64,000 bases of DNA from NCBI GenBank assembly GCA_008632985.1, contig QPGO01000055.1, positions 124,001 through 188,000 of the forward strand, given 5' to 3'. Under the pieces are notes generated by a model. That model saw only the letters and a program-made list of their open reading frames with translations. It did not search any database and was not told the DNA's origin. Shown here one piece after another: positions 1 through 64,000 of this stretch (positions are counted from its first letter, which is position 1; every line of letters begins with the position of its first letter). Both the position numbers and the translations under genes were made by a program. The DNA comes from Psammoneis japonica. Its lineage: Eukaryota.

Positions 1-18
1 TCATTACTCTAACACAAT

Positions 19-514
19 ATGAAATTAGTCAAGTTCTTACAAAAGCTAAACAGAGAACAAGTGACCATTGAGTTAAAGAATGGGACCGTGATTCAAGGGA
101 CAGTGGTTGGTGTTGATGCCACGATGAATTGTCATTTGAAGAAAGCTAAAGTTACAGTGTAAGGATTCCGAATTCCTATGTATGATCTTTCTTGTTGTTC
201 ATGTCGGAGGGAATTCTTTATTCGATGCGAGCGTGTTATTCTATTGCAAAGTGTTATTGTGTATCTTACCGCTAAAAAATCTCTAACTTCTAATTGCTGC
301 TGCTTTTCTGCTCTTTAGTCGCGGGAAGAACCCGGTTTCGTATGCTAATCTGAGTGTCCGAGGATCAACCATGAGGGCGTGGTTGTTGCCAGAATCACTG
401 AACTTAGACGCACTTTTGGTGGACGATGCGCCCAAGAAACAAGTGACTCCTGTACAACCGGCTGGACGAGGACGAGGAGGAATGGGACGCGGTCGCGGAA
501 GAGGACGAAGGTGA
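19..514 (+). CDS. SNRPD1: Small nuclear ribonucleoprotein Sm D1 (exons 19-158, 319-514)
   Basis: Manual translation [41 protein letters not shown]...[26 protein letters not shown]...[16 protein letters not shown]. Sm fold with an RG tail; GT-AG intron at 159-318 restores the frame. Confidence 0.95.
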
Positions 515-776
515 TTCTCAGGGAGAGTAAAAAGTTTAGAGTGGGTTTATGAAGAAAATTGTTCGAGTGAACCTAGTACGGGGGAACCCGCGATGGGATT
601 GGATTGGTTGTACGGTGGACATACGCGCGGTGGAGATTGATGGGAATGGAATGATGGATTTGAACCGCAAACCAAGCGCATCTAGAGTAAGAGAACAACA
701 CTTTTTTTCTCGTACGCAAAATCACACCCCACGCTCACGCTCTGTAGTATTGTACCATTCTCTTCATTCATCCACA

Positions 777-1310
777 ATGAGACGACTTTTGCATGCTCTC
801 TTTGGAGGTGGGGACAGTGATGTTGTCAACAGTGGTTTGTTGTCCAGCTTGTTACTGTGTGGCGCTTGTCCTGCGATTGTTCCTGCTTGGATTGATGATG
901 ATCCTACGCCGGACAAGAACATGTCGCCGAGTCTCTTGGGTTACATTCGCAACAACAGTAGTGGTGAGGACTATCCCCGTGAAACGAAGCCTCGCAAAAA
1001 ATCGAAAAAGAAGCAGATTGAGCCTTCCTTGATTCCTTGGGAATGGATGAGTTTTTGTCAAGACGAGGAGGAGGAGGAGGACGATGACGCGAGTCTCAAC
1101 TCGATCTCCACAGCCTGCAGCGAAGAGGATGCTGAAACGGATTTCCCACACCTATGGCCCAAGTCGGCGTGGTTCGAAAAAGAAGTAGTGATAGACAAAC
1201 ACGGCTGGGAAGCTCCTTCAATGGTGGACGAGGACGAAACGGAAGAACTTTATGGTCTTTCGATTATTCCAGAAGAATCGTCGCAGAGTGAAGATAGCGA
1301 ACGCGGCTGA
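777..1310 (+). CDS. Hypothetical acidic protein
   Basis: ORF 549-1310, with the first plausible ATG at 777 (MRRLLHALFGG...). Acidic, low-complexity C-terminus; no family recognised. Confidence 0.55.
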   Translation: MRRLLHALFGGGDSDVVNSGLLSSLLLCGACPAIVPAWIDDDPTPDKNMSPSLLGYIRNNSSGEDYPRETKPRKKSKKKQIEPSLIPWEWMSFCQDEEEEEDDDASLNSISTACSEEDAETDFPHLWPKSAWFEKEVVIDKHGWEAPSMVDEDETEELYGLSIIPEESSQSEDSERG

Positions 1311-1390
1311 CTCCTCCTCTCGTTGAATACGATCGAGTGAATAGTGAGTGGTAATAAGATTTTAATTAGAAAATTGTGCATGAGTCAATC

Positions 1391-2196
1391 TTAGGACCAG
1401 AACGGATCATCTTCTTCTGCTACACCGCCCATTCCTCCTCCTAGTGCTGCTTCCTCCTCGTCACTTATCGAGTTGGGCACAATCACACTATCCAAATTCA
1501 TGTATTCACCTCCCTTCTCAGCCCACTGTCCCTGTACATCATAAAAGAGTCTCGACTTGGGCGTCATAACATGTACCATGACGGACCCATAATCCAACAA
1601 CATCCAACCCGAATCAGCCGTTCCTTCGGGCACACCATTCCCCTGCGTTCTCATGTCATATGCTTCCATCATGTCGTCCTGAATGGCAGCACAAATGGCT
1701 TGATTCTGCGGACGTGAATTCCCGCTGCAAATGACTAGAAACGACGTGAGCGTGCTAATTTTCGATACACGCATGGCCACGATATCTTCTGCCTTGCGTC
1801 CATCGGCAGCCTTGCAAATTGTAAAAACCATTTCTGCCAAATCATCATCTTCGGGTGGGATATTTGTGTATCGGTCGGCATCGCCCACCAAGTTGGTCAT
1901 GGGTTCATCGATAAAGTCCAGCATGGCATCGCGCTTTTCCTGAGCTGCCTTTCCCTTGCCTTGAGCAAACAGTAGCGTACTTCTTGTCGTAGACCTATAG
2001 AAAAAGAAAAAATACGCAGGCATAAGTCACATAATATTCACATACTTTTTTTCTTGCATTTTTCAAATTCTGACGTGTTCCTACCGCGATGGATTCTGCG
2101 GTGTAGGCATGATCCAGACGACACCAAACAATTTGTGGTTGTCAAGAGTAAAAGATATAGTAACCGCATTGATGCGGTGCTAGTGTTGCACCTCAT
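1391..2196 (-). CDS. rsfS: Ribosome silencing factor RsfS/Iojap, probably plastid-targeted (exons ~2196-2085, 1994-1391)
   Basis: Motifs AADGRKAEDIVAM, FLVICSGNSRPQNQAI and SGWMLLDYGSVMVHVMTPKSRLFYD. The upstream exon encodes a hydrophobic signal-like peptide; intron ~1995-2084. Confidence 0.9.
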
Positions 2197-2797
2197 GTTG
2201 TTTCAAAGTGTTGCTGGTTACAGTAATAGTCGGGTGTTATTGTTGTTATGGATAAAAAATTGTTCTGATGGCTTTGCTCTGCCTGCTGTTGCATCGCAGG
2301 GTCGTTCTTGGCGATATGTCTGTTTTCATTTCAAAATTTGAAATTCCAAATTCCCCTGGTAACCGACCCTCCACGTGAAAGCGAGAATCGGGCCAATCGT
2401 AGAAATTGTACCACAGCAGCTCCCCTCCTCAACGGTCAAAATGCCCTCCAATCCGAAGCGCACAGAAGCCAACGCAACGGCGCAACGACCCTATGGTAAA
2501 GACGTGACGACTTTGCCGCACCAAGTTCACATTGAAAAACAACAACCTTACTGCGATTTAGCGATTCGAATAAAAGTTACAGTATAGGTATGTCTCAGGA
2601 TTGTTTCGTATGTTTCGTAATCCGAGAAATGGATGAATTCGCAGTCTCTCTGAGTGCTATGTTTTTACGAATACTTTCTTTTTGGTACTTTTCTCGGTAT
2701 CTTTTGTAAAGCACACGTGGAAGCAGCAACAAATTCAATACAAACATCAAATATCACTCACCTTTTTATCTATTTTGACCACTCCGCTTTTCTTAGA

Positions 2798-5494
2798 ATG
2801 CGTTTCTGGTTTGCTTCTTGTCTGTTATGGCTGGGAACCGTCTCTGCAGCAGAAGAAAAAAAGTCGGTTCCTCCTTTTTTTCTGCAAGATCCGACCGATT
2901 CTCTCTGTTTGGCCGGCGACGTTTTCCGTCGGTGTTCGATTGATACTCTGTTCTATGTCGTTGGATCTCCCGGTCAATACCAAATTCACAAACGTCCTTT
3001 AGAAGGAGAAGATGAAGAAAGCGATGCAGACGATGGTCTCTGTATTGCAAAAAAGTCATGCGCCGACAAGGACCAGGATAAGACCATGGATGCCAAGCTG
3101 GCCAAGTGCTCTCACTGCGGTGCCAAGAATTGGAACATTTTGGGAGATGCCGAAACGGGATATATTATGACACAGGACAGTGGGAACATTTGTGTCATGC
3201 GAGAAAAGGGAACCAACAAGGCTCTTACGGTCCCGTGCAATCACGAAAAGGCACAGTACACACCGCTTCAATTGCAATTTGCGTCGGCATCGGACATTAC
3301 AGCCATGTCCTCGCCAGCGGCTCGATTGATTGGAGCAGCCAGTGATGGAGATAAGAAATTGGTCCAGTCCTTGCTGAAAACAGAAGACTTGGACGTCAAT
3401 GCCCGTGATTGGGATGATTTGACTGCCCTTATTCCGGCTGCGTCTTCGGGACACTTGGATATTGTCAAATTCTTGCTCAAGGAGGGAGCGGATGTCAACG
3501 CCAAGGATAAGGATGGGATCACGGCTCTCATGGAGGCTAGTATTATGGGACACGTCAAGATTGTGGAAGCACTTCTGGATGCTGGTGCCGAGGTGGACGA
3601 GAAGGCCAATTCAGAAGTGACGGCTCTCTGGCTGGCTGCAGGAGAGGGACAAGTGGAATCTCTCAAGGTTTTGCTCAAGCACGGTGCTGATGCGACTGTC
3701 ACCCGAGTAGATGGTATTACCGCACTCATGACGGCTGGAGTTGGTGGACACGTGGATACCGTCAAGGTCTTGTTGGAAAATGGAGCTGATCCGCGTGCGG
3801 CCGATGGAGATGAATTGACACCACTCATGAATGCTGCCGAGAATGGCAGTGTGGAGATTTTGAAATTGTTGGTGGACGCAGCGGGTGAATCGGAGCCAAA
3901 GTATGTCGATTCCATGTCTACTACGGGTTTTACGGCAGTCATTATTGCTGCGGCTCACGGACACGCCGACGCGATTGAGTACTTGATTGACGCAGGTGCT
4001 GACGTGAATGCAGTCCATGACAATGAAGTCACTGCTCTCATGTACGCAGCAGCATCGGGACACACAGATGCCATGAAGGTTCTTATGGAAAAGGGAAAGG
4101 TCAATGTCAATGCCGAGCATACCAATGGCGGAACAGCTCTCTTAGAAGCCAGTACCGGCGGAGCTGTCGAGGCTATGAAACTTCTGATTGAAAATGGAGC
4201 GACCTTTGACTTTCTTGACAAGGACGGCGTCACACCATTAATGGCGGTTGCATCTCAGGGAAATGCCGAGGCTCAAACTGTTATTCTTGACGCCCTTAAA
4301 ACAAAAATGAATCCCGAGGAACTCGCGAAGCACATTAATCTCGCCTCGTATTCTGGTGGGACCTCTGTCATGTTTTCGGCTGCCGGAGGACATGTCGAGT
4401 GCACCAAGCAACTTATTGAACTCGGCGCCAACGTGAATGATATTGCACGAGCAACACCCGACTATTTGGAAAAGCTGGAAAAAATGATTGAAGAAGGCAC
4501 AGCCCAACAGGACGAACCACATGTCGATGGAGTTACAGCGCTTCACGTCGCGGCCCAATCCGGTCACTTGGAATGCGTCAAGATCCTCTTGGCAGAGGGC
4601 GCCAAGGTGGACGTGAAGGATGACGAATCAAGAACAGCGCTCTTTTTAGCGGTCAAGGGCAATTTCGGAGAAGTGTCAACCGCACTTGTCGAAGCCGGTG
4701 CCGACCCGAATACGGATTATGTCGATGACGAAGGTGTTTCACACAATCTTCTCATGGACGCCATTACTGTTGAAAACTTGGAGTTTGCTACCTTGCTTGC
4801 TGAAAAGGGAGCCGATTTGTATTATACGGACGAGCGCAAGGTAACGACTTTGTTGCAAGCCGCCCATCGTGGATTGAAGGACGTGGTCAAGCTGCTCTTG
4901 GAAAAGCACGATAGCAGCAAGAATAGCGCGTACATTGACAGCGCCAGTGATGAGGGTATTACTCCGTTGATTGCCGCATCATCAGAAGGTCATTTCGAAA
5001 TTGTCAAGATGCTGGTGGACGCCAAGGCTGATTTGAATGCCAAGGACAATGACGGGACGAACTCTCTCATGGCGGCGGCGTCACGAGGCCATGTCAAGGC
5101 TGTAGAAATATTGTTGGAGGCGGGTGCCAATGTAAATGAACAAAATTCAGACGGACACACGGCGCTCATGTTTGCCTACAATGGTAAGAATCAAGTCGAG
5201 ACGCTTTGGGAACGATACAGTCAGTTTGTGGCGGAACAGGAAGCGAGTGGCGAAAAGAAGGAGGGCGAAGACCAAGTTGACGACGGCGGCACTGGTCCCA
5301 TTATTCAAGAAGCTCTCAATAATCACACGGCACTCGTCGACTTGCTCCTCAAGAACGGCGCCGACGCCGCTTTAAAGGATAAGGAAGGACACACAGCAAA
5401 GGATTTTGATTTCCATCCTGATGCCGACTCGGATGTTCTCGATCAAGCCACGATTGCCGCAAAGAAACGCGATGAGAGCAAGAATGAGCTATGA
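2798..5494 (+). CDS. Ankyrin-repeat protein with signal peptide, Cys-rich N-terminal domain and C-terminal KNEL
   Basis: Many GxTALxxAA..GH..VV..LL..GADVN repeats. The start MRFWFASCLLWLGTVSA is signal-like and the protein ends ...KNEL. Confidence 0.92.
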   Translation: MRFWFASCLLWLGTVSAAEEKKSVPPFFLQDPTDSLCLAGDVFRRCSIDTLFYVVGSPGQYQIHKRPLEGEDEESDADDGLCIAKKSCADKDQDKTMDAKLAKCSHCGAKNWNILGDAETGYIMTQDSGNICVMREKGTNKALTVPCNHEKAQYTPLQLQFASASDITAMSSPAARLIGAASDGDKKLVQSLLKTEDLDVNARDWDDLTALIPAASSGHLDIVKFLLKEGADVNAKDKDGITALMEASIMGHVKIVEALLDAGAEVDEKANSEVTALWLAAGEGQVESLKVLLKHGADATVTRVDGITALMTAGVGGHVDTVKVLLENGADPRAADGDELTPLMNAAENGSVEILKLLVDAAGESEPKYVDSMSTTGFTAVIIAAAHGHADAIEYLIDAGADVNAVHDNEVTALMYAAASGHTDAMKVLMEKGKVNVNAEHTNGGTALLEASTGGAVEAMKLLIENGATFDFLDKDGVTPLMAVASQGNAEAQTVILDALKTKMNPEELAKHINLASYSGGTSVMFSAAGGHVECTKQLIELGANVNDIARATPDYLEKLEKMIEEGTAQQDEPHVDGVTALHVAAQSGHLECVKILLAEGAKVDVKDDESRTALFLAVKGNFGEVSTALVEAGADPNTDYVDDEGVSHNLLMDAITVENLEFATLLAEKGADLYYTDERKVTTLLQAAHRGLKDVVKLLLEKHDSSKNSAYIDSASDEGITPLIAASSEGHFEIVKMLVDAKADLNAKDNDGTNSLMAAASRGHVKAVEILLEAGANVNEQNSDGHTALMFAYNGKNQVETLWERYSQFVAEQEASGEKKEGEDQVDDGGTGPIIQEALNNHTALVDLLLKNGADAALKDKEGHTAKDFDFHPDADSDVLDQATIAAKKRDESKNEL

Positions 5495-6297
5495 TTTCAC
5501 CATTATTAACAGATTGGTTTACAGTATTGCTTGTTCTGAGGTACTGTAGTTTCAGTGGCGTTGCTACTTTGGCTTGTTGCCTGCTTCGATTAGACACCGT
5601 ATTTGTTCCTTCAAGAAGAACTGGCTCAGTGATCCGTCTACCTGTATTCGTTGATTTTTGTCATGGGATATGCGAGTTTGCTTCACACCGGAGTGAGTTG
5701 GAGTCTCGTTTTTGACGACGAACCCTGACGTCTAGATTAGTCCCGTCAAGCGCAACGCTACTTTGACATGAATGCCTCTAGCAATGCAGATTTGGAGGAA
5801 CGAATTGACGTACACTACGTACTCCAGTGACTACCGTCGCTTATGCGTTCACGCCTTAATGGTAAGGGAATATCGATGATTTGAACACTTCGTCAACAAC
5901 TTGTCACATCGACATTGTAGTTATGAACAAGTTTTGTCGGCTGCGTTAATAATCTGTCCGAAGGAATCGTCCATTTTTCAACCACCCAACCGTTCGTCTA
6001 CAGAGCAACTCTATCACTGGTGGAGCCGAACCTTTCTCTTGGCTGTATTGCATTCAGGCCAACCTGACGACGAAGGCTTGAACGTGCGCCTGTTGCAGAA
6101 CTGCTCTTTCCCGTCCCTTATGACTTCTCTCGGTCGACTGCAAATTTGTGTTCAAAAGCATCCGATGTCCAGGCGGATTCAGTTTTCGTCGTTGTCTTCA
6201 GATATCAACACCTGGCCTAAAGCGTGAGATTCATTACAATTCCATTGACAGCACCCGAATCTTCTTTATATCTCGACCCTTTTTGTCAATGACCAAT

Positions 6298-9200
6298 TCA
6301 AAGACGTTCGACTGTCTTGTCACGCTCAGAGGTGCATCTTGTGCAACTGAACCAGCATGTCGGATCTGGCAATGGAATTTCAATTCTTTGATCCCTTGAG
6401 AAGAACAGCGTTTCTTTTCCAGTTCGGTACATGATAATAACTTTCAACAAGGATTGGACCCCTTCCTTTGCAGCTGCTTTCGGGCCGGGGTAATCGCCAT
6501 TGACCTGAGACTTACGAAACATCCTCGACCCTAATGTCAAGACCTTGGTTCTGAATCTCACATTGCCCGAACGTCTCATCTTGGATTCAATTGTCACCAA
6601 CACTGGATCTGAGACCTGCACATATTTCGCGTTCGCCTTGTCGTCATTCACGTAACCCGGCATGGCAAGAACATCCTCGCTTTCACAGCTTGAGCTGCCA
6701 CAGTTTTGGTAATCGTTGGTTTTGCAGCAGTCACGGAGACAAATGGGAGATCGATCGAAAATCTGGCAGTAAGACGGGAACTTTTTCGTCAAAGCTAAAC
6801 ATGTGCAGCAACTAAACCTTTCATTTACCGCTCCAAAGGGAGCGCTCAAATCACCCATAATGGATGTACCTGCAACAAAGTAGTTATTGTTCGCGCATTC
6901 GCAGACGCATTGCACTTTGTCGCATCCTCGTGGTCTATTCTGTCTTCCCCTGAGGTCAGAACATTTGTCACACAAAATGTTTGCATCACAATTTGCTTTG
7001 AGGCCATTACCATCCCCGTACATGTATTTATCAGTTATTTCAAATAACGAGTGACCAAGCTCATGCTCCATTGAGTGGTGAATGACGACTGTTTGGAGAT
7101 TAGGCCCGACAGGGAAGCACTTGCTGGCCAACACATGGCTGCGTTGGATGTCGCAACTAAGAAGAAAGAACAAAAGTTAAGCTGACAAAGAAGAGATATA
7201 GAACGAATCTATTGCTGATGCATCAAAGAACTTCTTACCAAAACAATCGATCAATGCCGTTGCAGCCTAAATCACAATACGACTCGTCAAGTCTGGAAGA
7301 ATTCACCATAAAGAAGTTGAGCTCGTCGATGTCTTCTGAAAACATATTGTAGCTTTGCATGAATGTGTAAGTCTTGTTGACGTGATCATGCCAAGCCTCG
7401 TGACCAGCCGAGTCAAATGCTGACGAGACAAACACAATGTTGATTTTGTGCTTTTGAAACGAAGTCCCAAATACGTGCTTGATTGGGTAGCAGTCAGACG
7501 AAGCCATACAAACGCCGCTTCGGCAAGAGGATGACCTGCAGTCCTTGTTGTTTGAGCAAGGCCTTCCAGCACCGACGTAAAGTCCCATGTCCGCGGTCGC
7601 CTCTTCAACTTTTGACTCGTTGCCACCGGTGTCCGGGGATAGCTTGAGCGTGGGTGATGCACTGGTTGGCGCACGAGTGGAACGCGGTGTCGTGAAAGGT
7701 GAGGGTCCTATTGCTGGTATTTGAAATGAAGTCGGCAATTGAGTTGGTATCGGTGTGGGAGGCAATGATGGGAAAGGCGTAGGTCCCTGTCTCGGAGACC
7801 GTGTTGGATACGTTGTTGGTGAAAAAAGTAGGCCTCGGGGTCGGCGCGAGGGACAGAGGAGGTGTTGGAACTAGTGTGGGGATTTGTGTTGGTCTATTTG
7901 TAGGTGCATTGGTCGGGAACGCTGTCGGAGGACGCGTGGGAGGAACGGTTGGATTCTGTGTTGGTGATTAGGCGCAAGAGACGGCGGTGGCGTTGTAGCG
8001 CGTGTCATTGGAGGTTGTGAAGGTTGCTTTGTAGGTGTACTTGACGGAGGAGCTGCCGGTTTATCTGACGGTTCAATAGTTGGTGTATTCGTCGAGATTT
8101 TTGTAGGTAGACCTGTTGGTTGAGGGGGCGTCTTTCCGCCATCGCACTGACATGAAGTATGAAAAGAAACGGTTTAAAAATGATTGAATCCACACGAGGA
8201 TAAGAGAGAGAATAAACTTGATAATGCACTTACTGAGCAGCAAGCTTCGTTTGCAGTGACTCCAAAATTTGCGTAGGAACCCCCGTATTGCTTGCAGTTG
8301 TCATCTATACCATACCAAACACAATTGTAGATCTCGCCGTCAGGTTCATACCAGCCTGCTGGGTCGTCGACACAAACGGTTGGCTTTTCTGTTGGAGAGA
8401 ACGTTGGCGATACCGTAGGCTGTATGTACTGGAGTAGGTGAGGGCGTCGGCAGACGTGTCGGCAATGGGGTTGAGACAGAAGTTGGCTGTATTGTCGGCG
8501 GGTACGTTGGACGACTTGTCACACGTCGATTCTTCCACAAAAACAAATGATTTAAAGCGCGCTTGAACCTATCGCCAGTATCGTTGGTCATTTTATCGTT
8601 TTTCTTGAATTTATTGCCGTTCCAAAAGCAAAACTTAACAGCTTTCCCATTGTCTTGGACAGAGAGCATAATGTCATTCCCATTCCGAGAAGAAGATAGC
8701 CTTACTGGGTTCGGTTCATCACCAAGGTTAGGGCCACTGTACTCTGTTGACCAGCCGCCAATACTATCCCAGATTCTATACTTTATCTGAGACGTGAATT
8801 CCGTTGTGTACGTTGCGAGAGCTCTTCCTGAAGAACTTTCGAATGTGACGGCAATCGCATTGACAGGTTGCGTTTCCACGTTTGAAATCGCCGTCTTGAC
8901 TGATCCCCATTATCCGTCCCAGATGGCCAACCAGTAAGCATAATCCGGGGCCATCGTATTAACAGCCAAGGCAATTCGATTGGTCGAAGCATAGACACCT
9001 AGGGCAAGTTGCTTCACATTGGCCGAGATTTCTCTTGGCGGCAACACAGAATACTCACGACTCCATTCAGAGCCAGTAAAAATGTGGTACCATACACTGG
9101 AAGACTCCAATTTTCCATCCACAACCACCGCTCTCCCGGATTTCTGCTCGTAAGCTACATCGAGTGTCTTTTCATTGAAATTCTTTCCGTTCCTCAAGTC

Positions 9201-9714
9201 GAAACCGCCGTCAAAGTCTCTTCCGTTCCATACTGCGCAATAATCAGAATGTTTATGTACTGAGACCGCTAGGACCATTTCGTTTGAGATGGGATTGGAC
9301 ACCAAGAACAATCGATTGTTGGTACCACTTTTAATCAAAGAGTCGAAATTAAAATTCTTTGCTCCAGTCAGTGCCATTCCATGTGCGGTAGTAAATCGCG
9401 TCTTGTACACCTTTGTTCCACACTAGCAGTGAAACCCATGCCTCCAACTGTTGTCCGCACTATTGTCTAGAGGCGAGAAAGGGAGATCGTTCCAACGACA
9501 ATCGCTTCATCGCGAGACGGTGAGTACGCACCCCGTGTATTAGTCCATCTGTTTCTTGTATTGGTCTCATAGTACCGAATTCAGAGAATTTCCCACCATC
9601 CCAGAGCGCATAGCCAGGGCTTGCCGATCCGCTGTTTGCCCAAATTGCTATTCCCTCGTTTCTTCGCCGCCTGCAGTGACGAGAAGCGAAATGAACAACA
9701 CGAGACTGCTCCAT
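6298..9714 (-). pseudogene. Fragmented gene for a secreted protein: W-N/D-G repeat region, Pro/Thr linker and HExxH metallopeptidase (M64-like) domain
   Basis: Consecutive minus-strand ORF pieces (9460-9714, 8910-9410, 8346-8879, 7235-7765, 6298-7173) with YALWDG/AVWNG/FWNG motifs, PTxxPT repeats, KINIVFV and HELGHSLFEITDKY. Multiple frameshifts or stops. Confidence 0.55.
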
Positions 9715-9926
9715 GATAAGGAGCCTCTACAGCATGGTATGTTTCGCAGCAGTTCGCATATTGTGTCCCTTTGATACCATGAATAGTGACGTCTATCGTA
9801 CATGGGTATTCTCTTCATTCGTCTTCTCCTCTCCTTCTTCCGTTTGATGTCACCAGAGCACCACGCAACCCCCAGAGATTTCAGATTTGAGTTTGTGACG
9901 GCATGCTGGAAGCTGGAATGCGGCGG

Positions 9927-10134
9927 TGTGAAGATATCATATTTCATACGTCATTACATTATGACTCACTGTCCCAAAAATGACTCATAAACATCGGTCT
10001 TCAATGAGAGACGAGGAGCCTCTCACATCCTCACAATTTTACTACAGCTGTTATTGTAACACCTATTTGATCGCCCCAATACTTACTAGTCATCACTAGC
10101 TACCGCTACTGATCTGCTTTTGAGTATTTAAACA
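9927..10134 (+). repeat. 5' LTR
   Basis: TGTGAAGATATC...TTTAAACA; aligns without gaps to 15921-16128 with 14 substitutions. Confidence 0.96.
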
Positions 10135-10156
10135 CGCTTCCTCTGCGCTAAGTAAC

Positions 10157-11466
10157 ATGTCTGATGCCTCTTCAGACGCTTCGTCCGTTTCTGGACCGGA
10201 GCTAGGAGATGTTCCCGAAGATGTCCCATTTGCATTGGCTCCGGCACAAGTGATCACCACGGTCATCGATTATCGTTCGAGTGCGGGTCGTAAGCTTTTT
10301 GAGCAAGCTGCCAAGCCGCTGGACGAGGAATTGTTCGATTGTGAACCAGGAGACCTGTGCCAGTTCCTCAAGAACTTGGAAGACAGAGCCAGAGAGTTTG
10401 GGTGGAATGATGAGAACGGAGTGTTCATGATCCCAGAAGACCACGAAGACATCCTGGAATCCGAGAGGTCTAATCTGTTGACCGACTGTGGTCAGATGGA
10501 CCCAGAGAGGATCCGGGGCTTTGAAGAATCCTCATCGGTGACGAGAGTCGCGCAGCGCAAGATGCCCATCTAGCGTGTCGCTGCCTGATGAACTCCACAT
10601 CGAAAGCCGGAAAGGATAAAGTGAGGATCTGGGAATCAGAACACAAGATCGGAGATCGCACGTCCGGAAATCTCCTTCTCAAGATCATTGTCAGAGAATC
10701 CCACCTCGATGCGAACGCCACGACGAGTGCGATCCGAACGAAATTGAGTCAACTCGACCTCTGTCTCCCAACGATCGGTCATGACATCTTGAAGTTCAAC
10801 CAGCACGTGGCATTGTTGCTTGCCGCCCTTGAGTCACGAGGCAAAACCACTGAGGACCTGCTTGCGAACCTCTTCAAGGGGCACCTGGCTGCTTCCGACA
10901 AAGTTTTTGTCAAGCACATCGAGCACAAGCAAGAACAGCATGAAGAGGGCGAGGACATGTCGGCGTCGCAACTTATGAACCTCGCGGGCAACAAGCACAA
11001 GAACCTGCTTCAGAAATCGCCATGGAACGCCCCTGGTGCGTCTGAAGAAAAGATCTTGGCTCTCCAAGCTCAAGTGGAGGCCCTCAGCAAGAAATCCCAC
11101 AAGAAGACGGGAAACAAGGGAAAAGACCACGACGCGTCTCAAGGTGCTCAGAAAGACGGGAAGCCTGCGTGGTTGAAGAAACACAGGCGTCCCAAACGCG
11201 ACCAGTTGGCCAACCCGAGAACTTGGAAAGGTGCCGCATGCTGTTGGTGTGAGAAGAGTGCCGGCGGCAAGTGTTCTGGCAAGTGGCGTGTCCACAAGCC
11301 CTCCCAATGTGAAGGCAGAGAAGGCAAGAACAAGCCACAGAAAAACGAGTCTACAGCACCACCCCACAAGAAACAGAAGGGACCTGACGGACACCCACGG
11401 CTCAAGCTCAACAAAGCATGCCAAGCCGCAGTGGACGGGCAGGACTCGGGCGAGGAGTCTCAATGA
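10157..11466 (+). pseudogene. gag: copia gag (frameshift near 10530)
   Basis: ORFs 10157-10573 and 10588-11466 join with a frameshift. Motifs IRTKLSQLD and DLLANLFKG, plus a C-terminal W-C..C.GKWRVH zinc-knuckle-like segment. Confidence 0.85.
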
Positions 11467-11781
11467 CTCCTTGAGCACGGCTGCAGCAGTTGTGATGGAC
11501 ATGGGTTGGAAACCATGGCGTCGAAGTGTTTTGCGATCATCAAGGCAACTGCGCTCTTCGCCTGGCAGGCATTCGCCTGCAACTGCACAACCATTATAAT
11601 GACGTCGCTCTCATTTGAAAACAAACGAGTGATCGAACAAAAGCTGCTAGCTTGTGCTCTAATTTTACTGTCGACAGCGATGGTCCTGATCCACATTTAC
11701 TTCTACGCGACCGACCCCAACCACAAGCCCGGACACACACCGAAACGGAAGAGATGGCACCGGGTACGATGAGGGTGGACC

Positions 11782-14700
11782 ATGCTCACTGAAGGCATGT
11801 ACAAGACAGGGACCAGCATTGAGCAGATTGTAGAAAGCATCACCACTGCCAACAAACCCAGAAGAGGGAGAACAATCAAGATCCAACGTGCCGCAACAAA
11901 GGTGAAACCCAGACAGAAGAGGCGAACATGGGGCTTGATTATGGCGCTAGCCATGGTGGCCATGCAAGCCGAAGGGAAACACATAAAAGAGCACACCGTC
12001 ACGTTTGACACCGATTCTGGGCCAGTCGGAGTGGACAACAGATGTGCAGGTTGCATGTCCGACCGAACAGAAGACTTCATTGGCGAGCTGAGAGACACAA
12101 GAAGAACCATCAAGGGATTCGGTGGCTCTCGAACTACAGGTGTGAAAGTTGGCACCCTGCTGTGGAGATGGAGTGACGATGAGGGAAAGACACACAAGTT
12201 CGCAATCCCCAACTCATTCTACGTACCTGACGGCAAGGTCCGCCTGCTAAGTCCCCAACACTGGGCAAAGGCACTGAGAGACAACAAGCCGATCGAAGGA
12301 ACTGGATCAAAGACAAACTCGAAAGAGGTCACACTGTTCTGGAACCAACGAAAGCATCGACTGACTATGCCGTTGAGCGAGACTACGAACGTAGCCACCT
12401 TCCGCTTAGCACCGGGTTATCAGAAGTTCGAAGCATTTTGCGCCGACGCGGACATCGATCCAGCGAAAGAAGTGGACGATCCTCTCCTTGCACAAGATGC
12501 AGCAGTTGTCAGTGATGACGAGGACGAGGAAGAGACGGATGTCCAATGCGATGCAAAAAGCATCGCCAAGGAATGGCAACCTGAACCCCAGGAGGTGGCG
12601 CAAGAGACAGGGTTGGCTGCCGATCAGCGCGTCCACCCACTGGGAGCAACGTTTGACATAAATGGGCCAACAAGCAGTGGCAACTCAGAGGGAGCACCGA
12701 CTGCTCCACCGCCACGAGTGGTGGAAGATGAAGAAGACAGACAGCCAGATACGGATGCGGCGCTGCTCCTCAAGCACCACCAACAATTTGGGCACATTGG
12801 CTTCACAAAGTTGCAATGGATGGCAAAGATGGGCATTCTACCAAGACGGCTCGCAAAGTGCAACGTGCCTGCTTGCTCGGCATGCCTGTGCGCAAAGGCG
12901 ACCAAGAGAAAATGGCGCGACAAGGCACGGAACGATGATGCCGAGATAGAAGCTCCAACAAAACCAGGCCAAATTGTCTCAGTGGATCAATTGGTGTCTC
13001 CGACACCGGGTCTAATCGCACAAATGACGGGCTTCTTGACCACAAAACGGCACAAGTGCGCCACAGTCTATGTCGACCAGCACTCCAAATTGGGCCACGT
13101 TTGTCTGCAAAAGACAGCAACGGCAGCTGAAACGTTAGAGGGAAAACAAGCTTTCGAGTTGCATGCAAAGAGTTGTGGCGTGACCGTTCAGGCTTGCCAT
13201 GCTGACAACGGAACATTCAAGGCCAACAACTGGGTGCACACGTGCAGGAGACAAGGGCAACAACTGACGTTCGCTGCCGCAGGCGCTCATCACCAAAATG
13301 GCACAGCAGAGCGACGGATCCGAGAGCTCCAAGAGCTCGCCCAAACAATGTTGATCCATGCCAACAGCCGCTGGAAGAAGTGCATTGCCACAAATTTATG
13401 GCCCTGCGCGATTCGCATGGCCTGTGACGCCATCAATCATGCGCCCAACCTCCAACACAAAGACCGATCAGGCCCACTCCAGCTGTTTTCCAACACGAAA
13501 GTTGCCACCAATCCAAAGCACTGGAAACCATTGGGTTGCCCAGTGTACGTGTTGGACTCCGCATTGCAATCAGGTCTGTCGTGTCACAAATGGAAAGACA
13601 GATCAAGGGTTGGAATGCACTTAGGCCGAAGCCCACAACATGGCAAGAACGTGGCCCTGGCACTCGACCGAGAGTCGGCACTATAAAAGCCGGGTTCGTT
13701 GCTCAGAGGGAGACAAAAGGAACCAAGAAGAGTGGCGAGACCAAAACGGCTCCCACAAGTGCTCCGGATCGTCCCAAGAAGAAGTGCGCACGAGCTTCAG
13801 AGGGAGCGGGGCAAGGCAAGAAACGAAGAACCATTCGTTGGGCTGACCAACTAACACGGCCACAAGATGGCGATGCTGCAGCAACCGACAGCCAATCGGT
13901 GTCCGAACGAGAGATGCGCCGAGAGCCCAATCACAACAAGGCCAACGCATCCGAAAGGACTGAATCTCTAGAAGCACCTCCACATGAGGGCGAGTCTGAT
14001 CAAGCATGAGACGGTCATGCTGAACCAAAAGTGACACGATCAGGGCGCAAGAGCCAACCGGTCAGCAGATTGATTGAGTCCATGGAGACTGAGATCAAGA
14101 AAGACACTGAAGGAGGCGTCGACGGAGAACTGCTGTGCTTGGCCGCACTGCATCCTCGAGACTCGCAAGCCCTCCAAGAAGAAGTCGCAAATCCCCTCCT
14201 TGCCTGCAAAGCATCAGCAGATCCTGACACCATGTGCATGCACCAAGCCATGAAAGAACCGGACCGCAAGGAGTTCCTCAAGGCGATGCAAAAAGAGGTG
14301 AAGGATCAAATGGAAAATGGAAACTGCTCCATCATTCCAAGATCACAGGTGAAACAAGACAGAAAAGCACTGCCTGCAGTGTGGCAAATGAAGCGAAAGC
14401 GAGACATGCGCACCCGAAAGGTGAAGAAGTGGAAAGCGCGACTTGACATTGACGGCTCGAGGATGAGAAAAGGAAAAGACTACGATGAGACGCATGCGCC
14501 GGTTGCATCACGAAATTCAATGCAGCTGCTGCTTGCCTTAGCAGGAGCACATGGGTGGCATTCAAAGCAACTGGATTGTGTCCTCGCTTTTCCTCAAGCA
14601 CCGGTCGAAAAGGATCTCTACATGGAGATTCCGTCCGGATTCGAGCTCGAAGGCGCCAACACCAAGGATTATGTCCTGCGCTTGCATCGGAATGCACACG

Positions 14701-15851
14701 GGCAGAAGCAGGCAGGGCGAGTCTGGAACAAGTGTCTCGTGGACAAGTTAGTCAACAAGTTGGGTTTCGAGCAATCCAAGGTCGACGAGTGTGTGTTTTA
14801 TCGCGGAAAAACGATTTGCCTTCTCCACACGGATGATTCTTTGCTCGTAGGCCCTGATGAATCTGAGATCAACAAGATCATAGAGGAAATCAAGCAAGCA
14901 AAGTTAGATGTCACGGTGGAAGGCGACGTTCAAGATTTCCTTGGCATAAACATCACCAGAAAGTCGGATGGAACGATGCACCTGACGCAACCCCACCTGA
15001 TCGACCAGATTCTGAAAGACTTGCGACTTGATAAACCGAGTGTCGTCGGAAAAGACACACCTGCAGCTTCATCCAAGCTCCCATCCAGGCATTCAGAATC
15101 AAGACCATTTGACAATTCCTTCAATTGCAGGTCGATCATCGGCAAGCTGAATCACTTGGAGAAATGCACCCGAAGCGACATCGCGTGCATTGCGCACCAG
15201 TGCGCGAGATTCACTGCAGACCCGAAGGTAGAACATGGCGAGGCCATGCGGTGGCCAGGCAGATGTCTGTATGTCACGAGAGACAAAGGTGCAATTCTGA
15301 AACCAGATTCCAAAAAGGATTTGGAGGTGTACGTAGACGCTGACTTCAGTGGCAATTGGGATCGAAAGGAAGCTGCGAGCGACAGAGATGCCACAAGATC
15401 CCGTCACGGGTGTGTCATCACTTACGCTGGTTGTCCCATCCTTTGGAAGTCTCAGCTACAGACTGAAATGGCGTTGTCCAGTGCCGAAAGTGAACACACC
15501 GGATTGTCGTATGCCTTGCGAGAGGCCATCCCTGTGATGGAAATGTTGAAGGAACTGAAGTTGCGAGGGCATCCAATCAACTCGACGACGGCGAAGATGC
15601 GCTGCAAAGTTTTTGAGGACAACAGCGGCGCTCTGGAAATGGCGAAGGTACACAAGTGCAGACCGCGCACCAAGCACCTCAACGTGAAGCTGCACCATTT
15701 CCGTGACTGTGTCAGTCGAAAGGAGATCTCAATCCACTCTATCGACACCACTGCACAATTGGCCGATTTTCTAACTAAAGCGGTCAATCTGGACGTTCTG
15801 CTTTGGTTGCGACCGAAAGCAATGGGTTGGTGGGTATTTGAAATACTTTAA
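11782..15851 (+). pseudogene. pol: copia pol (protease, integrase, reverse transcriptase, RNase H), disrupted near 13685 and at a stop at 14007
   Basis: Protease-like GVDNRC; integrase HQQFGH..CSAC, VSVDQ, HADNG and HHQNGTAERRI; RT KARL, GQKQAGRVW and LLHTDD; RNase H VYVDADF, FEDNSGA, RTKH and QLADFLTK. Confidence 0.95.
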
Positions 15852-15920
15852 AAGTGGATTCGCGCGCAAAGTGCGTCAAACCTTCATTTTCGAGATGCAT
15901 GAGATCAAAATGAGAGGGAG

Positions 15921-16128
15921 TGTGAAGATGTCACATTTCATACATCATTGCATTATGACTCACTGTCCCAAAAATGACTCACAAACATCGGTCTTCAATG
16001 AGAGACGAGGAGCCTCTCACATCCTCACAATTTTACTGCAGCTGTTATTGTAACACCTGTTTGATCGCCCCAACACTCACTGGTCATCACTGGCTGCCGC
16101 CACTGATCTGCTTTTGAGCATTTAAACA
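15921..16128 (+). repeat. 3' LTR (TpA-mutated copy)
   Basis: Same length as the 5' LTR and immediately follows the polypurine tract. Confidence 0.96.
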
Positions 16129-19100
16129 CGGCGGGACTCGGAAAAAGTCACAGGAAAGCTCATGCCGGCACCGGCAAAGAAGCATCAAAGCCCCCGTTTG
16201 AGAGAGACATTTTTGTTGTGTTACAGCACAAATGACTGCATGATCGAGCAAGTCATTCAGGGCACCGGACGTTGTCCTGAGGCTTCGCACCAACGCTCAA
16301 CAACTGACAGCGCCATTTTGTTGATCCCACCACCACACAAATTGCGTGTTTGAGCGCACCTCACTCTTCTCTTGCTGCAGCGGGCATCTGAGCCTTTGTT
16401 TTGCAAGAACACCACATTTGGCATGTCATCAGCTGGGGTCTGTTTTTGGGAGGCATCAAGATCAGCAGCCGGCGCCCTGTGTGTGGCAAAAAAAGTGGCA
16501 GCATCGCGAGCAAGTGTGGGCACAGGAGATTGGTTTGGTGGCAGCTGAGAATGAGGCAGCTCAAGATGAGCTCTGGCCCATCATCACACAAGCACAAGGG
16601 TGATGCCACACCATGGCTCTCACGTGCAAAGCAGCAGCCGTTTGGCTCCAAAGAACATTTTGAGACTTTGAGAAAAAGACTGCAGCAGCTCCACCCTGAT
16701 GTTTTAACTCTGGCAAGTGAAGTTCATCAACCAGCTCTTGGTGTGTGGTTGTTGAGCTGGCAAGTCAATGTCACCAAAAAGGGAGCCCCGCCAGGCTTGT
16801 TCCTGCGCCACTTGTTGTGCTTGACTTGGTGATCTGCAATGGCTGTCGGGGTTGCCAAAAGTTGTCAACACAAGTGCAAACTTGTGCAACAACCGGTGCC
16901 TGCCAACACACCAAATGACCAACCAAATGATTTGCTCTAAAGAGTGAGATGAAAGTCAAAGGTGGGGGGTTGATGATTGTGAAAGCCTTCTCACAGAGAG
17001 TCTCCCAGCAAACCACATCAGGTTTTAAAATGTCTTTCCTTCAACACGTCTGGGTGCCTCACAATGTCTGTGCGATCCAATTGCTCCAACAGCAGCTCAA
17101 GAAAAAAGAAGCAGTCAAACAATGTTGATGCAATTTTGCTGGTGCAGCTGCTGCCCCTGGTGCAAAATTTTTGGTGAACAGAAGCTCTCCCTTTCATGCC
17201 TCTGCTCTGGGTTGACTGCAGAGATGCAAGGCATGGAGTGTGAAAGCTCAAAGGTCATGTGACTTTTGCACTGATTTTTCTTTGTGGATTGTGCAGTGCA
17301 TGTTCTTGGCATGGAAGAGGTGGAACTCTGTTGGAGCTTTGCATGCATTGTTGCTGTCAACTGCTGTTGCTGTGCTGGCTGGGTGCAGAAGCTGAAAAAG
17401 AGCACAAGACCCACAACTCAAATCAAGTTGCAAACACAAACTTGCCACATTGACAACAGTCATCAGCACATCTTTCCACTGCAACTTTTTGTCTGTCTGT
17501 CCTGGGAAAACTGCCTCTGAGACCCCAATGTTCTGGCACACTCCTTTGCATGAGAGCGACCTCTCATGTGCACCAAGCAAAGAAGGATGACACTTGGAAT
17601 CCCTGCCACCCAACACCATGTTGACTGGTCTGCATCACACAACTCCACCAACGAATGATCATTGTGGGGGCAATCCTTTCTCACATGCCCAGCTTTGTTG
17701 CATTTCCAGCATCTGGGCCAATCTGCGTCTTTTTGCTCTGCACAAAACTTGTGCCATCATGTTTCTTGTTGGCTCTGTGGTGTCCAACACCTGCAAGAAT
17801 GCCTCCTCAGCTAAATTGGGACAAATGTCAACCCCCAATGTGAGCTGCCGATGCAGGTCTTTCAATGCATGCCAATGATCCTTGGTGCCTTCCACTGGCA
17901 TCACTGCCAACTGTTTGTTCCTTTCTTCTTCATTCCGGGTGTCATCAGCATCCTTGCTGAACCCATCTTCTTTCTTGGCAGTTTCTCTTGGGAAGATCCT
18001 GCCAACTGCTTCCAAGCCTTGACTGCCTGGACATGTGGGGTTGTCTTTTCTCATTTGCATTGAACAAGATCAACTTGAGAACATCCAGCAGTGCTGTCAC
18101 ATCCCAGCCTCCTTTGTGACTCTGGTGAACTCCATCACTCCTTCTGGTTTGTGACAAATGGCCTTGCCTTCTCACATTGCCCCATGATGACATCAAATGC
18201 CCTCGCCTTCCATTGCCCACAAGACTCAAAACGTGTTGTGAGCATTGCTTCTCACAAAAAGAGCAGAGCCCGATGGTCAGCGTGAAACCGTGGCATGTCA
18301 GTGCCTCAAAACTGGATCAAATGGAGATGACAGGCAAGATGTTCCCTTGACTTGGTGGGACAATGGCAAGGAAGACAATTGTTGTCAAGTGTGTTGCTGA
18401 AAAGATCTGTGAAGATTCCATTGTTTTGGCTGTCTGTCCTGTCAACTCCTTTTTTGTTGACAACGGCATTCTCCGAGTGTCAACTTTTGATGTCTAGATT
18501 TTTTGACAGGCGCCAATCTGGCATTCTGACAGGCTGCAATGCGTCCACGGGTCTGACCATGTGGCACTCAGGTGATGGTTTCCCGTCAAGGCAAAAAGTC
18601 CTTCTCCTTGATTGAAGCAAGCTTTGCTTCTCTTTGTTTCTTCGCACTGTGCGTGGAGGTTGCATTTCATGTGTTGGCACCATGAAGTTTGACCTTGCCT
18701 TTCTTCTCAACCCCAATGAAAAGTCGTCCTTCAAAAAGTTTGTGAAACATTCCATGTCAAAGCCCCATGCATGCTCCTTGGAGGAATCAGAAAACTGGTT
18801 TCTCATTCCGATGAGACGGGTGGAGGCAATGACCACAGTGCCGGCATCTTGGGAACTTTGCGGGGACTGCTCGATCAGCCAGCATTCCTCTTCCAAGTTC
18901 TCACATCCCAAGAACACAGTCGGAGGTTCAGCTCTCTGTCAACAAGGAAGCCGCTGAGCAACGAGATGCTCAGATGTTCCACAGCCACAGAGTGGTGTCT
19001 CAATCGGGAGATGATGTCTTTGGTGGCACCTGTGATTCTTCTGTGGTCAACTCCCAGCAGAGGCCCTGGGGGTCAGCCTGCTGGAGGCCCACTGGGACAG

Positions 19101-19908
19101 CCCACCACTCTGTTGCCACCCAAACACAGAAGCTGCTGATGAGGAGATGCCATGTGACAAACGAACACTGCACTCCAGCGCAAGTGGACAAAGAGCAGCT
19201 CCTCTTTGAGACTTCCCCACCAACTCTTTCCTGCAGGAATGCAATGGAAACCGTGCACTCTTTAAGGGAATGTGTCACCACCACAAACTCGCATGCGGAG
19301 ACAAGATTTAAAAGGTGGTTGCGAAGATTCTGGCAAATTTCATGTCGACTGCGATCTGCTGCTGCATCTTTTCAGTGCATCAGACCCAAGACTCTGCGGC
19401 AACACCCCGATGCCCAAATGGCTCCCTTGTTGCCACAGAAAGATGAGGAGACAAAGAAACAGAGATGAGGAATTTCCAACAATCCGTGACAGAAAAAAAA
19501 TGGAATCACTGCATTTCCCACTCTCCGCTGTGCTTTGTCTGATTGCCACACTCTGGATGTTTGTCCGCAAACTTCTTGCATGCACGAAAGAGCTCCCATC
19601 CTGGATGGGCAAGGAGCATGTGCTCTGGGTTCTCATCAGGATCATCGTTGGGATGGGCATCTTCATTGGCATGCTTCATGACAATCCCCACACACAAGCA
19701 GATTTCCGACTTTCGAAGCTTGTCCTTGAGCTTTTCCTCCCAATCACCACAGGCGTCGATGAGGCTTCATAGTTTGAGGTGGTTTTCTGCAGGAAGCTTC
19801 TTCTTCTTTTGCGTCGATTGGTGCTGTTTCTTGGTTTCTGGTTCCTGCTGTGACGCAAGACAACCCTCCATCTCGGCGTGGCGCACCGCGGCTTCTTTCT
19901 CACCGGAG

Positions 19909-20166
19909 GCCTGTTCCAGCTCCAGGTGCTCTGCTTTTCAACACGTGAGAGGCCGATTTTCTGCGCAGTTCAGCGCAATTAACTCCTTCAATTTTGATTG
20001 TTTCGAAAATCGAAAGGTGAGTGTACACCCGAAAACACATGCAAAGTGTACACTCACCCTTCGATTTGGCAAAAAACGGATTTGGAAAAAGTTAATTGCG
20101 CTAAATGCACAAATTTCCAAATGATGGGAATCGAACCCGCGCGGAGCACCTGGAGCTGGAACAGGC
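19909..20166. repeat. Imperfect ~260-bp palindrome, probably two transposon ends back to back
   Basis: GCCTGTTCCAGCTCCAGGTGCTC (19909-19931) pairs with 20144-20166, AGCGCAATTAACT pairs with AGTTAATTGCGCT, and AAATCGAAAGGTGAGTGTA (20007-20025) pairs with TACACTCACCCTTCGATTT (20049-20067). Confidence 0.8.
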
Positions 20167-20675
20167 CCGGACAACAAAGAATCCGACACGCTGCTCGCAG
20201 TGGAGGGCAATGAATGTTCCGGGGGCGGGTCCGACGGGGGCGGGTCCGAATCGGATTTCCATTTGGTGCGCAATGTAGGCTGCGTCGTTGGCTGCTTGAG
20301 CAAGGTTGCTGTTTTCTCTTCTCCAACACGAGCATTGATGTCTGGTGCACCCGCGACCTTGGAGCAGTCTGGCAATGCATCCGCAGACTGTGCTGGAGGG
20401 GTGGCCATTTGCGTCAATGAAGTTTGTGTCAAGGTCGTACGCACTGGAGGACAAAGTGTCAAGTTCAAGAAAGTGTTGCGTTGTTGCTGTCATTTGACGT
20501 GTGATGCACAGACGTTGTTGACTCGCTGTGATGTCAGTTCATGAACAATTCATTCGCGCCATTTTCGCTCCATCCCCACTGCAGTGCACACAGCACATGA
20601 GCCACCCCTGTGCAAGGGCTGCTGTGGGATGCAGGTGGGTGTGGTGCATTGAGCAACAACTCCCATCCCATGGCA

Positions 20676-22635
20676 CCCCCAATTCTCTGGCCACGAAACA
20701 CTGAGGGCAGGAGTTGACCATTTTTCACCCATTCTCAAACCACTCCACCATGATGACACGTCTCCTCCTTCGTCACCAACAAATTGCCAGGACTCCATTC
20801 CTGCTGAAGTTGTTGACATTGACGCTGATGCAAGAGGTGAGACTGTTGCTCCAGCTGTCATGTGCCTCACACAGCACCCCAAACAAGAACATGCAAACTC
20901 ACGCTGTTGTTTTCATGCTCTGCTGCCTGCTGCCTCCTCACCTCCCACAGGTGATGCCCCCTGTGCAAGAACACCATCCCTGCATTTCTCGCCACTGCCA
21001 TGCCTGATGCTGTCAATGTGCAAGGCATTGGGCAAGGTTGTGAAGACTGGGGCACACACCAAGAAGGGCCTCAGTGTCCTCATTGCTCTGGGAGGTGCCA
21101 CTTGCTTCTCACTGTGCACACAATGAGGTTGCATTCCTTGCGCTTGGAAAGGCAAGTCTGATGGATGTCAAGGCACACAGATTTGAAGAATGCGAGCCTC
21201 ACTCTCTCACACTTTTGTGCGTCCTTCTTTTCAATGGGTCAACCCGGTTGCCCACACTGTCAGAAACATCGTCAAGCATGCCGTTGCTGTTGTTGCCTCA
21301 GCCATTGCATTCAAGACCCCCATGAGCACTGGCTCCATTGTTGGATCATCCACAGCTGTTGCTGGTGCACTTTTGCATTCTTGCTGTGAATGCTTCAAAG
21401 GAGAAGAAAGAAGAAGCCAGAGCAGAACATTGTGGAACATTGTTTTGCACATGACAGACTGCGCCATCACGGAGGACAATGCTGTCACTCCGTGTGGGAT
21501 GACACCAACTGCTGGAGCCATCAGCAAAACAATGACTGCTTTCTTGTTGTGCTCACTTTCTGCACATGGTCATCAAAATCATTTTTGACAATCTCCCAAA
21601 ACCAGGCAACCGTCTTGCTCTTGTTCCCCTTGTTGTCTTCCCATGGACCCGGGTGTGTTGTGTTTGCTTCCCAATCATCCTGTTGCAGATGTTCAAAGCA
21701 ATGGGAAAACCCAGGACAGGTGACTGGAAATTGTGCATTGATCAAAAAGCGCTCGGCACATTGCTCGTCCGAGGATGCAAAGCAGGTGGTCATCAGAACA
21801 ACAAATGTTGGGAACCGTGTTGGGTGTGCTGGTCACAGGAGGGGCGGTGACTGGGGAGCAAGCTGCTGCAGCTGCGCTGTGCTCAAGACAGTCATTTGAT
21901 GCCATCATGGGTGCAAGCTGCTGGAGCTGCACAAGACAGTCAGTGTCATTTGATTTCACCACATCCGTCCTGATGATCTGTGGGGGCGCAACCAGCACTG
22001 CGGTGCACTGGAGTGTGAAAAAGAAACAGTGTGAGTCACACAAGGATCACAGGTGTTTTTGGAGCACAGCAGCCACAGAAACATCCTTGCCTTTCAAAAT
22101 GGGTGCAGTGGCATCAGCACTGGGTGCACCAGTCCTGTGAAAGGCAGGCAATGTGCTGGCATTTGGGGCAGTGTCTGTGGCAGGTGCTGCCACATGAGAG
22201 AAACAGCGTCAGTTTGCAGCACAACATTTTGGCGGTGTTTGGCAAAAGAGAGGCAAAGCAACAACATTGCCTCTTGTGTCCATTGCATTGGGAACAGTGC
22301 AGGGTGTGGCACTTCCAGGATGTGGAGCCACGGTGTTGTCATTCACAACAGAAGCTGCGGCAGGCACTGGAGTGTGAGAAACAGAGTGTCCACAAACAAG
22401 CTCTAATTTTGGAAGCAGCAGGCATGCGATGGCCACAGAAATGACATTGCCTGACACACCAGAGTCATCATGGACTGTGTCAACAGGCGCCGTGTCGTGG
22501 CAAAGTGTTCATGACGAATCACTCAACATCATCATGGTGAGTTGTTGTTGACGTGTGTCATTTGTGTGTTGCGCAACAAGAGGCGAAAAATGGTTGAGTG
22601 CTGCCCTCAGTGTTTGGTGGCCAGAGAATTGGGGG
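20676..22635. mobile_element. Putative non-autonomous TIR DNA transposon remnant (~1.96 kb)
   Basis: ~55-bp inverted repeats: CCCCCAATTCTCTGGCCACGAAACACTGAGGGCAG... at 20676-20730 and its complement at 22581-22635. No clear TSD and no transposase recognised. Confidence 0.6.
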
Positions 22636-25600
22636 AGAGCATGGATCAGGATTTTCCCTGACACTGTGAGAGAGTATTTGTGCACAAATGCCAAATTTCG
22701 TCAAATGACACCACTGCACAAAATTTTGGATGATGTCTAAATCACATCACCATGCCATCACATCCAGCCACACTGCACTCTTCCCTTGCACAGGGGTGTG
22801 CATGAGCCAGTCTATGTGGAGGGACCTCATTGCTGAACCGTTTGACTGGAACAATTTTTTGCACGTTCGTCCGCCACCCCACATTCCTTGTGCTTGTTGC
22901 ACGAGAAAAAAGATTTCGACCATGGTGAGCAAATCGTTCACGGTGGTGTCAATGTTGACAATCGAGTGGCAATCGCATTGGGAGAGTCTTTTTAAACCCC
23001 ATTGGAAGCATCTGGCACAGCAATCGCTGCTCAAATTTTTCCTTTGGAGGCTTTTTTTTCCCATCCACTGCTTCTCATGCATTTTCGCTGTCGTTGCCTC
23101 TGTCCCAATCGAAGGTTGCGAATGCCTCTATGACCAAAGCACATGAAGGTTGCATGCATTCTTTGAATGATTCAATGCAAGTGGTGGTGTGGATGGAGTT
23201 GCCTCCGGATGTTTGTGCTTGTTGGTCAAGCACACCGCCGTGCTTCGTGCTTTTGTGTGGCAAGAACATGCCAATGACAAGGGTGATTGTTCGGTTGCAA
23301 CTTCGTCAATGTTTTAATTTGAGAGGCAAGCACACATAAAATTTGTTGATCAATCCCATGTGAAGGATGTCAGTGGGTGATTGCCTCTCAAACTGTTGAT
23401 TGTCACACTTTTGCTGATGCTTTTTTTGCTCACCATTGAAATTTCTGCCGCAGGTGCATCGACCGGCAACGCCATTTCTGAGGTTCAAGTGGGAGTGCAT
23501 GAGATGCAATCACGTCTGTTCACTTGCATGCACACAGCAGATGACAGGGTGAGGTGTCTGGCTTTTTGGGGTGGTTCCACATGAGCAGAACAAACACAGA
23601 TCCGCCTGGAAGTGGTTTGCCAGAGCCGCCCAACTTGACAAGCAAATCGACTCGGACTGCAAGGAGATTCATTGCATGTTGTTGTCAAATCAACAGTGCC
23701 TTGCAAAGCATTCTCCATTGCAATGATCATGGGTGGTTGGAATGAAAAGCAAAGCTTGGCAAGCACTTGAGATGCCGGAAAAGCTGTTGGGCTGGAGGTT
23801 GTGACGGACCTGTCTGGTCGGACCAAAGCAGCAGACGAAAGTCTCTAAGTTGTGCAGCGCCTCTTAGAGATTTTGTTGGCAATGCATCACATGTCCAAGC
23901 TGGTCATCTGGGGCTCTTGAGCTGGTTTGTCTTAGAAAGTGATGCCAGCTGCTGGTGGGGAGCGGGCCCTGCCTCAGGAGACGTTTGACTTGCGCAACAA
24001 AATTCTCGTCTGCACTTCGCTTCTCTTCTGATTCACATTCTTTCCAAAACAACAGGCAAGAAGACTTCACCCTGACAACAAAGACATTGAAAACAATTGA
24101 TTTTGTGAGCATGACAACAGAAAATGTCACAAAACTTGCTCTCAAGTTCTCACCTGACAACAAATGCTCCGGCATCTGACTCATGATCGGAAGCATCAAA
24201 AGTGGTGCTCTCATCAAAATTTTGCCGCGCCTCTTTTCAAAACAATTAAAAAAATTCATCTTGACCAAAATTCATTGAAGCAGGGAGATTCGGGCAACTA
24301 AAACTTCCATCGAGTTCCAACTTGGACAGGCAACATGTGGGATTTGCACGTGTCCTGCATGTTTGCAAGTGGGAAACAAGATGTTGTGGATTGATTTCAA
24401 TCAAAAAAGTTGCATGTTGCAATGAAGCAAAGAATGTGTGACAGTGACACAATGTCTCGTTGAGAACAAACTCACTTGTTGCCACCAGAATTGTCAGGTT
24501 TTCATCATGGTCGCGCACAACTTCTTTGGCTGCATCAAGTTTTGAGAGTGATGACGTCGACGATGTAATTTTTTGCACAGTGTTGTGGTGCAAAATCTGC
24601 GCATGACGTCAACAAACCAAGCCTGTGGCTCCAGCAACCCCTGGCTCATGTCCCACGAGGTTTGGGAGGGCAGTTCACGTGCCAACCTGGTGCCACATTT
24701 TCAAACAGGTTCGATTTTAGTGGCGTGTGTGTGGGCTTTAGTTGTCGCAGGGTCCAGAGAGTTTCCACATGCATGTTTTGCATCTTGCACAGATTGCACT
24801 CTGTTTCACATGGTGACTGCCATGTTCCTTCCCCAGATTGCTGTGTCCTTCTCTGGTGCAGTGCTTTCCAATGGATGCTCCAGCTCTTTTGGGTTGTTTT
24901 GCTTTCTTGCCTCAGAGACACCAGCACCTGCATCTCCAGCTCAAACATTCTTCCAACATGCTTGCTGAACTTGCTTGCTTGTGATTTCCATGCAACCATC
25001 TGCCTGTCATCCCAACTCAGCAATGGCGCCATGTGCCCACTCCCTCAAATCTTTTGTGCTTCCACACTCAGCTGTGTCCTTGCACAAAATGCTTGCCACA
25101 CCCTCCTTTGGCAGCAGACCCTTGACAGCTTCTTCAATGGCAAGGCCCTCCAGAGATTGTTTCTTCACTCTTGTCCGGCTGGCTTGTTTGCTGCAATCTG
25201 CTGACATGTGGTGTGCCCTTGGATTCCTGTCAACTTCCCAGCCCTTGTCCTTTGGAATTCCTCTCAACTTCCCAGCCTTCTGATGACACCACTCCTTTGA
25301 GCATTGTGTCATGCCTTTTTGGCTTCTGTGCATCTTGGAGCATTGAAGCTTGTCAACTGGCACATGCTCAGTCTTGCTGACTCCTGACTCACCATGTGGC
25401 TTGCAAACACACCTCCATTGCCATTGACCATTGTTGCAGTGTCAACTGGGTGCAAAAGCTAAAAAGTGAGCACAAGATCCACAACTCAAATGAGTTGCAA
25501 AAGCAAACTTGCCACATTGTCCACAATCATCAGCACATCTTTCAACTGCAACTTTGTCTGTCTGTCCTGCAAAAACTGCCTCCAATCCTGATGTTTCAGC

Positions 25601-27563
25601 AGCAGGAGTGCACAGCTGCCTTGAGGTCAACAGTTGATTGCAAAATGGAGCACAGCCATGAAGTGGGCTTTTCGTTGATGTTGTCATTTTTGTTGTTGTT
25701 GAGAAAGGGTCAGCTTGATTTCATCACACCCAGAGTCACAAGTCTTGAACCCCATGTCATGACCTGCTCAACACTCGAGCTTGTTTTTTGAGCCACCAGC
25801 CAGACTTTGACCCCCTGCCAGAGATGGAAACACCCAAGATGTGGGCATTGATGGTGTGCCAGACTTCAAACCAATGTCTTGTGTGAGAACAGATTGGGTT
25901 TGTGTTGTTCATGATGTGAGGTGTCAGAAAACACAGCCAACTTTTTGTGGAGCACACCACAACTGGCCTGACCAGCATGAGTCCACTTGCAACCCCAAAG
26001 GTTGTGTTGGGAGTTTTGCACCAGCATGTCACCAGTGTGTTGTTTTCTCTTTTTGTCAAAAATGGGGGTTTTGTCACCATGATCTCCAAAGCACTGGCCA
26101 TCACTCATCAAGAAGGGGGCCACATTCAAACCTCCAAGAAATGCAACAGCAGAAAGATTGCTGCATGCAGCAGGGAGCTTGATTTGCCGGAAAGTGAGGG
26201 AGGGGTCGTCCAGGACTGGGAGATGAGAAAAAGAGCACTTGACGATGTGAAGAGTCGGTTGTTGGGAATGACATTTTTCACATGTGGAAACCATGCCAGA
26301 TCTTGTGCAGAAATGCTGATGCATGCAGCAAATGGAAGACAGTCAACTGGTGCCAAAGGAAGGCTTGCACTCACACTCATCAGAACCACAACAGAAGCAG
26401 CAGCCACTTTCACCACATGTGGTGAAGGACTTGATTGGCTGATGGGGGAATGAAGAGAGTTGTTGAAGAAAGATGAGCATGGGCACAAGAAGCTTAGAGA
26501 TTTGACAACACAACATTCATCAGTGGTGTTTGCTGAAGCACACAGAATTTGAACTGAAATCCATGTAGAAAATTTCTTGGATCTGCAGAAAACAACGAAA
26601 AAGATCAACGGGCATGCGACCCACAAGGAGTCGACACCAGTCATTTTCCACTTAGTGGCACTGCTCAACATGATGAAATGAGGGCATGCCATGGATGGAA
26701 ATGGCCAGAATGGTCTTGGGAGACCCAGCAAAATGCCATCTGAGAAAGGCGACATCAACTTCTGGTGGGTGGCTGCTGTGGGGATTTACAGCACACTGCA
26801 AGAAAGCAGCAAGTGAGCCCTTTTTCAAGGAAACATTCTGGCATGATTTTGCCAGTCATGTTCAAATGGTGGTTCCATTCACATCTGTCGTCACTTGGTT
26901 TTTGTCCCCCCTTGGAGCTGATTTCCAAAATGTGTGAGCCTCAATTTTCCTGCACACTCTGTTGGGTGCAATCTCAAAGGTCAAGACATTGGCTGTGATT
27001 CATCAGTTCTTGTCCTTGAATGACTTTTTCTTTCTTGGGCTGTGGCTTGATTCCATTCAGACTAAAATTAAAGCCAAGATGCTCCGCTTTCCAAGACAGC
27101 CCAGGAAGACTTCAGTGCACTCCTCCATGCTCGGCAGGTTCTTTCTGGCACTTTCCCACACCCTTGCAGGGGCATCGTGTTCTGCATCTGTTTTTGAAAC
27201 ACCAAAGCATCAAATTGCCACCAAAAGTTGTCGGGAACTTTGCATTGGCATGACATCCTCAGTGGGTTGATTTGCGTTTTTTGTTTGTTTGAAAACGGGG
27301 GTTTTGTGATTGCACGTGGCACCACAACGGGGTTGGTCCTCACTGCGGCGCCCGCGTTGCAAGTTTGTCGAACTTCGACGCGAGCACCGCGATGCGATCT
27401 GCGCGATCTCTTCGATCTTTTTTATTGTATCTCTTTCACCGCACCAAATTTTCGCGATATCTTTTGTGGATATTTTGCTAGCAAGTAAACAACTCACATC
27501 GCTTCTCCTGTCGCAGCGACTGAGAAATAACCACAGATACAATCATAAGCATAAGGATCAATC

Positions 27564-28857
27564 ATGTCTCAAGAACCTGGAACGCCGCCGCCGCCTCCTC
27601 TTTTTCGCCATGCGATCGAGGATCCCATTTCTTATTCAGCGTCAGTATCGCCTTCTGCTGCCCGTGACCGGCGTTACAGCAACCCCAAGTCTCCTCAAGC
27701 CCGAGCTCGTCGCAAAATAACCATTGTTGGGGCGGGGCAGGTGGGTGTATCGATTGCCTTCTCACTCATCAATCGGCACACTCCTGCCGGGACCATTGCT
27801 CTCGTGGACATGAACGGAAAAAAGCTCGATGGCGAAGTGCAAGATCTTCAACACGCGAATCTGTATCATAATCGTATTGATATTCTGGGTTCGACTGAGT
27901 ACGAAATTACCAAGGGATCGCACCTTGTCATTATTGTAAGTACTCTAACGTACAGTACCGTACTCCAGCTTTTCTGATGGCACACCTGGCCTCACTTTTT
28001 GTTCCATCTTTCGATGAAACATACAGACGGCGGGCACGGCTAGAAAGCAAGGCGAATCGCGGCTCACCTTATTGCAGCGAAACATTGGAATAATGAAATC
28101 GATTATGCACAACGTACTAGAGCATTCACCGGATGCCGCAATCTGTATTGTCTCGAATCCTTGTGACATTATGACGGCTGTTGCGGCGAAGCTGGCTGGT
28201 CCCAAAGTGCCTCCCGGAAGGGTAAGTTTGCTGCTGTAACGGTTTCTTTTCTTGAAACTTGTGTCACCCTAGACGTTCGTGTTTGCTTAACATTGTTTCT
28301 TACCGCATGTTGGACTTTCTCTCGCACGGCAGATTTTCGGATCTGGAACAGCGTTAGATAGCGCCCGGTTCCGTTCTTTGCTGGCTCAAGAGTTGAATGT
28401 GACCACCCAGTCCATGCACGGCTTTATCATTGGCGAGCACGGAGACTCTAGTGTCCCCGTGTGGAGCAGCGTGCGAATCGGTGGAGTTCCACTGCTACAA
28501 GAAAGCGATGGGGGAAAGCCCTCTGAGGCTCACAGCAAGATTCACACCGAAGTGGTCCGTAGCGGCGGGGAGGTGATTCGAAAAAAGGGATACACCAATT
28601 GGGCCATTGGCATCTCCATGGCAAACCTGGCCAACATTGTTTTGAGTGACGAAAATCGCGTCGTGCCCGTGTCCACTTGCGTGCGAGGTCTTTACGGAGT
28701 AGAGCACGACGTTTTTGTTAGCTTACCGTGTGTTTTAGGTGCCGGTGGTGTCCATCGTGTCATGCATGCACCACTTACACCCGATGAAGAAGAGCGTTTC
28801 CGCAACTCGGCAAACGCAGTCTGGGACGTTCAAAAGGGTGTCTGGGACTCGCTTTGA
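27564..28857 (+). CDS. L-lactate/malate dehydrogenase family protein (exons 27564-27935, 28027-28221, 28333-28857)
   Basis: Motifs KITIVGAGQVG, TAGTARKQGESRL, VSNPCD, IFGSGTALDSARF, IIGEHGDS and KKGYTNWAIG. Two GT-AG introns keep the frame. Confidence 0.93.
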
Positions 28858-29285
28858 GGGGACGACGGTGAGAGAGTAGTGTAGAGATGGCCCTGTCGAT
28901 GGTTTGGTGCATTGCGAGGAAACAATTTTCAATAAATTTTTGGGCTATGACTACGACAGGCCGGTCCTCTATCTATCTCATTATCGATGTACGTATTGCT
29001 TCACACTATATCGAAAATCATGCATCCGTAGTTTAATCCGTAATTTATCTCCAGAGTACTTGAGCATGGCTAAGGTGACGAGATTTGGATCGGAGAAATA
29101 CTTTAGTTCGGATCTTCTCCGGAGCTTTGCATACATTATATGTAGAACTGGAAATTTTTGCAAGTGTTGTACAAGAAGGTATGAAGAAATACTCCGAAAT
29201 GGCGCATTGCATCTATCGTCTACTCGTGTTTGAGCTTGACGCCTTCGAGTCCTCCTTCGCTTGCACGGCGGTGAAAGGGCACCAA

Positions 29286-30180
29286 TTATGTGGTCGTGTA
29301 TAGTGTCAACGCTGCCTCTAGTTTATTCGGCTTGAAATCTTCTTTGCTGGGTGGAAGCATCTCCTTTCGATTCTTCATTCTCTTGCGGCGCGAGTGCCAG
29401 ACGCAAAAGCCACCAATGATCAACAATGCAAAGATGCCACCGAGGATTGCTCCAACAATGACTCCAGTGTCGCTGTCATCACTGCCATCTGCATCACTGG
29501 GAGGTTGCATGGGAGACCTTGCAGTGGGTCCATCTTCAATCAGAACACCATGTGCCACAATGTTGCTCCCCACAGAGAAGGACTTTCGCTGATTGCAGCC
29601 TGCAATGTTTCAGTGTCAACAAGGCACTCTTTTTGCTTCACTGTCACCAGGGAGATGTCACACAAACAGGGTCAACAAAGGCTGCAGCTGGAGCATGGGC
29701 AATGGCCCCTGCCTCTTGAAGGAGCCTGCAGTGCCTGGAGGTTTCCAAAAATGATGTGTCAACCACAAACGACTCAAAAAGTCAGAAAGAAAGAGATCAA
29801 AGAGGTGGTCAGAAGTCATCAATGTGAGAGTGCAGCCTCATGTGCATGCATGGCAGTGAACCTCAAGACAAAGTCTTCAAGCTCAACCCATGCAGGAAAC
29901 AATGGCTCTGTTGAAGGATTCATGGGAGGGCTGGCTGGCAGTTTGAGAGCACGCAGCTGGCTCTGAAGGAGGGGGGATGTGTTGTTGTTAATGTGCTGAA
30001 GAGCCAGTCAGAGGGCCAGCAGTGGCTGCACAGAGGCATCTTGAAAGCTTGCTCCTCAGCACTGCCCCCTCCCCAACAACAAAAGGGCGCCACTGGTTGG
30101 CCAAGCATCAGCTGGGTTGTTGCACACAGCCTCTGCTGCTCTCCCACATGGTCAGCCACCAGACTTGTTCCAGCCGCACG
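29286..30180 (-). pseudogene. Degraded gene for a single-pass membrane protein (TpA-depleted block 2)
   Basis: The C-terminal piece reads GVIVGAILGGIFALLIIGGFCVWHSRRKR (TM helix plus basic stop-transfer). The upstream part is broken and lacks TpA. Confidence 0.5.
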
Positions 30181-30689
30181 TGAACCAAATCGTGCACAAA
30201 AACGACATTTGCGCGATTTTTGCGCGGTCCCTAACTTACGATCGAACTTTCACCACCAAAAGTATAGATTTATACAAAATATAGGGCCCTAAATGTTTTG
30301 CAACACTAACAAGACTCGTGTGAGTGTTGCAATATCATTGTTATTGTGCCATCTATGTTTTTCATTGCGTTAAAAGATTCGTAACACAACGGATGATTTT
30401 CGGGGAAAATATTGCCGTTATTTGGATGTTACCTAAATATATCTTTCTACGACGATGCTTGGTAGGTTTTCTACCTACAAAGAAATCTCAGTATAAATCC
30501 ACTGATGTACAATCAGTATTGAGTCTACTGAGGAAGTTTATGATACATATCCCATGAGGATTTGAATACCACTCAAAAAACTATTTAAGTGTTCATACTC
30601 TAGAAGCCTATAAAAGTCAATCCGTCTAAGTATTTTTTATTAAAATGCTATATACACTCAAATATACATAAATTATGTTCAAAATCCGA

Positions 30690-31330
30690 TTGTCGTTTTG
30701 TGCGTCACCTGGGACTGGAACACGTCACCAGTGCCTCCCATGCCTTTGTTTTCTTGTTGCTTTGAAGCCAGGTGTGGCCATTTGTGCAAGGCAGTTGGTT
30801 GAGTGTGGGGTGCATCCGTGAGACAGCAGGCAGTCTTCGCCAGGCGTGATGTGCCATCAAACAATCAACAAGAAGGGAGCCACCTCTTGAAACTTGTGCT
30901 GGCTTCCAAAGTCCTTGTCCACCAGTGTCAAGAATTCAACTTGTCAAACCAAGTCAGCATCAAACCTGTCATGAAAGCCCTCTGCCTCATGATGCCCCCT
31001 TTCACACCAGATCATTAGGAGAAATCGCGATGAGTGCTGGTGAGAGCATGTCACACTGTTCTTTTGCACTGCACTGCTTTTTTGGAGCTTGCGTGCAAAA
31101 CAGATGCACACGTGCAAGTCATGGCAACACAAGCTCACTCCAACCGTTGGTCCCAAAATGAGCCCTTTGTCTCTGTGGCACGTCTCCTTGCCCACACAAA
31201 GCACACCTCGAAACGTGGCATGTGTGCTTTTTGTGGGGCTCTGCACCACGCTCCTCGTCCTCTCCAACATCATGCAAAAGCTTTCGCTGCAGCAAGGAAG
31301 AACCCAGTGGCCACTTCAAATTCACACAGC
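30690..31330. other. TpA-depleted block 3
   Basis: Nearly TpA-free and TG/CA-rich; no recognisable protein. Confidence 0.75.
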
Positions 31331-31653
31331 AGGAAGAGCTGATAGAAAAGACTGTCCTTTAGATTGCGGCAGCCACCGCTCTACTCACTTTAGCTCGCAG
31401 TGAGCACGTGACCCGCACCAGCCACGTGATCGTGACATCATGTATGACGTAAAGGCAAGATGGTAAGTGAGCGAGCCTGAATTCGATCGAAGCTCCGGCC
31501 GTGGGAATCAGTTCTGCAACACCCTAAGTAATTTTTACCTGTAACCGTTAAACATTCTACTGGATATCCACGTAGAAATTGTATGAGAGAACTGGCGAGG
31601 CGAATGACTTTGTTTTCTCGCTTGCGCACTTGCACGTTACAAACGACTGCACC

Positions 31654-32460
31654 ATGAGGTCTTCCTTGCCAACATCCAGCGGTACCTTTCAACCGCTTCG
31701 TCACCGAAGTGGGACAATGCGGGATCGTCTTCATGGTTACACGAAACGAACACTCGGAGCAGGAGGAAGCATCAACGAAGCTGTAAGTGACGTTGTTGTT
31801 GACAAATAAGTTAGCTCTGTGTGCTGTTGTGCGTTCACATTATTGTCGGTCTCACTGTATTCTTTGTGCAATTCATTCATTTGTTGATAGGTTGCATTGC
31901 CTGTTGGCGAATCTTGTGCCGGATGGGTGGCTGTTCACGCAATTGACTTTTACAATGACGTGTCTACCATCTGGGCAGTCATGGCGACGGACCCGTACTT
32001 GAACTCGTTTCGTCCCGGCGAAGGCTTTCCATCCGGAGTGGAATATCGCTGGTCGGATGGAGGAGAAGCTGTGTCAGTGAGCGCACCTACGTATATTGAA
32101 AAAGTACTCCGATGGATTGCCGAACAAATCAATGACCCGGCCAAGTTTCCCGATGACGATGACGAAGCGGAAGCTCTGCGCGTGTTTCAACAACCGCAGT
32201 TTGCGGCTCTGTGCGGACAGATTTTTCGTCGCCTCTTTCGGGTTTATGGAATCATTTACTCGAGCTTCTTTGGTACGTTGGAGGCCTTGGATATGGCGCC
32301 TCATTTGAATACGTGCTTTAAGCACTTTATGTTTTTCTGCACCGAGTTTGGGCTCTTGCCGGAACGAGAGATGGAGCCTCTTGAAGTCTTGGTGAAGCCC
32401 ATTCGAAAGCAGTATATTGCCGGAAAGCAGGGAGGAGCCGCAACAGCTGCAGCGAGGTAA
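31654..32460 (+). CDS. MOB1: MOB kinase activator (MOB1 family), exons 31654-31782 and 31891-32460
   Basis: Motifs VALPVGE..GWVAVHAIDFYN, EYRWSDG, SAPTYI, QINDPAKFP, IFRRLFRVYG and HLNTCFKHFMFF. Confidence 0.92.
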
Positions 32461-33273
32461 TTGTGTCGTTGAAGGAAATTTCGTATCAGGGTAGTACGGG
32501 AAGTAGCGTCTGAACGAGTGTGATTTGCAGAGCAGGTCATGGGCACGAGGATTAACAAACAATACAGTAGAGACTGATAAATCGAATAAGAACAAGTAAT
32601 CTTGACGCAGAAATGATTTCGGACCTGTAAGAACAAGTTGATTTGTCAGATCACAATGACCAGAGGATAAGATTACGCTTTCAATCCTATCTTTGAAGTC
32701 AGCAGTAGCTTTTTGCTTCTTCAATAGTTCACCGCGTCGATTCCGAAACGACAATTTATAGTCCCATATTGTTGTATGCGTCCATATCTCTCCATTAATA
32801 AGCTCGGTTTGAGGAGACTCGTCTGCATCACAACACAACAGATGATCCTCTTATTGTGAGGACACCTATTTCGAGGCATCCGCACCTCGGAAAGACTCAG
32901 ACTGTAGTATCCAGCATTCCTAGAGAAAAGACGTTATTATTTGATTCCTCAATTAGTAGAGAGTAGGTATAGGTAGGGATTCTAGCTTGTGCTGCTTAGA
33001 AGTTAAAAAAGCTAGCTGCCAATGCCATCCAATCAATCAAAAAGGGTTTTGTTGCAGTCAGTGCGTCACACGTTTCGTCTTGCGCGCCATTTTTTTAACT
33101 GTGAGATAACGGTTTTGGCGCGCCATATGTTCGTCGATCTTCGCTGGTACATCTTCTACACAGGTCTACAACCACGTAGAAACATACTACAGGCTACGTC
33201 CCTTGCCTTGCGAAAGACAGCGTCGCCTCACAAAAATTGCATCCAACAGCAACAACAAACAACATCATCCACC

Positions 33274-34160
<887 letters not shown>

Positions 34161-35179
34161 ATAGTGAGGGGATCGATTCGGTATGGATTAGATAAATTGT
34201 AGTATGACTCGTTTAGCGCAATTCATTACTAAACTACCGGTGTATGCTAGTCTTAATTATGGTGGTTTTTACTTGTGCGCCTAAAGTTCAGTTTCGCTGG
34301 ATTTCACAACGATTGAATGCTTTCTGTTTAGAAAAAATAGAGTAGGTAAGACTGACGAAATAGCCCAGATGAAGCTAAAGCAGCCGTTTCGCACACTTAC
34401 AGATTGAGAATCTCATCTGAGTTCATAGTAGGCTACAGACCTGGTAGAATTTTGAAGCAATACCGCGACACATGCGATTGTGACTTAGGCCCTAGACATG
34501 CTCTATGTACCTACTCTCTCGAGCAAGCTTAAAAAAGCTATACTGAACTAGCAAAAGATTCTTCCATCAGTCACAACGTCGGAACTGTTTCCGGTGGTTG
34601 AACTTCCCATAATTTTAACTGAAAACATAAAGTGAGCGAAAATCAATAATGTTGGAGTAGGCTAACCAGGCTAACTTTGGTCTCGTCGATACTCTCTAGG
34701 CCCTAGTTTAGGCTAGAGCAAGGTCGAGCCATCGGCATCATAGGAAGCTTGACGTCAATACCATACGACCATTTGTCTCGTTTAATCTAGAGAGTAATGC
34801 ATACCATAAGTATTATTTCAGTCGTACATGTATTTCAGTCCCACTGAAACTCAGGTAATTACCGGTACTAAACCAATCGATGAAGTACAATCTACAATCC
34901 TTGAATACACCGGTACGATGTCTCAACACACCGAGGAAACGATACAGCCATGCGAAACGCAATCAAATTTCAAGGAGCGTTTGCGATTATTAGAATTACA
35001 GTAAAAACTAGACTAGCTAGACCATAACTAGAGAGCATCTTTCACTCCCTCTAGAAAAGGGATCTAGCATCGTGTAATTAAAAGGGAAAAGACCACCCTT
35101 TTTCCAAAACCGCCCAAATCACTAACGCCCCCTAAAATCATAACTTACAAACACCTTGTCCTACTTACAATCCTTACGC

Positions 35180-35740
<561 letters not shown>

Positions 35741-36430
35741 TCAACTTAGCAACAACAACAACAAGAGCGGTCGCTGCTGCGAAATGTCTCTGAAATGGCT
35801 GCAGGTACCAATGCGCAATGACTGCCTCAGATCTTGCCGACAGATGCCGTTGGATCTGGTACACTTTCTACGCAAGCGTGTTGTGAATTCTTCTCGACCT
35901 TCACACGTAGATTCTACGTTGATTTTGTGCTAGATACACGCGGTACGTGGCGGTCCACATCACTTTCGCGGATTGAGCACGAACGACGCACGCACGCGCG
36001 ATTCAACGGTCGAAATTTTTCAAAGCGTTGAGAAAGCGTTAGATTGCGTCAGATGCGAACACCGACAGAGTGAATGACCGATTTGAATGATTCGATTCGA
36101 TGAAAGTAAGACCACAGAGAGCAGAGGGTAGCCTCTACGGTACTCTCTCTAGTAGAGCTAGAGAGTGGCTTTTTGGGTCTTTTGAATGAGCTCTTCCGTG
36201 ACAATCTTTCCTTTTAGAGAGAGTAGCTACTGTAGAGTAGAGTAGAAATTAGTAGAGAGTAGACATTAGCTACCGTATGATACGCCTGCTCTACACACGC
36301 TCTCTGCTATAGACTCGATTTTGTTGCTAATGTAGTTTTTCTCAAAACCCTCTGGGCCTCGCTGGAGAGAGTGAGTTCACTAATTCACTACTCTCTACAT
36401 GTTGTATTCCAATGCCGGTGTCATCTCTTC

Positions 36431-37447
36431 TTACAACATTGTGGTAAAGTCGCGCTTTTTGCTAGCAGTTTCTTCTCCCTCTTGATCTGATTTTGCATCA
36501 AGAGGCCCTCGCCAACTCATGATTTCTTCTTGTTCGGCATTTGTCATGTGCGTGACGGTCCAGTGCGCCCACATTAACGCACCAAAGTCGTACAAGGCGT
36601 GCGACAAAATGGGGACGGCGAGATTGCTTGTGCCTTGGTACAAGGCTCCAAAGTACACAGACGCCAAAGTCGCAATCGCAGCATAAAGCGGTGTAATGGC
36701 GTGCAAGAGACCAAACAAAGCGGACGTCAATCCCACGCTCACGGTAGAACCAAACCGCGACGCCAATTCAAATTGCATGACGCCACGAAACAGCATTTCT
36801 TCGCCTACACCCGCCACAATACCCAAGGCCAACGACATGGAGAGCGCATAGAGTGGATTCCACCTTGTTCCCAACAAGGCAATCACGTTACGCTGTGTTG
36901 CTTTAGACACGTCCTGAAGTGCCTGGAAGCGATCCTCAATCTTGTCCAAACCAAATGCCAAGAGCGCCAGTGGCAACGTCGCCAACGCACCACTCTGTAG
37001 CGATGGGATACTCCAATCAATTCCGGGACCCAAACCGTAATTGGGTGTCTTGGTAATGATTGCAGCTACAATGGCAACCGCAATCAAGATGCTTTGCTGT
37101 GCAATGGCAATTCCCGCGATATTCGAAACCGAGTCATTTTCTGCATCGCTGTTTTCGTCTGATGTTGATTTTAACAGGGAATATGATTTTCGTGGGTTGT
37201 TCGAGATGTGAACTGGAACTTTTTGTATAACATGGAGCGACGGTATTTCGTTGCTGCAGCTTCTATTTATTCCGAACGTTTGTTGCTTGACACTGCACGA
37301 CTTGAGGCGTCTCGTCGCTACCGAAGAAAAGGCATGGATTGTTTCAATTTGAATTTGAACGAAGGATAACAACAGAAAAGCAAAGGCAGGCACAAACAGT
37401 CTCTGTATCATTCTCTTCCTTGTGCTCATGGGTAATTGTCGTCCCAT
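36431..37447 (-). CDS. CPBP/Abi (CAAX protease-like) intramembrane metalloprotease, probably plastid-targeted
   Basis: EEMLFRG, FGLLH and HALYD motifs; several TM helices; N-terminal signal-like segment followed by AFSS. Confidence 0.88.
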   Translation of the reverse strand: MGRQLPMSTRKRMIQRLFVPAFAFLLLSFVQIQIETIHAFSSVATRRLKSCSVKQQTFGINRSCSNEIPSLHVIQKVPVHISNNPRKSYSLLKSTSDENSDAENDSVSNIAGIAIAQQSILIAVAIVAAIITKTPNYGLGPGIDWSIPSLQSGALATLPLALLAFGLDKIEDRFQALQDVSKATQRNVIALLGTRWNPLYALSMSLALGIVAGVGEEMLFRGVMQFELASRFGSTVSVGLTSALFGLLHAITPLYAAIATLASVYFGALYQGTSNLAVPILSHALYDFGALMWAHWTVTHMTNAEQEEIMSWRGPLDAKSDQEGEETASKKRDFTTML

Positions 37448-37536
37448 TTTTCCTGTTACAGTACTGTTTATTGTTTATTTATGTGATGGGTGATGCAAGA
37501 CGCCCGAGGCAGGTGGAACAGGTTATGTGGTGGGAC

Positions 37537-37648
37537 CGCGAGGTCTACGTAATGCTTTTTTCGCGCGCGAGGTCTAATGCTTTTTTCGCGAGGTCCAATG
37601 CTTTTTTCGCGAGGTCCAACGCTTTTTTCGCGAGGTCCAACGCTTTTT
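37537..37648. repeat. Tandem 21-bp minisatellite, about 5 copies
   Basis: Unit CGCGAGGTCYAAYGCTTTTTT repeated between two divergent genes. Confidence 0.9.
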
Positions 37649-37774
37649 CCTCACAAGCAATGGTTTTTGTCTGGACCTCAGACCTCGCAAATCACGGTCC
37701 ACGAGGTCCACGCGCGAGCGACATTGCTTCTGCGTGTTCAAGTGTGAAAAAAATGATGTATGACGACCGCGACA

Positions 37775-38542
37775 ATGGGGATCGGAGCGTTATTGTTGCT
37801 CTCGTGTGCCTTCTTGTCGCTGAACTCGGGTAGCACCGCCTTTTCTACTACTGAATCTGTTTCAAAATACAATGACGAAAAAATGGTTGAATCAGAACTT
37901 GGCTATTTGCCCCCAAACTACAATTGTGTTTCTGCTCGATTGCTTCATGATGCTGTTACTCCCGTTGCGATTCAAACACATCCGTTGCACCGTGGTGGGG
38001 GGTCAAGCCGACGAAGACGACACAAGAAATCGATTGATATACAGAATCGTCGAGTTGGTGATAATGATAGTACGGAAGCGACCCTGATGCGGTCGACGCC
38101 TTTTCCTACATTGTTTTGGTTGGCAAATCGAGATATTTCAAGAGCAATTTCTGGATTGGAGCGCGAGGGATACATTGCGGAACTGGAAAAAAGACTATTG
38201 AATGATCCAGACTTTCGAAATCAACTCCAAGCGAGTCATCAAGATTATGCTAAACAGCGATGGGCATCTCTGAGCAAAATACAACGACAGATACTCGCAT
38301 GCAGTCGCGATTCAACTATGGAGCGGATGAAGAGGATGCTACGCGATTCAGGTATAGCCGGGACAAACTACCGACAAAACAACTATGAAAGAACGCCATC
38401 AATTAAATGCCTCCATGCCCATTATGCGCACTATAGAAGTAACCTTGGCAGAAACGTCGGCGAAAAAGAAAAGTATACGAATCCAATCGGACGTTGGACT
38501 CATCAGCTCTTGTTGCAACACTATCCCGACGTCAAGCTGTAG
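37775..38542 (+). CDS. DUF501 family protein with signal-like N-terminus
   Basis: TPFPTLFWL, ISGLEREG and IKCLHAHYAHY motifs typical of DUF501. Confidence 0.8.
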   Translation: MGIGALLLLSCAFLSLNSGSTAFSTTESVSKYNDEKMVESELGYLPPNYNCVSARLLHDAVTPVAIQTHPLHRGGGSSRRRRHKKSIDIQNRRVGDNDSTEATLMRSTPFPTLFWLANRDISRAISGLEREGYIAELEKRLLNDPDFRNQLQASHQDYAKQRWASLSKIQRQILACSRDSTMERMKRMLRDSGIAGTNYRQNNYERTPSIKCLHAHYAHYRSNLGRNVGEKEKYTNPIGRWTHQLLLQHYPDVKL

Positions 38543-39323
38543 CACAGTACAACTTGGATGTAGCACAATACTAGCCTGAAAATATATGCCCTATGCACAA
38601 TGGCGGTAACCGTCAGCAGAACGCGCTCTCATTGTTGGTGAGAGATTACGCAACGCGGTTCCGTGAGAGACTACACAATGCGGTTTATCATAACGACGTT
38701 GAAGGGCCCAGGTCATGCAAAGGCTGTTTTCGACCCTCAGCAATTTTCTCGTTGCTTGAATCAATGAATATTTGCTTTTTTCGGCTCCATCTCTCGCGCA
38801 CACTCTTGCCCAATGCGGGCAGTACAGAAACATCCCTCTCTGTTTTCGAACGACTAAACTACTGCCAACATCGCTCACATTGACACTGCAGTTGTGCTTC
38901 ATGAGAACAATGATGCCTCAATGCAGTTAAGCAAATTATTCCGAGAGGGGGTGCGAGGAACTCGTTTTGGATCTATCTGATGTCGATTGTCTATTTTGGA
39001 CACTCCTTGCATTGCCCAATCGTGTAGCCTCCTCAATCCATGGTCAGTTCAACAGGAATGTGTCATACTTTTTGCTCTTCCCCGTGTAACTCGTCTCACC
39101 TCCTTCTAGACATACGATTACCGTTGTACCTGTGTCTGATATGGACTTGCGCCGTTTGCAATGTTTGACGAAACAGACGAAGAAGCAACCCAATCACCAG
39201 ATAGAATTGGGCTTAGCTCGGGATCACAAGCGTAGGTGTGCACGTCTAATTTAAAATGTATGTCTGCATACAACCTCTCTCTCTTCCTCTCCGTCTGTCA
39301 AGAGAAAGCCATTCCCTCCCTCC

Positions 39324-40612
39324 TCAGTTGTAGTCTTCATCGTAGTCTTCATCATAGTAGTAGTCTTCATCATAATGGCTGTCCATATTGTTTATATCGT
39401 CCGCTTGGGAGAAGTTTGCAAAATCAAGTTCTCTCCTATCCAAGTCACAATCCCTCTTTAATGCCTTTGTCATCTCATCCTCCATCCATTTTTCAAATCT
39501 TGTTGTGTTGTGAAAATTATCGATTGTGACATCTTCATGCCGACGCAAGAGTCTAGCTTGGTCGAAATCATCCGGCCGGCACAAGCAGCAAGTTACTTTG
39601 ACGCGGAATCTTACCCTCCTACGAGTGCTGCGGCGCCGAGGATTGCGATTCGTAGCAATTTGGCTCATCTGATTGATGGGCAGCTCTTCGAGGAGACGGT
39701 CATGTCTCGCTCTATCGTTTTTACTGTCTTTTCCTTTCGACCTTTGTTTTGAAACCTCTTTCTTTTCGCCTTTTACCTTCTGGCTATCCTTCTCCAACTT
39801 CTTTTGCTTCTTTAGAGCCGCTTCCTGCTTGGCAATCTCTAGCTGCTCCATTAGATCTTTCTTTTTGGCTTCCTTTTCGTCCTTTTGAAGGATCATCTTA
39901 TCTAGCTTTTCCTTTTCACGTTCAAGACCTTTCAACTCGTCCTGTTTTTTCTTTTCTATCTGCTCTTGTTTCTTTTCTTTTTTCAGTCCCATGCTGGACA
40001 ACTTCTCCTCTAGTTGCTCGACTCGTTTTGTGTCCTTCTCTTTCTTCAAGTCTTCTTTTATCTTGAATTCTTCCTTTTCAAACTTCTCCTCCTCTTTTTC
40101 ATCAGCTCTATGGCTCTCGCCTCTACCGCATTTCTTTCATCGTCCACCTCCATCTTTAACTCTAGATACTGAAACTGCAACTTGACTTGGTCTTCCTCGA
40201 CCTTCTTAATCTCTCTCTCAAGTTTCTCAACATGCCTGTCGTCATACTCGATGTCTTCAACCTCCCAAAATGCAAATTTTGGGTATTTCAAAACCTCGAC
40301 GACAAAATCTTTCGCAATGGCGGCTGTTTCCTTCTTGATTGTTTGCTCCATACAACTCAAGCTCTCGTCATCCGGTGCGTCTGCGTCCTCTTTGAATACA
40401 ACGTCAAACAGATAGCAATCCGTTGTTAGCTCTAATAGCTCTCTCTCGAGTGAACTATCAATATGACGTGACGCGTGCGCTTCTTTCCTTCTGTTGCTGA
40501 ACACTGGCGCATCTTGGTGACGAAGAGAATGTGTGACTGATGCACCTGGCGAGGAGAAGGCGCCACCCAGCATCACGGCCACGAAGCCAATGCTGACCAC
40601 ATTATTTATCAT
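39324..40612 (-). CDS. Hypothetical secreted protein with K/E-rich coiled coil (frameshift near 40100)
   Basis: ORFs 40058-40612 (signal-like start) and 39324-40049 are adjacent in different frames with continuous K/E-rich composition. Confidence 0.6.
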
Positions 40613-40829
40613 TCTCTGAACGTTTTTTACAAGGTGATTTTACGTTGGCTTTGGTTGTTTTGTGGCATTGAAGTGTGAGAAGGGAAAAAATGAGAGGGGA
40701 TTTATGTCATTATATTATGACCCAGGCGGGGGGAATGACCCAGATGATAGTCATAGAAATGTCATGGGAATGAAAAAGGACTTTACGGTTAGGGTTGTAA
40801 TCGTAGAAAAGAAGTTAAGCCCCATGCCG

Positions 40830-43800
40830 TCGAATGACCGTCTGGACATGCGAAGATTTATGCCGGTGGAGCTTGAGATGCTGACAAGATTTCAGAGGCA
40901 TCATGAGGACAGAGATGTCGCTGCTGGAGAACTCTGATTTCTTGTCATCCAATGCATCGGTCAATTGCACATTCAGAAGAAGCATTGGCGACACAAGAAA
41001 GTGAAAGACTGCTTTGTTTTCGATCTCTCTCTCTTGAGGAGGTTTTGCAAGAAGCTGCAAACACGCTGCAGCTCTGGGCGGGGTTTTGCACTGTTGGGCT
41101 CTGACATCACATTTTTTCACAATTTGCCAAGTGTCGTGCATGCACGTTTCCATGTGACTTTGGCAAAATTTTGCATCATTTCATGGCACAATGATTGTTG
41201 GGTGCCACACCCATTCAACAACTTTTGACAATTTTTGTCCCGCGCCATTCTCAAACATCTTGAGAGTGGGTGCAGCACAGACAGATTGTCAAAAAAATTT
41301 GATGTAAAAAGGTTCAATTGTGCCATGAACTTGGTTGCATCAAATGCAAAAATGTTTGGGTGGATGGCCGGCTGGGGTGTCCATTTGTGGCAAATTGAGT
41401 TTCCGCACGCACGACGTGCAGACACAAGCAAGGACAGCCCAGACGAGCCATCTGAGCACGGCGGATTTGGAGCCAGCTGTTCCAAATCCATTTTCCAAAA
41501 GTTCGTCTCTCTGATCCATTGCAATGTTTGGCTGTGTGCATTGTCCCGTGACAAAGCACATGATGTCACGTGTTGTGTCACACAGCCAAGCTGCAGCTGC
41601 GCTGTGGGGCACAAGAGAACAAGGTGTCACGAGTGCGAGAACTTTCAACATGCAAAGAGGATGCCAAAAGCATTCACAAGAAAGTTGATTGAAAAAGCAT
41701 GAAGCAAAATGCTTCCAAAGCAATGAGTTGTGGCACATGGGAATGACAAAGACTGCTTCAAAGGTCAAAAATGGTGTGATGGTTGACGGCGTCGCTGTCT
41801 CGGGCAAACCCCAATTTCTGTTCCTGTCATGAGACAAAGATCATGGCACAAACAACCTGTGTGTGTTCATCATGTGCAATCATGCCATCCACAGTGGAAA
41901 CAAACTGAATGACTGCAGACGTGTGCACTCAGCATGTGTGTGCCACTGTCGTGAGAGCGTCGCAAAAAGTCAGCAAACACACTGCCTCTTGGCATGTCCA
42001 AGTGCAGCACTGTGGTCAACAGCAACAATGAATCCAACACATCTGTTGTGTGAAGCACTGCCTCGTTGTTGTGTGACAACACTCTCAACTTGATCAACCA
42101 TGCGGCCGTTGATGCACGAACGAACAAGTCCCATGGTGGGAGAGTGGAAGTGGTGTTTTTGATCGTTCATTCAGCATTGCGTTCGATGCAACATCAAGTT
42201 GCAATGTCATGCACTGTAAATTTGTTCAGCTTTCTGTGCGGCAAATGCATGAAATCATCAGAGATGCAACCTCAAGCAACCAGGATGTGGTGATGAAAAG
42301 TGCCAAAAGAAACCCGGATGCATGGATTCTTAATTTGCCAAAACCAGGCAATCTTGCTGCATCCAACCAGCCATCCACCTGTTCCCAGCTGAGCTCAAAT
42401 CTGACAATGAGAAAAAAAGAAATGCCAACCCACCCAGTCACATGCAGCGCTCATTGCTGGCACAGCTTCGTTGCCATGCAAACTCAGCAAGCTGCTTGAA
42501 ACAAACCAGCCACCTTGTCCTGGAGCTTTCTGCTCAACAGGGTTCACCTGCTTGGTCAAAGCACCTTGCTCCATTTGAAAATCCAAAAGATTGCTGCTTT
42601 GCACTCTGTTTTTGAAAGGCAGCCAAGTCAGCTGGCACAGAAAGACATTCAAAAATCACATTGTTTTGGAACACTGGAAGGCCAAAAGAGTTTTTTTGTT
42701 GGCTTTGAAAATGAACAATGAAAAGCAAAAAAGGTGCAACAGGAGCCAAGGCATTTTCCATGATCTCATTTGCCTGTTGAACATTGTCAGCTGGCAGGGT
42801 TGGCAATGAGGGCAGTGCACAAAATGTCAGCTGCCACTTGATCCATCCACTCACAGACAGCACTCTGACTTGAGGGTCTCATCATGCACAGTGCACACAA
42901 CCGCCACCCACATGCTGATTTGGCAGCATTTGAAACTCTCTGTCAACAAGTTTCTGCCATCATCATGAGTGCAGCAATTCAACCTGGGGTGTCAAGACAA
43001 CTGACAAAAGATTGCAAAACTTGTCGGCAACAGCATGCCAAGACAAGCTCGGCATTCGTTTTTTGCATGACTGACAACTGCGCAAAGAAAAGTGAGTGCA
43101 TCAAACTCTTGCTCTTGCCCTTGAGCTGCAGTTTCTGAGAACCAATCAAATTTGCCAGCACTCCTTTGCCCCAAGGCTTCAACTGAGCTTCTCCTTTAGC
43201 AGGTGCTGCGCACAGCTTGTCATGGCCTCTGAGCAGCTTGCAACTCTGGACTCATTCCAGCCCCACTGGGCAAAACATCTGCAAACATTTTTTCTCATTT
43301 TTGCAAGAAGTTCATTTGTTGTCAGGTCCATTGATTGCAACAACAATGCTCAAAAATGTTGCATCACATCATTGAAAAACGTGCAGCTGCACACATGCAG
43401 CTGGAGCAAGTCATTGGCAGGCAATGCAATCAAATTTGTTGCACAAAGATGACTTGAGTCAAGACAATGCAAGTGAGCACAAATGCTCTCATGCAAACAA
43501 ATGACACTGCAATGCCAAAGGACCTGATGGCCTTGCACAACAGGATTGTGTGAGACAGCAGACAAGCAGAGGTGCAAATCTTCCAAGCTCCAGGTGGGTC
43601 ATTCATTTGACGACAATGTTGTGTCAAAGAACAGCTGTTCATGATTTTGGTCACAAAGTTTCAGAGGTTTTGCTTTTTTTGCTGCTGATCTCATGGCAAG
43701 CTCCAAAAACCCCCAAACCAAAGCTGCTCCAGTCACAACATCTGTGTTGGATTTGACATCTCTTCCAAACATTTCGGCAAGCCAAAAAGAGCCTTCAAAC

Positions 43801-46350
43801 AGCTCTGCTTGCAAAGAAAAAAAAATTTGTGTCAGACTGACGGTCGCCAAACCAAAGTCATCTTTTTGCTCTCTGTTTGTCAGTTCAGAAGTGCCCAACT
43901 TTTCGAATTTTGCTGTCTTGCCATGCCTGCACTTGACTGTTTGGCCCCAGGCTCTTCCTTTTCTCAATTGCAGATCCACCTGGAGCAGACAAGATGAACA
44001 ATCATCAAGCACATCATGCTTGCCTTCTGCACAACCAAAACATGGAGCAAAGTCATCAGGGAACAGGCACCACTCACAGACATGCTGGGCATTTAAAGTG
44101 TCAAAAGTGAGTTTTTTGTGATCCACTTGTGAGCGGCAATGTCCACACCAAATGGTGCAGCACAGATTTTTTGAAGCACACACCACAACATTCTTGAGGA
44201 GCTCTTTTTCCACAGTCAAAGAGCTGGGCAGTTCTGCTGACATCTTTTTTGACCAATGTGCATTGCCAGCATGCCGTTTTGGACAACTGCTGCATCTGTC
44301 TGATGGTGCAATGCAACAGCACAAATGTGACACAGATTGCTGTGGCTGGGATGTAAAAAAGGAGCAACTCACTTGCTGTCACATGTTTCATTTCCTTGAA
44401 CACCAGCTGGCAAAAGCTTTGCTCCATTCAAGAATCCTTTGCCAGTCAAGCTGGTTGATGGAGCTCACACATGAGCAACAAAGCCACCATGTGTGGCAGC
44501 AGGCACCTGCTCCAAGAAATGAGTGCAGCTGCAGCATTCACAGCAAGGCTTCAATTCTTTTTTTCAAGACTTGATGCTGGTGGGAGCAAGCCTGTCACAA
44601 GAAAATCACCAGCTTTTTGAACACACCAACCACATTTTCAGTGGAGGAGCTTTCAAGCCATTTCTTGCTAAAAATTGTTGCAGAGCCACATCAAGTTGTG
44701 TGAGGTGGGTGTCAAAGTCAACATCAAAAGTGCCAACATTGTCAATGTCAGTTTCAACATCCAAGCTGTGATTCACATCTCAATCACAGCTTGTGTGACA
44801 TCCACAGCTGTTTTTAATCTTTTTGCCATTTGACAACATTGCAGTTTTTCATCAGGTGTTGCAATCACATCAAGCTCCTCACTTTCATGCACTGCACAGC
44901 AGTGTTGGGGTGGTTGGACTTGATGATTCTCAGGACAGGGACAGGGTGGTGGCAGCACATTTTAATTGCAGATTTTTAGCTCCTCTGTGGAGTCTCGCTG
45001 AGCAGTCTTGTTTTGTCAACCAGGGTTGTGAACATCCAATGGTTGTGAGGGCAATGATCAACAACTGGTTTGTGCAAAAACAACAGTTGAAAATTTTGCA
45101 TGGTCTCATCAGTGGAAAAGCTGTGAGATGCCCATGATGATGTGATGCATGGCAATGACTTTAAAACTTGTGAGTCTGCTCAACATTGTGGTGCTGAGGC
45201 TGAGGTGATGTCCATCTTGGCTCTTGCACAGTTGACTTTTGGGCACAGCATGAAGTTTGCTTGTTGCTTGATTTGTTGAAGAAGGAACAACACCTTCTTG
45301 CCAGAGTCGAGCACACAAGACATGCAAGGTGCTTGGCTGGGCATGGTCTTTGCACTGTTGTGAGTCACTTTGCTGGCAATGTGCTGCCTGGTGGTGGCAC
45401 TGATCTTCTCAGCCAAGTGTTGTGTGCACTCTTTTTTGCACACAGTTGTGAGCCAGGTGTGTGGGTTGGGTGTTGTCAAAATTGCAGGGTGGAAGTGCAG
45501 CAGCACTGTGGGTGCAGAACTTGGCTCCATTCATCATCCTTTGCGGCAACTGTGGCTGCCATTGCCATGGCCTCCATTGTTTCCTTTTTTTCTAAAACGG
45601 CTGCTGCCTTGGGCACTGCACCTTGGCTTTGAGAGCCATGACAACTCAGGTCACTGGGGTTGTTGCAACATTGCTCCCCAAATGTGACACTCTTGATGCC
45701 ACAGAACAGGGCAGCACAGATCATTGGGGTTTGGCTTTTTCTTGTCATCTCTTTTTTTTCACAACCACAGTGCTTGTTGCAACCATCACTGCCATTGCTG
45801 CTGCTGCCACTGCCTTCTTCTCATGGCTCATCCTTGCTTGTTGTGGTCATTCTTGCCATTGCAAAAAAATCTTCTCATTCTCCATGCATGTCTGAAGGTG
45901 GCTCAAGCATCATGGTGCCAACAAGGAGACTCTTCCCAGCTGCTCTGCCCTCAGTCCAATGGGAAGACATGAAAGATGATGTTTTTTGTCTCTTGCTCAA
46001 CAGTCCTTTGGTCAATGTGAGCAGCAGTTGTGACAGAATGAGGCTTTCTCACAAGTTGAAAGTTTAAGAGTGTCGCCACACAGCTGCAGGATTCACAAAA
46101 TGCTGGCACATGGATTCCACAGCTTGGTCAAAATGATCAGTGTGGTCAGCCCACACTTGCGTGGATCTCTCTTGCTCAATGGAATGTGCTGCATCAGAAG
46201 CAAGCACTTGCAAGAAGCTAAAAGCAAGCATCGTCAACACAAGCAAAGCATGGGTGACTTTTTTGTTCAGAGTCATCACCCTTGTCTCTCTCACCGTGCA
46301 GGAATGATGGAAAAAACTTGGGAATGGGGAGGCTGGGTCACAAAAAGACT
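40830..46350. other. TpA-depleted degenerate block 4
   Basis: TpA nearly absent except in TTAA/CTAA/TTAG-type contexts; CpG also rare. Contains a degraded coding remnant shared with block 5. Confidence 0.9.
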
Positions 46351-47002
46351 CTAGATTTAAGAATTTAAAACCTTGACTGACTGTGCTCAGCTCAATGTAG
46401 ATGTCGGGCAGCAGCCATTTTGAGAGAGGACTGTGTTTGTGCTGAACCACAGAAGAATGGCAAACACTCATCTTTTGTCTCTAGAGGGCAGAAGCCAATT
46501 GTGCAAGATCTCGTAAATCAGACAAGCTGCAGTGCCTCAGGCTACCTTGCATCTTCTCTCTTAGCAGAGCACACTCTTCTTAGAGGCATTCCAGCTCACT
46601 GAAGTAGATCCAATCTAAATTTTAATGTGCTAGAGGAGAGAGACTCCTTAATCCTCAATCTCGTCCTGGAGGCATTCGAACTCACGGAAGCAGACACTCT
46701 GCACCTCGTTATTGTCGAGAGGAGAGTGGCTCCTTAGTCGAGACTATTTCACATTGCATCAGTGACACCACACTGTAGAGAGAACTCTGGACGGGGCTAC
46801 CAAGAATGTGCAAAGGTCAGACTAATTCAAAAGGTTCCATTTACAACAGCAAAGCAGACTTTCCCGACGGTGATCCATTCGTTCACAACAACGATACACA
46901 ATGTGAACTATTAAATCTTTCTAGATCTTGCCAACAACCAAACTTTAAGCTTGAATCATCATGGCTTCCAAGGAAACAAACTACCAGAACTACTCCGCAC
47001 GA

Positions 47003-48545
47003 CTACAGATTGGACGGAATGAACGCATTGAAGCCACTCTGGGCTGTCGTCATGAGACAGCTTGTGATTTGTGGATGCCAATGAACTTCCTTGAAATACT
47101 CGCTACCGCAGTGCACAAACAGCAGCTGCGGCGGAACATCCCCCACTTCCTGCCGTTCTCCATCATCATCGGCGTCCACATCTTCTTCAATACTCAAATC
47201 ATAAATGTATGTGCCAACATCGTCAGAAACAGCCAGCATGGATTCATCCGAAGGATGCCATTCAAGTGATGTAATGGGTGTTTTGTGCGACGTGAATCGA
47301 GCTAGTGGAGAGGGTGGGCCACCGTCCTTGGAGGAAGAAAAGGTTCGCAAGTCCCAGACACTCAATACACCATCGTCACCTCCGGTAGCAATCAAGTTTG
47401 CAACCAACTTGTTCCAACTGAGAACGTTAACATCACAGCCATTGGAATGAATCTTGTGTCCCAGCATGGCACGATGCGGAGCACGAGTGTCAAAAATACG
47501 GACGTATCCACCGCACTCTGCCGAAGCCAAAACGGTACCCTCGGTTGGACTCCACTGCAAGTCTTCAATCGAAGCATTATCCAAGTTATCAGCTTGAGGC
47601 TCATATGTGGGAGTAACTGCAAAGGAGCTTGAATTCCAATCCGTGTTGGAGGGCGTCCATAAATGTATGTGTCCGTGGCAATCTCCGGTTGCAAAATTAC
47701 CAGTCTTTACAGGAGACCAGTCCATGGCGTATCCCTCCACACCATGTCCAGAATACACAAAGAAAGGGTCTCGACCGGAGGGTCTTTTCGACTTGGTTTG
47801 TTGGTTCATGGATGAAAAGTTGGACAAGACGCTGCTAATGTTGTACAGGTGTACCTTTCCAACATCGCTCCATGTCGCAACAATGTTCTGCTGCTGCGGA
47901 CAACCTCGAACTCGATTGACGCCGCCGACATGACGGTAATTGTAATGCTCCAAGATTGGGTCTAAATCCACGTCTTCATCATCATCACTATCATCATCGT
48001 CACTATCATTCTTGTCAGGGTTGTATTCTTCTCCCAGAATATCGTTTTCGGTTTCGACTTTTGTTCTCGCCATGTCAGTTAGCTTCATAACCACCAAGGA
48101 GTTTCGTTCAGATCGATCGGCTTGAGTTCCAGCCACACAAATAAAGGAATGCGGAAACCGAGTTCTCGAGTCACCATACTCGTCGCGAATGAAATCAAAC
48201 GACAGCGACGGCCATTCCGGTGTCAGCGCATGAAACATTTTGTATGCCGATTCATCCATTTCCAATTTCTCGCCCGGCTCCAACGGATTTCCAGTCAAGG
48301 GATTCCAAGATTGAATCACATCTCCTCAAAGTCTTCAGTTTCGTCGTTGTCCATAGCATCGTCATCTCCTCTTCGGCTTGTTCTTCCTCATAATCATCCG
48401 GAAACGGGTCCTGAAATTGAAGATTCTCCAACGTTTCTTCTTGTTTTTCTTCAACAGGACGCAGAGGAGCAGCACGTGATGGAGACTCTTCTTCCCCTGT
48501 TTTCTTGGACGACTTGTTTCGCGACCTCTTTGATTTTTTACCCAT
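47003..48545 (-). CDS. GRWD1: WD40 ribosome biogenesis factor GRWD1/RRB1 (frameshift near 48320-48360)
   Basis: Start MGKKSKR; motifs EWPSLSFDFI, AGTQA, GGVNRVR, EGYAMDWS, SIEDLQWSPTE, PPQLLFVH, KEVHWHPQ and GFNAF. Confidence 0.92.
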
Positions 48546-49347
48546 GACTGAAGTGTCTAGGACAGCAATAGAGAGATTAGAAGAACACACAACAAGCTAC
48601 AAAGAAAGTGCAACAACAATAGATGCGATGTTCGCAATTTGTGAGTAGAGTGCATCGATTTTGTGAGAAGAAAATTGAAAGGCGGAGGGAGAACTTGAAG
48701 AGGCGCACGCAAGGACGGACGCTCATGACGTCAAAGAGAGCGAGATCTATCGATGGTGGGCAGACATGCTTCATCACAGCGCGAACGCTTGCTTTGCTTT
48801 ATGTACTACTGTATTTACTTTTTGTACTTGAGCTCTACTCTAGCTCTAGCTAGCTATCTATATTCTTATGAAGTTATGTATCTTAGGTGTCTCACTACCA
48901 TGTTAACCGTATTTCTTTATTACTTCTAGTTTGTCCCTTTACGTTGTTTCTTCGTCCAGGTTAATCTTCTCATTTGTTTTCCACAACCTGACTTTCAATG
49001 TTAAAAAATTCCAGACCTTCTACAATTTGGATGTGTTGCTGTTGTGGTTTTGTTTTCTTATTTCTCTTTGTTGCAATTTGTGACGAAAGGTAGAGAGGAT
49101 CGATCATTTCTTTCTGCGGATTACACTGGAGACGTGAGCATACCATCTCGTTTCCCCCAACTCGACTCGAGCAAAGCAATCGACCTTCGGTCCCCGTCAA
49201 CAGACAATATTGGATGATTGGACCAGTGAGTTCTCCGCCCATCTTAACCACCACGGAAAGGAAGGTTACCCCCGTTCTTCATGAAAACTGGTGTAAGCAA
49301 GATCACCAATCTTACTGTTGGTGACCGGGTGGGTAAACTGTTCACAA

Positions 49348-50541
49348 TCACTCTACTTTCGGCCAAATAATGTCGTATGCAACAATAAGAGAACGATCCA
49401 TACCGTTAGCAGCTTCTACGCAGCCCTTCGCGTATTCCCAAATAGAGTCAATGTCAGTGAACTGAAAACAGCTCATGGCAATCCGAAGGGTGGGTGACAG
49501 CATCTGATTCCCACCTTCCAAGCTCTCAAGTAGTTGCTGTGAGGTCGCCGGCAGTTTTTCTCCCGTACAAATCATGTATAGGGAAGATGCCAAACATGTC
49601 AAGTCAAATTTAAGAGATCCTTCCTGTGGACATTCCAGACCAAATCCCGGACTTACTGACACCAGGCCTTCTCCGTATTCGACGGCCGATCCGAAGTCAA
49701 TAGTAACGACGATTTTGTCACTTTTTGCGGTAAGCATCATGTTCCCCGGCTTTATGTCGCCGTGGCAAAGACCTTCTCTATGGAAGGCCTTAATTGTCGC
49801 AAGCCCACACAAGGCCACGTTGACACACCCTTCTTCATGCAAATTCCCGTTTGCAAACGGAGACAATGGAATTGGGTAGTACGGTGTAACCATTGCAACA
49901 CGTCGCGGTTCTCCGGGCAAGTAAATCAGGTCCAGAACAGGCATCACCGTTGGGCAAGTTTGATTAGCATGGATTCGAGTTGCAAGATTGTACTCCCGCT
50001 GCAGATCACCAGTTTCCCGCATGGTTTTCGCACAGAACAGCGAGGATCCTCTTACAGCAAACTGTACTTCAGTTCCGACGTTTCCGAATGCTCCAGGCAC
50101 CGGGCCGTCAAATAGATACTGTCCCCTGACCGCCAACCTCGTCTGTGTCTTGATGCACACACTGAGGCGAATCCACAAACGATCCACCAATCGCGATCTC
50201 TCCCGTCGATCTGTTTTGCTTAGGATGTCGTCGATGAGCTTAGAATAATTCACCAAGGCATACTCTATTTCTGAATCGGTTAGTGGCCCGCCCTTGGCCC
50301 TCTCAAGAAGATCTGTGATACCAGGTTGCTGCTGCTGCTGCTGCAGACCAGTCTCTCGAAGACGTCGAATGTACGCTTTAAGCCGTAATTGGGCATCAAT
50401 TTTCTTCACGTCCAAGGCACCGTAAATGAAACCCATGGCCTCTTTGTCGTCAGGGTCGCACTCTCTCAAAGGGATCCCTTTTTTTCCATCGTGCGCAGCC
50501 GCCGCTGCTTCCCACGCTTTCTCCTCATCTGTTGTCTGCAT
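49348..50541 (-). CDS. Ser/Thr protein kinase-like protein
   Basis: FCAK, HGDIKPGNMM and IDFGSA; intact 397-aa ORF. Confidence 0.85.
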   Translation of the reverse strand: MQTTDEEKAWEAAAAAHDGKKGIPLRECDPDDKEAMGFIYGALDVKKIDAQLRLKAYIRRLRETGLQQQQQQPGITDLLERAKGGPLTDSEIEYALVNYSKLIDDILSKTDRRERSRLVDRLWIRLSVCIKTQTRLAVRGQYLFDGPVPGAFGNVGTEVQFAVRGSSLFCAKTMRETGDLQREYNLATRIHANQTCPTVMPVLDLIYLPGEPRRVAMVTPYYPIPLSPFANGNLHEEGCVNVALCGLATIKAFHREGLCHGDIKPGNMMLTAKSDKIVVTIDFGSAVEYGEGLVSVSPGFGLECPQEGSLKFDLTCLASSLYMICTGEKLPATSQQLLESLEGGNQMLSPTLRIAMSCFQFTDIDSIWEYAKGCVEAANGMDRSLIVAYDIIWPKVE

Positions 50542-50919
50542 GTCTACTTTTTGTTTATAAATAAATGACTAAAATAAATGGAAAGGTTAATCGTTGTTCG
50601 TTTGTTTACTGTCTCGTTGTGGTTTCTGCCGTCGTCGTCGTCGGCAGCAGCGTAGGTCTACAGTATTGTTATTCCCTGCCTGCGCCTGAAGCATCCTCGA
50701 AATGATCTGTCCGTCACCCGTATCCTAACCCCCAATGGATCCAATCGACATCAATGATTGGGTCCTTCAACATGTTGGTCTCGATTCGCCTGTTCGAATT
50801 TGAATTGAACCAAGAACTGTGCCCGTGTGTTAAGCAAAGAGTTCTTAATCGATTAAGAATTAAGAACAATGAAAAAATTAAGCAAGAAATGCTCGATCGA
50901 TCAAGAATTAAGAACTCTG

Positions 50920-53250
50920 CACCAACAAGCCTCGTTCGCCCAATGCAGTCCTTCTCCCACCCCACCTTCACGCCTTTCCTGTGTGCTCCCACAGGTGCTG
51001 CCCCTGCTTCACTTCTCACCATCCCCCGATCCCTCTCCTTCCTGGCCCCAGTGTGGAAAACGCCTGGCGTGGTCATTTCTTGAGCTTCTGCGTGTGTTTT
51101 TTGTTCACGTGCGCCTTTTCGCGCTGCCTTTTGCGCAACCACAAAAACCTGCTGGATGGCACCATTGAATCGCTTCTTTTGGCCCTGCTGCAGCATGAAA
51201 CACCAATTTGATTCAATGGTGTGACAACACAGACACTCCAGTGCTGATTCCAAGTGCAAGCTGTCAACTCTCTGCAGACAGCACCTCACTTCTAAAACAG
51301 CGCCACTCTCCAGGTGCACCTCGGCATTGAACAGCACCCGACTCTGTTCCAGCTCTGCCATGAGACACACTTCAGCATCCTCACATGAGTGCCCCATGTT
51401 GCTCACCAACATTGAAAGCTCGCTCTCACTCAAAAAAATTGCCGGACAGCACCCATCCCCAATGACATCCGGCATCGGGTGTGGTGCCGCAGATTCTGTT
51501 CCACCGGATCAAGGTGCTCAATCACCTCCACTCCAGTGGGATTCTGCATCTCTTCCAAGTTGCAAACACACTGAAAAAACTTTTGAATTCCACAGCGAAG
51601 CAATTGCAAATCCTTTGCAAAATCATCCCTGCCATCATCACGCTGAAAAACAGCGCTCACCACTTGACTGTGGTGCACAAACGACCGGGCAATGGTCCTC
51701 TCGGGACACAACAGTGATTGCAAACACAATGAATGGATGCCCACAGTTGCCCCCCCTGCAAATGTCAACCACCATTTTCAAGCCCTTGGTCTTCAGTAAC
51801 CCTCTTGGCCATTGCTGGGAAGAAATGCGCATGCTCAACATTGGTGAGTGGGGAGTTTGGCGGTTGTGGCACAAGCTTGCTCCCAACCACAATGAGCGAA
51901 TTCATGATCACAAAGGTCAACAGAACCGAGTCAACATGTGGAGTTGTGTTGTCCCGCTGGAGCCAAAGATGCACTTGTTTTCCGGTGTTGTTTTCCGCCC
52001 TCTGAGCAACCACTTCCCATCTTTGCCAACAGAATGTTGTGGAAGTGACCCAACAGTGCAAACTTCGGATTTTGTTCCATCCCCAAATTTGATCCAGTGA
52101 CCTCCCAATTCTGAAAGCACTCCTTGCCTTTGCTGTGCAACACGTTCTCTGCAACCTTTGGACAATGGAATTTTCTGCCAGCCCTGCATGCATGGTGACA
52201 TGAGTTCTTCTTCATCTTCACCTTTCCACCAGCAACGCGCTCCAGCTCTGGGTGGGACCTTGCACTGCTGAACTGTGACATCGACAGTTTTTTGGATCAT
52301 GCCGCATGTCGTGCACACAGAAAGGTGCGTGATTTTTTTGAAATTTTGTGTCATTTTGTGGTGCACTCATTGAGCGATCCGTCCAACAACTTTTGACATT
52401 TTTTGTTGTAGCGCAATTCTGCAATGTCTTAAAAATTGCATGGGGCAGGTGCATTTGCAAAAAGGTCAAGTGGCAAGAGGCACAATTGCACCACAAACTT
52501 GGTCATTCATTTGATGTTGAAGACAAACACACATCCATCAATTGAATTCTTGTGCCACGGAGCTCGCACATGGAACATGGAATTCTGTGGGCCCAATGTC
52601 ACACAGAGTCCCACCCAGGACTGGAGCCCATCCGGCACGAGCACAGCCAACCTTGTGCGCAAGCCCCCCCTCTCTGAAAATCATTTTCAGCAGGTGCAAA
52701 AATGCTGCTGTGTTGCAAGTTCCAAGACCTTGTCAATTTGATTTTTGTGATGCATCGCCAAGAAGTGAAACCAGTTTTTGTCCACATGCAAAACAAGAAC
52801 TTGAGTCAGCAATGCCGCCATCTTGGCCCGCTGGATGCTTCTTCCTGCCACCACTCATCATCAACTGTTCTTTCACTTTTAGAAGAGCACTGGCAACACC
52901 TTCAGGAGGTCTTTGTGGTGTTTCCGTTGCTGTGCATTTCCACCACTGACGCTGTGGAGTCAAGCTTCTTTGTTGTGTTCCATCGTCAATGTGTGTGGCT
53001 GACGAGTTTCATTCTGTGATCGTCGATGAGCACTTGCAGCCAATGATGCAGGAGAGAGTCTCCTCAGAACAACATCAAAAGACTGAGTCTGTTGTTGGCT
53101 GCACATTGCACATGCGCTCGGCCATTGGAAGCACTGAAACCCATGACCACGACAAAGCCGATTCCGCCTTCACTGTCTAACTCGGGTCATCCCGTGCTGT
53201 GTGCGCCGGCGCCACCTGCACCAATGCACCAACTGAGTGGACGTTTGGAT
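50920..53250. other. TpA-depleted degenerate block 5
   Basis: Same TG/CA-rich, TpA-poor composition as blocks 1 and 4. Confidence 0.88.
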
Positions 53251-53799
53251 TTAGTGGAGGAGGGTCCATGGTGCAGAGGTGTCGTCATACGAAGCAGCAG
53301 TTGACGGCACGAGCGACATGTGCTGCAGCGGTTCCATGTTTTTTTTTTTTTTTTTTTTTTTTTATGGCGGGTCACGGGTCGTTGATGCTTTTCCCTCCGA
53401 GCCAATTTGCGTAGAAGCAGTGCTACGATACGGCCCAAAAATGTAACACGGTATTTCGTCGTGGACAAATGTCGCTTACCGGAGGAAGTGCTAGAGAGTT
53501 CATGCTCAATGCGGTGCTCTACACCGGTATGCTCAATGCTACATCGGAGTGAATTTGAAATTGATTGCACATTGGTCTTCCTAGACTCTCTACTAGAGAG
53601 GGATAGTGGATCCTCAATGCCACACGGTTGGTTTTTTGTACTGTAGGGCGACGACTCGCATGTCGCACTCAGTGTGCCTTCTACTAATGTAGCAGGTGGC
53701 AAAAGCATGACACTACAACTGACAACTGGTCTAAACACGCCATTAACTCGACTAGCCAAGTCATCTCAAAGTTCTGATCTCAGTACCTCCACTCTGGAA

Positions 53800-54468
53800 T
53801 TAACTTAGAGTGTCAATCATGGCAATCTTTCTGTCTTTAGTGCGTTGAAGGTATGACATGTCCTCCTTGACCTTGTCTACACACTTCTGGATTTCTCGCT
53901 CGTCTTTAGAAAGTTTCCCTAGACCCGATGACGTAGTGCTCTTGATTCCCTTCCCAAGCCCTCCAATCGCTCCGCCAATGGAACCGAGAGTACCTTTTCC
54001 TTTCTTTGTTTCCTGCGAAATCTTGTCGGAAATCGAACTGGACTCACTGATTGGTTCCCAAACATCCATGCCAAACTGTTCCTTGCGAATCTTTGCATTC
54101 CTATCTAAAAGGGCGATCTGAGCTTTTAATTTTGTTTCTTCTGATGAGTTCGACATCCACGTTCCAATGCCACCATTCACTGTACCCTCGCGACGAACCT
54201 GGAGTTTGTGTAATTCAGATTGCTTGATTGCTCTGTCACCATCGATCATCATCATGTCTTTTCTACATTCTTCCAGTGGAACTTTAATTTTCTCTTCAAT
54301 TCCCTTGAAAAGAGTGGGCGCTTTGATAAAATCGTTGCGGTGCTTGTCGTCGAGAGAGGAAATCAAGTCCCATAATTCGACTCCAAACTCCTTTTTGCGA
54401 GTCGTCATTTCGCGATCCAACAAGAGAATTTCGCCATTGAGCTTGGTCCTTTGTGCCCAAGCTGACAT
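53800..54468 (-). CDS. Hypothetical coiled-coil protein with internal duplication
   Basis: 222-aa ORF; the repeated motif TKL..I.LLDR....RK..FG...W occurs twice. Confidence 0.75.
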   Translation of the reverse strand: MSAWAQRTKLNGEILLLDREMTTRKKEFGVELWDLISSLDDKHRNDFIKAPTLFKGIEEKIKVPLEECRKDMMMIDGDRAIKQSELHKLQVRREGTVNGGIGTWMSNSSEETKLKAQIALLDRNAKIRKEQFGMDVWEPISESSSISDKISQETKKGKGTLGSIGGAIGGLGKGIKSTTSSGLGKLSKDEREIQKCVDKVKEDMSYLQRTKDRKIAMIDTLS

Positions 54469-54736
54469 TGTGAACAGACGTTAGTTTACCGGAGCACACA
54501 AAAGTCTAAGCGGTAGAAGATTCAAGATTGAAGATGGGCGTTGCCATTGTCAAGCGGGAAGCGGGCCCGCAAGCGAAGGAAGAAGGCGGCGACGAGCGAA
54601 GGACGGAAGGCAGACGATCATGTTCGGGCGGCGCAAAGACTGTTCCTCTCTAAAGTGTATGTTAGTTAGTTCCTTTGTTCGAAGGCAAGAGTTACTTCAA
54701 ACTACTGTATTAACTAACTCTCTCTTTCATACTTAT

Positions 54737-55629
54737 CTATTGAAACAGATAACCACTGACAGCATGGCTAACCCCTTCTTCTGCTAATGCGTCAGTCGAA
54801 TCGTAAATGAGAACAGGCGTAGATCCGTCACCTCCAGCTGCGGCCGCCATGACGAGTGGCAACATGTGTTCTTGTCTCGGATGGCACAGCTTTGCCCCAG
54901 GAGCCTTTTCCCAATCCTTTAATTTTTCGAGATAGTCGGCATCATTCAGAATGGTGCCTTTGAGCCACGTATTAAAAGCTAATGATGCAGCTAGAGTTTC
55001 AGAAGTGGGCCGAAAAAAGGCTTGCATGTTGTGAAACGAAAAGCCCGAGCCAAGAATCAAAATGTCGTCTTTACGAAGTGACTGCAACGCAGACCCGATA
55101 GCCATATTTGTTTTTGTGGATAGTGATGAATGTAACGATACACATACGACTGGAATATCGGCCTATTCAATTGTGCGAAAAAGCAGCGCAGAGACTAATA
55201 AGCGAGACTCGGTAGAAGCATGACCAAATCAAAGTAACAAAAGAGAGCACGCACCTCTGGATACATAATCATGAGCGGCACAAATACACCATGGTCATAT
55301 CCTCGCTTGGGATTTAATTCACTCTCGATTCCCTCGTCCTGAAGTAAGTCTAGAATACGTTGAGCCAAATCGGGTGATCCTGGCGCGGGATACTCGTACT
55401 TGTAAGTTTCCGGTGGGAACCCACTGTAATCAAAAAGCATGGACGGCTTTGGTGAAGAAGTAATGGATACCGGGTCGTTTTCCCAATGAGCACTCAAAAC
55501 TACAATTGCTTTTGGCTTCTCCGGTATGTACTTCTTGACAACCTCACGCATGTGAGACACGAGATGCATGGGTCTCCCCAAGAGTGGCAGTGGTCCGCCG
55601 CCGTGATTGATAAACACCGTAGGAAACAT
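54737..55629 (-). CDS. DODA-type extradiol ring-cleavage dioxygenase (LigB/YgiD family); exons 55629-55255 and 55162-54737
   Basis: Motifs FINHGGGP, SAHWE, YPAPGSP, RGYDHGVFVPL, ADIPVV, GSGFSFHN and HPRQEH; intron 55163-55254. Confidence 0.93.
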
Positions 55630-56132
55630 GAGGAATGATCACCGTCGTACTCAAGCTTGTTCCTGTTTCGAAACGAGCTAAATGAGTCAAATGAGGGTTG
55701 ACTTACACGGCAAGATCACCGTCAAGCCCATGACGGCTCTACCGTTATGGTGCGGATGATCTATGATCAACAGAGAACATCGGCGATGCTTGCAGTGATC
55801 GCGTGAGCAGGATCATCATCGCGTGATCCCAATCTCAAAATCCCATGCTTTGTTTGTTTGGGAGGGAGATTGTTCGTGCGAGCTCTTTTTTACTTGTAAA
55901 ATAAAAAGCAAAGTCGTTGTCTACTGTGTTCGTGACTGGCGGAGCGATCAAAAGCACGCGCCGGCTTCCGGCTTCGCAGATTTTCGCACGAACACCATGA
56001 CAACCGCATCAGAAATACGGTATGCAGCCCGGTTCCTAACCTTTCCTCGTCTCCCTATGCTGGCATTGGACGGCAGTCCATCCAATAAACTTATAGATTA
56101 GACGAAGAGTATATTTCAAACTTACCGGTACA

Positions 56133-59100
56133 ATGTTTGAGCGTTACTTGACAGACGCGCTGACAACACACTTTGGGCACTTTGTTCAGAACTTGGATTC
56201 TGAGAAGGTTCGGTTGTCTGCGTGGCACGGAGAATTGGTACTTGAAGACTTACTGCTTCGTCAGAATGCCTTGGACAGATTCATGGGAGGACAGGAATGC
56301 CCTGTTGAAATTGTTTGGGGTCGCATAGGTCACTTGGAAGCCCGCATACCGTGGAAACTGAGAAGTGCCAATGCTTCTTGGAGCACGAACTGCTCGGTTG
56401 TTTTGTCGAATGTAAATATTATTATTGCGCCTAAGCAACGAATGAAGGCTGAGTCGACCTCTGAATCAGAACCAAGAGCCTCCACTGAGACAACCGATAC
56501 TCCGAAGTTGTCACTCGAAGAGAAGAGACAGCGGAAAGAAGAACAAGTTCAGCAAGAACTGGACGCATCTCTTTTCCGCCAACGGATCGCAGGCTCAGAT
56601 AATAACGAAGCCACTCTCAGTCGAAGAGACCGTTGGATTCGATGGGCTCGGGCTTTTGTGACCAACTTGCTCTCTACTTTGAGCGTCACGGTTCGAGACA
56701 TTCACATTCGATATGAAGATCCAGGAACATGTCTCGGCTTTGTACCCAACGTCAACGGCCCCCATCGCCCTCCCTTTGCCGTGGGAGTTACACTCCGCCA
56801 GTTTGCTATCCAAACTGCAGCACAAGGTTCCAAGCCACATGAAATAAAGAGCGCTACAGATATTATTACTCCGTCAGAATCCAGAATGAGGCACAAAATC
56901 GTAGCTGCATACCAACTTGCGGTGTATTGGGACACTGGTTGTCAATTGGTAACTACCAACGCACACATAATCCATAAATTGAAGCAACGACTCGATGACG
57001 AAGAGACGTGGACAGAAGACAAGTACTACGCTACAGCTTTTGCTGTTTTGAATAATACCGGAGGCTACAGTTTTTTCCATCGCAAACGATACAGCCAGAA
57101 ACACTCGTACTTGCTCAACCCCGTATCACCGGCACTTCATATATCGCTTGCAGGCACTTCAGCACCAACCGACCCAAGTACAAGTCATATTTCGACCTCC
57201 CAACAAACAGAAAAAGAAAAAGAAACACCCGAGCCGGGAACTTCGCCACGTCCTTCAACTCTTGTCTTGATTGCCCCTCCCTGTCATTTTGTCATTGCTC
57301 GTAGTACGTTACAAGACATGGTCTACATTCGAAAGTCATTGAGTATATGGCGACAGTCGCAAAAGGCCAAGAGACACGAGTCCACGTTGAGGCGGTTGAC
57401 GCAATTGCGACCTTCCGTCTCGCCCAGAGGGAATCCCCAACTGTGGTGGCGGTATGCTGTGGAAGCTACCGTCCTCCTTACAAAACTTACCACGCAGCAC
57501 AGTGGTGAGGGACGAAGAAAAAGGGGGTGGCTGAGCTTGGCAGAAGCATTGCGAAAGCGGCGCGCATATGTCGGATACTACCGTCAAATCTTGTCGGAAT
57601 CATCCAATACAGACGAGAAGCAAATTGCTCACGAAGCACTCTTGAAATGGAAGACGATTTGCTACTGTCAGAAATTGTGGCATTTAGGATTGCCGTGCAT
57701 TCAACCCATACCAACACTGAAGTAGCGTCAAATCGGGAGAAGGTAGTTCAGACACTGGTGCGGGAGGTGGTTCCGAGAAAAGAGACAGCGGCGTAGCACA
57801 GAAGGGTGGCCCGCTTTCGTGGGAACACAGAATTGCAATGTACACGGAAATGAAAGAATTTTTGGATGAAGAGAAGGACAGAGAAAAAAGTAGCATGGAC
57901 GTTTCTTTCCATGCGGAAACCGAGAGCACATTACGTAGTCACGGTGCGAATCAGTGTCCCATTCTATGGCAAGCTTCATTTGATTTTCCTGAACTCGCGC
58001 TTCAAGTGAATGACCAGCTTGTAACGAGTGACAGTATGCCTTTAGGAAAAGGAAGCGCATTTCCTCTGGAGGCGACACCCATTGTGCGGCTTTCCTGCGC
58101 GTCCGGCCAAAGGTTTCTTTATCGTCGTAGGGGGTCTTGGGAATTCGAGTGCTCCGTAGCGTCGCTTGAGTTGAAAGAGCTTTCTGTTGAATCTGGCTAC
58201 ATATTTCATAATCTGATTGGAGCCAAGTCAAATGAGCGAGACACTGACAAACCTTCGGTGATTCAAATAGGCGGTGCATCCCATCGCCATTGTGCAAGCG
58301 TCGTTGTCAAAAGATCCATTTATGATGATGGTGCCGATTGTTTGGACGCCGATTACCCTTTGGGTGGATTGGTACAGTGACGCAGACCGAGGTTCGGGTT
58401 TCCTCTCTTGAGATTGTCTATGCCACAAAGCCTGTCGAAGCGTTGGTAAGGGTGTTCTCCGAAGTGAATTGCCCAGAGACTGTCGATGACTATTATCGAA
58501 TGACTTCTGTTTTGCTCGATTGGCGGCGACGGCAACAGAAGAGACTATTGAATGCGCTGGCGCATCGACGCAAGAAAATATTGGTTGACATTGATGTCGT
58601 TGCTCCAGTGATACTAGTTCCTGAGGTCCTGAATAAGAGGGGTTGTTCACTTCTGACCATTGACCTAGGCCGGCTACAGTTTAGAAGTCTACCTAATGTA
58701 GAGAGTTGCACTCCTACATCTGATACTTGGGGGTTGCATCTAAGTGACTTGCAAGTCTTGTGCTCATCCACTTCAATGTATGAGCATGAGGCACCCTCAA
58801 CGGCTTCAAAAGAAGAAAAACAGGAAGCTCAGCTTACTCATCGGTACAACAGATGGTGGAACCCTTTTCTCTAGATTTCAACATTTCGACAAAGCTTGGG
58901 AAAGACGGCAGTGCGGATGAAAAGTTGCAAATACGCATATCGGCGACGTTGCCACGTCTCGTTTTCAATTTGACGACCTCGGCAGTCCGCCTGGTACTCC
59001 GCTTACAACTTCAGTGGGCCAAACGAAGGGCTCAGGCATCGATTGCTGGGGCAGGCACGTCACCTCCGCCACGGCATACTTTCTCGACGGCGACTGCTTA

Positions 59101-62100
59101 TGAAGTCCCAAATACGGCTGATGGAGTAGATCGCGGCGTAGAATTCTGCTTTTCCGCTCCTTTGATTGTTTTCAAAATGGAGAATGATGTCGACGGACGG
59201 CGCTGGCGACTAGCAACTTGGAGACAGCACCTCCTACACGCAATCACGCCGTCCCTCTTGTCCATCTTGCATTTAGGGGCATTCGTGGTTCTTTTCTTCA
59301 AGTAATATCTCGCGACAAAGAGAAACAAACACGATTGAGGCCACGCTGCGGTCTGTTGATGCCGTGGATTTATATCAGACGGCTGGATGTGATTTTGCGC
59401 TTCTACTATCATCCACACCACCAGATACTCTCTACAATGCGCTCTTGGAGATGGAAGCTGGCTCGTGGGAACGTTTCTATGACCTCTACGACGTCGAAAT
59501 TGTTGAAGATCTCGTTTCGGTTCATTGCAGAAGCTGGGGAAATGTGCCGTCTTCCGTTGACAAATGCCGAGCACCAACTACAATGCGATTCGTTTTCACG
59601 AGCTTTACATGGAGTGGAATCCAGAGACATTAGCGGCCGTTCAGAAATCCTTGAGGCTACCACCAGTTGCTGAATACTGTGAAACTCAGGAAGAGATTAG
59701 TGTGTCACAAGAGGAGTTTTTCGACGCTGTCGAGGATTGTGCAGATGAAGACTCCTTCGGCGACAGCGAAGCTTTTTGATATCTGAAGTTTCTACTTCAG
59801 GACTGTCGTCATACTCTGAAGACGAGCCTACTTCCCCATTCAGAGCGATGCCAACTGTATCGTCGTTATGGAGTCCTTGTCCTGCTTCGATCCCCTCTCT
59901 TTCTCACTTCTCACCGTTGCAGCTAGGTGATGAGCAATTATATGCATCACAATTCAATCGTGGATGCAATTTAAGGAGCAATTAGAGGTGTCATTAGTCT
60001 CTCAAAGCTTCGAATAAATTTCAATAAGGAATCTCGTCACCGGCGGCTATTGATAGCAGAAATGGACGGTACCGATGTCCGCTATCATAAATTCTAGTCA
60101 CGCGGGTCGAAGGCACTCGCAAAGATTGACAATCTCACTTTTTCCGACCCAAGTGCCATTGAGGGTAGCTCGCTTTACAAGCAGATTCTTGGGTTGAAGC
60201 TAGAACCTTCAGCATCAGGAAAGCCAACATCTCTCCTAGAAATGGAGTTTGAGCTACGGCCACGTAGGAGGAAGCGTTTATGCTTCAATGCGGAATACGA
60301 CGCCGGAGAAGGACCGAAGCAGAATGAAGAATGCGTCATTGTTGATGCGGAAAAAGGCCTCCTGTTTGGCTCTGATAATATCATCACGTTGAAATTGAGT
60401 CCTATGAGGTTCGTCGTCCTTGAACAGTTGTGGCTTGAGGTGATCGATTACTTCTTTGTTGGTGTTTTAGGTGATGCAGTCTGGGGTAGAAACTTGGGGT
60501 TAAAAGAATGATCAAAACAACGAACGATCAAGACTCGATTGGACCTTTCGACCCCCCTAGTGATCTCCTCGGCGCGGATGCCTCGAGCTTCGTCGTCACT
60601 AGGTTTGAGGTTCACATGGATTCACCTACGGTGCTTCTGCCGGTATCGTATCGATCTCCTCAGTATTTGCGGTTAGAGTTTTCGAAAGCTGTGTATTCAA
60701 ATCGCTATTCCGGTTGCGTGGAAGAAAACCCGGACCCGAGAATGCAGTGGTACAACAACGGCATTTTGTCTCTTCGGGATGTTAAGCTAGTAGCTGGTGC
60801 GGGACCGAATTAAGCCGCCCACATGATGCTTCGAGCTCCTCAGGCCAGATGACGTCTTCCAACACCATCAACGCAACCGTAATATCAAGTGGCCACTGGG
60901 TCCAACTGCACCTCAAGTGCTCCCCAAATGGAATGTGACATGCGACGTTGACGACCTGGACATTATTCTACGCAAGGTCGATTACGCATTATTCCAGAAT
61001 ATCGTAAGCCGCAACATCGGTGAACCGCCTCGACACTTAAAAGAATGGAACACACTTCAAAATCTCCCCGTACTGAATTGAACGAGTACAAGGAGAGAAT
61101 CATCGTTCACTTTGGGTATGATAAGAAGGATTCATTACCAACAACTTACGCCATTACGATTGACGTGGGTGTTGTCCGATGCTTTTTGTCAGAGAAATCA
61201 GAATCCTCTTCTTGGGATTCGAACTTGGTTTTAGAGGCTACATGCTCTGAACTAAGATTTCTCATGAAGAAGCACAAAGACAGGATTTCAAGGCAAAAGA
61301 TAGTATGCGACATTGTGCTGCGAAAACCAGAAACCCATGGTATTGTTGAAATCTTCATTCCACGAGAGTAGCGATATCCCAGAACTATGCTATACTTCGA
61401 CCACGAGTCCGTCGAGCGATAATGTGAAGACGCTGAAAGTCAATGGCGCTTGCATCTTTGCTATACCTTCTGCGTGGGGTAAAGTCCAAAACTTCTTTCG
61501 AAATGTACCGGCGCCGAAAATTCTGTCCCGGGAAGGCATCATGTCATCCATCCAAATTGGAGATCGGTGGTATCGCATGGGTACGGAACGAGATGATGAA
61601 GTGCAGGAAGATATATCGGCGGAAAACGAAAATCAATTTTCCATTTCAGGAAAGCGTGCGTCTTTTCAGTTTCATTTGATTCTGAAATCGCCTCGAATAA
61701 TATGTGGTGCGGATCCCGAATTGTCACGGGATGTGAATGTTAAAAGCTCAAGCGTGATTCTTTCTTTGTCCCATCTCGAATTTCTGCGTGTGAACGACTG
61801 CTTTAATGGCAAGCTACGAAGGTCCATACTTGTTCACGATCTCGAATTGTACACGGCTGCAAAACAAGCCCCCTTTGAAAGTACGGAGGCATCTCTCATT
61901 CGACCGTGGTGTATTGCGGCGTTGGACGAAGGTGGAAACTCATCATGCGAGGAACACAAAATTACAATATGCGCCGATAGTCTTCGATCGCGGGTGGCTT
62001 ATTCAGATGTGAGTACTGCTTTCGATGTATTCCGTCAATTTGCGGATGACCTCAGGGCTTTCCGAAAGGAACATCATATATCAGCATCGTCGGATCCATC

Positions 62101-64000
62101 GCAAAACCCGGAGACGATTCACCGAAGAATTGACAGACCATCCCGGGATGGCGAAAAAACAGATACGACCGGATCTCTTTCTGCAATGGCGAATCTTTGC
62201 GTAACCAGCGACGGCCTGGAAGTCCTTGTTGTTGACGACAGTGGCAGACATTTTGCCGGTGCACAGGCCTTGACTCTCTTCTCGATAGGCTGTATCTCGT
62301 TTAGTCGAACGAGGCGCAGTCAAGAGCACGATGTCTATGTACCTTCCGATGCTGAGAACGTTTCTTCAGATCTACGGCCGGCTGTATTTACCAGCTTTCA
62401 AATTGCTTCTATCATTATGCTTGACTGTTTGCAGCAGCCTGAGTCGAAGTTTCGAGTAATCGCGACCAGTCATGTTTCCCCGTCGGAAGGGAGGAACATG
62501 TCTGATGCTGACGTCGGCGTGGTCGATGGCACACAGCACAATCATACGACACCTAGAAGTTTCAAGATGAAGTGGGCTGATTTTTGTTGTGTTCGAGACG
62601 AGATATGGGGTTTTATTGAATCGCCTTCCTTTTTGGAAAGGGTACGATGGGCTTGGCAAGGAGAAGTCGCTTCAGACTTGAGTACGGCATCAAAGCGTTC
62701 AGGAGAAAAACCTGTAGACAGTTTTAAGCTGGTGGAGGTGACTGTCAAAAGTGACGTTTCAACTCAATGCGACGTGAAACTCAGATCCTTTAAGCTCCAA
62801 TGGAATCCTTCCACTGTAATCGCTCTCCAAAGATTTCTCGGGAGGCTCAAGAAAGAAGCGAAGGCAAAGTTCGCGACAGTGGAGCACGCGCAACCACAAA
62901 ACGCCAGTGTTGCACAATACAGAGAAACTGCTGTGGGTACGAGCGCTACAGTTGTGGACGTCTCCTTTGAGTCGCTGTCTCTCTATTTGAATAAAGAGCA
63001 TCAGAATAGGCGGGTATTAGAAGCAAGCGTCAAAGGGACAAAATTACTTCTTGAATGTAAAAATGGCATTGTTTGTTTGAATGCTTCGGTGAATGATTTT
63101 GGTGCTTGGGATCCTGACGACTATGCTTCAAGGCGTTCCCTCGGGATCCAACCCAGCAATAGGGAACTCGTGCACGTCATCGATGGAGAGCGTGGTGATA
63201 AAATGGAGAAACAGTTTCTGAAGGTGCGTTACAAGACATTTTGGGAATCAAGTCCTCGTCAACACCTTGGCGTTCTTCCCGACTGGGTTTTATCGCACGG
63301 TGATCCTACACCAGCAAATATCGACGATTTCCTAAGCATTTCAATCGCTTCTCTTCGACTTACATATGTTCGCGAACGTACCGAGGAGATTTTGGACTAT
63401 CTATCCAACGGTCTTCCTGGCAAAGGTATGGGGGCTACGTCTCGGGCTGCAAAAACATTTATCAACAAAAGGATACAAACAAGAAGCTTTCTTCAACTTG
63501 ATGTACGCGCCCCTCAAATTGTTATCCCTCGCCACGAGAATTCTCGAAGTGGCGTGGTTCTTCGCCTAGGTACGCACTGAAGTAGCACTCTCTATAACTT
63601 TTTTCGTTTTCATAACGGTCTTTCATGTCTTTACTTGCAGGGGATGTCGGAGTAAAGAGCTGGTTTGAAGGACGCGTTAATGTCACACAGAGCGACTCGG
63701 ATCTTTCGGATAGGCCAAACGAGTGGTGGCGTGTCCTAACTGTGTCGGCATTGGGTATTGGTTGCAGCATGCTCGAAGAGCAAGCCCCTAGAGACCGTGA
63801 CGTAACAAAGAAAGAGCTCGTCGATCTTCAACTGACATTGCGCAAACCCACATGGTATGAACGAACTATCAGCATTCGGGGCGATTTGACCTCTTTAGAT
63901 CTTGCGTTGAAATACACTGATTATCTGTTGCTTCGAGCTGTGCTTCGTGAGAACGTGGGGCGAGATATTGATACGACGTGCTGGGATAATGTCGAGAAAG
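56133..64000 (+). CDS. VPS13: VPS13-family lipid transfer protein, 5' part (many frameshifts; runs off the window)
   Basis: Chorein-N start MFERYLTDAL..FGHFVQNLD..VRLSAWHGELVLEDL, IHIRYED, WWRYA, LVDIDVVAPVILVP, LTIDLG and LDVRAPQIVIP; intron ~63569-63640. Confidence 0.88.

Follow-up and report, generated by a model that had tools for sequence, protein, structure and literature searches.

In Neurospora and other fungi, RIP is set off before meiosis by duplicated sequence longer than a threshold, and it turns CpA/TpG into TpA, giving AT-rich DNA and newly created stop codons. APOBEC3/ADAR editing acts on RNA or single-stranded cDNA, before integration, is strand-specific and leaves both LTRs of an element alike. 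In diatoms, methylome work has found Copia elements to be methylated, and the Phaeodactylum histone-mark paper describes diatom Copia elements that bear H3K9me/H3K27me3 (PMC4504042). In their mutation-accumulation study of Bigelowiella natans, Mettrop et al. report that integrated viral DNA acquires A>G and T>C changes exclusively at TpA, at a rate of ~6e-7 per site per generation, and propose an ADAT2-like deaminase (bioRxiv 10.64898/2026.01.13.699255). According to the same preprint the mutations arise de novo in growing cultures, in some lines only, and during asexual growth; the main target is described as single copy, and TpA-poor coding sequences show an enrichment of transposon Pfam families. 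In our literature search we found the signature described only in this 2026 preprint, and we found no report from a diatom. The locus analysed here comes from Psammoneis japonica (GCA_008632985.1 QPGO01000055.1:124001-188000; the whole stretch of 64 kb is referred to as the window), and the host, which looks like a raphid pennate diatom, is a stramenopile, unlike the chlorarachniophyte (Rhizaria) B. natans.

The five TpA-poor blocks reported by a first-pass annotation of the sequence are real: they total 26.2 kb (41% of the 64-kb window) and have a TpA observed/expected ratio (o/e) of 0.04-0.23, compared to 0.59 in the remaining 37,427 bases of normal DNA. In sliding windows the ratio is 0.00-0.1 within the blocks and 0.5-0.7 outside; by block it is 0.04-0.05 for A2, C and D, and 0.23 for the interior of a copia element. 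In the blocks CA and TG are elevated to 1.5-1.95, and the GC content is unchanged (46-53%). The record run without TA measures 1,966 bp (20438-22404); in normal DNA the gap from one TA to the next is 25.8 bp on average and 181 bp at most. Segmentation with a 3-state HMM on P(A|T) (normal, partial and saturated) assigned 1-10153, 27423-29324, 30232-30674, 31343-40859, 46352-50909 and 53363-end to the normal state, 10158-16222 to the partial state, and 16233-27422, 29326-30228, 30676-31340, 40861-46350 and 50916-53362 to the saturated state. The switch points proposed earlier (27350-27480, 31330, 40820, 46350, 50920 and 53280) each lie ~100 bp or less from these borders. With expected counts computed per block at the o/e of normal DNA, we observed 39 TA instead of 428 in block A2 (P 2e-130), 14 instead of 227 in block C (P 2e-77), 6 instead of 84 in block D (P 1e-28) and 67 instead of 175 in the copia interior (P 1e-20). 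The TpA sites that survive are biased to a YTAR context. None of the 77 metagenomic Copia loci that served as a control set has a TpA o/e <0.34; tyrosine erasure of the same kind is seen in at least 4 of 269 public Copia proteins. Logan contigs of one DNA run (maybe from the assembly's own sample, library type unrecorded) match the window at 16047-17955, 18067-19936 and 26717-29000 with 0-3 other letters; the last of these bridges the 27.4-kb edge, which refutes the notion that the block edges are assembly joins.

Within the window, the young Ty1/copia element was recognized by its LTR pair, its target duplication, the order gag - integrase - RT and an RVT_2 domain. Its interior (10291..15919, + strand; gag, protease-integrase and RT/RNase H ORFs; CpG o/e 0.83) has Pfam matches to gag_pre-integrs (11773-13686) and RVT_2 (14010-15851), and the catalytic box LYTDD of the RT now reads LHTDD. 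The element matches 120 public Copia-type proteins, among them one from Fragilaria crotonensis, at 54-68% identity. Since the target duplication around it is perfect over 5 bp (in GGCGG or CGGCG register), both LTRs belong to one insertion event. Each LTR is 211 bp long; the 5' LTR (9926..10136, +) is spared and holds 19 TpA (o/e 0.96), and the 3' LTR (15920..16130, +) is hypermutated, with 6 TpA remaining (o/e 0.37). The two differ at 14 of 211 positions, all of them transitions. In 13 cases (A>G or T>C if the 5' LTR is taken as the starting state) a TA of the 5' LTR faces TG (7) or CA (6) in the 3' LTR, and the remaining difference is CG versus CA, i.e. a G>A at CpG. At none of the 14 positions has the 5' LTR suffered the loss, no difference is found at the 161 other sites (outside TpA and CpG), and in a purine/pyrimidine code the pair is 100% identical over 212 bp. 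The earlier statement that only one of two originally identical LTRs has changed thus holds, with 13 of 19 TA sites altered in the 3' LTR but none of the 19 in the 5' LTR (Fisher P 1e-5). Identical LTRs of one insertion have thus met different fates, and the pair and its target duplication firmly indicate that mutation acted in situ.

The direction of the changes was set by outgroups, namely 60 homologues of the RT ORF, compared at 378 conserved columns. Half of the 50 differences found there (25) consist of one TA>TG or TA>CA change, and another 3 are transitions at CpG. Conserved Tyr is replaced at 15 of 21 positions in the RT ORF, by C (9), H (5) or W (1), and in the integrase part at 6 of 7 by C or H; in RT and integrase combined, 21 of 28 conserved Tyr have given way to Cys, His or Trp. 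Sister copies in the same run retain TA at 15082 and 15153, and at 13618-9 and 14826-7, where CA stands in the window, they carry TG; each copy has been mutated independently. Both strands are hit in a balanced manner (7 TG versus 6 CA in the LTR; 14 Tyr>Cys versus 7 Tyr>His, binomial P 0.19; pooled 21 versus 13, P 0.23). As 13 of 19 TpA have gone from one LTR while the 161 other sites of the pair show no change, the rate at TpA is at least ~60x background, which is a lower bound; judged from the o/e values, the loss per site has been 2-5 times faster for TpA than for CpG. Taken together, the LTR differences and the outgroup direction lead us to in-situ TpA>TpG/CpA (A:T>G:C) hypermutation on both strands, and these sequence comparisons argue firmly for the signature, its direction and a rate far above background.

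Fungal RIP resembles what we see in being a post-integration, DNA-level, dinucleotide-specific burst of transitions that ruins transposons, in its sharp contrast to adjoining genes and in that copies are mutated independently. Its outcome is the opposite: here TpA is destroyed without a shift in GC content, and the change cannot produce a stop codon. In fact, the composite RIP index of the blocks is strongly negative (-1.2 to -2.3), with TpA/ApT of 0.00-0.17 and (CpA+TpG)/(ApC+GpT) of 1.6-2.3; fungal RIP as C>T at CpA is ruled out by the TpA loss, the unchanged GC and the negative index. As for the B. natans system, three of its features (TpA-restricted A:T>G:C change, confinement to mobile DNA with genes spared, a raised local rate) are present here. 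Both systems show almost only A>G/T>C, at TpA only and on both strands, are limited to integrated foreign or mobile DNA and couple TpA depletion to a gain of CpA+TpG; an adenine deaminase has been proposed in both. However, in the present case LTR and TIR transposons are hit, nearly to saturation (o/e 0.04), compared to an NCLDV insert with rho 0.45 in B. natans, and our evidence is historical and read from sequence, whereas theirs is de novo mutation in mutation-accumulation lines. The preprint gives an increase of 1000x, whereas sequence alone yields our lower bound; the part of it available contains no LTR asymmetry, no co-localised CpG decay and no YTAR bias of surviving sites.

Apart from the young Ty1/copia element, the blocks are transposon debris of LTR and TIR type, and we found in them, besides that element, a gag zinc knuckle, TIR elements and repeats. 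Among 143 ORFs of the old blocks, the sole Pfam hits were zf-CCHC at 17466-17756 (-) and a triose-phosphate-transporter (TPT) fragment. Block A2 (16131..27422; TpA o/e 0.05, CpG o/e 0.36-0.38) consists of old, saturated, nested transposon debris. It includes a TIR element (20676..22635, +; 54-nt TIRs, 89% complementary) with a single TA in 1,960 bp compared to 69 expected, which carries the TPT gene fragment (21016-21421; Pfam TPT, E 2e-9); an X2 contig, ~90% alike, is the probable parent gene of this fragment. At 19908..20167 lies a palindromic MITE-like insert (inverted repeats I2 and I3; CpG o/e 0.98; 5 TpA, o/e 0.28), which is highly repeated in the run (summed bin depth 14,373 versus ~58 for unique bins). 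Block B had been drawn as a single piece; the depletion is confirmed, but the block falls into two saturated pieces, B1 (29324..30232; 2 TA versus 31 expected) and B2 (30674..31343; 2 versus 24), which flank an undepleted, TA-rich insert of 443 bp (30232..30680; TpA o/e 0.99, CpG o/e 0.94) bordered by inverted repeats of ~50 nt (30162-30215 / 30685-30726). Blocks C (40859..46350; TpA o/e 0.04, CpG o/e 0.23) and D (50909..53362; TpA o/e 0.04, CpG o/e 0.47) are saturated as well and have a 280-bp repeat in common (41060-41338 in C, 52234-52506 in D).

The block limits run within ~50-150 bp of conserved genes, and these neighbours (MDH, MOB1, PCNA, RRB1-like, kinase and VPS13-like) are normal, with a TpA o/e of 0.4-0.8. 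The region at 6.3-9.7 kb, described earlier as a broken gene that keeps its TpA, does have normal TpA (o/e 0.37-0.71), but Pfam and homologue searches of it gave no result, so the assignment as a broken gene found no support. CpG decay, which we used as a sequence proxy for long-term cytosine methylation, is co-localised with TpA loss (Spearman rho 0.68, computed from 128 windows 500 bp in length): CpG is depleted in 34 of 38 windows poor in TpA, but in only 3 of 90 others. The CpG-poor state of the same blocks (o/e 0.23-0.47) is shared with what is described for methylated diatom Copia elements and fits long-term cytosine methylation. Plain CpG decay, however, cannot remove TpA, and the CpG edge departs from the TpA edge at two borders, 27.3-27.4 kb and 46.3-46.8 kb: 27273-27422 is TA-free yet has a CpG o/e of 1.66, and the flank of block C at 46300..46800 is CpG-poor (o/e 0.34, P 5.5e-5) with a normal TpA o/e of 0.53.

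The first-pass annotation had further proposed that the edges of the depleted domains are spared. The LTR pair agrees with this, but in the other repeat pair (17348..17538, +, and 25415-25601) both copies have been mutated and at many places show TG in one where the other has CA (identity of 93.8% in purine/pyrimidine code, 85.7% in four letters). Nor does the spared LTR form an outer rim: the adjoining 117 bp on its left (9809..9925; 0 TA, CA+TG 18) are TA-free, so that it is an island. In normal DNA, 52 of 3,608 windows of 117 bp lack TA, and 32 of 3,608 also reach CA+TG>=18. This flank is probably the left tip of an older depleted block that the copia element entered. To the right of the LTR, the leader and gag start (10137..10290, +; TpA o/e 0.51, 4 TA versus 4.6 expected) are compatible with a normal or a partly mutated state, and the first long TA gap starts at 10291.

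We think it probable, on balance, that integrated mobile elements were hypermutated after integration from TpA to TpG/CpA on either strand, with slower CpG decay alongside. Mobile elements, i.e. the older LTR-type and TIR-type debris and the young Ty1/copia, would have integrated; the integrated DNA would then have lost TpA to TpG or CpA on either strand, nearly to completion, and ordinary CpG decay would have proceeded more slowly in the same DNA. The chemistry may be enzymatic deamination of T-preceded adenine in DNA, the resulting hypoxanthine being read as G. Because A34, the natural substrate of tRNA adenosine deaminase, comes after U33, a tRNA-adenosine-deaminase-like enzyme is a candidate. 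The target would be picked per insertion by local state and not by homology alone; this state may be silenced or methylated chromatin, or may be tied to the element's own transcription unit. Pure homology targeting, already doubted in the first-pass annotation, does not fit, as guidance by sequence alone cannot distinguish identical LTRs; since the blocks resemble sequence elsewhere in the run, some repeat dependence may nonetheless exist. The targeting of whole chromatin domains proposed there is favoured by the LTR asymmetry and by the overlap of TpA and CpG decay, but is at odds with the undepleted inserts and the mismatched CpG and TpA edges. Indeed, the undepleted short inserts within saturated blocks imply something other than simple, continuous targeting of a whole domain, which would fit them badly unless they are very recent; targeting per insertion accounts equally well for unmutated short inserts and mismatched edges. 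The sharp outer edges of the blocks may simply be insertion ends. The basis for position dependence is one LTR pair.

The blocks might also be explained by a RIP-like, homology-triggered process, in which any duplicated stretch longer than some threshold is detected and its TpA sites are mutated; mutation would then extend as far as the match to the partner, and the 5' LTR would escape if the partner had no 5' end. In favour of this, outcomes are specific to each copy, and the blocks do resemble sequence elsewhere in the run: 2,746 X1 contigs with 80-100% likeness match 9001-29000, and the copia element and most of A2 have several-fold the summed depth of unique-gene bins. The inserts of 260-450 bp within saturated blocks are unmutated, as a length threshold predicts. 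Nevertheless we consider this explanation unlikely, as the spared 5' LTR was originally identical to the mutated 3' LTR and its bin has a summed contig depth of 437, on par with the mutated part, so that repetitiveness fails to explain the sparing. In addition, bins at 18339-19672 have a depth of 64-65, equal to unique DNA, and are TA-free, although contig depth is not copy number; in B. natans the main target is reported as single copy, with mutations arising during asexual growth. Somewhat less likely still is that the whole insertion was targeted and the 5' LTR regained its TpA afterwards, when an unmutated LTR, e.g. a solo LTR too short for targeting, served as donor for ectopic gene conversion. 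The HMM switch at 10153-10158, only 17-22 bp beyond the LTR end at 10136, and the TA-free 117 bp outside would suit such an island, and as short sequences escape the process, unmutated donor LTRs could exist. On the other hand, the LTR pair has no differences beyond TpA and CpG, whereas family copies differ at other sites too (~5 of 40 listed differences), no donor was seen, and the near-normal TpA density of 10137-10290 weakly speaks against it.

The same targeting could also operate with another chemistry, in which the thymine of TpA is modified (e.g. oxidised by a JBP/TET-type enzyme, which yields 5-hydroxymethyluracil) and then becomes C through faulty repair or copying, the adenine not being deaminated. 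As TpA reads the same on both strands, T damage and A damage look alike in the data, and in dinoflagellates 5-hydroxymethyluracil is enriched at TpA. This base pairs with A, however, and we know neither of near-exclusive T>C caused by it nor of any base of its type in diatoms, which makes this chemistry improbable. We regard it as very improbable that A-to-I editing of element RNA, or deamination of cDNA, preceded integration and was fixed by it, although APOBEC and ADAR-type editing is well known to hit retroelements and late minus-strand deamination could in principle touch the 3' LTR only. The process here shares with APOBEC3/ADAR editing its deaminase-type transitions, a neighbour-base preference and the inactivation of retroelements, but it acts on both strands, leaves the LTRs different and affects DNA transposons too, TIR-type elements and the captured gene fragment being equally depleted. 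Pre-integration editing is disfavoured because it predicts strand-specific changes common to both LTRs, in place of 7+6 in one and 0 in the other; TA>TG (7) and TA>CA (6) within one LTR are not what editing confined to one strand, of RNA or of minus-strand cDNA, would give, and sister copies differ in outcome at the same site. The exclusion of errors of reverse transcription in the first-pass annotation holds. Least probable of all is an artefact, be it base-calling or polishing errors in modified DNA or contaminant or foreign sequence that is intrinsically TA-free. Modified bases may give systematic miscalls in some long-read assemblies, but the Logan contigs (from what may be the same sample) reproduce the TA-free sequence and its edges, Tyr>Cys/His replacement, target duplication and copy-specific outcomes are marks of real mutations, and the same pattern occurs in public proteins from other collections.

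In our favoured reading, mutation after integration, the process would erase all Tyr codons, TAA, TAG and TATA-like signals, and an element would be inactivated without the creation of a new in-frame stop codon. The one prior report of TpA-erasing hypermutation that we found concerns B. natans, an unrelated alga. In the diatom, the process would amount to a 'reverse-RIP' kind of genome defence, in which inserted mobile DNA is rewritten and adjoining genes stay intact.

The G/C content is 48% across the window, whereas the TpA content is two-valued. Outside the depleted blocks (37,427 bases) TpA stands at an observed/expected ratio (o/e) of 0.59 and CpG at 1.01; the corresponding ratios are 0.23 and 0.83 in the interior of a Ty1/copia element (10291-15919), 0.05 and 0.38 in block A2 (16131-27423), 0.04 and 0.23 in block C (40859-46219), and 0.04 and 0.47 in block D (50909-53178). 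Depleted sequence amounts to 26,242 bases (41% of the window), and the comparison of observed with expected TA gave P values from 1e-8 to 2e-130, block by block. The longest TA-free run measures 1,966 bp; in normal DNA the gaps average 25.8 bp and reach 181 bp at most. Within the blocks CA and TG are raised to 1.5-1.95, GpC is raised as well, and ApT, GpA and TpC are lowered, and the gain of GpC with the loss of the latter three is the pattern expected of TA>CA/TG plus CG>CA/TG changes. Among the 68 TpA sites left in the saturated blocks, 25 lie in CTAA or TTAG and 19 in TTAA, with none in ATAT. The YTAR share of TpA sites is 66% for these survivors vs 19% in normal DNA, an excess that hints at a wider sequence preference.

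The TpA-poor blocks described in the first-pass annotation are real: a 3-state HMM on P(A|T) reproduced their switch points to ~100 bp. Nor are the block edges assembly joins. Contigs from the public DNA sequencing run X1 agree with the TA-free sequence to within 0-3 letters and span both the junction between the copia element and the old block and the 27.4-kb edge. This run may come from the assembled sample, and its support is independent of the assembler, not of the isolate. Contigs from a second run, X2, leave most of the copia element and block A2 uncovered, and a third, X3, gave none matching; neither result has any bearing on expression.

The copia element (9926-16130) carries an LTR of 211 bp at each end and is flanked by a perfect 5-bp target duplication. 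Its ORFs encode gag_pre-integrs and RVT_2 domains, and tblastn with these ORFs found no second copia within the window. Its 5' LTR (9926-10136) and 3' LTR (15920-16130) differ at 14 positions. Thirteen of these are TA in the 5' LTR and TG (7) or CA (6) in the 3' LTR, the 14th is CG vs CA, and the 161 remaining sites show no difference. TpA sites are thus changed at 13 of 19 positions in one LTR and at none of 19 in the other (Fisher P 1e-5), and in this LTR pair the rate of TpA loss exceeds that of change at other sites by a factor of at least ~60. None of the 14 differences is an ordinary substitution; as the 6.6% divergence is wholly hypermutation or CpG decay, LTR-divergence dating is unusable for this element.

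Since the LTR comparison alone is silent on which copy changed, we used outgroups. For the RT ORF, direction was tested against 60 public Copia-type RT proteins with 378 conserved columns. The ORF differs in 50 of these columns, 25 of them by a single TA>TG or TA>CA change and 3 by CpG transitions. Among the 21 conserved RT tyrosines, 15 have been replaced, by Cys (9), His (5) or Trp (1), and the integrase part has Cys or His at 6 of 7 conserved tyrosines. The catalytic box (14826-14840) reads LHTDD here and LYTDD in relatives, and YVLY just before it has become CLLH; the polymerase was likely killed by the TpA process alone. Sister copies were available from X1, in which 2,746 contigs of 80-100% likeness match 9001-29000. 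In these contigs A>G, T>C, C>T and G>A differences number 260-271 each, and transversion types 34-80 each. Sister copies retain TA at 15082 and 15153, where the window has CA, and the tyrosine codons at 13618 and 14826 carry TG in other copies and CA in the window. The pooled strand outcomes are TG 21 vs CA 13 (P 0.23). From the outgroup tyrosines and the sister-copy differences it follows that TA was ancestral, that each copy was mutated separately after insertion and that both strands were affected. The LTR asymmetry proves that mutation took place in situ.

The rest of the blocks is old, nested transposon debris. We scanned 143 ORFs of at least 78 aa from the old blocks against Pfam; 136 had no family at E<=0.01, five more gave weak matches under the families' own cut-offs, and two matches were above cut-off, a gag zinc knuckle (zf-CCHC) and a triose-phosphate-transporter fragment (TPT). 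The transporter gene fragment (21016-21421) lies inside a 1,960-bp element (20676-22635) that has 54-nt terminal inverted repeats and a single TpA. A 1,238-nt X2 contig (depth 191), ~90% alike to the two halves of this fragment, probably represents the expressed parent from which the fragment was captured. A palindromic MITE-like element (19908-20167), also inside a saturated block, has retained its CpG and five TpA; the summed X1 contig depth in its bin is 14,373 vs ~58 in unique bins. Recoding the sequence into purines and pyrimidines reveals homologies masked by transitions: in this code the copia LTR pair is 100% alike, a repeat pair at 17348-17538 and 25415-25601 is 94% alike, and blocks C and D have a 280-bp piece in common. 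The alignments of these repeats are rich in TG-opposite-CA doublets, i.e. separate outcomes at a single ancestral dinucleotide. Two further ideas about block structure were rejected. Block B (29324-31343) is not a long hairpin: alignment of B1 with the reverse-complemented B2 scored 30, below the shuffled maximum of 35.5. Nor are blocks C and D copies of one element, the 280-bp piece being the only one shared and other alignments not exceeding the shuffled maximum of 47.5.

The genes flanking the blocks are housekeeping genes (malate/lactate dehydrogenase, MOB1, PCNA, an Rce1-like protease, DUF501, a kinase and a VPS13-like protein). For an RRB1-like ORF at 47003-48325(-) the closest named relatives are raphid pennate diatoms, with 65% identity to Mayamaea and 57-58% to Epithemia, Cylindrotheca and Nitzschia; the top match overall has 80%. 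One X2 contig covers 27473-27935 and 28332-29000, with only ~194 letters for the intervening 396 bp. It resembles a spliced dehydrogenase transcript, and X2 may be RNA-derived; if the contig is a transcript, its start would lie no more than ~50 bp from the block edge at 27423. The region 6298-9422(-), described in the first-pass annotation as a broken gene, consists of four ORFs in three frames for which we found no Pfam family and no longer homologue; its top Atlas score of 0.86 is a lead only. The bin 9001-9667 has ~3 times the unique contig depth and normal TpA, and the region may be low-copy sequence untouched by the TpA process. A tRNA scan and an Rfam scan gave no match.

Taken together, the process acts after integration, at the DNA level and on both strands, is specific for TpA and converts A:T to G:C. 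Old inserts are saturated and the young insert is ~60-70% complete, with CpG decay in the same DNA several-fold slower than TpA loss. Editing of RNA or cDNA is excluded by the strand symmetry of the changes, and the exclusion of reverse-transcription errors in the first-pass annotation holds. Chemically, the simplest fit would be deamination of adenine after T, the resulting hypoxanthine then being read as G. tRNA adenosine deaminases have A34 as their substrate, which to our knowledge is always preceded by U33, and in fungal mRNA editing by the tRNA adenosine deaminase family U is favoured before the edited A. Adenine deamination is also what the authors of a preprint on Bigelowiella natans propose (bioRxiv 10.64898/2026.01.13.699255).

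What decides which DNA is mutated is a separate matter. The first-pass annotation had argued that targeting follows a chromatin domain with spared edges and not sequence identity. Its logic is sound in so far as homology guidance alone is excluded, two identical LTRs being indistinguishable to a homology-guided mechanism. TpA loss and CpG decay go together (rho 0.68), and 34 of 38 TpA-poor windows are CpG-poor vs 3 of 90 others; Copia elements of the model diatom Phaeodactylum bear H3K9me2/3 and H3K27me3 (PMC4504042). Together these two points make a link between TpA loss and silent chromatin plausible.

A chromatin domain with a spared edge we do not accept, for five reasons. The LTR evidence for it comes from one pair. 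The HMM places the switch at 10153-10158, possibly exactly at the end of the 5' LTR, and gene conversion confined to the LTR would look identical. On the outer side of the spared LTR, 117 bp contain no TA, which is also true of 52 of 3,608 normal windows, so that this LTR is an island amid depleted DNA instead of a domain's rim; the adjoining 1.2 kb are the element's most depleted stretch (TpA o/e 0.10), hence there is no gradient. Short inserts in saturated blocks (30232-30680, 19908-20167) are unmutated or nearly so. Finally, CpG and TpA edges are mismatched at two borders: in the 500-bp flank of block C (46300-46800) CpG o/e is 0.34 (P 5.5e-5) and TpA normal, CpG decay thus extending beyond TpA loss, and at 27273-27422 the reverse is found. 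The data fit targeting of each insertion through its own state. Silencing might halt at an active promoter, or the process might begin downstream of the element's transcription start, which is where somatic hypermutation starts. A rule like that of RIP, acting above a threshold length, may apply instead.

By the genetic code, TA>TG/CA never yields an in-frame stop and removes TAA, TAG and all Tyr codons, so that long ORFs persist in dead elements. The same signature is seen, at the protein level, in public Copia-type proteins. Among 120 public RT relatives, P0179 has kept 1 of 22 conserved tyrosines (11 are Cys, 7 His) and owes 37 of its 78 differences to TA-type changes (median across the set 2%); P0130 shows a partial signature, with 4 Cys and 4 His at conserved Tyr columns. 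In another 147 cluster representatives, Cys or His fills >=30% of those columns in four proteins, P0287, P0266, P0289 and P0246. P0179, P0287, P0266 and P0289 are nearly devoid of tyrosine, and P0246, like P0130, is affected in part. Tyrosine makes up 1 of 701 residues in P0179 and 2 of 611 in P0287, the median over 269 proteins being 3.6%. These tyrosine-poor proteins are drawn from four source collections. In the control set of 77 metagenomic Copia loci, TpA o/e ranged over 0.34-0.90, none reaching down to the level of the window's copia. Protein databases are thus polluted by dead elements with long ORFs, stored as tyrosine-free 'proteins'.

Our literature search on the TpA>TpG/CpA signature found a sole description, the 2026 B. 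natans preprint. In its text, the de novo changes reported are A>G and T>C, at TpA only, in giant-virus and virophage integrated regions, with mutation events in some lines only and transposon domains enriched in TpA-poor coding sequences (bioRxiv 10.64898/2026.01.13.699255). The window shares the sequence-level features given there and, relative to that text, adds a new host lineage, saturated transposon targets, LTR asymmetry and co-localised CpG decay. The process is not fungal RIP, its direction being the reverse; the RIP index is strongly negative in the blocks, so RIP indices point the wrong way and the blocks escape them. We regard the window as a further case of a very recently described process, the observation being real and its chromatin-domain interpretation partly supported. 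For base editing, a DNA deaminase that acts on adenine preceded by T would be of interest, and a young element with one LTR spared and one mutated offers a clean natural substrate for enzyme discovery. A distant second lineage would make a single-species curiosity a class of eukaryotic genome defence. We put forward, tentatively and as a rather doubtful proposal, that diatoms possess a 'reverse RIP' defence by DNA adenine editing, guided to each element by its silenced state, halted at active promoters and the same as the system of the rhizarian Bigelowiella. If true, laboratory adenine base editors would have a natural counterpart in its enzyme, and the defence would be old and SAR-wide, a genome immunity by which tyrosine codons and TA-based signals are erased from mobile DNA.

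Follow-up and report, generated by a model that had tools for sequence, protein, structure and literature searches.

To our knowledge, the classical mutational genome defences (RIP, APOBEC editing and 5-methylcytosine decay) all proceed from C to T, and next to nothing was known of any natural, targeted A:T→G:C hypermutation of DNA before one preprint of 2026. That preprint, in the part of its text available to us, describes how mutation-accumulation lines of Bigelowiella natans acquire A:T→G:C hypermutations de novo and at TpA only: TpA becomes TpG or CpA with a frequency of about 6e-7 per site per generation, which exceeds background by orders of magnitude and is seen in only some lines (Mettrop et al., bioRxiv 10.64898/2026.01.13.699255). 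The changes reported there are almost only A→G or T→C and always at TpA, giving TpG or CpA by strand; they are confined to regions, are aimed at non-host DNA, and leave a lasting loss of TpA with a gain of CpA+TpG. An ADAT2-like adenine deaminase is proposed by its authors without proof, and their discussion notes that ADAR-type RNA adenosine deaminases favor U 5′ of the edited A.

The locus described here lies in a window of 64,000 nucleotides (the whole stretch of DNA that was analysed) and shows the same regional confinement: the body of a copia retrotransposon is purged of TpA, as are old tracts of high depth that include a zf-CCHC remnant, and neighboring host genes are spared. The host, however, is a diatom-like stramenopile and not a rhizarian, and the target consists of old repeat tracts and an LTR retrotransposon whose LTRs can be dated, in contrast to the giant-virus and virophage insert of B. 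natans, where, in the accessible text, RT/DDE domains are only statistically enriched among TpA-poor coding sequences. The purging is also far more complete (Rho_TpA 0.00–0.12, against 0.45 in the B. natans virus region), and CpG is lost as well, unlike in B. natans as far as that text goes. Activity was directly observed there, whereas here it is read from sequence and its continuation is putative. The original prediction had not recognised such a system as described; the preprint overturns this, and TpA-only hypermutation is therefore not new as a process, although for diatoms there seems to be no earlier report.

Other known systems resemble the locus in part. RIP in Neurospora and other fungi likewise sets in after integration as a heritable burst of transitions at particular dinucleotides, which disables mobile DNA and leaves sharp-edged tracts of distinct composition, but it is fungal and premeiotic, converts C:G to T:A mainly at CpA, and so creates TpA, AT-rich DNA and stop codons. 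Here, by contrast, it is TpA that is lost, the GC content stays the same (0.46–0.50), and the target does not appear to be set by duplication alone. The RIP signature itself was sought and rejected, as the indices are inverted (TpA/ApT 0.00–0.39, and 0.00–0.17 in the largest tract; (CpA+TpG)/(ApC+GpT) 1.3–2.3) and TA is the ancestral state. Deamination of 5-methylcytosine at CpG also feeds CpA and TpG and co-occurs in the tracts (CpG observed/expected, o/e, 0.23–0.46 in the old tracts; one CG→CA difference between the LTRs), but it acts on another dinucleotide and base and is far slower here, the copia element having lost about 70% of its TpA at a CpG o/e of 0.84. Animal APOBEC3 (on cDNA) and ADAR (on RNA) similarly disable retroelements through clustered transitions with a neighbor-base preference; their action precedes integration and is limited to one strand, leaving LTRs alike or coding-strand G→A or A→G changes, whereas in the present case the two LTRs are unlike, changes fall on both strands and the flank is included.

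The copia insertion and its two LTRs

The element belongs to the Ty1/copia group, as indicated by Pfam matches to PF13976 (gag_pre-integrase) and PF07727 (RVT_2), by the position of PF13976 upstream of PF07727 (integrase before RT), by TGTG...AACA ends and by a 6-bp target-site duplication. Among named relatives, the nearest is a protein of Fragilaria crotonensis (64% identity), and the host genes in the window look like those of raphid pennate diatoms; we take the element to be "CoDi"-like (diatom copia), a name also found in a published paper, with clade membership putative. Since the same CGGCGG stands on both sides, the element represents a single insertion event and not a recombinant of two elements. 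Coordinates are collected in the table.

Features of the window (positions count from the first letter of the window; a dot marks features without strand)
Feature	Position	Strand	Remarks
Left target-site duplication, CGGCGG	9921–9926	.	identical 6 bases at 16129–16134
5′ LTR, unmutated state	9927–10134	+	208 bp; 19 TpA
Copia body, broken into several frames	10135–15920	+	TA 71 vs 306 expected (o/e 0.23); CpG o/e 0.84
gag ORF	10525–11466	+	in copia body
Protease/integrase	11773–13686	+	in copia body
RT–RNase H	14010–15851	+	in copia body
3′ LTR, mutated state	15921–16128	+	208 bp; 13/19 TpA converted (7 TG, 6 CA); one CpG→CpA
Right target-site duplication, CGGCGG	16129–16134	.	matches 9921–9926
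Flank beyond element	16135–16500	.	single TA (16222); CpG normal
Purged tract 1, old	16131–27250	.	TA 39 vs 721 expected (0.05); CG 242 vs 669 (0.36)
zf-CCHC remnant	17466–17756	-	inside tract 1
Small purged patch	29324–30200	.	0–1 TA per 200 bp; CpG-poor; CA+TG-rich
Small purged patch	30700–31343	.	
Purged tract 2	40860–46065	.	TA 12 vs 375 expected (0.03); CG 63 vs 279 (0.23); CA o/e 1.95, TG o/e 1.80
Purged tract 3	50909–52880	.	TA 5 vs 125 expected (0.04); CG o/e 0.46

A repeat search followed by column-by-column comparison aligned the two LTRs (TGTGAAGA...TTTAAACA) without gaps and reproduced exactly what the original prediction had reported, namely 14 differences, all of them transitions, 13 of which are TpA in the 5′ copy. 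At seven sites (9936, 9956, 10044, 10065, 10088, 10098 and 10102) TA faces TG in the 3′ LTR, at six (9940, 9988, 10080, 10084, 10107 and 10125) it faces CA, and at 9950 CG faces CA. The six TA of the 3′ LTR are all common to both copies, so that it has no private TA. Only 18% of LTR positions lie in TA; the probability that at least 13 of 14 differences would fall there is 2.9e-9, and the 13:0 split of TA between the copies has a two-sided binomial p of 2.4e-4, which together exclude chance. The pair also serves as an internal clock, 13 of 19 TpA having changed against one change among the other roughly 170 positions. The 5′ LTR has a TA density of 91 per kb, against 40 per kb in the background, and normal density extends past it to about 10203. 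Strand choice between TG and CA is unclustered, with 8 runs against 7.5 expected in the LTR and 14 against 11.2 in the RT.

The changes arose after integration and on both strands, as the LTRs of one insertion differ and the target-site duplication is intact. Very probably, a regionally targeted mutation process turned TpA into TpG or CpA in the body, the 3′ LTR and the adjoining DNA. Following integration of the copia element, this process would have replaced A:T by G:C at the A of 5′-TA-3′ on either strand, and would have spared the 5′ LTR and roughly the next 70–140 bp. The sparing of the 5′ LTR fits the edge of a tract, and it also fits gene conversion from an intact copy.

Ancestral state of the converted sites

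The direction of change can be read from the tyrosine codons of the body. Against the reference protein P0002, 12 of 17 conserved Tyr are now Cys (TGY) or His (CAY), compared with 18 changes at the 260 other conserved positions (Fisher p = 1.2e-9), and changes from Cys or His to Tyr at conserved positions number zero in the same comparison; about 70% of the body's TpA has been converted, against a change of about 7% at other conserved residues. An alignment of 40 homologues (60–68% identical) yields the same picture, with Cys at seven and His at five of 19 conserved Tyr columns and always as TGY or CAY, and alignment against public homologues places Cys or His at 14 of 19 conserved Tyr columns of the window copy. 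By tblastn, the affected columns are 2/2 in gag, 3/4 in the integrase and 9/12 in the RT. Among conserved RT columns, 22 of 36 differences are a single step TA→TG (14) or TA→CA (8), a tally that favors TA-type steps wherever several ancestors are possible, while the 12 Tyr cases are unambiguous. The active-site Tyr of the Y-x-D-D motif of the RT is itself His in the window copy. Stop codons cannot arise by TpA→TpG/CpA, and the disabling is by missense, above all Tyr→Cys/His.

Sister copies carry a complementary record. Among the 40 rows listed of 1601, contigs from sequencing run X1 have two neighboring letters changed relative to the window, CA for TG or the reverse, at eight places in the copia element and one in tract 1. 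Two of these swaps (14826/7 and 15264/5) fall on codons that hold Tyr in 77/78 and 78/78 relatives, one on a codon with Tyr in 44/60 relatives, and one is ACA versus ATG where the commonest residue among relatives is Ile. At conserved Tyr codons the window and a sister copy from the same sample show alternative products, CAC versus TGC and TGT versus CAT. Adjacent CA–TG swaps could also derive from an ancestral CpG. In 9 of the 30 between-copy events listed, the window has CA or TG where the other copy has CG, which reflects CpG decay in the window copy.

The signature is not general among related elements, because it is absent from all 79 related metagenome copia loci, each of which has at most two Tyr→Cys/His changes; the TA o/e of the copia body (0.23) likewise lies below that of every one of them (0.27–0.98, with 0.47–0.82 for the closest 12). 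It does recur in 3 of 120 public homologues, from jgi and ena: P0059 (16/19 columns, with a single Tyr left in 701 aa), P0010 (7/19) and P0108 (4/18). Judging from conserved Tyr codons and the alternative products in sister copies, TA is evidently the ancestral state, which together with the TA-poor tracts bears out the predicted direction, opposite to that of RIP. We likewise read TA→TG and TA→CA as one event on either strand. For the body, the outgroup speaks against TG and CA as the ancestral state and shows TA instead; at the LTR sites themselves, the direction is deduced from the neighboring body and flank and by parsimony.

Purged tracts beyond the element

At least five tracts, which occupy about 40% of the window and have edges of at most about 350 bp, are explained by the same process carried near completion, with CpG decay alongside. 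TA loss is therefore not limited to the LTR pair, as tracts adjoin the 3′ LTR and recur across the window. The element sits at the edge of tract 1, 11 kb of complex sequence, not microsatellite, with a summed contig depth of up to 9169 in parts. Here CA (1174, o/e 1.74) and TG (1219, o/e 1.70) are in excess by 1004, which nearly balances the combined TA and CG deficit of 1109, and the remaining 12 dinucleotides have o/e values of 0.84–1.28; CA about equals TG in every tract. One stretch of 1966 bp (20438–22404) contains no TA at all. The borders are sharp: TA is dense again from 27423, just upstream of the malate dehydrogenase gene (27555 onward), and on the left of tract 2 it is dense to 40859, with the next TA at 41305. 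Neighboring genes (MDH, RRB1-like, kinase, PCNA and Arf) have normal TA, and the window background has a TpA o/e of about 0.55. By the thresholds given in the available text of the B. natans preprint (10.64898/2026.01.13.699255), 17 of 64 1-kb windows pass, forming three clusters of at least three (16001–19000, 20001–27000 and 41001–46000) plus two windows at 51001–53000. Only 3 of 137 ORFs in the old tracts have a credible Pfam match (one that passes the family cut-off or has E < 1e-4).

What, then, is the target? The original prediction had a mutator act on repeats, but the target looks like a chromosomal tract and not like repeats as such: about 370 bp of flank are free of TA, and the 5′ LTR, repeated to the same degree, shows none of the changes. 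The flank at 16135–16500, TA-poor with normal CpG, indicates that the process extends beyond the element, and the stretch at 18672–19338 is TA-free although its summed depth is only 65. Targeting may follow a silenced or methylated chromatin domain and not sequence repetition as such. As to the chemistry, an ADAT2/TadA-like deaminase would act on adenine in a T-A context and turn it into hypoxanthine, which is read as G, and the biological effect would be the irreversible inactivation of mobile DNA. In agreement with the original prediction that the enzyme is not in the window, no deaminase family was matched among the 100 ORFs scanned outside its purged tracts.

Competing explanations and wider meaning

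The alternative with the strongest claim keeps the direction and changes the chemistry: an enzyme could oxidise thymine at TpA or modify it in some other way (5-hydroxymethyl- and 5-formyl-uracil are possible products), or another lesion could form there, and the altered base would mispair with G, giving T→C or, on the opposite strand, A→G, with no adenine deaminase involved. In dinoflagellates, 5-hydroxymethyluracil occurs in DNA with a preference for TpA and TpC, and the strand-symmetric outcome (7 TG against 6 CA in the LTR, 14 against 8 in the RT) fits attack on either base of the pair, just as the unclustered strand choice fits a double-strand, site-by-site process. We nonetheless consider a modified thymine improbable, though worth serious attention, as tRNA adenosine deaminases prefer U/T 5′ of the target A, which matches the TpA motif. 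The sole experimental report proposes, in its accessible part, an ADAT2-like adenine deaminase, itself unproven (10.64898/2026.01.13.699255). A reversal of direction is very unlikely. Two sequences alone give no polarity, the 5′ LTR is TA-rich, and RIP in many fungi prefers CpA, so that C→T changes at CpA/TpG, of the RIP type or driven by methylation, could in principle have made 13 new TpA in the 5′ LTR, the 3′ LTR being original; but host genes and relatives of the element indicate a diatom and not a fungus, the adjacent body shows the reverse change, with Tyr at conserved positions lost to Cys or His and never gained from them, the upstream flank and background lack RIP indices (TA/AT 0.5–0.8), and the change would need to be confined to 208 bp while the TA poverty of the 3′ LTR is common to the body and the flank beyond.

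It is slightly less likely again that the letters mislead, modified TpA bases in heterochromatin being miscalled as TG or CA in sequencing or polishing while the true DNA is TA. The tracts do coincide with CpG-poor, probably methylated DNA, and the runs containing the stretch all come from one sample. Against this, k-mer contig assembly of the public run X1 (~60x; from the same sample as the best-matching data and possibly the assembly's own source, so not fully independent) reproduces the TA-free sequence over 16047–22275 in four pieces of word depth 58–70 with 0–3 other letters each; a 1909-nt contig (word depth 66.5) matches 16047–17955 with one other letter and includes 8 of the 14 sites in the 3′-LTR state. 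Moreover, conversion in the copia element is partial and site-specific (about 70% of TA changed, the remainder clean TA), sister copies have different products at one site, the same Tyr→Cys/His pattern is found in three proteins from other sources, and de novo mutations of this type in B. natans were called from Illumina data according to the part of the report available (10.64898/2026.01.13.699255). Editing of the transcript from A to I, or deamination of the cDNA, with changes inherited at insertion, would have to precede integration and seems remote. Edited retroelement copies are known in animals and RNA adenosine deaminases favor U before A, but if the genomic RNA were edited, the coding strand would show A→G alone, and in fact T→C accounts for 6 of 13 LTR and 8 of 22 RT changes; the non-element flank at 16135–16500 is purged too. 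Since reverse transcription copies both LTRs of one insertion from one template, pre-integration changes cannot yield 13 differing sites on both strands; the difference between the LTRs and the even use of both strands contradict the ADAR/APOBEC type, which affects one strand and leaves both LTRs identical. Least credible of all is the absence of any dedicated process, with GC-biased gene conversion or selection against TpA/UpA in its place: TpA is under-represented in the background too, but selection cannot favor loss of a catalytic Tyr in a dead element, and the edges are sharp with depletion down to zero TA in 1966 bp. ApT, AA and TT are undepleted in the tracts (o/e 0.80–0.85 and 1.21–1.36), which argues against a general AT→GC drive, and the context specificity contradicts both gene conversion and anti-TpA selection.

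A targeted post-integration loss of TpA would have practical consequences. Purged tracts lose Tyr codons and TAA/TAG stops and hence give rise to long spurious ORFs, while being missed by TE annotators and homology searches, and dating by LTR divergence overestimates age unless TpA sites are masked. Base-editing research would also have an interest in any natural enzyme able to convert A in TpA of chromosomal DNA. To the TpA-only signature the window adds a second, ecologically dominant lineage, diatoms being major marine primary producers, as well as LTR retrotransposons as a target, near completion (no TA in 2 kb, 39 in 11 kb) and sharp tract borders next to genes. We tentatively suggest, with slightly more doubt than conviction, that diatoms carry an enzymatic genome defence in which adenine deamination in double-stranded chromatin tracts removes TpA from mobile DNA that has been silenced, a mirror image of RIP that is shared with or convergent on the Bigelowiella system and is possibly ancient in the SAR supergroup. 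Such a defence would outpace other substitutions by about two orders of magnitude and run near completion, with flank-base rules under which TTAA and CTAA survive and with sharp boundaries beside host promoters. If this is true, there is in nature a DNA adenine deaminase that works on duplex or chromatin DNA, and it could be identified in such genomes.

Loss of TpA in the copia element and in its surroundings

A repeat search across 9000–17500 returned a single direct repeat pair, the LTRs of a Ty1/copia element, which was assigned by a gag_pre-integrase domain (PF13976) upstream of RVT_2 (PF07727) and whose coding region is split over several frames. The LTRs differ at 14 positions, every one a transition: seven are A in the 5′ LTR and G in the 3′ LTR, preceded by T; six are T and C, respectively, with A next; and the remaining one, at position 9950, is CG versus CA. 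The 5′ LTR carries 19 TpA and the 3′ LTR six, all of them common to both, so that the 3′ LTR has no private TpA. With TA covering 18% of LTR positions, finding at least 13 of 14 differences inside TA has P = 2.9e-9, and the 13:0 distribution of TA between the two LTRs has p = 2.4e-4; 13 of 19 TpA changed, versus one of the remaining ~170 positions. The element is bordered on either side by CGGCGG, and since these six flanking bases are identical, both LTRs belong to one insertion; recombination between elements was rejected given this intact target-site duplication. The founding observation of the original prediction, 14 transitions of which 13 are TA versus TG or CA, is thus confirmed.

Coordinates of the copia element, the TpA-purged regions and the remnants within them
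Feature	Positions	Strand	Observation
Copia element	9927–16128		
5′ LTR	9927–10134		208 bp, trimmed to TG...CA ends, no gaps against the 3′ LTR
3′ LTR	15921–16128		208 bp, trimmed to TG...CA ends, no gaps against the 5′ LTR
RT–RNase H ORF	14010–15851		
Purged tract 1	16131–27250		39 TA versus 721 expected
Zinc-knuckle remnant (PF00098)	17466–17756	−	
Triose-phosphate/phosphate translocator, C-terminal fragment (PF03151)	21187–21585	+	E 2e-9; within tract 1
High-depth stretch	19339–20672		Summed contig word depth 5341–9169 versus ~60 for unique DNA
154-bp direct repeat	17365–17517 and 25432–25582		86% identical, 8 kb apart, in tract 1
Small purged patches	~29324–30200 and 30700–31343		TA-free, CpG-poor, CA/TG-rich, amid otherwise normal genes
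Island between the small patches	30200–30800		TA-rich (14–22 TA per 200 bp) yet CpG-poor
Purged tract 2	40860–46065		12 TA versus 375 expected
Purged tract 3	50909–52880		5 TA versus 125 expected

The distribution of TpA was mapped by a 1-kb scan of the window together with a list of every TA position. Density is normal in the upstream flank, throughout the 5′ LTR and onward to ~10203; the copia body then holds 71 TA versus 306 expected (o/e 0.23), and the low level continues through the 3′ LTR. This is a step and not a gradient, as TpA conversion is 0 of 19 in the 5′ LTR and then ~70% throughout, from gag to the 3′ LTR. The sparing of the 5′ LTR and of the next ~70–140 bp may reflect either a tract edge lying just inside copia or gene conversion from an intact copy.

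Beyond the element lie three deeply purged tracts, the first of which includes 1966 bp without any TA. Their borders are sharp: for instance, TA occurs every 10–40 bp up to 40859, left of tract 2, with the next only at 41305, and dense TA resumes right of tract 1 at 27423, just upstream of the malate dehydrogenase gene. The rest of the window has TA o/e of ~0.55 and CpG of ~1. Within tract 1, TA falls short of expectation by 682 and CG by 427, a sum of 1109; CA exceeds it by 501 and TG by 503, a sum of 1004; and the remaining twelve dinucleotides lie at o/e 0.84–1.28. Microsatellites or low complexity were dismissed as a cause of the missing TA, the purged tracts being ordinary complex sequence. 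CpG o/e is 0.23–0.46 in the old tracts versus 0.84 in copia; that the former are CpG-depleted while copia has kept its CpG implies that TpA is lost much faster than CpG. Directly past the 3′ LTR, 16135–16500 is TA-free with CpG still normal, unlike the older tract beyond, and the TpA loss here seems recent, having spread together with copia. Separately, the ORFs in the region of the small purged patches (29324–31343) gave no credible Pfam match.

Across the three old tracts, the 58 remaining TpA are unevenly distributed over flanking contexts. TTAA (18) and CTAA/TTAG (21) make up 39 of the 58, versus 217 of 1554 (14%) in the background, and A-TA-N contexts only five, versus 712 of 1554 (46%; chi-square p = 1e-23). 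This skew suggests that the mutator may have a flank-base preference.

Direction of change and evidence from other copies

Because the protein collection lacks close copies (the best match to the RT ORF is 68% identical), polarity was taken from conserved residues. Of 7999 candidates scored against the RT–RNase H ORF, 1454 are relatives at E ≤ 0.001, the best of them 68% identical and one of them named, from Fragilaria crotonensis. When aligned with the top 40, 19 columns have Tyr in at least 80% of relatives; at these, the window copy has Cys at seven (TGC/TGT), His at five (CAC/CAT), Trp at one and Tyr at six. The Trp is a lineage variant, since four relatives also carry it. In the Y-x-D-D active-site motif, His stands in place of Tyr. 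Across 331 conserved columns there are 36 differences, and 22 are explicable as one TA→TG (14) or TA→CA (8) step, including T|ACC→T|GCC, T|ATC→T|GTC, ATA→ATG and CTA→CCA; this classification leans to the TA type where several ancestors fit, while the 12 Tyr cases are unambiguous. Against all 120 relatives listed, 14 of 19 conserved Tyr are Cys or His in the window. In a tblastn comparison with an intact reference protein, P0002, 12 of 17 Tyr have become Cys or His and, of 260 further conserved positions, 18 have changed (Fisher p = 1.2e-9); no Cys/His→Tyr change occurs. Conserved Tyr are likewise changed to Cys or His at two of two positions in the gag ORF and three of four in the integrase ORF. 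The TA→TG/CA direction that had been proposed, and with it the general idea, is therefore supported: conserved Tyr are lost to Cys and His without reverse changes.

Among 79 related metagenome copia loci, none shows the hypermutation signature, each having zero to two Tyr→Cys/His changes. Their TA o/e spans 0.27–0.98 (0.47–0.82 in the twelve closest), and the 0.23 of the window copy is the lowest of all. Two of these loci, L042 and L034, have TA o/e of 0.27–0.30 and CpG of 0.24, yet only one Tyr→Cys each, and were excluded from the count as further cases. Of the 120 public relatives, three copia RT proteins that stem from other data sets (jgi and ena) do carry the same Tyr→Cys/His pattern: P0059 has Cys or His at 16 of 19 conserved Tyr, with one Tyr in 701 residues versus 3.9% Tyr in the others, P0010 at 7 of 19 and P0108 at 4 of 18, and the other 117 have at most two such changes each. 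These three lend the signature independent support in kind. As the process removes TAA and TAG and creates no stops, dead copies come to be predicted as long “proteins”.

Contigs of a public sequencing run, X1, which contains 0.73 of the sampled words, were compared with 20 kb of the window at 80% likeness; another run, X3, gave no match there. Unique flanks are represented by single contigs with a word depth of 58–70, and copia bins by depth sums of 429–680; a summed depth is not a copy number, but it suggests that several related copia copies exist. The 40 best-supported of 1601 difference rows, none of them within the LTRs, amount to 30 events. Nine of these are adjacent double changes between CA and TG, five have TA in the window and TG or CA elsewhere, three the reverse, nine have CA or TG in the window and CG elsewhere, and four are other changes. 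Four CA↔TG swaps could be checked against relatives. The window has CAC at 14826/7 and TGT at 15264/5, another copy has TGC and CAT, respectively, and relatives have Tyr in 77 of 78 and 78 of 78; at 13618/9, CAC faces TGC with Tyr in 44 of 60, and at 13214/5, ACA faces ATG with Ile as the commonest residue. Alternative products at conserved Tyr codons imply that copies were hit independently, on different strands of one ancestral TA. CpG decay also acts on the window copy, and hence swaps at unchecked sites could derive from CG.

X1 bears on the reality of the bases as well. Its contigs match the window at 16047–17955 with one other letter, 18067–19936 with three, 20937–21602 with none and 21577–22275 with one, and the first of them spans eight of the 14 LTR sites, all in the 3′-LTR state. 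The bases are thereby upheld at these eight sites and in TA-free parts of tract 1, albeit by a run of a library type not on record, which comes from the only sample that contains the stretch and may be the source data of the assembly.

Contents of the old tracts and neighboring genes

Little in the old tracts still shows what they once were: a Pfam search of 137 purged-tract ORFs returned only zf-CCHC, a triose-phosphate-transporter (TPT) fragment and a sub-threshold DUF5560. The zinc knuckle is the sole retroelement-type domain still detectable in the 11 kb of tract 1. The translocator fragment would represent a copy of a host gene that was drawn into this tract; a contig of a second public run, X2 (1238 nt, depth 191), whose contigs cover parts of the compared stretch only, matches 21016–21152 and 21290–21421 at ~90%, like an intact paralogue. 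The high-depth stretch suggests that tract 1 contains a repeat family of very high abundance, and at 20001–20250, TA (4) and CpG (20) stand above the remainder of the tract. The two copies of the 154-bp repeat differ by several CA↔TG swaps by eye, and X1 contigs connect both places; they may be LTR remains of an older element, and being gapped and too short, they were not counted as LTR-pair evidence.

The window also carries ordinary eukaryotic genes in long exons, encoding an ankyrin protein, RsfS, MDH, Mob1, PCNA, Arf, Rce1-like, DUF501, RRB1-like WD40, kinase, VPS13 and LigB proteins. The best entry for the RRB1-like protein is 80% identical, and Mayamaea, Epithemia, Cylindrotheca and Nitzschia proteins are 57–65% identical. 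By these similarities a raphid pennate diatom is the most likely host; Bigelowiella was rejected, as none of the named entries matched identically or nearly so.

Nature of the process and its precedent

Taken together, the evidence supports a TpA-specific A:T→G:C process that acts after integration, on both strands and on a chromosomal tract. That such a hypermutation process is real is highly probable; the enzyme and the targeting rule are inferred. Editing prior to integration fails to account for LTRs of one insertion that differ, for the presence of both A→G and T→C, and for the TA-free 16135–16500 past the element. RIP runs in the opposite direction, and RIP indices are inverted here, while GC-biased conversion is at odds with untouched ApT, AA and TT. 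Long, processive, strand-coordinated bursts on a single strand are argued against by runs tests, in which strand choice is unclustered both in the LTR (8 runs versus 7.5 expected) and in the RT region (14 versus 11.2).

The original prediction did not recognize such a system as described, but a precedent exists in Bigelowiella natans, in the one report of such mutation that full-text literature searches returned, a preprint (bioRxiv 10.64898/2026.01.13.699255). Its mutation-accumulation lines acquired 302 nuclear point mutations, 231 of which fell in an integrated giant-virus region and a virophage region; of these 231, all but one (230) were A→G or T→C changes, each of them at a TpA, with a rate of ~6e-7 per site per generation and in only some lines. 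The B. natans genome holds 124 clusters of windows poor in TpA and rich in CpA and TpG, and an ADAT2-like protein was put forward as the enzyme, without proof (10.64898/2026.01.13.699255). By the thresholds of that preprint, 17 of the 64 1-kb windows here pass, in three clusters, and the depletion is much deeper, with Rho of 0.00–0.12 versus 0.45 in the B. natans virus region. Full-text searches directed at diatoms, which covered papers readable without a subscription, yielded nothing on TpA hypermutation in this group, and looking up terms in Maumus et al. 2009 (PMC2806351) and in a 2025 diatom-TE preprint (10.1101/2025.10.24.684338) brought up no mention either. The signature in this window is unusually clean and complete, and the process, which has a precedent, is yet new for this lineage and target.

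Follow-up and report, generated by a model that had tools for sequence, protein, structure and literature searches.

Loss of TpA from an integrated Ty1/copia retrotransposon of a diatom, probably by in-place hypermutation

The closest described counterpart of the locus analysed here is found in the alga Bigelowiella natans. In this organism two integrated viral regions yielded 231 de novo mutations, of which 230 were A>G or T>C; every such change was situated at TpA, and the rate was about 1000 times background (bioRxiv 10.64898/2026.01.13.699255). Among the coding sequences of B. natans that are depleted in TpA, reverse-transcriptase and DDE domains are over-represented, and an ADAT2-like candidate has been put forward, the mechanism being only proposed (Mettrop et al. 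2026, bioRxiv 10.64898/2026.01.13.699255). The available text of this preprint contains no mention of diatoms, stramenopiles, retrotransposons or CpG.

RIP of ascomycete fungi resembles the present case in that dinucleotide-specific transitions disable transposons permanently and in place, the dinucleotide content becomes strongly skewed and neighbouring DNA can be affected. However, RIP changes C to T, mainly at CpA, creating TpA and many stop codons, whereas here TpA is destroyed without the creation of stops. The APOBEC3 and ADAR enzymes of animals likewise inactivate retroelements by clustered transitions of the deaminase type; retroelement editing ahead of integration is well known in animals, and ADAR has a 3'-G preference. 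A 5' U beside the edited A is also favoured by ADAR (bioRxiv 10.64898/2026.01.13.699255). Such editing precedes integration, with cDNA or RNA as its substrate, and has a single polarity (G>A or A>G), whereas this locus shows both polarities, differing LTRs and changes in flanking DNA outside the element. The surviving TpA, mostly in TTA/TAA with few ATA/TAT, does not follow the 3'-G preference of ADAR. Diatoms have a DNMT4 related to RID (PMC9998398), and their transposable elements are CpG-methylated (PMC9998398; PMC2806351). The element described below shares its domain order and RVT_2 domain with the CoDi-type Ty1/copia elements of diatoms (PMC2806351), from which it differs in being a hypermutated, dead member. 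The accessible text of Maumus et al. 2009 has no occurrence of "hypermutat-", "point mutation" or "dinucleotide" (PMC2806351), and a literature search found no report of TpA hypermutation in diatoms.

The window, which is the whole stretch of 64,000 nucleotides of Psammoneis japonica DNA that was analysed, contains a once-complete Ty1/copia (CoDi-like) LTR retrotransposon of a diatom genome at 9927-16128. Its identity follows from the LTRs, the CGGCGG repeats, the polypurine tract, the RVT_2 domain and the position of the integrase before the reverse transcriptase, as seen in alignment to full-length relatives (Table 1). The host genes in the window are diatom-like, and the closest named relatives among the best matches are Fragilaria crotonensis, Chaetoceros tenuissimus and Cylindrotheca closterium. 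The protease/integrase ORF has a gag_pre-integrs match of 24.4 bits, which is under the Pfam cut-off. The copy carries two frameshifts, one near 10532, behind which other copies in read-built contigs have an extra A, and one near 13685. There are three internal in-frame stops, all TGA, at 11464, 11770 and 14007, the last of which is situated, like the second frame change, upstream of the reverse transcriptase ORF.

Table 1. Features of the element and its surroundings, with the positions of changed codons (window coordinates)
Feature	Position	Strand	Evidence or remark
CGGCGG direct repeat, left copy	9921..9926	.	target-site duplication-like; identical hexamer at 16129-16134
5' LTR (TG...CA)	9927..10134	+	repeat search, alignment, difference list; 19 TpA, without hypermutation
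gag region	10157..11466	+	ORFs; two frames, 1-base deficit near 10532, end = TGA 11464
Protease/integrase ORF, 637 aa	11773..13686	+	ORF list, alignment to relatives
Reverse transcriptase/RNase H ORF, 613 aa	14010..15851	+	Pfam RVT_2 E = 5e-42; relatives
Polypurine tract GAGAGGGAG	15912..15920	+	read from sequence; abuts 3' LTR
3' LTR	15921..16128	+	6 TpA left; repeat search, alignment, difference list
CGGCGG direct repeat, right copy	16129..16134	.	read from sequence
Adjoining block, almost without TpA, CpG-poor	16135..27400	.	reproduced by read-built contigs
Second block, same composition	40801..46300	.	TpA o/e 0.01-0.08, CpG o/e 0.05-0.52
Third block, same composition	50901..53400	.	TpA o/e 0.03-0.04
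Integrase ORF, Tyr>Cys/His	13051, 13057, 13195 (TGC), 13405 (TGC), 13618 (CAC)
Integrase ORF, Ile>Thr	13213
Integrase ORF, Val>Ala	13279, 13660
Reverse transcriptase ORF, Tyr>Cys/His	14493 (CAT), 14577 (TGT), 14697 (CAC), 14826 (CAC, YxDD), 15126 (TGC), 15153 (CAC), 15186 (TGC), 15264 (TGT), 15495 (CAC)
Reverse transcriptase ORF, Leu>Pro	15081, 15255 (CCA)
Reverse transcriptase ORF, Ile>Met	14406, 14976, 15468 (ATG)

An earlier note on this DNA had claimed that conserved copia Tyr codons are converted to Cys or His, and all of the motifs quoted in it are present in the standard-code translations of the integrase and reverse transcriptase ORFs. The reverse transcriptase ORF was aligned with the 120 best of 1454 relatives, using columns that are at least 80% conserved and contain at least 60 relatives. 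There are 34 mismatches at 287 such columns. The conserved Tyr columns of the reverse transcriptase and RNase H are changed in 14 of 19 cases (9 to Cys and 5 to His), other residues in 20 of 268. At the quoted reverse transcriptase sites Tyr occurs in 82-99% of the relatives and the Cys or His of the window in 0-2 of the 120; the relatives, which the note had allowed might carry the same residues while active, do not share them. A second set, the 120 best matches among 436 full-length polyproteins, extended the comparison over both ORFs, the segments 10124-10524 and 13692-14009 being left out of the count because their alignment is unreliable. Here 52 mismatches occur at 519 conserved columns. 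The 27 Tyr columns comprise 8 that are kept, 11 with Cys, 7 with His and 1 with Phe, so that Tyr is changed in 19 of 27 columns and other residues in 33 of 492 (Fisher p = 4e-15), or about 70% versus about 7%; the loss of Tyr is thus far greater than that of other residue classes, contrary to the second refuting condition named in the note. Inclusion of the two segments gives 22 of 30 versus 85 of 595 (p = 4e-12).

A count of substitution classes on this alignment, as the note had proposed, reveals a TpA signature: single TA>TG (18) and TA>CA (12) changes account for 30 of the 52 mismatches. The rest are 4 CpG>CpA changes, 1 other transition, 12 transversions and 5 cases with more than one base change. 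The transversions and multi-base changes, 17 in all, are ordinary family divergence and are counted against the present reading; identity to the closest relatives does not exceed 68%, and the ancestral states were taken from family conservation. The reverse transcriptase region contains 1.31% Tyr and 2.94% Cys, as opposed to 4.13 ± 0.50% (minimum 2.87) and 1.18 ± 0.29% (maximum 1.90) in 38 stop-free relatives, and its TpA o/e is 0.23 against their mean of 0.66. In a control host gene (47003-48325, minus strand) none of 4 conserved Tyr and 12 of 195 other columns are changed, and 228 of 240 relatives have 0-1 Tyr>Cys/His changes.

The proposal that TpA is the ancestral state is borne out independently by the Tyr, Leu and Ile of the relatives, by the LTR pair and by other copies in the read-built contigs. 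The LTRs of one element are identical at insertion. The two LTRs of the present copy differ at 14 of 211 positions, 13 of which have TA in the 5' LTR and TG (7) or CA (6) in the 3' LTR; the remaining one is CG versus CA, with CA on the 3' LTR side. This 13:0 bias toward the 3' LTR (binomial p = 2.4e-4) shows both the direction of the changes and their origin after insertion. The changed bases are 13 of 38 inside TpA, 0 of 91 A/T outside TpA and 1 of 82 G/C. Both strands are affected about equally, with 25 TG versus 18 CA when mismatches and LTR pair are taken together.

In the read-built contigs, other copies have TA at positions that read CA in the window (15082, 15153). At one and the same dinucleotide they may also carry TG against CA in the window, or the reverse, for example at 14826-7 and 15264-5. 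The listed differences between sister copies (31 events, among 40 of 1601 rows) consist of 9 TG<->CA doublets, 8 cases of TA versus TG/CA, 9 of CG versus TG/CA and 5 others. The sister copies have thus suffered independent changes. A comparison of codon phases finds TpA depleted in all three: per 1000 codons, TA numbers 13.1 versus 41.3 in 38 intact relatives at codon positions 1-2, 21.2 versus 56.3 at positions 2-3 and 4.9 versus 42.9 at positions 3-1. There was therefore no selection against the changes.

The note's suggestion that the element is inactivated by missense changes rather than stops also holds. In the standard code, TpA>TpG/CpA turns no sense codon into a stop, as follows from the code itself. 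The codons hit are TAY (Tyr) and NTA (Leu, Ile or Val), besides T|A junctions between codons; the resulting missense types are Tyr>Cys/His, Ile>Met/Thr, Leu>Pro, Val>Ala and Thr>Ala. Because no stops are made, the element is disabled by missense while its long open frames are kept. The stop at 14007 is CGA in other copies of the read-built contigs and hence represents a CpG>TpG change. A second, slower process, CpG>TpG/CpA, of the kind expected from decay of methylated CpG, has acted on the same DNA and made at least one TGA stop. The likeness to such decay extends from the 4 CpG-type mismatches and this stop to the blocks, where it is strong (CpG o/e down to 0.05). However, CpG decay is a minor component and can neither yield Tyr>Cys/His nor remove TpA.

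The loss is limited to a part of the window. The 5' LTR is untouched, the TpA density falls between about 10150 and 10300 in the gag region, and about 70% of the ancestral TpA lying between roughly 10.2 kb and the far end of the 3' LTR has disappeared. The adjoining block has a TpA o/e of 0.00-0.12, a CpG o/e of 0.07-0.64 and a TG/CA o/e of 1.5-2.1; its longest TA-free run is 20438-22404, and it contains a zf-CCHC remnant and a TPT gene fragment. The element, with its 8 remaining conserved Tyr residues and a TpA o/e of 0.23, is an intermediate stage relative to this block, in agreement with the earlier view. TpA o/e in the host-gene flanks is about 0.6, versus 0.00-0.12 in the three blocks. 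Two points are counted against the reading: the 5' LTR was spared, and the flanks, contiguous before the insertion, are now wholly different in TpA. Read contigs of single-copy depth (word depth 58-70) match 16047-17955, 18067-19936, 20937-22275 and 26717-28000, with 0-3 differing letters per stretch.

The most probable overall explanation is that the copia element underwent TpA>TpG/CpA hypermutation in place after integration, whereby TpA in the integrated DNA would have undergone A:T>G:C transitions on one strand or the other. By analogy, the process appears to be of the same kind as the TpA-only hypermutation in the mutation-accumulation lines of B. natans. In both cases A>G/T>C changes occur solely at TpA and yield TpG and CpA, TpA depletion is coupled to enrichment of CpA and TpG, and the changes are confined to regions of foreign or repeat DNA at orders of magnitude above background; we infer the rate here from one LTR pair. 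The hosts differ, one being a chlorarachniophyte (Rhizaria) and the other a diatom (Stramenopila), as do the targets, an NCLDV/virophage insert versus an LTR retrotransposon and old repeat blocks. Erasure is far fuller here, with a TpA o/e of 0.00-0.12 in place of the rho of 0.45 in the NCLDV region, and is accompanied by CpG decay. The mutations of B. natans arose de novo in accumulation lines, whereas the direction is deduced here from LTRs, relatives and sister copies. Presumably the process serves to defend the genome and is directed against silenced DNA of repeats or of foreign origin, and it would match a DNA-editing-like defence reported so far in only one unrelated alga, B. natans. For the chemistry, an ADAT2/TadA-like enzyme that deaminates adenine in DNA is a tentative candidate, with the chances somewhat against it.

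Polymerase eta prefers A>G at WA motifs. The same base changes might be a by-product of error-prone repair, in which damage to methylated heterochromatin, for instance T:G mismatches left by 5mC deamination, is patched repeatedly and a polymerase-eta-like enzyme misinserts G opposite T at WA. The coincidence of TpA and CpG loss in the same blocks and the same element would agree with this, as would the CpG>CpA mismatches and the CG-type differences among the listed sister-copy events. However, a WA-type process should strike ApA too, and the absence of any change at A/T outside TpA in the LTR, despite 13 AA and 18 TT, together with the single other transition among the mismatches and a TpA loss far ahead of the CpG loss (element CpG o/e 0.84), makes error-prone repair unlikely. 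A different chemistry would direct the process at thymine: a TET/JBP-like enzyme would produce a hydroxymethyl-uracil-type base at TpA, which mispairs with G and gives T>C. TpA being palindromic, T>C in one strand equals A>G in its complement; the sequence does not separate this from adenine deamination. In dinoflagellates hydroxymethyluracil preferentially replaces T at TpA, which lends the idea some substance. The window, however, holds nothing bearing on modified T, the titles and opening lines of the abstracts listed by a literature search show no link of such a base to diatom transposable elements, and we regard this route as distinctly improbable.

Hyperediting before insertion, either of the genomic RNA (ADAR-like A>I) or of the cDNA (by an APOBEC3-like deaminase), has the animal precedents in its favour, and late editing of the cDNA could, by reasoning, affect the 3' LTR more strongly than the 5' LTR. 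Editing of RNA or minus-strand DNA has one polarity, contrary to the near-equal strands observed, and RNA editing would give identical LTRs in place of the 13:0 difference. Moreover, the DNA to the right, which is not part of the element, is even more depleted in TpA, and the signature in B. natans arises de novo in integrated DNA. Editing ahead of integration is thus very improbable. It is hardly credible that no mutation process was involved, and that Cys/His and low TpA are normal for the family, result from codon-usage selection against TA, or arose because a long-read assembly miscalled modified bases. The family does include cases of TA avoidance at silent sites, as four intact relatives (L044, L045, L046 and L069) have a TpA o/e of 0.29-0.34. 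These relatives, however, have Cys/His at only 1-3 of 19 conserved Tyr columns, whereas in the window Tyr of catalytic motifs is lost, the residue present is rare at each site, TpA is reduced in every codon phase and the LTR difference is wholly one-sided. As for miscalls, the reads come from a single sample, possibly the assembly's own source, and carry no record of the library type. Read contigs of up to 315 kb reproduce the blocks, which excludes an artefact of assembly or polishing and, though not rigorously, a miscall at the level of the platform. The same syndrome is also present in proteins of other, unrelated data sets.

Replacement of Tyr by Cys or His recurs in a few unrelated environmental relatives. 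In P0059 24 of 26 Tyr are changed to Cys/His with respect to an 80%-identical intact contig, and TA-type changes make up 54 of the 131 differences. The corresponding numbers of Tyr>Cys/His changes are 17 of 27 in P0162 and 7 of 19 in P0010, and at least 6 such changes are found in 6 of 145 cluster representatives.

The region 9927-16128 (window positions, as throughout) is a single complete Ty1/copia-type (CoDi-like) LTR retrotransposon on the plus strand. The paired LTRs, delimited by a direct-repeat search and alignment, are 93% identical, and the 6 bp sequence CGGCGG directly flanks the outer side of each; the usual copia target-site duplication is 5 bp. The integrase precedes an RVT_2-type reverse transcriptase (RT), and full-length relatives, which carry the source name 'Integrase catalytic domain-containing', align to 12730-13692 and then to 13683-15830. 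The Pfam rve domain was detected neither in the element nor in the precomputed domain lists of these relatives. The reading frame changes near 10532, where sister copies (other genomic copies of the family, seen in read-derived contigs) have one extra A, and again near 13685. In-frame TGA codons occur at three positions (11464, 11770 and 14007). The coding strand has an AT skew (A over T) of 0.18-0.29 across 10001-16000, the value being about 0 elsewhere in the window.

Coordinates of the retrotransposon, the TpA-poor blocks and associated features
Feature	Position	Strand	Remarks
5' LTR	9927-10134	+	208 bp; TG...CA ends, direct repeat
gag region	10157-11466	+	
protease/integrase ORF	11773-13686	+	637 aa
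RT/RNase H ORF	14010-15851	+	613 aa; Pfam RVT_2, E = 5e-42
polypurine tract GAGAGGGAG	15912-15920		adjoining the 3' LTR
3' LTR	15921-16128	+	208 bp; TG...CA ends, direct repeat
TpA-poor block	16135-27400		TpA o/e 0.00-0.12
zf-CCHC zinc knuckle	17466-17756	-	Pfam, E = 4e-5
C-terminal part of triose-phosphate-transporter-like gene	21187-21585	+	Pfam TPT, E = 2e-9
TpA-poor block	40801-46300		TpA o/e 0.01-0.08
RRB1/RBBP4-like WD40 host gene	47003-48325	-	
TpA-poor block	50901-53400		TpA o/e 0.03-0.04

No second copy of the element lies within the 64-kb window. Its summed word depth exceeds that of the single-copy flank by a factor of 7-10, which is compatible with several related copies, word depth here not being equal to copy number. 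The nearest named relatives are found in Fragilaria crotonensis, Chaetoceros tenuissimus and Cylindrotheca closterium. The best named matches of the WD40 host gene are diatom proteins, with 57-65% identity in Mayamaea, Epithemia, Cylindrotheca and Nitzschia; the closest match overall is 80% identical. Because of the element's relatives and these host-gene matches, the window is treated as diatom nuclear DNA and not as Bigelowiella DNA. Further host ORFs encode RsfS, an ankyrin protein, PCNA, an Rce1-like protease, DUF501, a kinase and VPS13. A Protein Atlas search with one host ORF gave a mixture of taxa that carried no information on the host.

Conserved tyrosines of the element have been replaced selectively. 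All of the motifs from which the earlier note had read a conversion of Tyr codons to Cys or His are present in the translations. When the RT ORF was aligned with the best 120 of 1454 relatives, Tyr was found to be replaced in 14 of 19 columns that are at least 80% conserved (nine Cys, five His), against 20 of 268 columns for all other residue types (287 columns in total). The Cys or His of the element occurs at each of these RT sites in only 0-2 of the 120 relatives. A second alignment, of the integrase and RT ORFs with the best 120 of 436 full-length polyproteins, gave 519 conserved columns after omission of 10124-10524 and 13692-14009, which align poorly. Among its 27 Tyr columns, eight are kept, 11 have become Cys, seven His and one Phe (Fisher p = 4e-15 against other residues). 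With the poorly aligned segments included, 22 of 30 Tyr and 85 of 595 other residues are changed (p = 4e-12).

The 52 mismatches in the 519 columns were sorted by the single base change that links the codon of the element to the family residue. TA>TG (18) and TA>CA (12) changes make up 30 of the 52, followed by 12 transversions, five changes of more than one base, four CpG>CpA changes and one other transition; TA-type changes thus account for 30 of the 35 single-transition mismatches. Besides Tyr>Cys/His, this class includes Ile>Met, Ile>Thr, Leu>Pro and Val>Ala, as well as Thr>Ala, Asn>Asp and Ile>Val where the T and the A belong to adjoining codons. As controls, the WD40 host gene, which adjoins a TpA-poor block, retains 4/4 conserved Tyr, and 228 of 240 relatives have none or one Tyr>Cys/His change.

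Three independent lines, namely the Tyr residues of the relatives, the LTR pair and the sister copies, agree with the earlier proposal that TpA is ancestral, and the changes took place after insertion. The two LTRs of a retrotransposon are identical at the moment of insertion. Those of the element differ at 14 of 211 aligned positions, 13 of which have TA in the 5' LTR and TG (7) or CA (6) in the 3' LTR, the remaining one being CG versus CA. The changed bases comprise 13 of 38 within TpA, 0 of 91 A/T bases outside TpA and 1 of 82 G/C bases, or 13/38 versus 1/173 as an indirect rate estimate from one pair. All 13 TA changes are on the side of the 3' LTR (binomial p = 2.4e-4). The two strands are hit about equally, with 25 TA>TG and 18 TA>CA changes.

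Read contigs of the public sequencing run X1 were used to compare 8001-28000 with sister copies, giving 31 listed events (40 of 1601 rows); a third run, X3, contributed no matching contigs. At nine of the 31, one copy has TG and the other CA at the same dinucleotide. A direct exchange between TG and CA requires two hits, while TA leads to either with one hit each, and for four of the doublets the residue typical of the family, Tyr or Ile, shows that the ancestral state was TA. The Tyr codon of the YxDD motif at 14826 is CAC in the window and TGC in a sister copy. TA in the window is matched by TG or CA in a sister at five of the listed events and the reverse is found at three, sister copies still having TAC at 15153 and CTA at 15082. 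Nine further events are CG versus TG or CA, and five are other changes.

The protein has not been protected from this process. For comparison of the RT region, 50 of 78 metagenome loci, those with near full-length matches, were analyzed, 38 of them without an in-frame stop. The frequency of TA per 1000 codons is 13.1, 21.2 and 4.9 at codon positions 1-2, 2-3 and 3-1 of the element's RT region, against 41.3, 56.3 and 42.9 in the 38 stop-free relatives. The Tyr content is 1.31% (relatives 4.13 ± 0.50%) and the Cys content 2.94% (relatives 1.18 ± 0.29%). Tyr codons, in which the change is always nonsynonymous, are reduced by about 70%, a loss equal in size to that of TpA overall. This comparison, which had been named earlier as a check, indicates neutral decay after insertion. 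Both the observation and the interpretation of the earlier note hold, and the element is a dead, half-converted copy.

In the standard code, no sense codon becomes a stop when an A that follows T changes to G or a T that precedes A changes to C; changes at TpA destroy TAG and turn TAA into CAA or TGA. In six frames, the block 16137-27000 contains 525 TGA, 36 TAA and 21 TAG, compared with 395, 176 and 140 in normal flank. Together with the finding that only TGA occurs as an internal stop of the element, this bears out the earlier view that inactivation proceeds by missense changes and not by stops. The TGA at 14007 is CGA in sister copies and is thus a CpG>TpG change. CpG decay and the two frameshifts contribute further damage to the element.

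The loss of TpA extends beyond the retrotransposon. The observed/expected ratio (o/e) of TpA is about 0.55-0.6 in the parts of the window occupied by host genes and 0.23 in the element, where TG and CA have ratios of 1.49 and 1.25. For CpG, the o/e of the three blocks ranges from 0.05 to 0.64, and for TG/CA from 1.5 to 2.2. Weaker TpA-poor stretches occur at 29301-30200 and 30701-31300. The borders of the blocks with host genes are sharp, and the host ORFs are located in DNA with normal TpA. A Pfam scan of 111 ORFs (90 aa or longer) in the TpA-poor stretches and their margins gave only the zf-CCHC knuckle and the triose-phosphate-transporter (TPT) fragment above curated cut-offs, with four other hits below; the blocks are otherwise too decayed for Pfam. 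The zf-CCHC knuckle probably derives from the gag of an older retroelement, whose LTR remains may be represented by two direct repeats (17365-17517 and 25432-25582, 86% identical) that read contigs join; the divergence between these repeats is generic and uninformative. The TPT fragment is situated within the longest run without TA, 1,966 bp (20438-22404), so that host-derived DNA in the block is hypermutated as well. The parent gene of this fragment may be represented by a 1238 nt contig of the public run X2, which differs by 14 letters from each of the two stretches it matches, 21016-21152 and 21290-21421.

The left edge of the hypermutated region is sharp and lies inside the element. TA occurs 16 times in 10001-10250 but only 0-7 times in each subsequent 250 bp, the density falling between about 10150 and 10300. 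The 13 TpA lost from the 3' LTR are all still present in the 5' LTR, which was spared despite being equally repeated. The left flank has normal TpA and the right flank is TpA-free, although the two were contiguous before insertion. A series of minus-strand ORFs stops just left of the 5' LTR, and a neighboring promoter is one candidate for a barrier at this edge. No tRNA gene that might serve as a boundary element was found in the 64-kb window. A scan of 9700-10300 for bacterial-type promoters and terminators was set aside as irrelevant for a eukaryote.

The 54 TpA surviving in the three blocks are preceded by T in 26 cases and by A in two (flank expectation 0.25 and 0.24), and followed by A in 32 cases and by T in three (flank expectation 0.20 and 0.29). 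TTA and TAA thus resist whereas ATA and TAT are lost first, making TA followed by a pyrimidine the favored target. This trend is also present, though weaker, in the half-mutated element, as judged against 24 of the 38 intact loci; these were picked by hand so as to leave out near-duplicates and any locus unusually poor in TpA or CpG.

That modified bases were systematically miscalled in a long-read assembly appears very improbable in view of the X1 contigs and other data sets. Contigs from X1 with a single-copy word depth of 58-70 (the longest contig of the run being 315 kb) reproduce 16047-17955, 18067-19936, 20937-22275 and 26717-28000 to within 0-3 letters. An artefact of assembly or polishing is thereby ruled out, though not by fully independent data, as the reads all come from a single sample, which may be the one that was assembled. 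Independent support comes from public relatives. In the protein P0059, 24 of 26 Tyr have become Cys or His relative to the intact contig L005, which is 80% identical; 54 of their 131 differences are TA-type and 13 CpG-type. The same change affects 17 of 27 Tyr in P0162 and 7 of 19 in P0010, and six of 145 representatives from a library of 1.84 billion proteins have 6-13 Tyr>Cys/His changes each.

The process is specific for TpA, acts on both strands after integration and within regional limits, and is accompanied by CpG decay. Fungal RIP, in which C>T at CpA leads to TpA enrichment and many stop codons, operates in the opposite direction, TpA being depleted here and the stops of the block being mainly TGA. 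Editing of RNA or cDNA prior to integration is disfavored, since both strands are hit symmetrically, the LTRs are asymmetric and the flank is mutated as well. For ADAR- or APOBEC-type enzymes acting at that stage, a single polarity and identical LTRs are expected, as opposed to the 25 versus 18 and 13:0 distributions found. Loss of TpA as a by-product of polymerase-eta-like repair is likewise disfavored, because ApA is untouched and none of the 91 A/T bases outside TpA in the LTR is changed. The pattern would be accounted for by an enzymatic DNA editor aimed at silenced selfish DNA, of which an adenine deaminase would be the simplest form. ADAT2/TadA enzymes always meet U33 ahead of the edited A34 in tRNA, which fits the T-A motif. 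Thymine-directed chemistry would leave the same signature, and sequence alone does not separate it from the adenine route, but it appears very improbable.

The only description of this signature in the literature searched concerns Bigelowiella natans (Mettrop et al., bioRxiv 10.64898/2026.01.13.699255). According to the available text of that preprint, 230 of 231 mutations in integrated NCLDV and virophage DNA of mutation-accumulation lines were A>G or T>C, and every one of those 230 fell on TpA. Only some lines showed them; the rate, about 6e-7 per site per generation, exceeds the background 1000-fold, and an ADAT2-like adenine deaminase was proposed. In the same text there is no mention of diatoms, stramenopiles, retrotransposons or CpG. 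No such process is mentioned in the available text of the diatom transposon and methylation papers PMC2806351, PMC9998398 and PMC4504042, and no report of TpA hypermutation in diatoms was found in the literature searched. As in B. natans, the changes in the element are almost exclusively A>G or T>C at TpA (13 of 14 LTR differences), and depletion of TpA with enrichment of TG and CA is also seen in both the element and the blocks. Foreign or selfish DNA is likewise hit (the retrotransposon and the zf-CCHC-bearing blocks), host genes being spared except for the TPT fragment.

The element documents TpA>TpG/CpA hypermutation in a diatom; the one previous description of this kind of process dates from 2026 and concerns an unrelated alga. 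The LTR pair and the Tyr codons together provide a polarized read-out of its signature, strand symmetry, context preference and sharp regional limits. It is conceivable, although we lean slightly against it, that diatoms share the TpA-directed DNA-editing defence of the chlorarachniophyte, which would then be SAR-wide or older and would target retrotransposons in addition to viral inserts. Such a defence would act within sharply bounded, chromatin-like domains, the boundary here falling between the 5' LTR and the initial few hundred base pairs of gag. It would favor TA followed by a pyrimidine, leaving TTA and TAA over-represented among the survivors in the blocks, and would be faster than CpG decay. 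As no stop codons can arise, it would leave 'ghost' elements rich in ORFs, which gene callers list as proteins. If this is true, TpA-only hypermutation would change from the curiosity of one alga to a defence in diatoms, which are major, genetically tractable phytoplankton. It would be a non-fungal analogue of RIP, opposite in direction, and the editor would become findable through comparative genomics and knock-outs.

Because hypermutated DNA keeps long open frames, it is liable to be mis-annotated as genes. A bias is to be expected in similarity searches and LTR-divergence dating of diatom transposons, and blocks free of TpA and CpG could be used as markers for long-silenced chromatin. The syndrome is present in about 1-4% of the CoDi-like RT proteins sampled from public data, and the same process seems, as judged from these sequences, to be active in other organisms.

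Across P0059, P0162, P0010, P0405, P0388 and P0383, proteins from public metagenomes and genomes, the majority of conserved Tyr are now Cys or His. Their Tyr content is 0.1-1.3% in five and 2.3% in P0010, and they are still called as long ORFs. Four other loci (L044, L045, L046 and L069) were rejected as hypermutated, having only 1-3 of 19 Tyr changed to Cys or His. Their RT regions are intact and more distant, with a TpA o/e of 0.29-0.34, the loss being chiefly at silent positions. These loci may show avoidance of TA at silent sites, and might represent a lineage that has adapted to the same mutation pressure or been purified under it, or may simply reflect host codon usage.

Follow-up and report, generated by a model that had tools for sequence, protein, structure and literature searches.

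Near-complete loss of TpA from repeat blocks in a diatom genome points to a probable mutation process acting on transposon DNA

Introduction

How can a stretch of chromosome lose nearly all of its TpA dinucleotides when the genes beside it keep theirs? We consider this question in a 64,000-nucleotide window from the diatom Psammoneis japonica (QPGO01000055.1:124001-188000), the whole stretch of DNA that was analysed, which contains four TpA-poor blocks (A to D) and a nested Copia retrotransposon (Table 1). An initial annotation had described an 11-kb block as nearly emptied of TpA, the end-state of one process that would prefer certain flanking bases.

Results

The 11-kb block is real: counted over 16131-27300, block A holds 39 TpA in 11,170 nt, and the interval 16141-16740, for which two TpA had been claimed, does contain two (at 16222 and 16705). 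Counting in 1-kb bins from 16001 to 27000, we find 41 TpA in 11 kb with observed/expected ratios (O/E) of 0.00-0.12, compared with 0.37-0.96 elsewhere. Pooled, blocks A-D hold 60 TpA in 19,323 nt where about 787 would be expected from the host sequence of the window (1436 TpA in 35,272 nt), a block/control density ratio of 0.076. The blocks begin and end abruptly, over 100-200 nt, and the genes next to the blocks have their TpA untouched. Inside block A, a less mutated sub-region (roughly 19900-20450) with near-normal CpG encloses a near-palindrome; 7 of the 39 TpA of block A fall in 19980-20438.

CpG is also reduced in the blocks, to 0.34 of control density (O/E as low as 0.05-0.07 in some 1-kb bins), and TpG and CpA are roughly doubled, reaching O/E 1.5-2.2; the CpG depletion and the rise of TpG and CpA were absent from the initial annotation. 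Per kb, TA stands at 40.8 in control and 3.1 in the blocks and CG at 57.2 and 19.5, an equal loss for TpA (37.7) and CpG (37.7); TG and CA both climb from 70.8 to 110. The sum of these four dinucleotides per kb is nearly constant (control 239.6, Copia 236.9, blocks 242.6), and because this sum is unchanged, the change consists of TA to TG/CA plus CG to TG/CA. GC content in the blocks is 0.45-0.53 and stays at about 48%.

TpA loss is separable from CpG loss. The Copia element has TpA at 0.30 of control density and CpG at 1.02, and CpG is lost with near-normal TpA at 30001-31000 and 46001-47000 (for the latter, TpA O/E 0.40 and CpG O/E 0.35). The description of the blocks as the end-state of one process thus stands for the near-complete TpA loss and needs qualifying as to a single process. 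Low CpG O/E with a gain of TG and CA, the feature of methyl-CpG decay, is present in the blocks, and the CpG loss would be the outcome expected of methylated CpG in diatom transposons. As an account of the whole pattern we rejected methyl-CpG decay: TpA loss equals CpG loss, and in Copia it occurs without CpG loss.

Table 1. Coordinates of the features in the window
Feature	Position	Strand	Evidence
Probable left stub of block A, severed by Copia insertion	9826..9921	.	0 TpA in 9826-9925 vs ~4 expected
Target-site duplication GGCGG, left copy	9922..9926	+	identical 5-mer at 16130-16134
Copia 5' LTR, unmutated, 19 TpA	9927..10135	+	direct repeat, 93% identity with 3' LTR
Copia internal region, gag / integrase / RT-RNase H pseudo-ORFs, partly mutated	10136..15920	+	Pfam gag_pre-integrs, RVT_2
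Copia 3' LTR, mutated	15921..16129	+	13/19 TpA changed + 1 CpG to CpA
Target-site duplication GGCGG, right copy	16130..16134	+	
Block A, mosaic of unrecognisable repeat remnants	16135..27300	.	39 TpA in ~11.2 kb
Old repeat copy 1	17348..17538	+	partner 25415-25601
Gag zinc-knuckle remnant	17466..17756	-	Pfam zf-CCHC, E=3.6e-5
260-nt near-palindrome	19908..20167	.	inverted repeats 27 nt (96% complementary), 60 nt (77%)
Plastid triose-phosphate translocator pseudogene fragment, C-terminal ~100 residues	21010..21429	+	Pfam TPT, diatom TPT homologues
Old repeat copy 2	25415..25601	+	partner 17348-17538
Block B, short TpA- and CpG-poor stretch	29400..30000	.	1 TpA / 601 nt
Block C	40850..46200	.	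14 TpA / 5,351 nt; CpG O/E 0.05-0.52
Old repeat common to blocks C and D	41060..41338	+	partner 52234-52506
Block D	50900..53100	.	6 TpA / 2,201 nt

The content of the blocks was assessed by a Pfam scan of 149 stop-free ORFs of at least 75 aa from the four block regions, 77 of them in block A, and the repeat- or gene-related matches are the zinc knuckle and the translocator C-terminus only. Two matches are weak and sub-threshold: one in block A, to DUF5560 (21696-22046, minus strand), and one outside that block, to TM_ErbB1/DUF3149 (29289-29609, minus strand). A tblastn search found no Copia pol in block A.

The direction of the change can be read from Tyr columns, defined as positions with Tyr in at least 70% of diatom Copia homologues, in two Copia ORFs (n=27). 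Here the Copia of the window has 7 Tyr, 12 Cys (TGY), 7 His (CAY) and 1 Trp (TGG), compared with 436 of 487 other conserved columns kept (Fisher p=2e-13); further changes are Leu to Pro (CCA) twice, Ile to Met (ATG) and Val to Ala (GCA). The adjacent host RRB1-like gene, taken as a control, keeps 8/8 Tyr and 209/223 conserved columns. Positions that are Tyr in the homologues of the translocator fragment are likewise Cys or His here (tblastn alignment). Since the homologues serve as an outgroup, they fix the direction, with TA as the state that was lost, and the comparison indicates a change from TpA to TpG or CpA.

Sister copies were examined by aligning k-mer contigs from the organism's own run to the window at 80% likeness. 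The Copia is multicopy (489 contig pieces), with word depths near 190-910 (260-860 in most bins) where the flanks have 60-97, and it differs from the sister contigs by 164 transitions and 50 transversions. Among the 40 of these 214 differences listed, the Tyr codons at 13618, 14826 and 15264 read CAC/TGT in the window and TGC/CAT in another copy, and the codon at 15153 reads CAC in the window and TAC in the other copy. One Tyr codon resolved differently per copy suggests that the sister copies were hit independently. The contigs also agree fully with 9500-9955 and 16047-16600 (0 differences, depth about 62-67), and the TpA pattern is not an assembly artefact; they were built separately from the assembly, though perhaps from the same DNA, as the run may come from the sample behind the window assembly. 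The old repeats carry the same kind of difference: the pair at 17348 and 25415 shares 86% nucleotide and 94% purine/pyrimidine identity, with many differences being TG versus CA doublets, and the pair at 41060 and 52234 shares 68% and 86%, again with TG/CA doublets.

The two LTRs of the Copia element provide the timing. The element (9927-16129) is one insertion, with the duplication GGCGG on both sides; a polypurine tract lies immediately upstream of its 3' LTR. The LTRs differ at 14 sites, 13 of them TpA and one a CpG to CpA change. At all 13 TpA sites the 5' LTR, which lost none, holds TA, and the 3' LTR lost 13 of its 19 TpA (7 to TG, 6 to CA), a load of about 1.15 events per TpA site. Ordered along the LTR, the 13 events show no strand runs (8 runs vs 7.5 expected, by hand count). 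Because LTRs are alike at insertion, the 13 differences arose in place; TpA loss acts on DNA, after insertion and on both strands. The untouched 5' LTR sits between depleted DNA on both sides, a poor fit to a simple repeat-recognition model. The left stub is 100 nt long and suggestive only, and TpA at 9426-9825 is normal.

TpA loss also depends on flanking sequence. The initial annotation had named ten survivors (16705, 17026, 19263, 19309, 22993, 24247, 44094, 44815, 44963 and 45162) as mainly TTAA, CTAA, TTAG or CTAG, and all ten are TTAA. Over all blocks, 41 of 60 survivors have these contexts (19 TTAA, 21 CTAA/TTAG, 1 CTAG) compared with 266/1436 (18.5%) in the control (binomial p=4e-17), with CTAG itself not visibly protected (1 seen vs 3.9 expected from the fitted model, few counts). 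TTTAAA is retained in both LTRs, as had been noted. Grouped by the base that follows the A, per-side TpA survival in the blocks is 0.72 for A, 0.31 for G, 0.13 for C and 0.05 for T, and protection reaches the +2 position (A 57% vs 26%, p=1e-12) and, weakly, +3. With expected contexts taken from host sequence, not from the blocks' true ancestors, and with flanks that the process can itself alter, depletion across NTAN contexts is not uniform (LRT 2dLL=90, df 3, p=2e-19) and the A/T composition of the blocks themselves leaves the TTAA/TAA excess unexplained (P(A|A)=0.32 vs P(A|TA)=0.57, chi2=57, p=4e-9).

The preference TAY>TAG>TAA had been proposed from the LTRs, where the 13 changes read on the mutated strand do fall at TAT 5, TAC 4 (TAY 9), TAG 3 and TAA 1. 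Per opportunity, these counts become TAT 5/11, TAC 4/10, TAG 3/8 and TAA 1/9 (hand count) and are not significant, neither for TAY vs TAR (p=0.31) nor for TAA vs the rest (p=0.13). When the Copia Tyr codons are added, the contrast becomes TAY 26/47 vs TAR 6/24 (p=0.023). The blocks bear out the proposed order, with loss running TAT>TAC>TAG>TAA, but TAG and TAA change places in a second family, in which the database protein P0059, set against its intact relative L001, shows TAY 43/61 > TAA 9/18 > TAG 2/20. The TAY>TAR preference is thus reproduced in this family and the ranking of TAG against TAA is not.

Evidence for generality beyond the window comes from three database proteins. Among 120 homologue clusters, P0059 has 1 Tyr left of 22 (11 are Cys, 7 His) and P0010 has 14 left of 22 (4 Cys, 4 His), and 54 residues of P0059 are those that one TA>TG or TA>CA step in the corresponding L001 codon would produce. 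None of 79 related metagenome loci shows strong depletion or Tyr to Cys/His replacement (TpA O/E 0.30-0.90). In the literature searched we found no earlier description of TA to TG/CA hypermutation of transposons, which appears not yet described.

Discussion

We think it likely that a mutation process in the diatom is directed at transposons and repeats and turns their TpA into TpG or CpA. The A:T pair would become G:C, with either strand of the palindromic TA open to the change, and the process would act on chromosomal DNA after insertion, about equally on the two strands and far above the background mutation rate. A purine 3' of the A would slow it, above all in TAA(A), so that near completion the remaining TpA are for the most part TTAA and CTAA/TTAG. 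CpG would be converted to TpG/CpA by a second process, separable from the first. The TpA loss appears confined to repeats. The equally repeated 5' LTR is spared, while the multicopy Copia and the translocator fragment are hit and the single-copy neighbour genes are not. As consequences, Tyr codons become Cys or His, GC content hardly shifts, and TAA and TAG stops vanish, which produces long false ORFs on both strands of dead elements.

We infer a dedicated enzyme behind the TpA loss. Our leading guess, a tentative one, is that adenine in 5'-TA-3' is deaminated to hypoxanthine, which would pair as G. A Pfam scan of the window ORFs of at least 200 aa gave no deaminase match. Because TpA is palindromic, A>G at TAY and T>C at RTA describe one event read on opposite strands, and we found no strand asymmetry that separates them. 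For this reason a thymine chemistry would fit all of the sequence evidence just as well: a TET/JBP-type dioxygenase would oxidise T in the TpA of silenced transposons, the resulting 5-hydroxymethyl- or 5-formyl-uracil would mispair with G to give T>C, and the flank rule would become RTA > CTA > TTA. Kinetoplastids carry base J in their telomere repeats and dinoflagellates carry 5-hydroxymethyluracil, both preferentially at T before A, and 5-formyluracil leads to A:T>G:C transitions. We nevertheless regard the thymine route as unlikely, since near-total conversion requires a strongly mutagenic intermediate, the sequence nowhere favours T over A, and the portions of the literature searched, mostly dinoflagellate work, hold neither modified thymine in diatom DNA nor such an enzyme in diatoms.

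A targeted process is itself questioned by the possibility that TpA is hypermutable genome-wide, the blocks being the sole neutral DNA and selection keeping TpA elsewhere. The background TpA O/E in the window is already low, about 0.55-0.6, and compact diatom genomes have little neutral host DNA. But two LTRs that were identical at the start have lost 13/19 and 0 TpA (13:0 split, p=2.4e-4), and over that time neither changed at any non-TA, non-CG position; the sharp block edges and an AT-rich spacer at 34001-35000 with TpA O/E 0.96 also argue against a lack of targeting, which we consider very improbable.

Still harder to sustain is RNA editing fixed by retrotransposition, in which an ADAR- or ADAT-like enzyme would edit A in UA before reverse transcription. 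Adenosine deaminases do make A>G changes with a 5' U/T preference, and the element studied most closely in the window is a retrotransposon. However, the LTR differences arose in place; both strands are hit alike (7 TG/6 CA in the LTR, 12 Cys/7 His in the ORFs); and the translocator pseudogene fragment was hit too, as was probably the 100-nt stretch before Copia. ADARs have a relaxed U~A 5' preference, and, unlike what this would give, AA is not depleted in the blocks (O/E 1.26 vs 1.15 in control, with TA O/E 0.05). One-strand, pre-insertion changes of the ADAR type we rejected on the 7 TG and 6 CA changes and on the differing LTRs of one insertion. Should the DNA strand of an RNA:DNA hybrid be edited in place, this would count under the targeted DNA-level process that we favour.

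Pol eta prefers TA and AA and makes the WA errors of the second phase of antibody hypermutation; that deaminated methyl-CpG mismatches recruit such a polymerase, with A>G at WA nearby, would link the two depletions, coincident in the oldest blocks, but it is the least credible account, rejected because AA persists at the O/E given above with 92-98% of TpA gone, because Copia lost 70% of its TpA density at a CpG of 1.02 of control, so that TpA loss does not depend on prior CpG loss, and because CpG is lost with near-normal TpA at 30001-31000 and 46001-47000.

Comparison with known systems

In the A to G change made by TadA and ADAT2-3, a 5' T/U is nearly obligatory and a 3' pyrimidine preferred, as in the U-A-C of the tRNA anticodon loop; the A to I editing of mRNA in the sexual stage of filamentous fungi belongs to this type. 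The 3' order in the blocks fits TadA/ADAT2-3 loosely, the 5' T being built into the definition of the pattern. These enzymes act on RNA loops, whereas the changes here are in chromosomal DNA, on both strands, over long domains and near completion; we know of no natural TadA/ADAT activity on double-stranded DNA. We keep the TadA link as an analogy, which is how it was first suggested.

APOBEC/AID and ADAR are likewise host deaminases that make context-dependent transitions in mobile elements. APOBEC/AID alter C on one strand during reverse transcription and ADAR alters RNA, which gives runs of changes coordinated by strand and LTRs that stay identical; in the diatom, A:T pairs are changed, the strands alternate randomly and the LTRs differ.

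Methyl-CpG decay, through 5-methylcytosine deamination after DNMT5-dependent methylation, accounts for the CpG to TpG/CpA half of the pattern (0.34 of control). It leaves TpA alone, whereas here TpA is lost faster than CpG and separably from it. PMC9998398 reports that loss of DNMT5a in a model diatom removes methylation and de-represses young transposons, and that many diatoms have DNMT4 enzymes related to RID.

RIP in Neurospora and other ascomycetes (RID/DIM-2), a premeiotic process that depends on the DNMT4-type protein RID, also makes DNA-level transitions in repeats, on both strands and with a dinucleotide preference; copies become unrecognisable, and duplicated pieces of host genes are hit too, as the translocator fragment is here. 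Its chemistry is the opposite: RIP changes C:G to T:A, mainly CpA to TpA, and leaves AT-rich, TpA-rich, stop-laden DNA, whereas the diatom process would change A:T to G:C at TpA, removes TpA and stops, keeps GC near 48% and spares one LTR of a pair. We rejected RIP itself as the identity of the process, because TpA is removed (ratio 0.076), TAY becomes TGY or CAY, and GC stays at 0.45-0.53. That diatoms have a dedicated genome-defence mutator with a chemistry unlike that of any known organism, recognising 5'-TA-3' in the chromatin of transposons and turning A:T into G:C on either strand, be it a natural adenine deaminase of chromosomal DNA or a thymine-modifying enzyme, strikes us as an evenly balanced proposition. 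If true, it would be a 'reverse RIP' in which Tyr codons are destroyed and stop codons erased, and a second, independent layer of transposon inactivation beside CpG methylation.

Depletion of TpA and CpG in the blocks

We scan the whole window in 1-kb windows and express each dinucleotide as observed over expected (O/E). Background 1-kb windows have a GC content of ~0.48, a TpA O/E of ~0.37-0.96 and a CpG O/E of ~1.0. Across 16001-27000 there are 41 TpA in 11 kb, and the 1-kb windows have a TpA O/E of 0.00-0.12, a CpG O/E of 0.07-0.63 and TG and CA O/E of 1.5-2.1. This stretch, which covers most of block A (16131-27300, 39 TpA), was described in the initial annotation as nearly emptied of TpA, and a recount within the window reproduced all of that description's counts and coordinates. 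Further stretches in a like state lie at ~29400-30000, 40850-46200 and 50900-53100. The four blocks hold 60 TpA in 19,323 nt, compared to 1436 in 35,272 nt of host sequence of the window (the control), which is a density ratio of 0.076, and CpG density in the blocks is 0.34 of control. Block edges are sharp, with the transition taking place within 100-200 nt, and an AT-rich host spacer in the window has a TpA O/E of 0.96.

The sum of the four YpR dinucleotides (TA, CG, TG and CA) is near-constant, at 239.6 per kb in the control, 236.9 in the nested Copia element (see table) and 242.6 in the blocks. From control to blocks, TA goes from 40.8 to 3.1 per kb and CG from 57.2 to 19.5, while TG and CA each go from 70.8 to 110. 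The depletion is a closed exchange among these four dinucleotides.

By Pfam, the long host ORFs encode an ankyrin protein, an Rce1-like protease, a DUF501 protein, an RRB1/RBBP4-like WD40 protein, a kinase and a VPS13 N-terminus. Among named organisms, the RRB1-like ORF finds its best relatives in raphid pennate diatoms (Mayamaea at 65%, then Epithemia, Cylindrotheca and Nitzschia), and the retrotransposon reverse transcriptase (RT) finds its best one in Fragilaria; we take the source to be a diatom. Outside Copia, block A is unrecognisable sequence. For 149 stop-free ORFs drawn from all four block regions, the sole repeat- or gene-related Pfam matches are a gag zinc knuckle and the C-terminus of a plastid triose-phosphate translocator (TPT), with weak sub-threshold matches to DUF5560, TM_ErbB1 and DUF3149; a tblastn search of the whole window with 120 Copia proteins matches Copia itself only and finds no relatives in the 19 kb of blocks. 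Loss of TAA and TAG leaves false ORFs of 200-290 aa on both strands of the blocks. When the window is compared to itself by BLAST in a purine/pyrimidine alphabet, the matches are largely chance ones at 73-80% and only three pairs rise above these. In both of the old repeat pairs listed in the table, TG/CA doublets make up many of the differences.

Around the near-palindrome (~19900-20450), 7 of the 39 TpA of block A are retained, all three GTAC among them, and CpG is near-normal; this sub-region is either younger or protected.

Features of the window, with positions on the forward strand
Feature	Position	Strand	Details
Copia-type LTR retrotransposon	9927-16129		LTRs of 209 nt (9927-10135 and 15921-16129); 5-bp target-site duplication GGCGG at both ends
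Gag zinc knuckle	17466-17756	minus	Pfam; block A
Near-palindrome	19908-20167		260 nt; arms of 27 nt 96% complementary, arms of 60 nt 77%
TPT pseudogene fragment	21010-21429	plus	C-terminal ~100 residues; block A
Stop-free frame, no Pfam match	18833-19468	plus	all six such frames 211-291 aa
Stop-free frame, no Pfam match	24569-25204	plus
Stop-free frame, no Pfam match	26126-26785	minus
Stop-free frame, no Pfam match	43599-44378	minus
Stop-free frame, no Pfam match	50714-51508	minus
Stop-free frame, no Pfam match	51225-52100	plus
Repeat pair	17348-17538 / 25415-25601		86% nucleotide vs 94% purine/pyrimidine identity
Repeat pair	41060-41338 / 52234-52506		68% nucleotide vs 86% purine/pyrimidine identity

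The two LTRs of Copia

Copia is nested by the left edge of block A and has a polypurine tract upstream of its 3' LTR. It is in an intermediate state, with a TpA density of 0.30 of control and a CpG density of 1.02; the 100 nt on its 5' side (9826-9925) hold no TpA, and 9426-9825 is normal. An insertion starts out with two identical LTRs, yet here they differ at 14 positions; the changes must therefore have come about within the chromosome, and they affect both strands. At 13 of these positions the 5' LTR has TA where the 3' LTR has TG (7) or CA (6); the remaining difference is CG vs CA, and neither LTR is changed elsewhere. The 3' LTR has lost 13 of 19 TpA and the 5' LTR 0 of 19 (13:0 split, p=2.4e-4). 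Along the LTR the 13 events form 8 strand runs (counted by hand) where 7.5 are expected, so strand coordination is absent. The 5' LTR is wholly spared though depleted DNA flanks it on both sides; the sparing could be due to a protected promoter, to co-transcriptional targeting or to gene conversion.

Direction of change

We align the RT/RNase H ORF of Copia to 40 homologues, and its integrase ORF to 26 homologues of greater length. A column counts as conserved for Tyr when Tyr is present in 70% or more of the homologues, which gives 27 columns over the two ORFs. In the window's Copia these columns hold 7 Tyr, 12 Cys (TGY), 7 His (CAY) and 1 Trp, compared to 436 of 487 residues retained at non-Tyr conserved columns (p=2e-13). 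Other replacements also fit TA>CA or TA>TG within codons: Leu to Pro (CCA, twice), Ile to Met (ATG) and Val to Ala (GCA). The same analysis of the host RRB1-like gene with 60 homologues finds Tyr at 8 of 8 columns and 209 of 223 conserved columns retained. Set against this intact gene, the Copia Tyr columns and codon changes give the direction as TA>TG/CA and not the reverse, so the process is not classical RIP. The TPT fragment, which has an intron-like gap with stops, carries Cys or His at Tyr positions of its diatom homologues as well as Ile to Val changes, and therefore the process reaches beyond transposon genes to include duplicated host sequence.

Flank dependence of TpA loss

The initial annotation held that survivors are mainly TTAA/YTAR and that loss follows the order TAY > TAG > TAA. 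In the blocks, 41 of the 60 surviving TpA are TTAA, CTAA/TTAG or CTAG, vs 18.5% of control TpA (p=4e-17). The density ratio of block to control is 0.50 for TTAA and 0.31 for CTAA/TTAG, then 0.07 (GTAA), 0.05 (GTAC), 0.04 (ATAG), 0.03 (CTAC), 0.025 (CTAG), 0.018 (ATAA), 0.008 (ATAC) and 0 (ATAT). We fit a model where the A on each strand survives independently, as set by its 3' base, and obtain survivals of 0.72 (A), 0.31 (G), 0.13 (C) and 0.05 (T). This model fits better than uniform depletion across flanks (2dLL=90, p=2e-19) and predicts the ten tetramer classes acceptably, with CTAG seen once vs 3.9 expected. Protection extends to +2 (A 57% vs 26%) and is weak at +3. Nor does A/T composition produce the survivor contexts, since P(A|A) is 0.32 while P(A|TA) is 0.57 (p=4e-9), and the annotated preference holds.

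Hits over opportunities can also be counted in alignments where the polarity of change is known. For the LTRs (opportunities counted by hand) they are TAT 5/11, TAC 4/10, TAG 3/8 and TAA 1/9, where the difference between TAY and TAR (TpA followed by a pyrimidine or purine on the mutated strand) falls short of significance for the LTRs by themselves; for the Copia Tyr codons they are TAT 6/9, TAC 11/17, TAG 1/3 and TAA 1/4. Pooled, TAY is hit at 26 of 47 and TAR at 6 of 24 (p=0.023).

Relation to CpG loss

Copia has lost TpA and retained CpG. The converse is found at 30001-31000 (TpA O/E 0.66, CpG O/E 0.56) and 46001-47000 (0.40 and 0.35), where CpG is low and TpA near background, and so the two depletions are separate processes. 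CpG loss has a flank dependence of its own, with block to control densities of 0.74 for GCGC and 0.58 for CCGG, down to 0.24 for TCGA; A/T-flanked CpG in the blocks is lost fastest. Diatom transposons are known to be CpG-methylated by DNMT5a (PMC9998398), and we take the CpG half of the pattern to be ordinary methyl-CpG decay.

Sister copies

Contigs from the organism's own sequencing run, placed on the window at 80% likeness, show Copia to be multicopy: there are 489 pieces, and word depth is ~190-910 (most bins 260-860) vs 60-97 in the flanks. The sister copies carry 164 transitions and 50 transversions on Copia. Among 40 of the 214 variant rows, all 40 outside the LTRs, 5 have TA in the window and TG or CA in the other copy, 4 are the reverse, ~10 have TG or CA in the window and CG in the other copy, and 7 are TG/CA doublets. 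Within these same 40 rows, four positions fall on conserved Tyr codons: the window has CAC at 13618 and 14826 where another copy has TGC, TGT at 15264 where another has CAT, and CAC at 15153 where another has TAC. These differing states mean that the same ancestral codon was resolved independently in sister copies.

Independent k-mer contigs from a public run, which may be the sample that the window was assembled from and is not a second individual, have 0 differences to 9500-9955 and 16047-16600 at a depth of ~62-67, which excludes an assembler or polishing artefact. Their agreement also leads us to reject a basecalling artefact at modified bases.

The signature beyond the window

We survey 120 homologue clusters at 22 Tyr columns, where median Tyr retention is 0.91. 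The signature is present in three clusters, all of them predicted proteins of other public data sets: P0059 (1 Tyr, 11 Cys, 7 His), P0010 (14 Tyr, 4 Cys, 4 His) and P0108 (Tyr at 16 of 21, 2 Cys, 2 His). Intact relatives of P0059 exist in marine metagenomes (L001-L004, 79-82% identity). With the codons of L001 as proxy ancestor, 54 residues of P0059 fit one TA>TG (26) or TA>CA (28) change, at rates of TAC 22/31, TAT 21/30, TAA 9/18 and TAG 2/20 (TAY against TAR, p=7e-5). Among 79 related metagenome loci, a set excluding the contigs of P0059 and P0010, none is strongly TpA-depleted (O/E 0.30-0.90) and none has Tyr replaced by Cys or His. Four metagenomic Copia loci (L070, L077, L079 and L045) have TpA O/E of 0.30-0.46, CpG of 0.09-0.29 and TG/CA of 1.44-1.67, with no clear replacement of Tyr by Cys or His; these could be mild instances or of a different kind.

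Discussion

The TA>TG/CA process is confined to repeats, acts after insertion, at the level of DNA and on both strands, depends on flanking bases and runs far above background speed. We infer an enzyme as its driver. Our leading guess is that adenine in 5'-TA would be deaminated to hypoxanthine, which pairs as G. Oxidation of thymine, giving T>C at RTA, would leave a sequence indistinguishable from that of adenine deamination. Three other explanations are contradicted by the data. RNA editing fixed via retrotransposition has against it that the two LTRs differ and that the two strands are hit alike; WA mutagenesis of the Pol-eta type has against it that AA is intact (O/E 1.26 in the blocks vs 1.15 in the control) and that TpA is lost without CpG loss; neutral decay is at odds with the 13:0 split of the LTRs, a split that also speaks against a uniform genome-wide hypermutability of TpA. 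We reject GC-biased gene conversion, as GC is unchanged and changes are confined to TpA, and selection for TA/CG avoidance, as conserved Tyr in Copia's own enzymes are destroyed.

Elements mutated in this way slip past similarity-based repeat finders, and the false ORFs are likely to be miscalled as genes. P0059 and similar database entries look like by-products of this kind. Any stramenopile genome can be screened with two diagnostics. One divides Tyr by Cys plus His at columns conserved for Tyr, and the other looks for a YpR sum that stays constant though TA and CG are low. If the enzyme is an adenine deaminase acting on native double-stranded DNA, it would be of interest for base-editing.

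In open-access articles and bioRxiv preprints, including PMC2806351 and PMC9998398, we found no description of TpA>TpG/CpA hypermutation of transposons. Host hypermutation of mobile DNA is a known category; by this search the base and context are new, and presumably the enzyme is too. The known forms of transposon-directed hypermutation, RIP and APOBEC, use C-to-T chemistry, whereas the diatom process makes A:T>G:C changes that remove TpA, which would be a second chemistry of transposon hypermutation and would imply an unknown enzyme.
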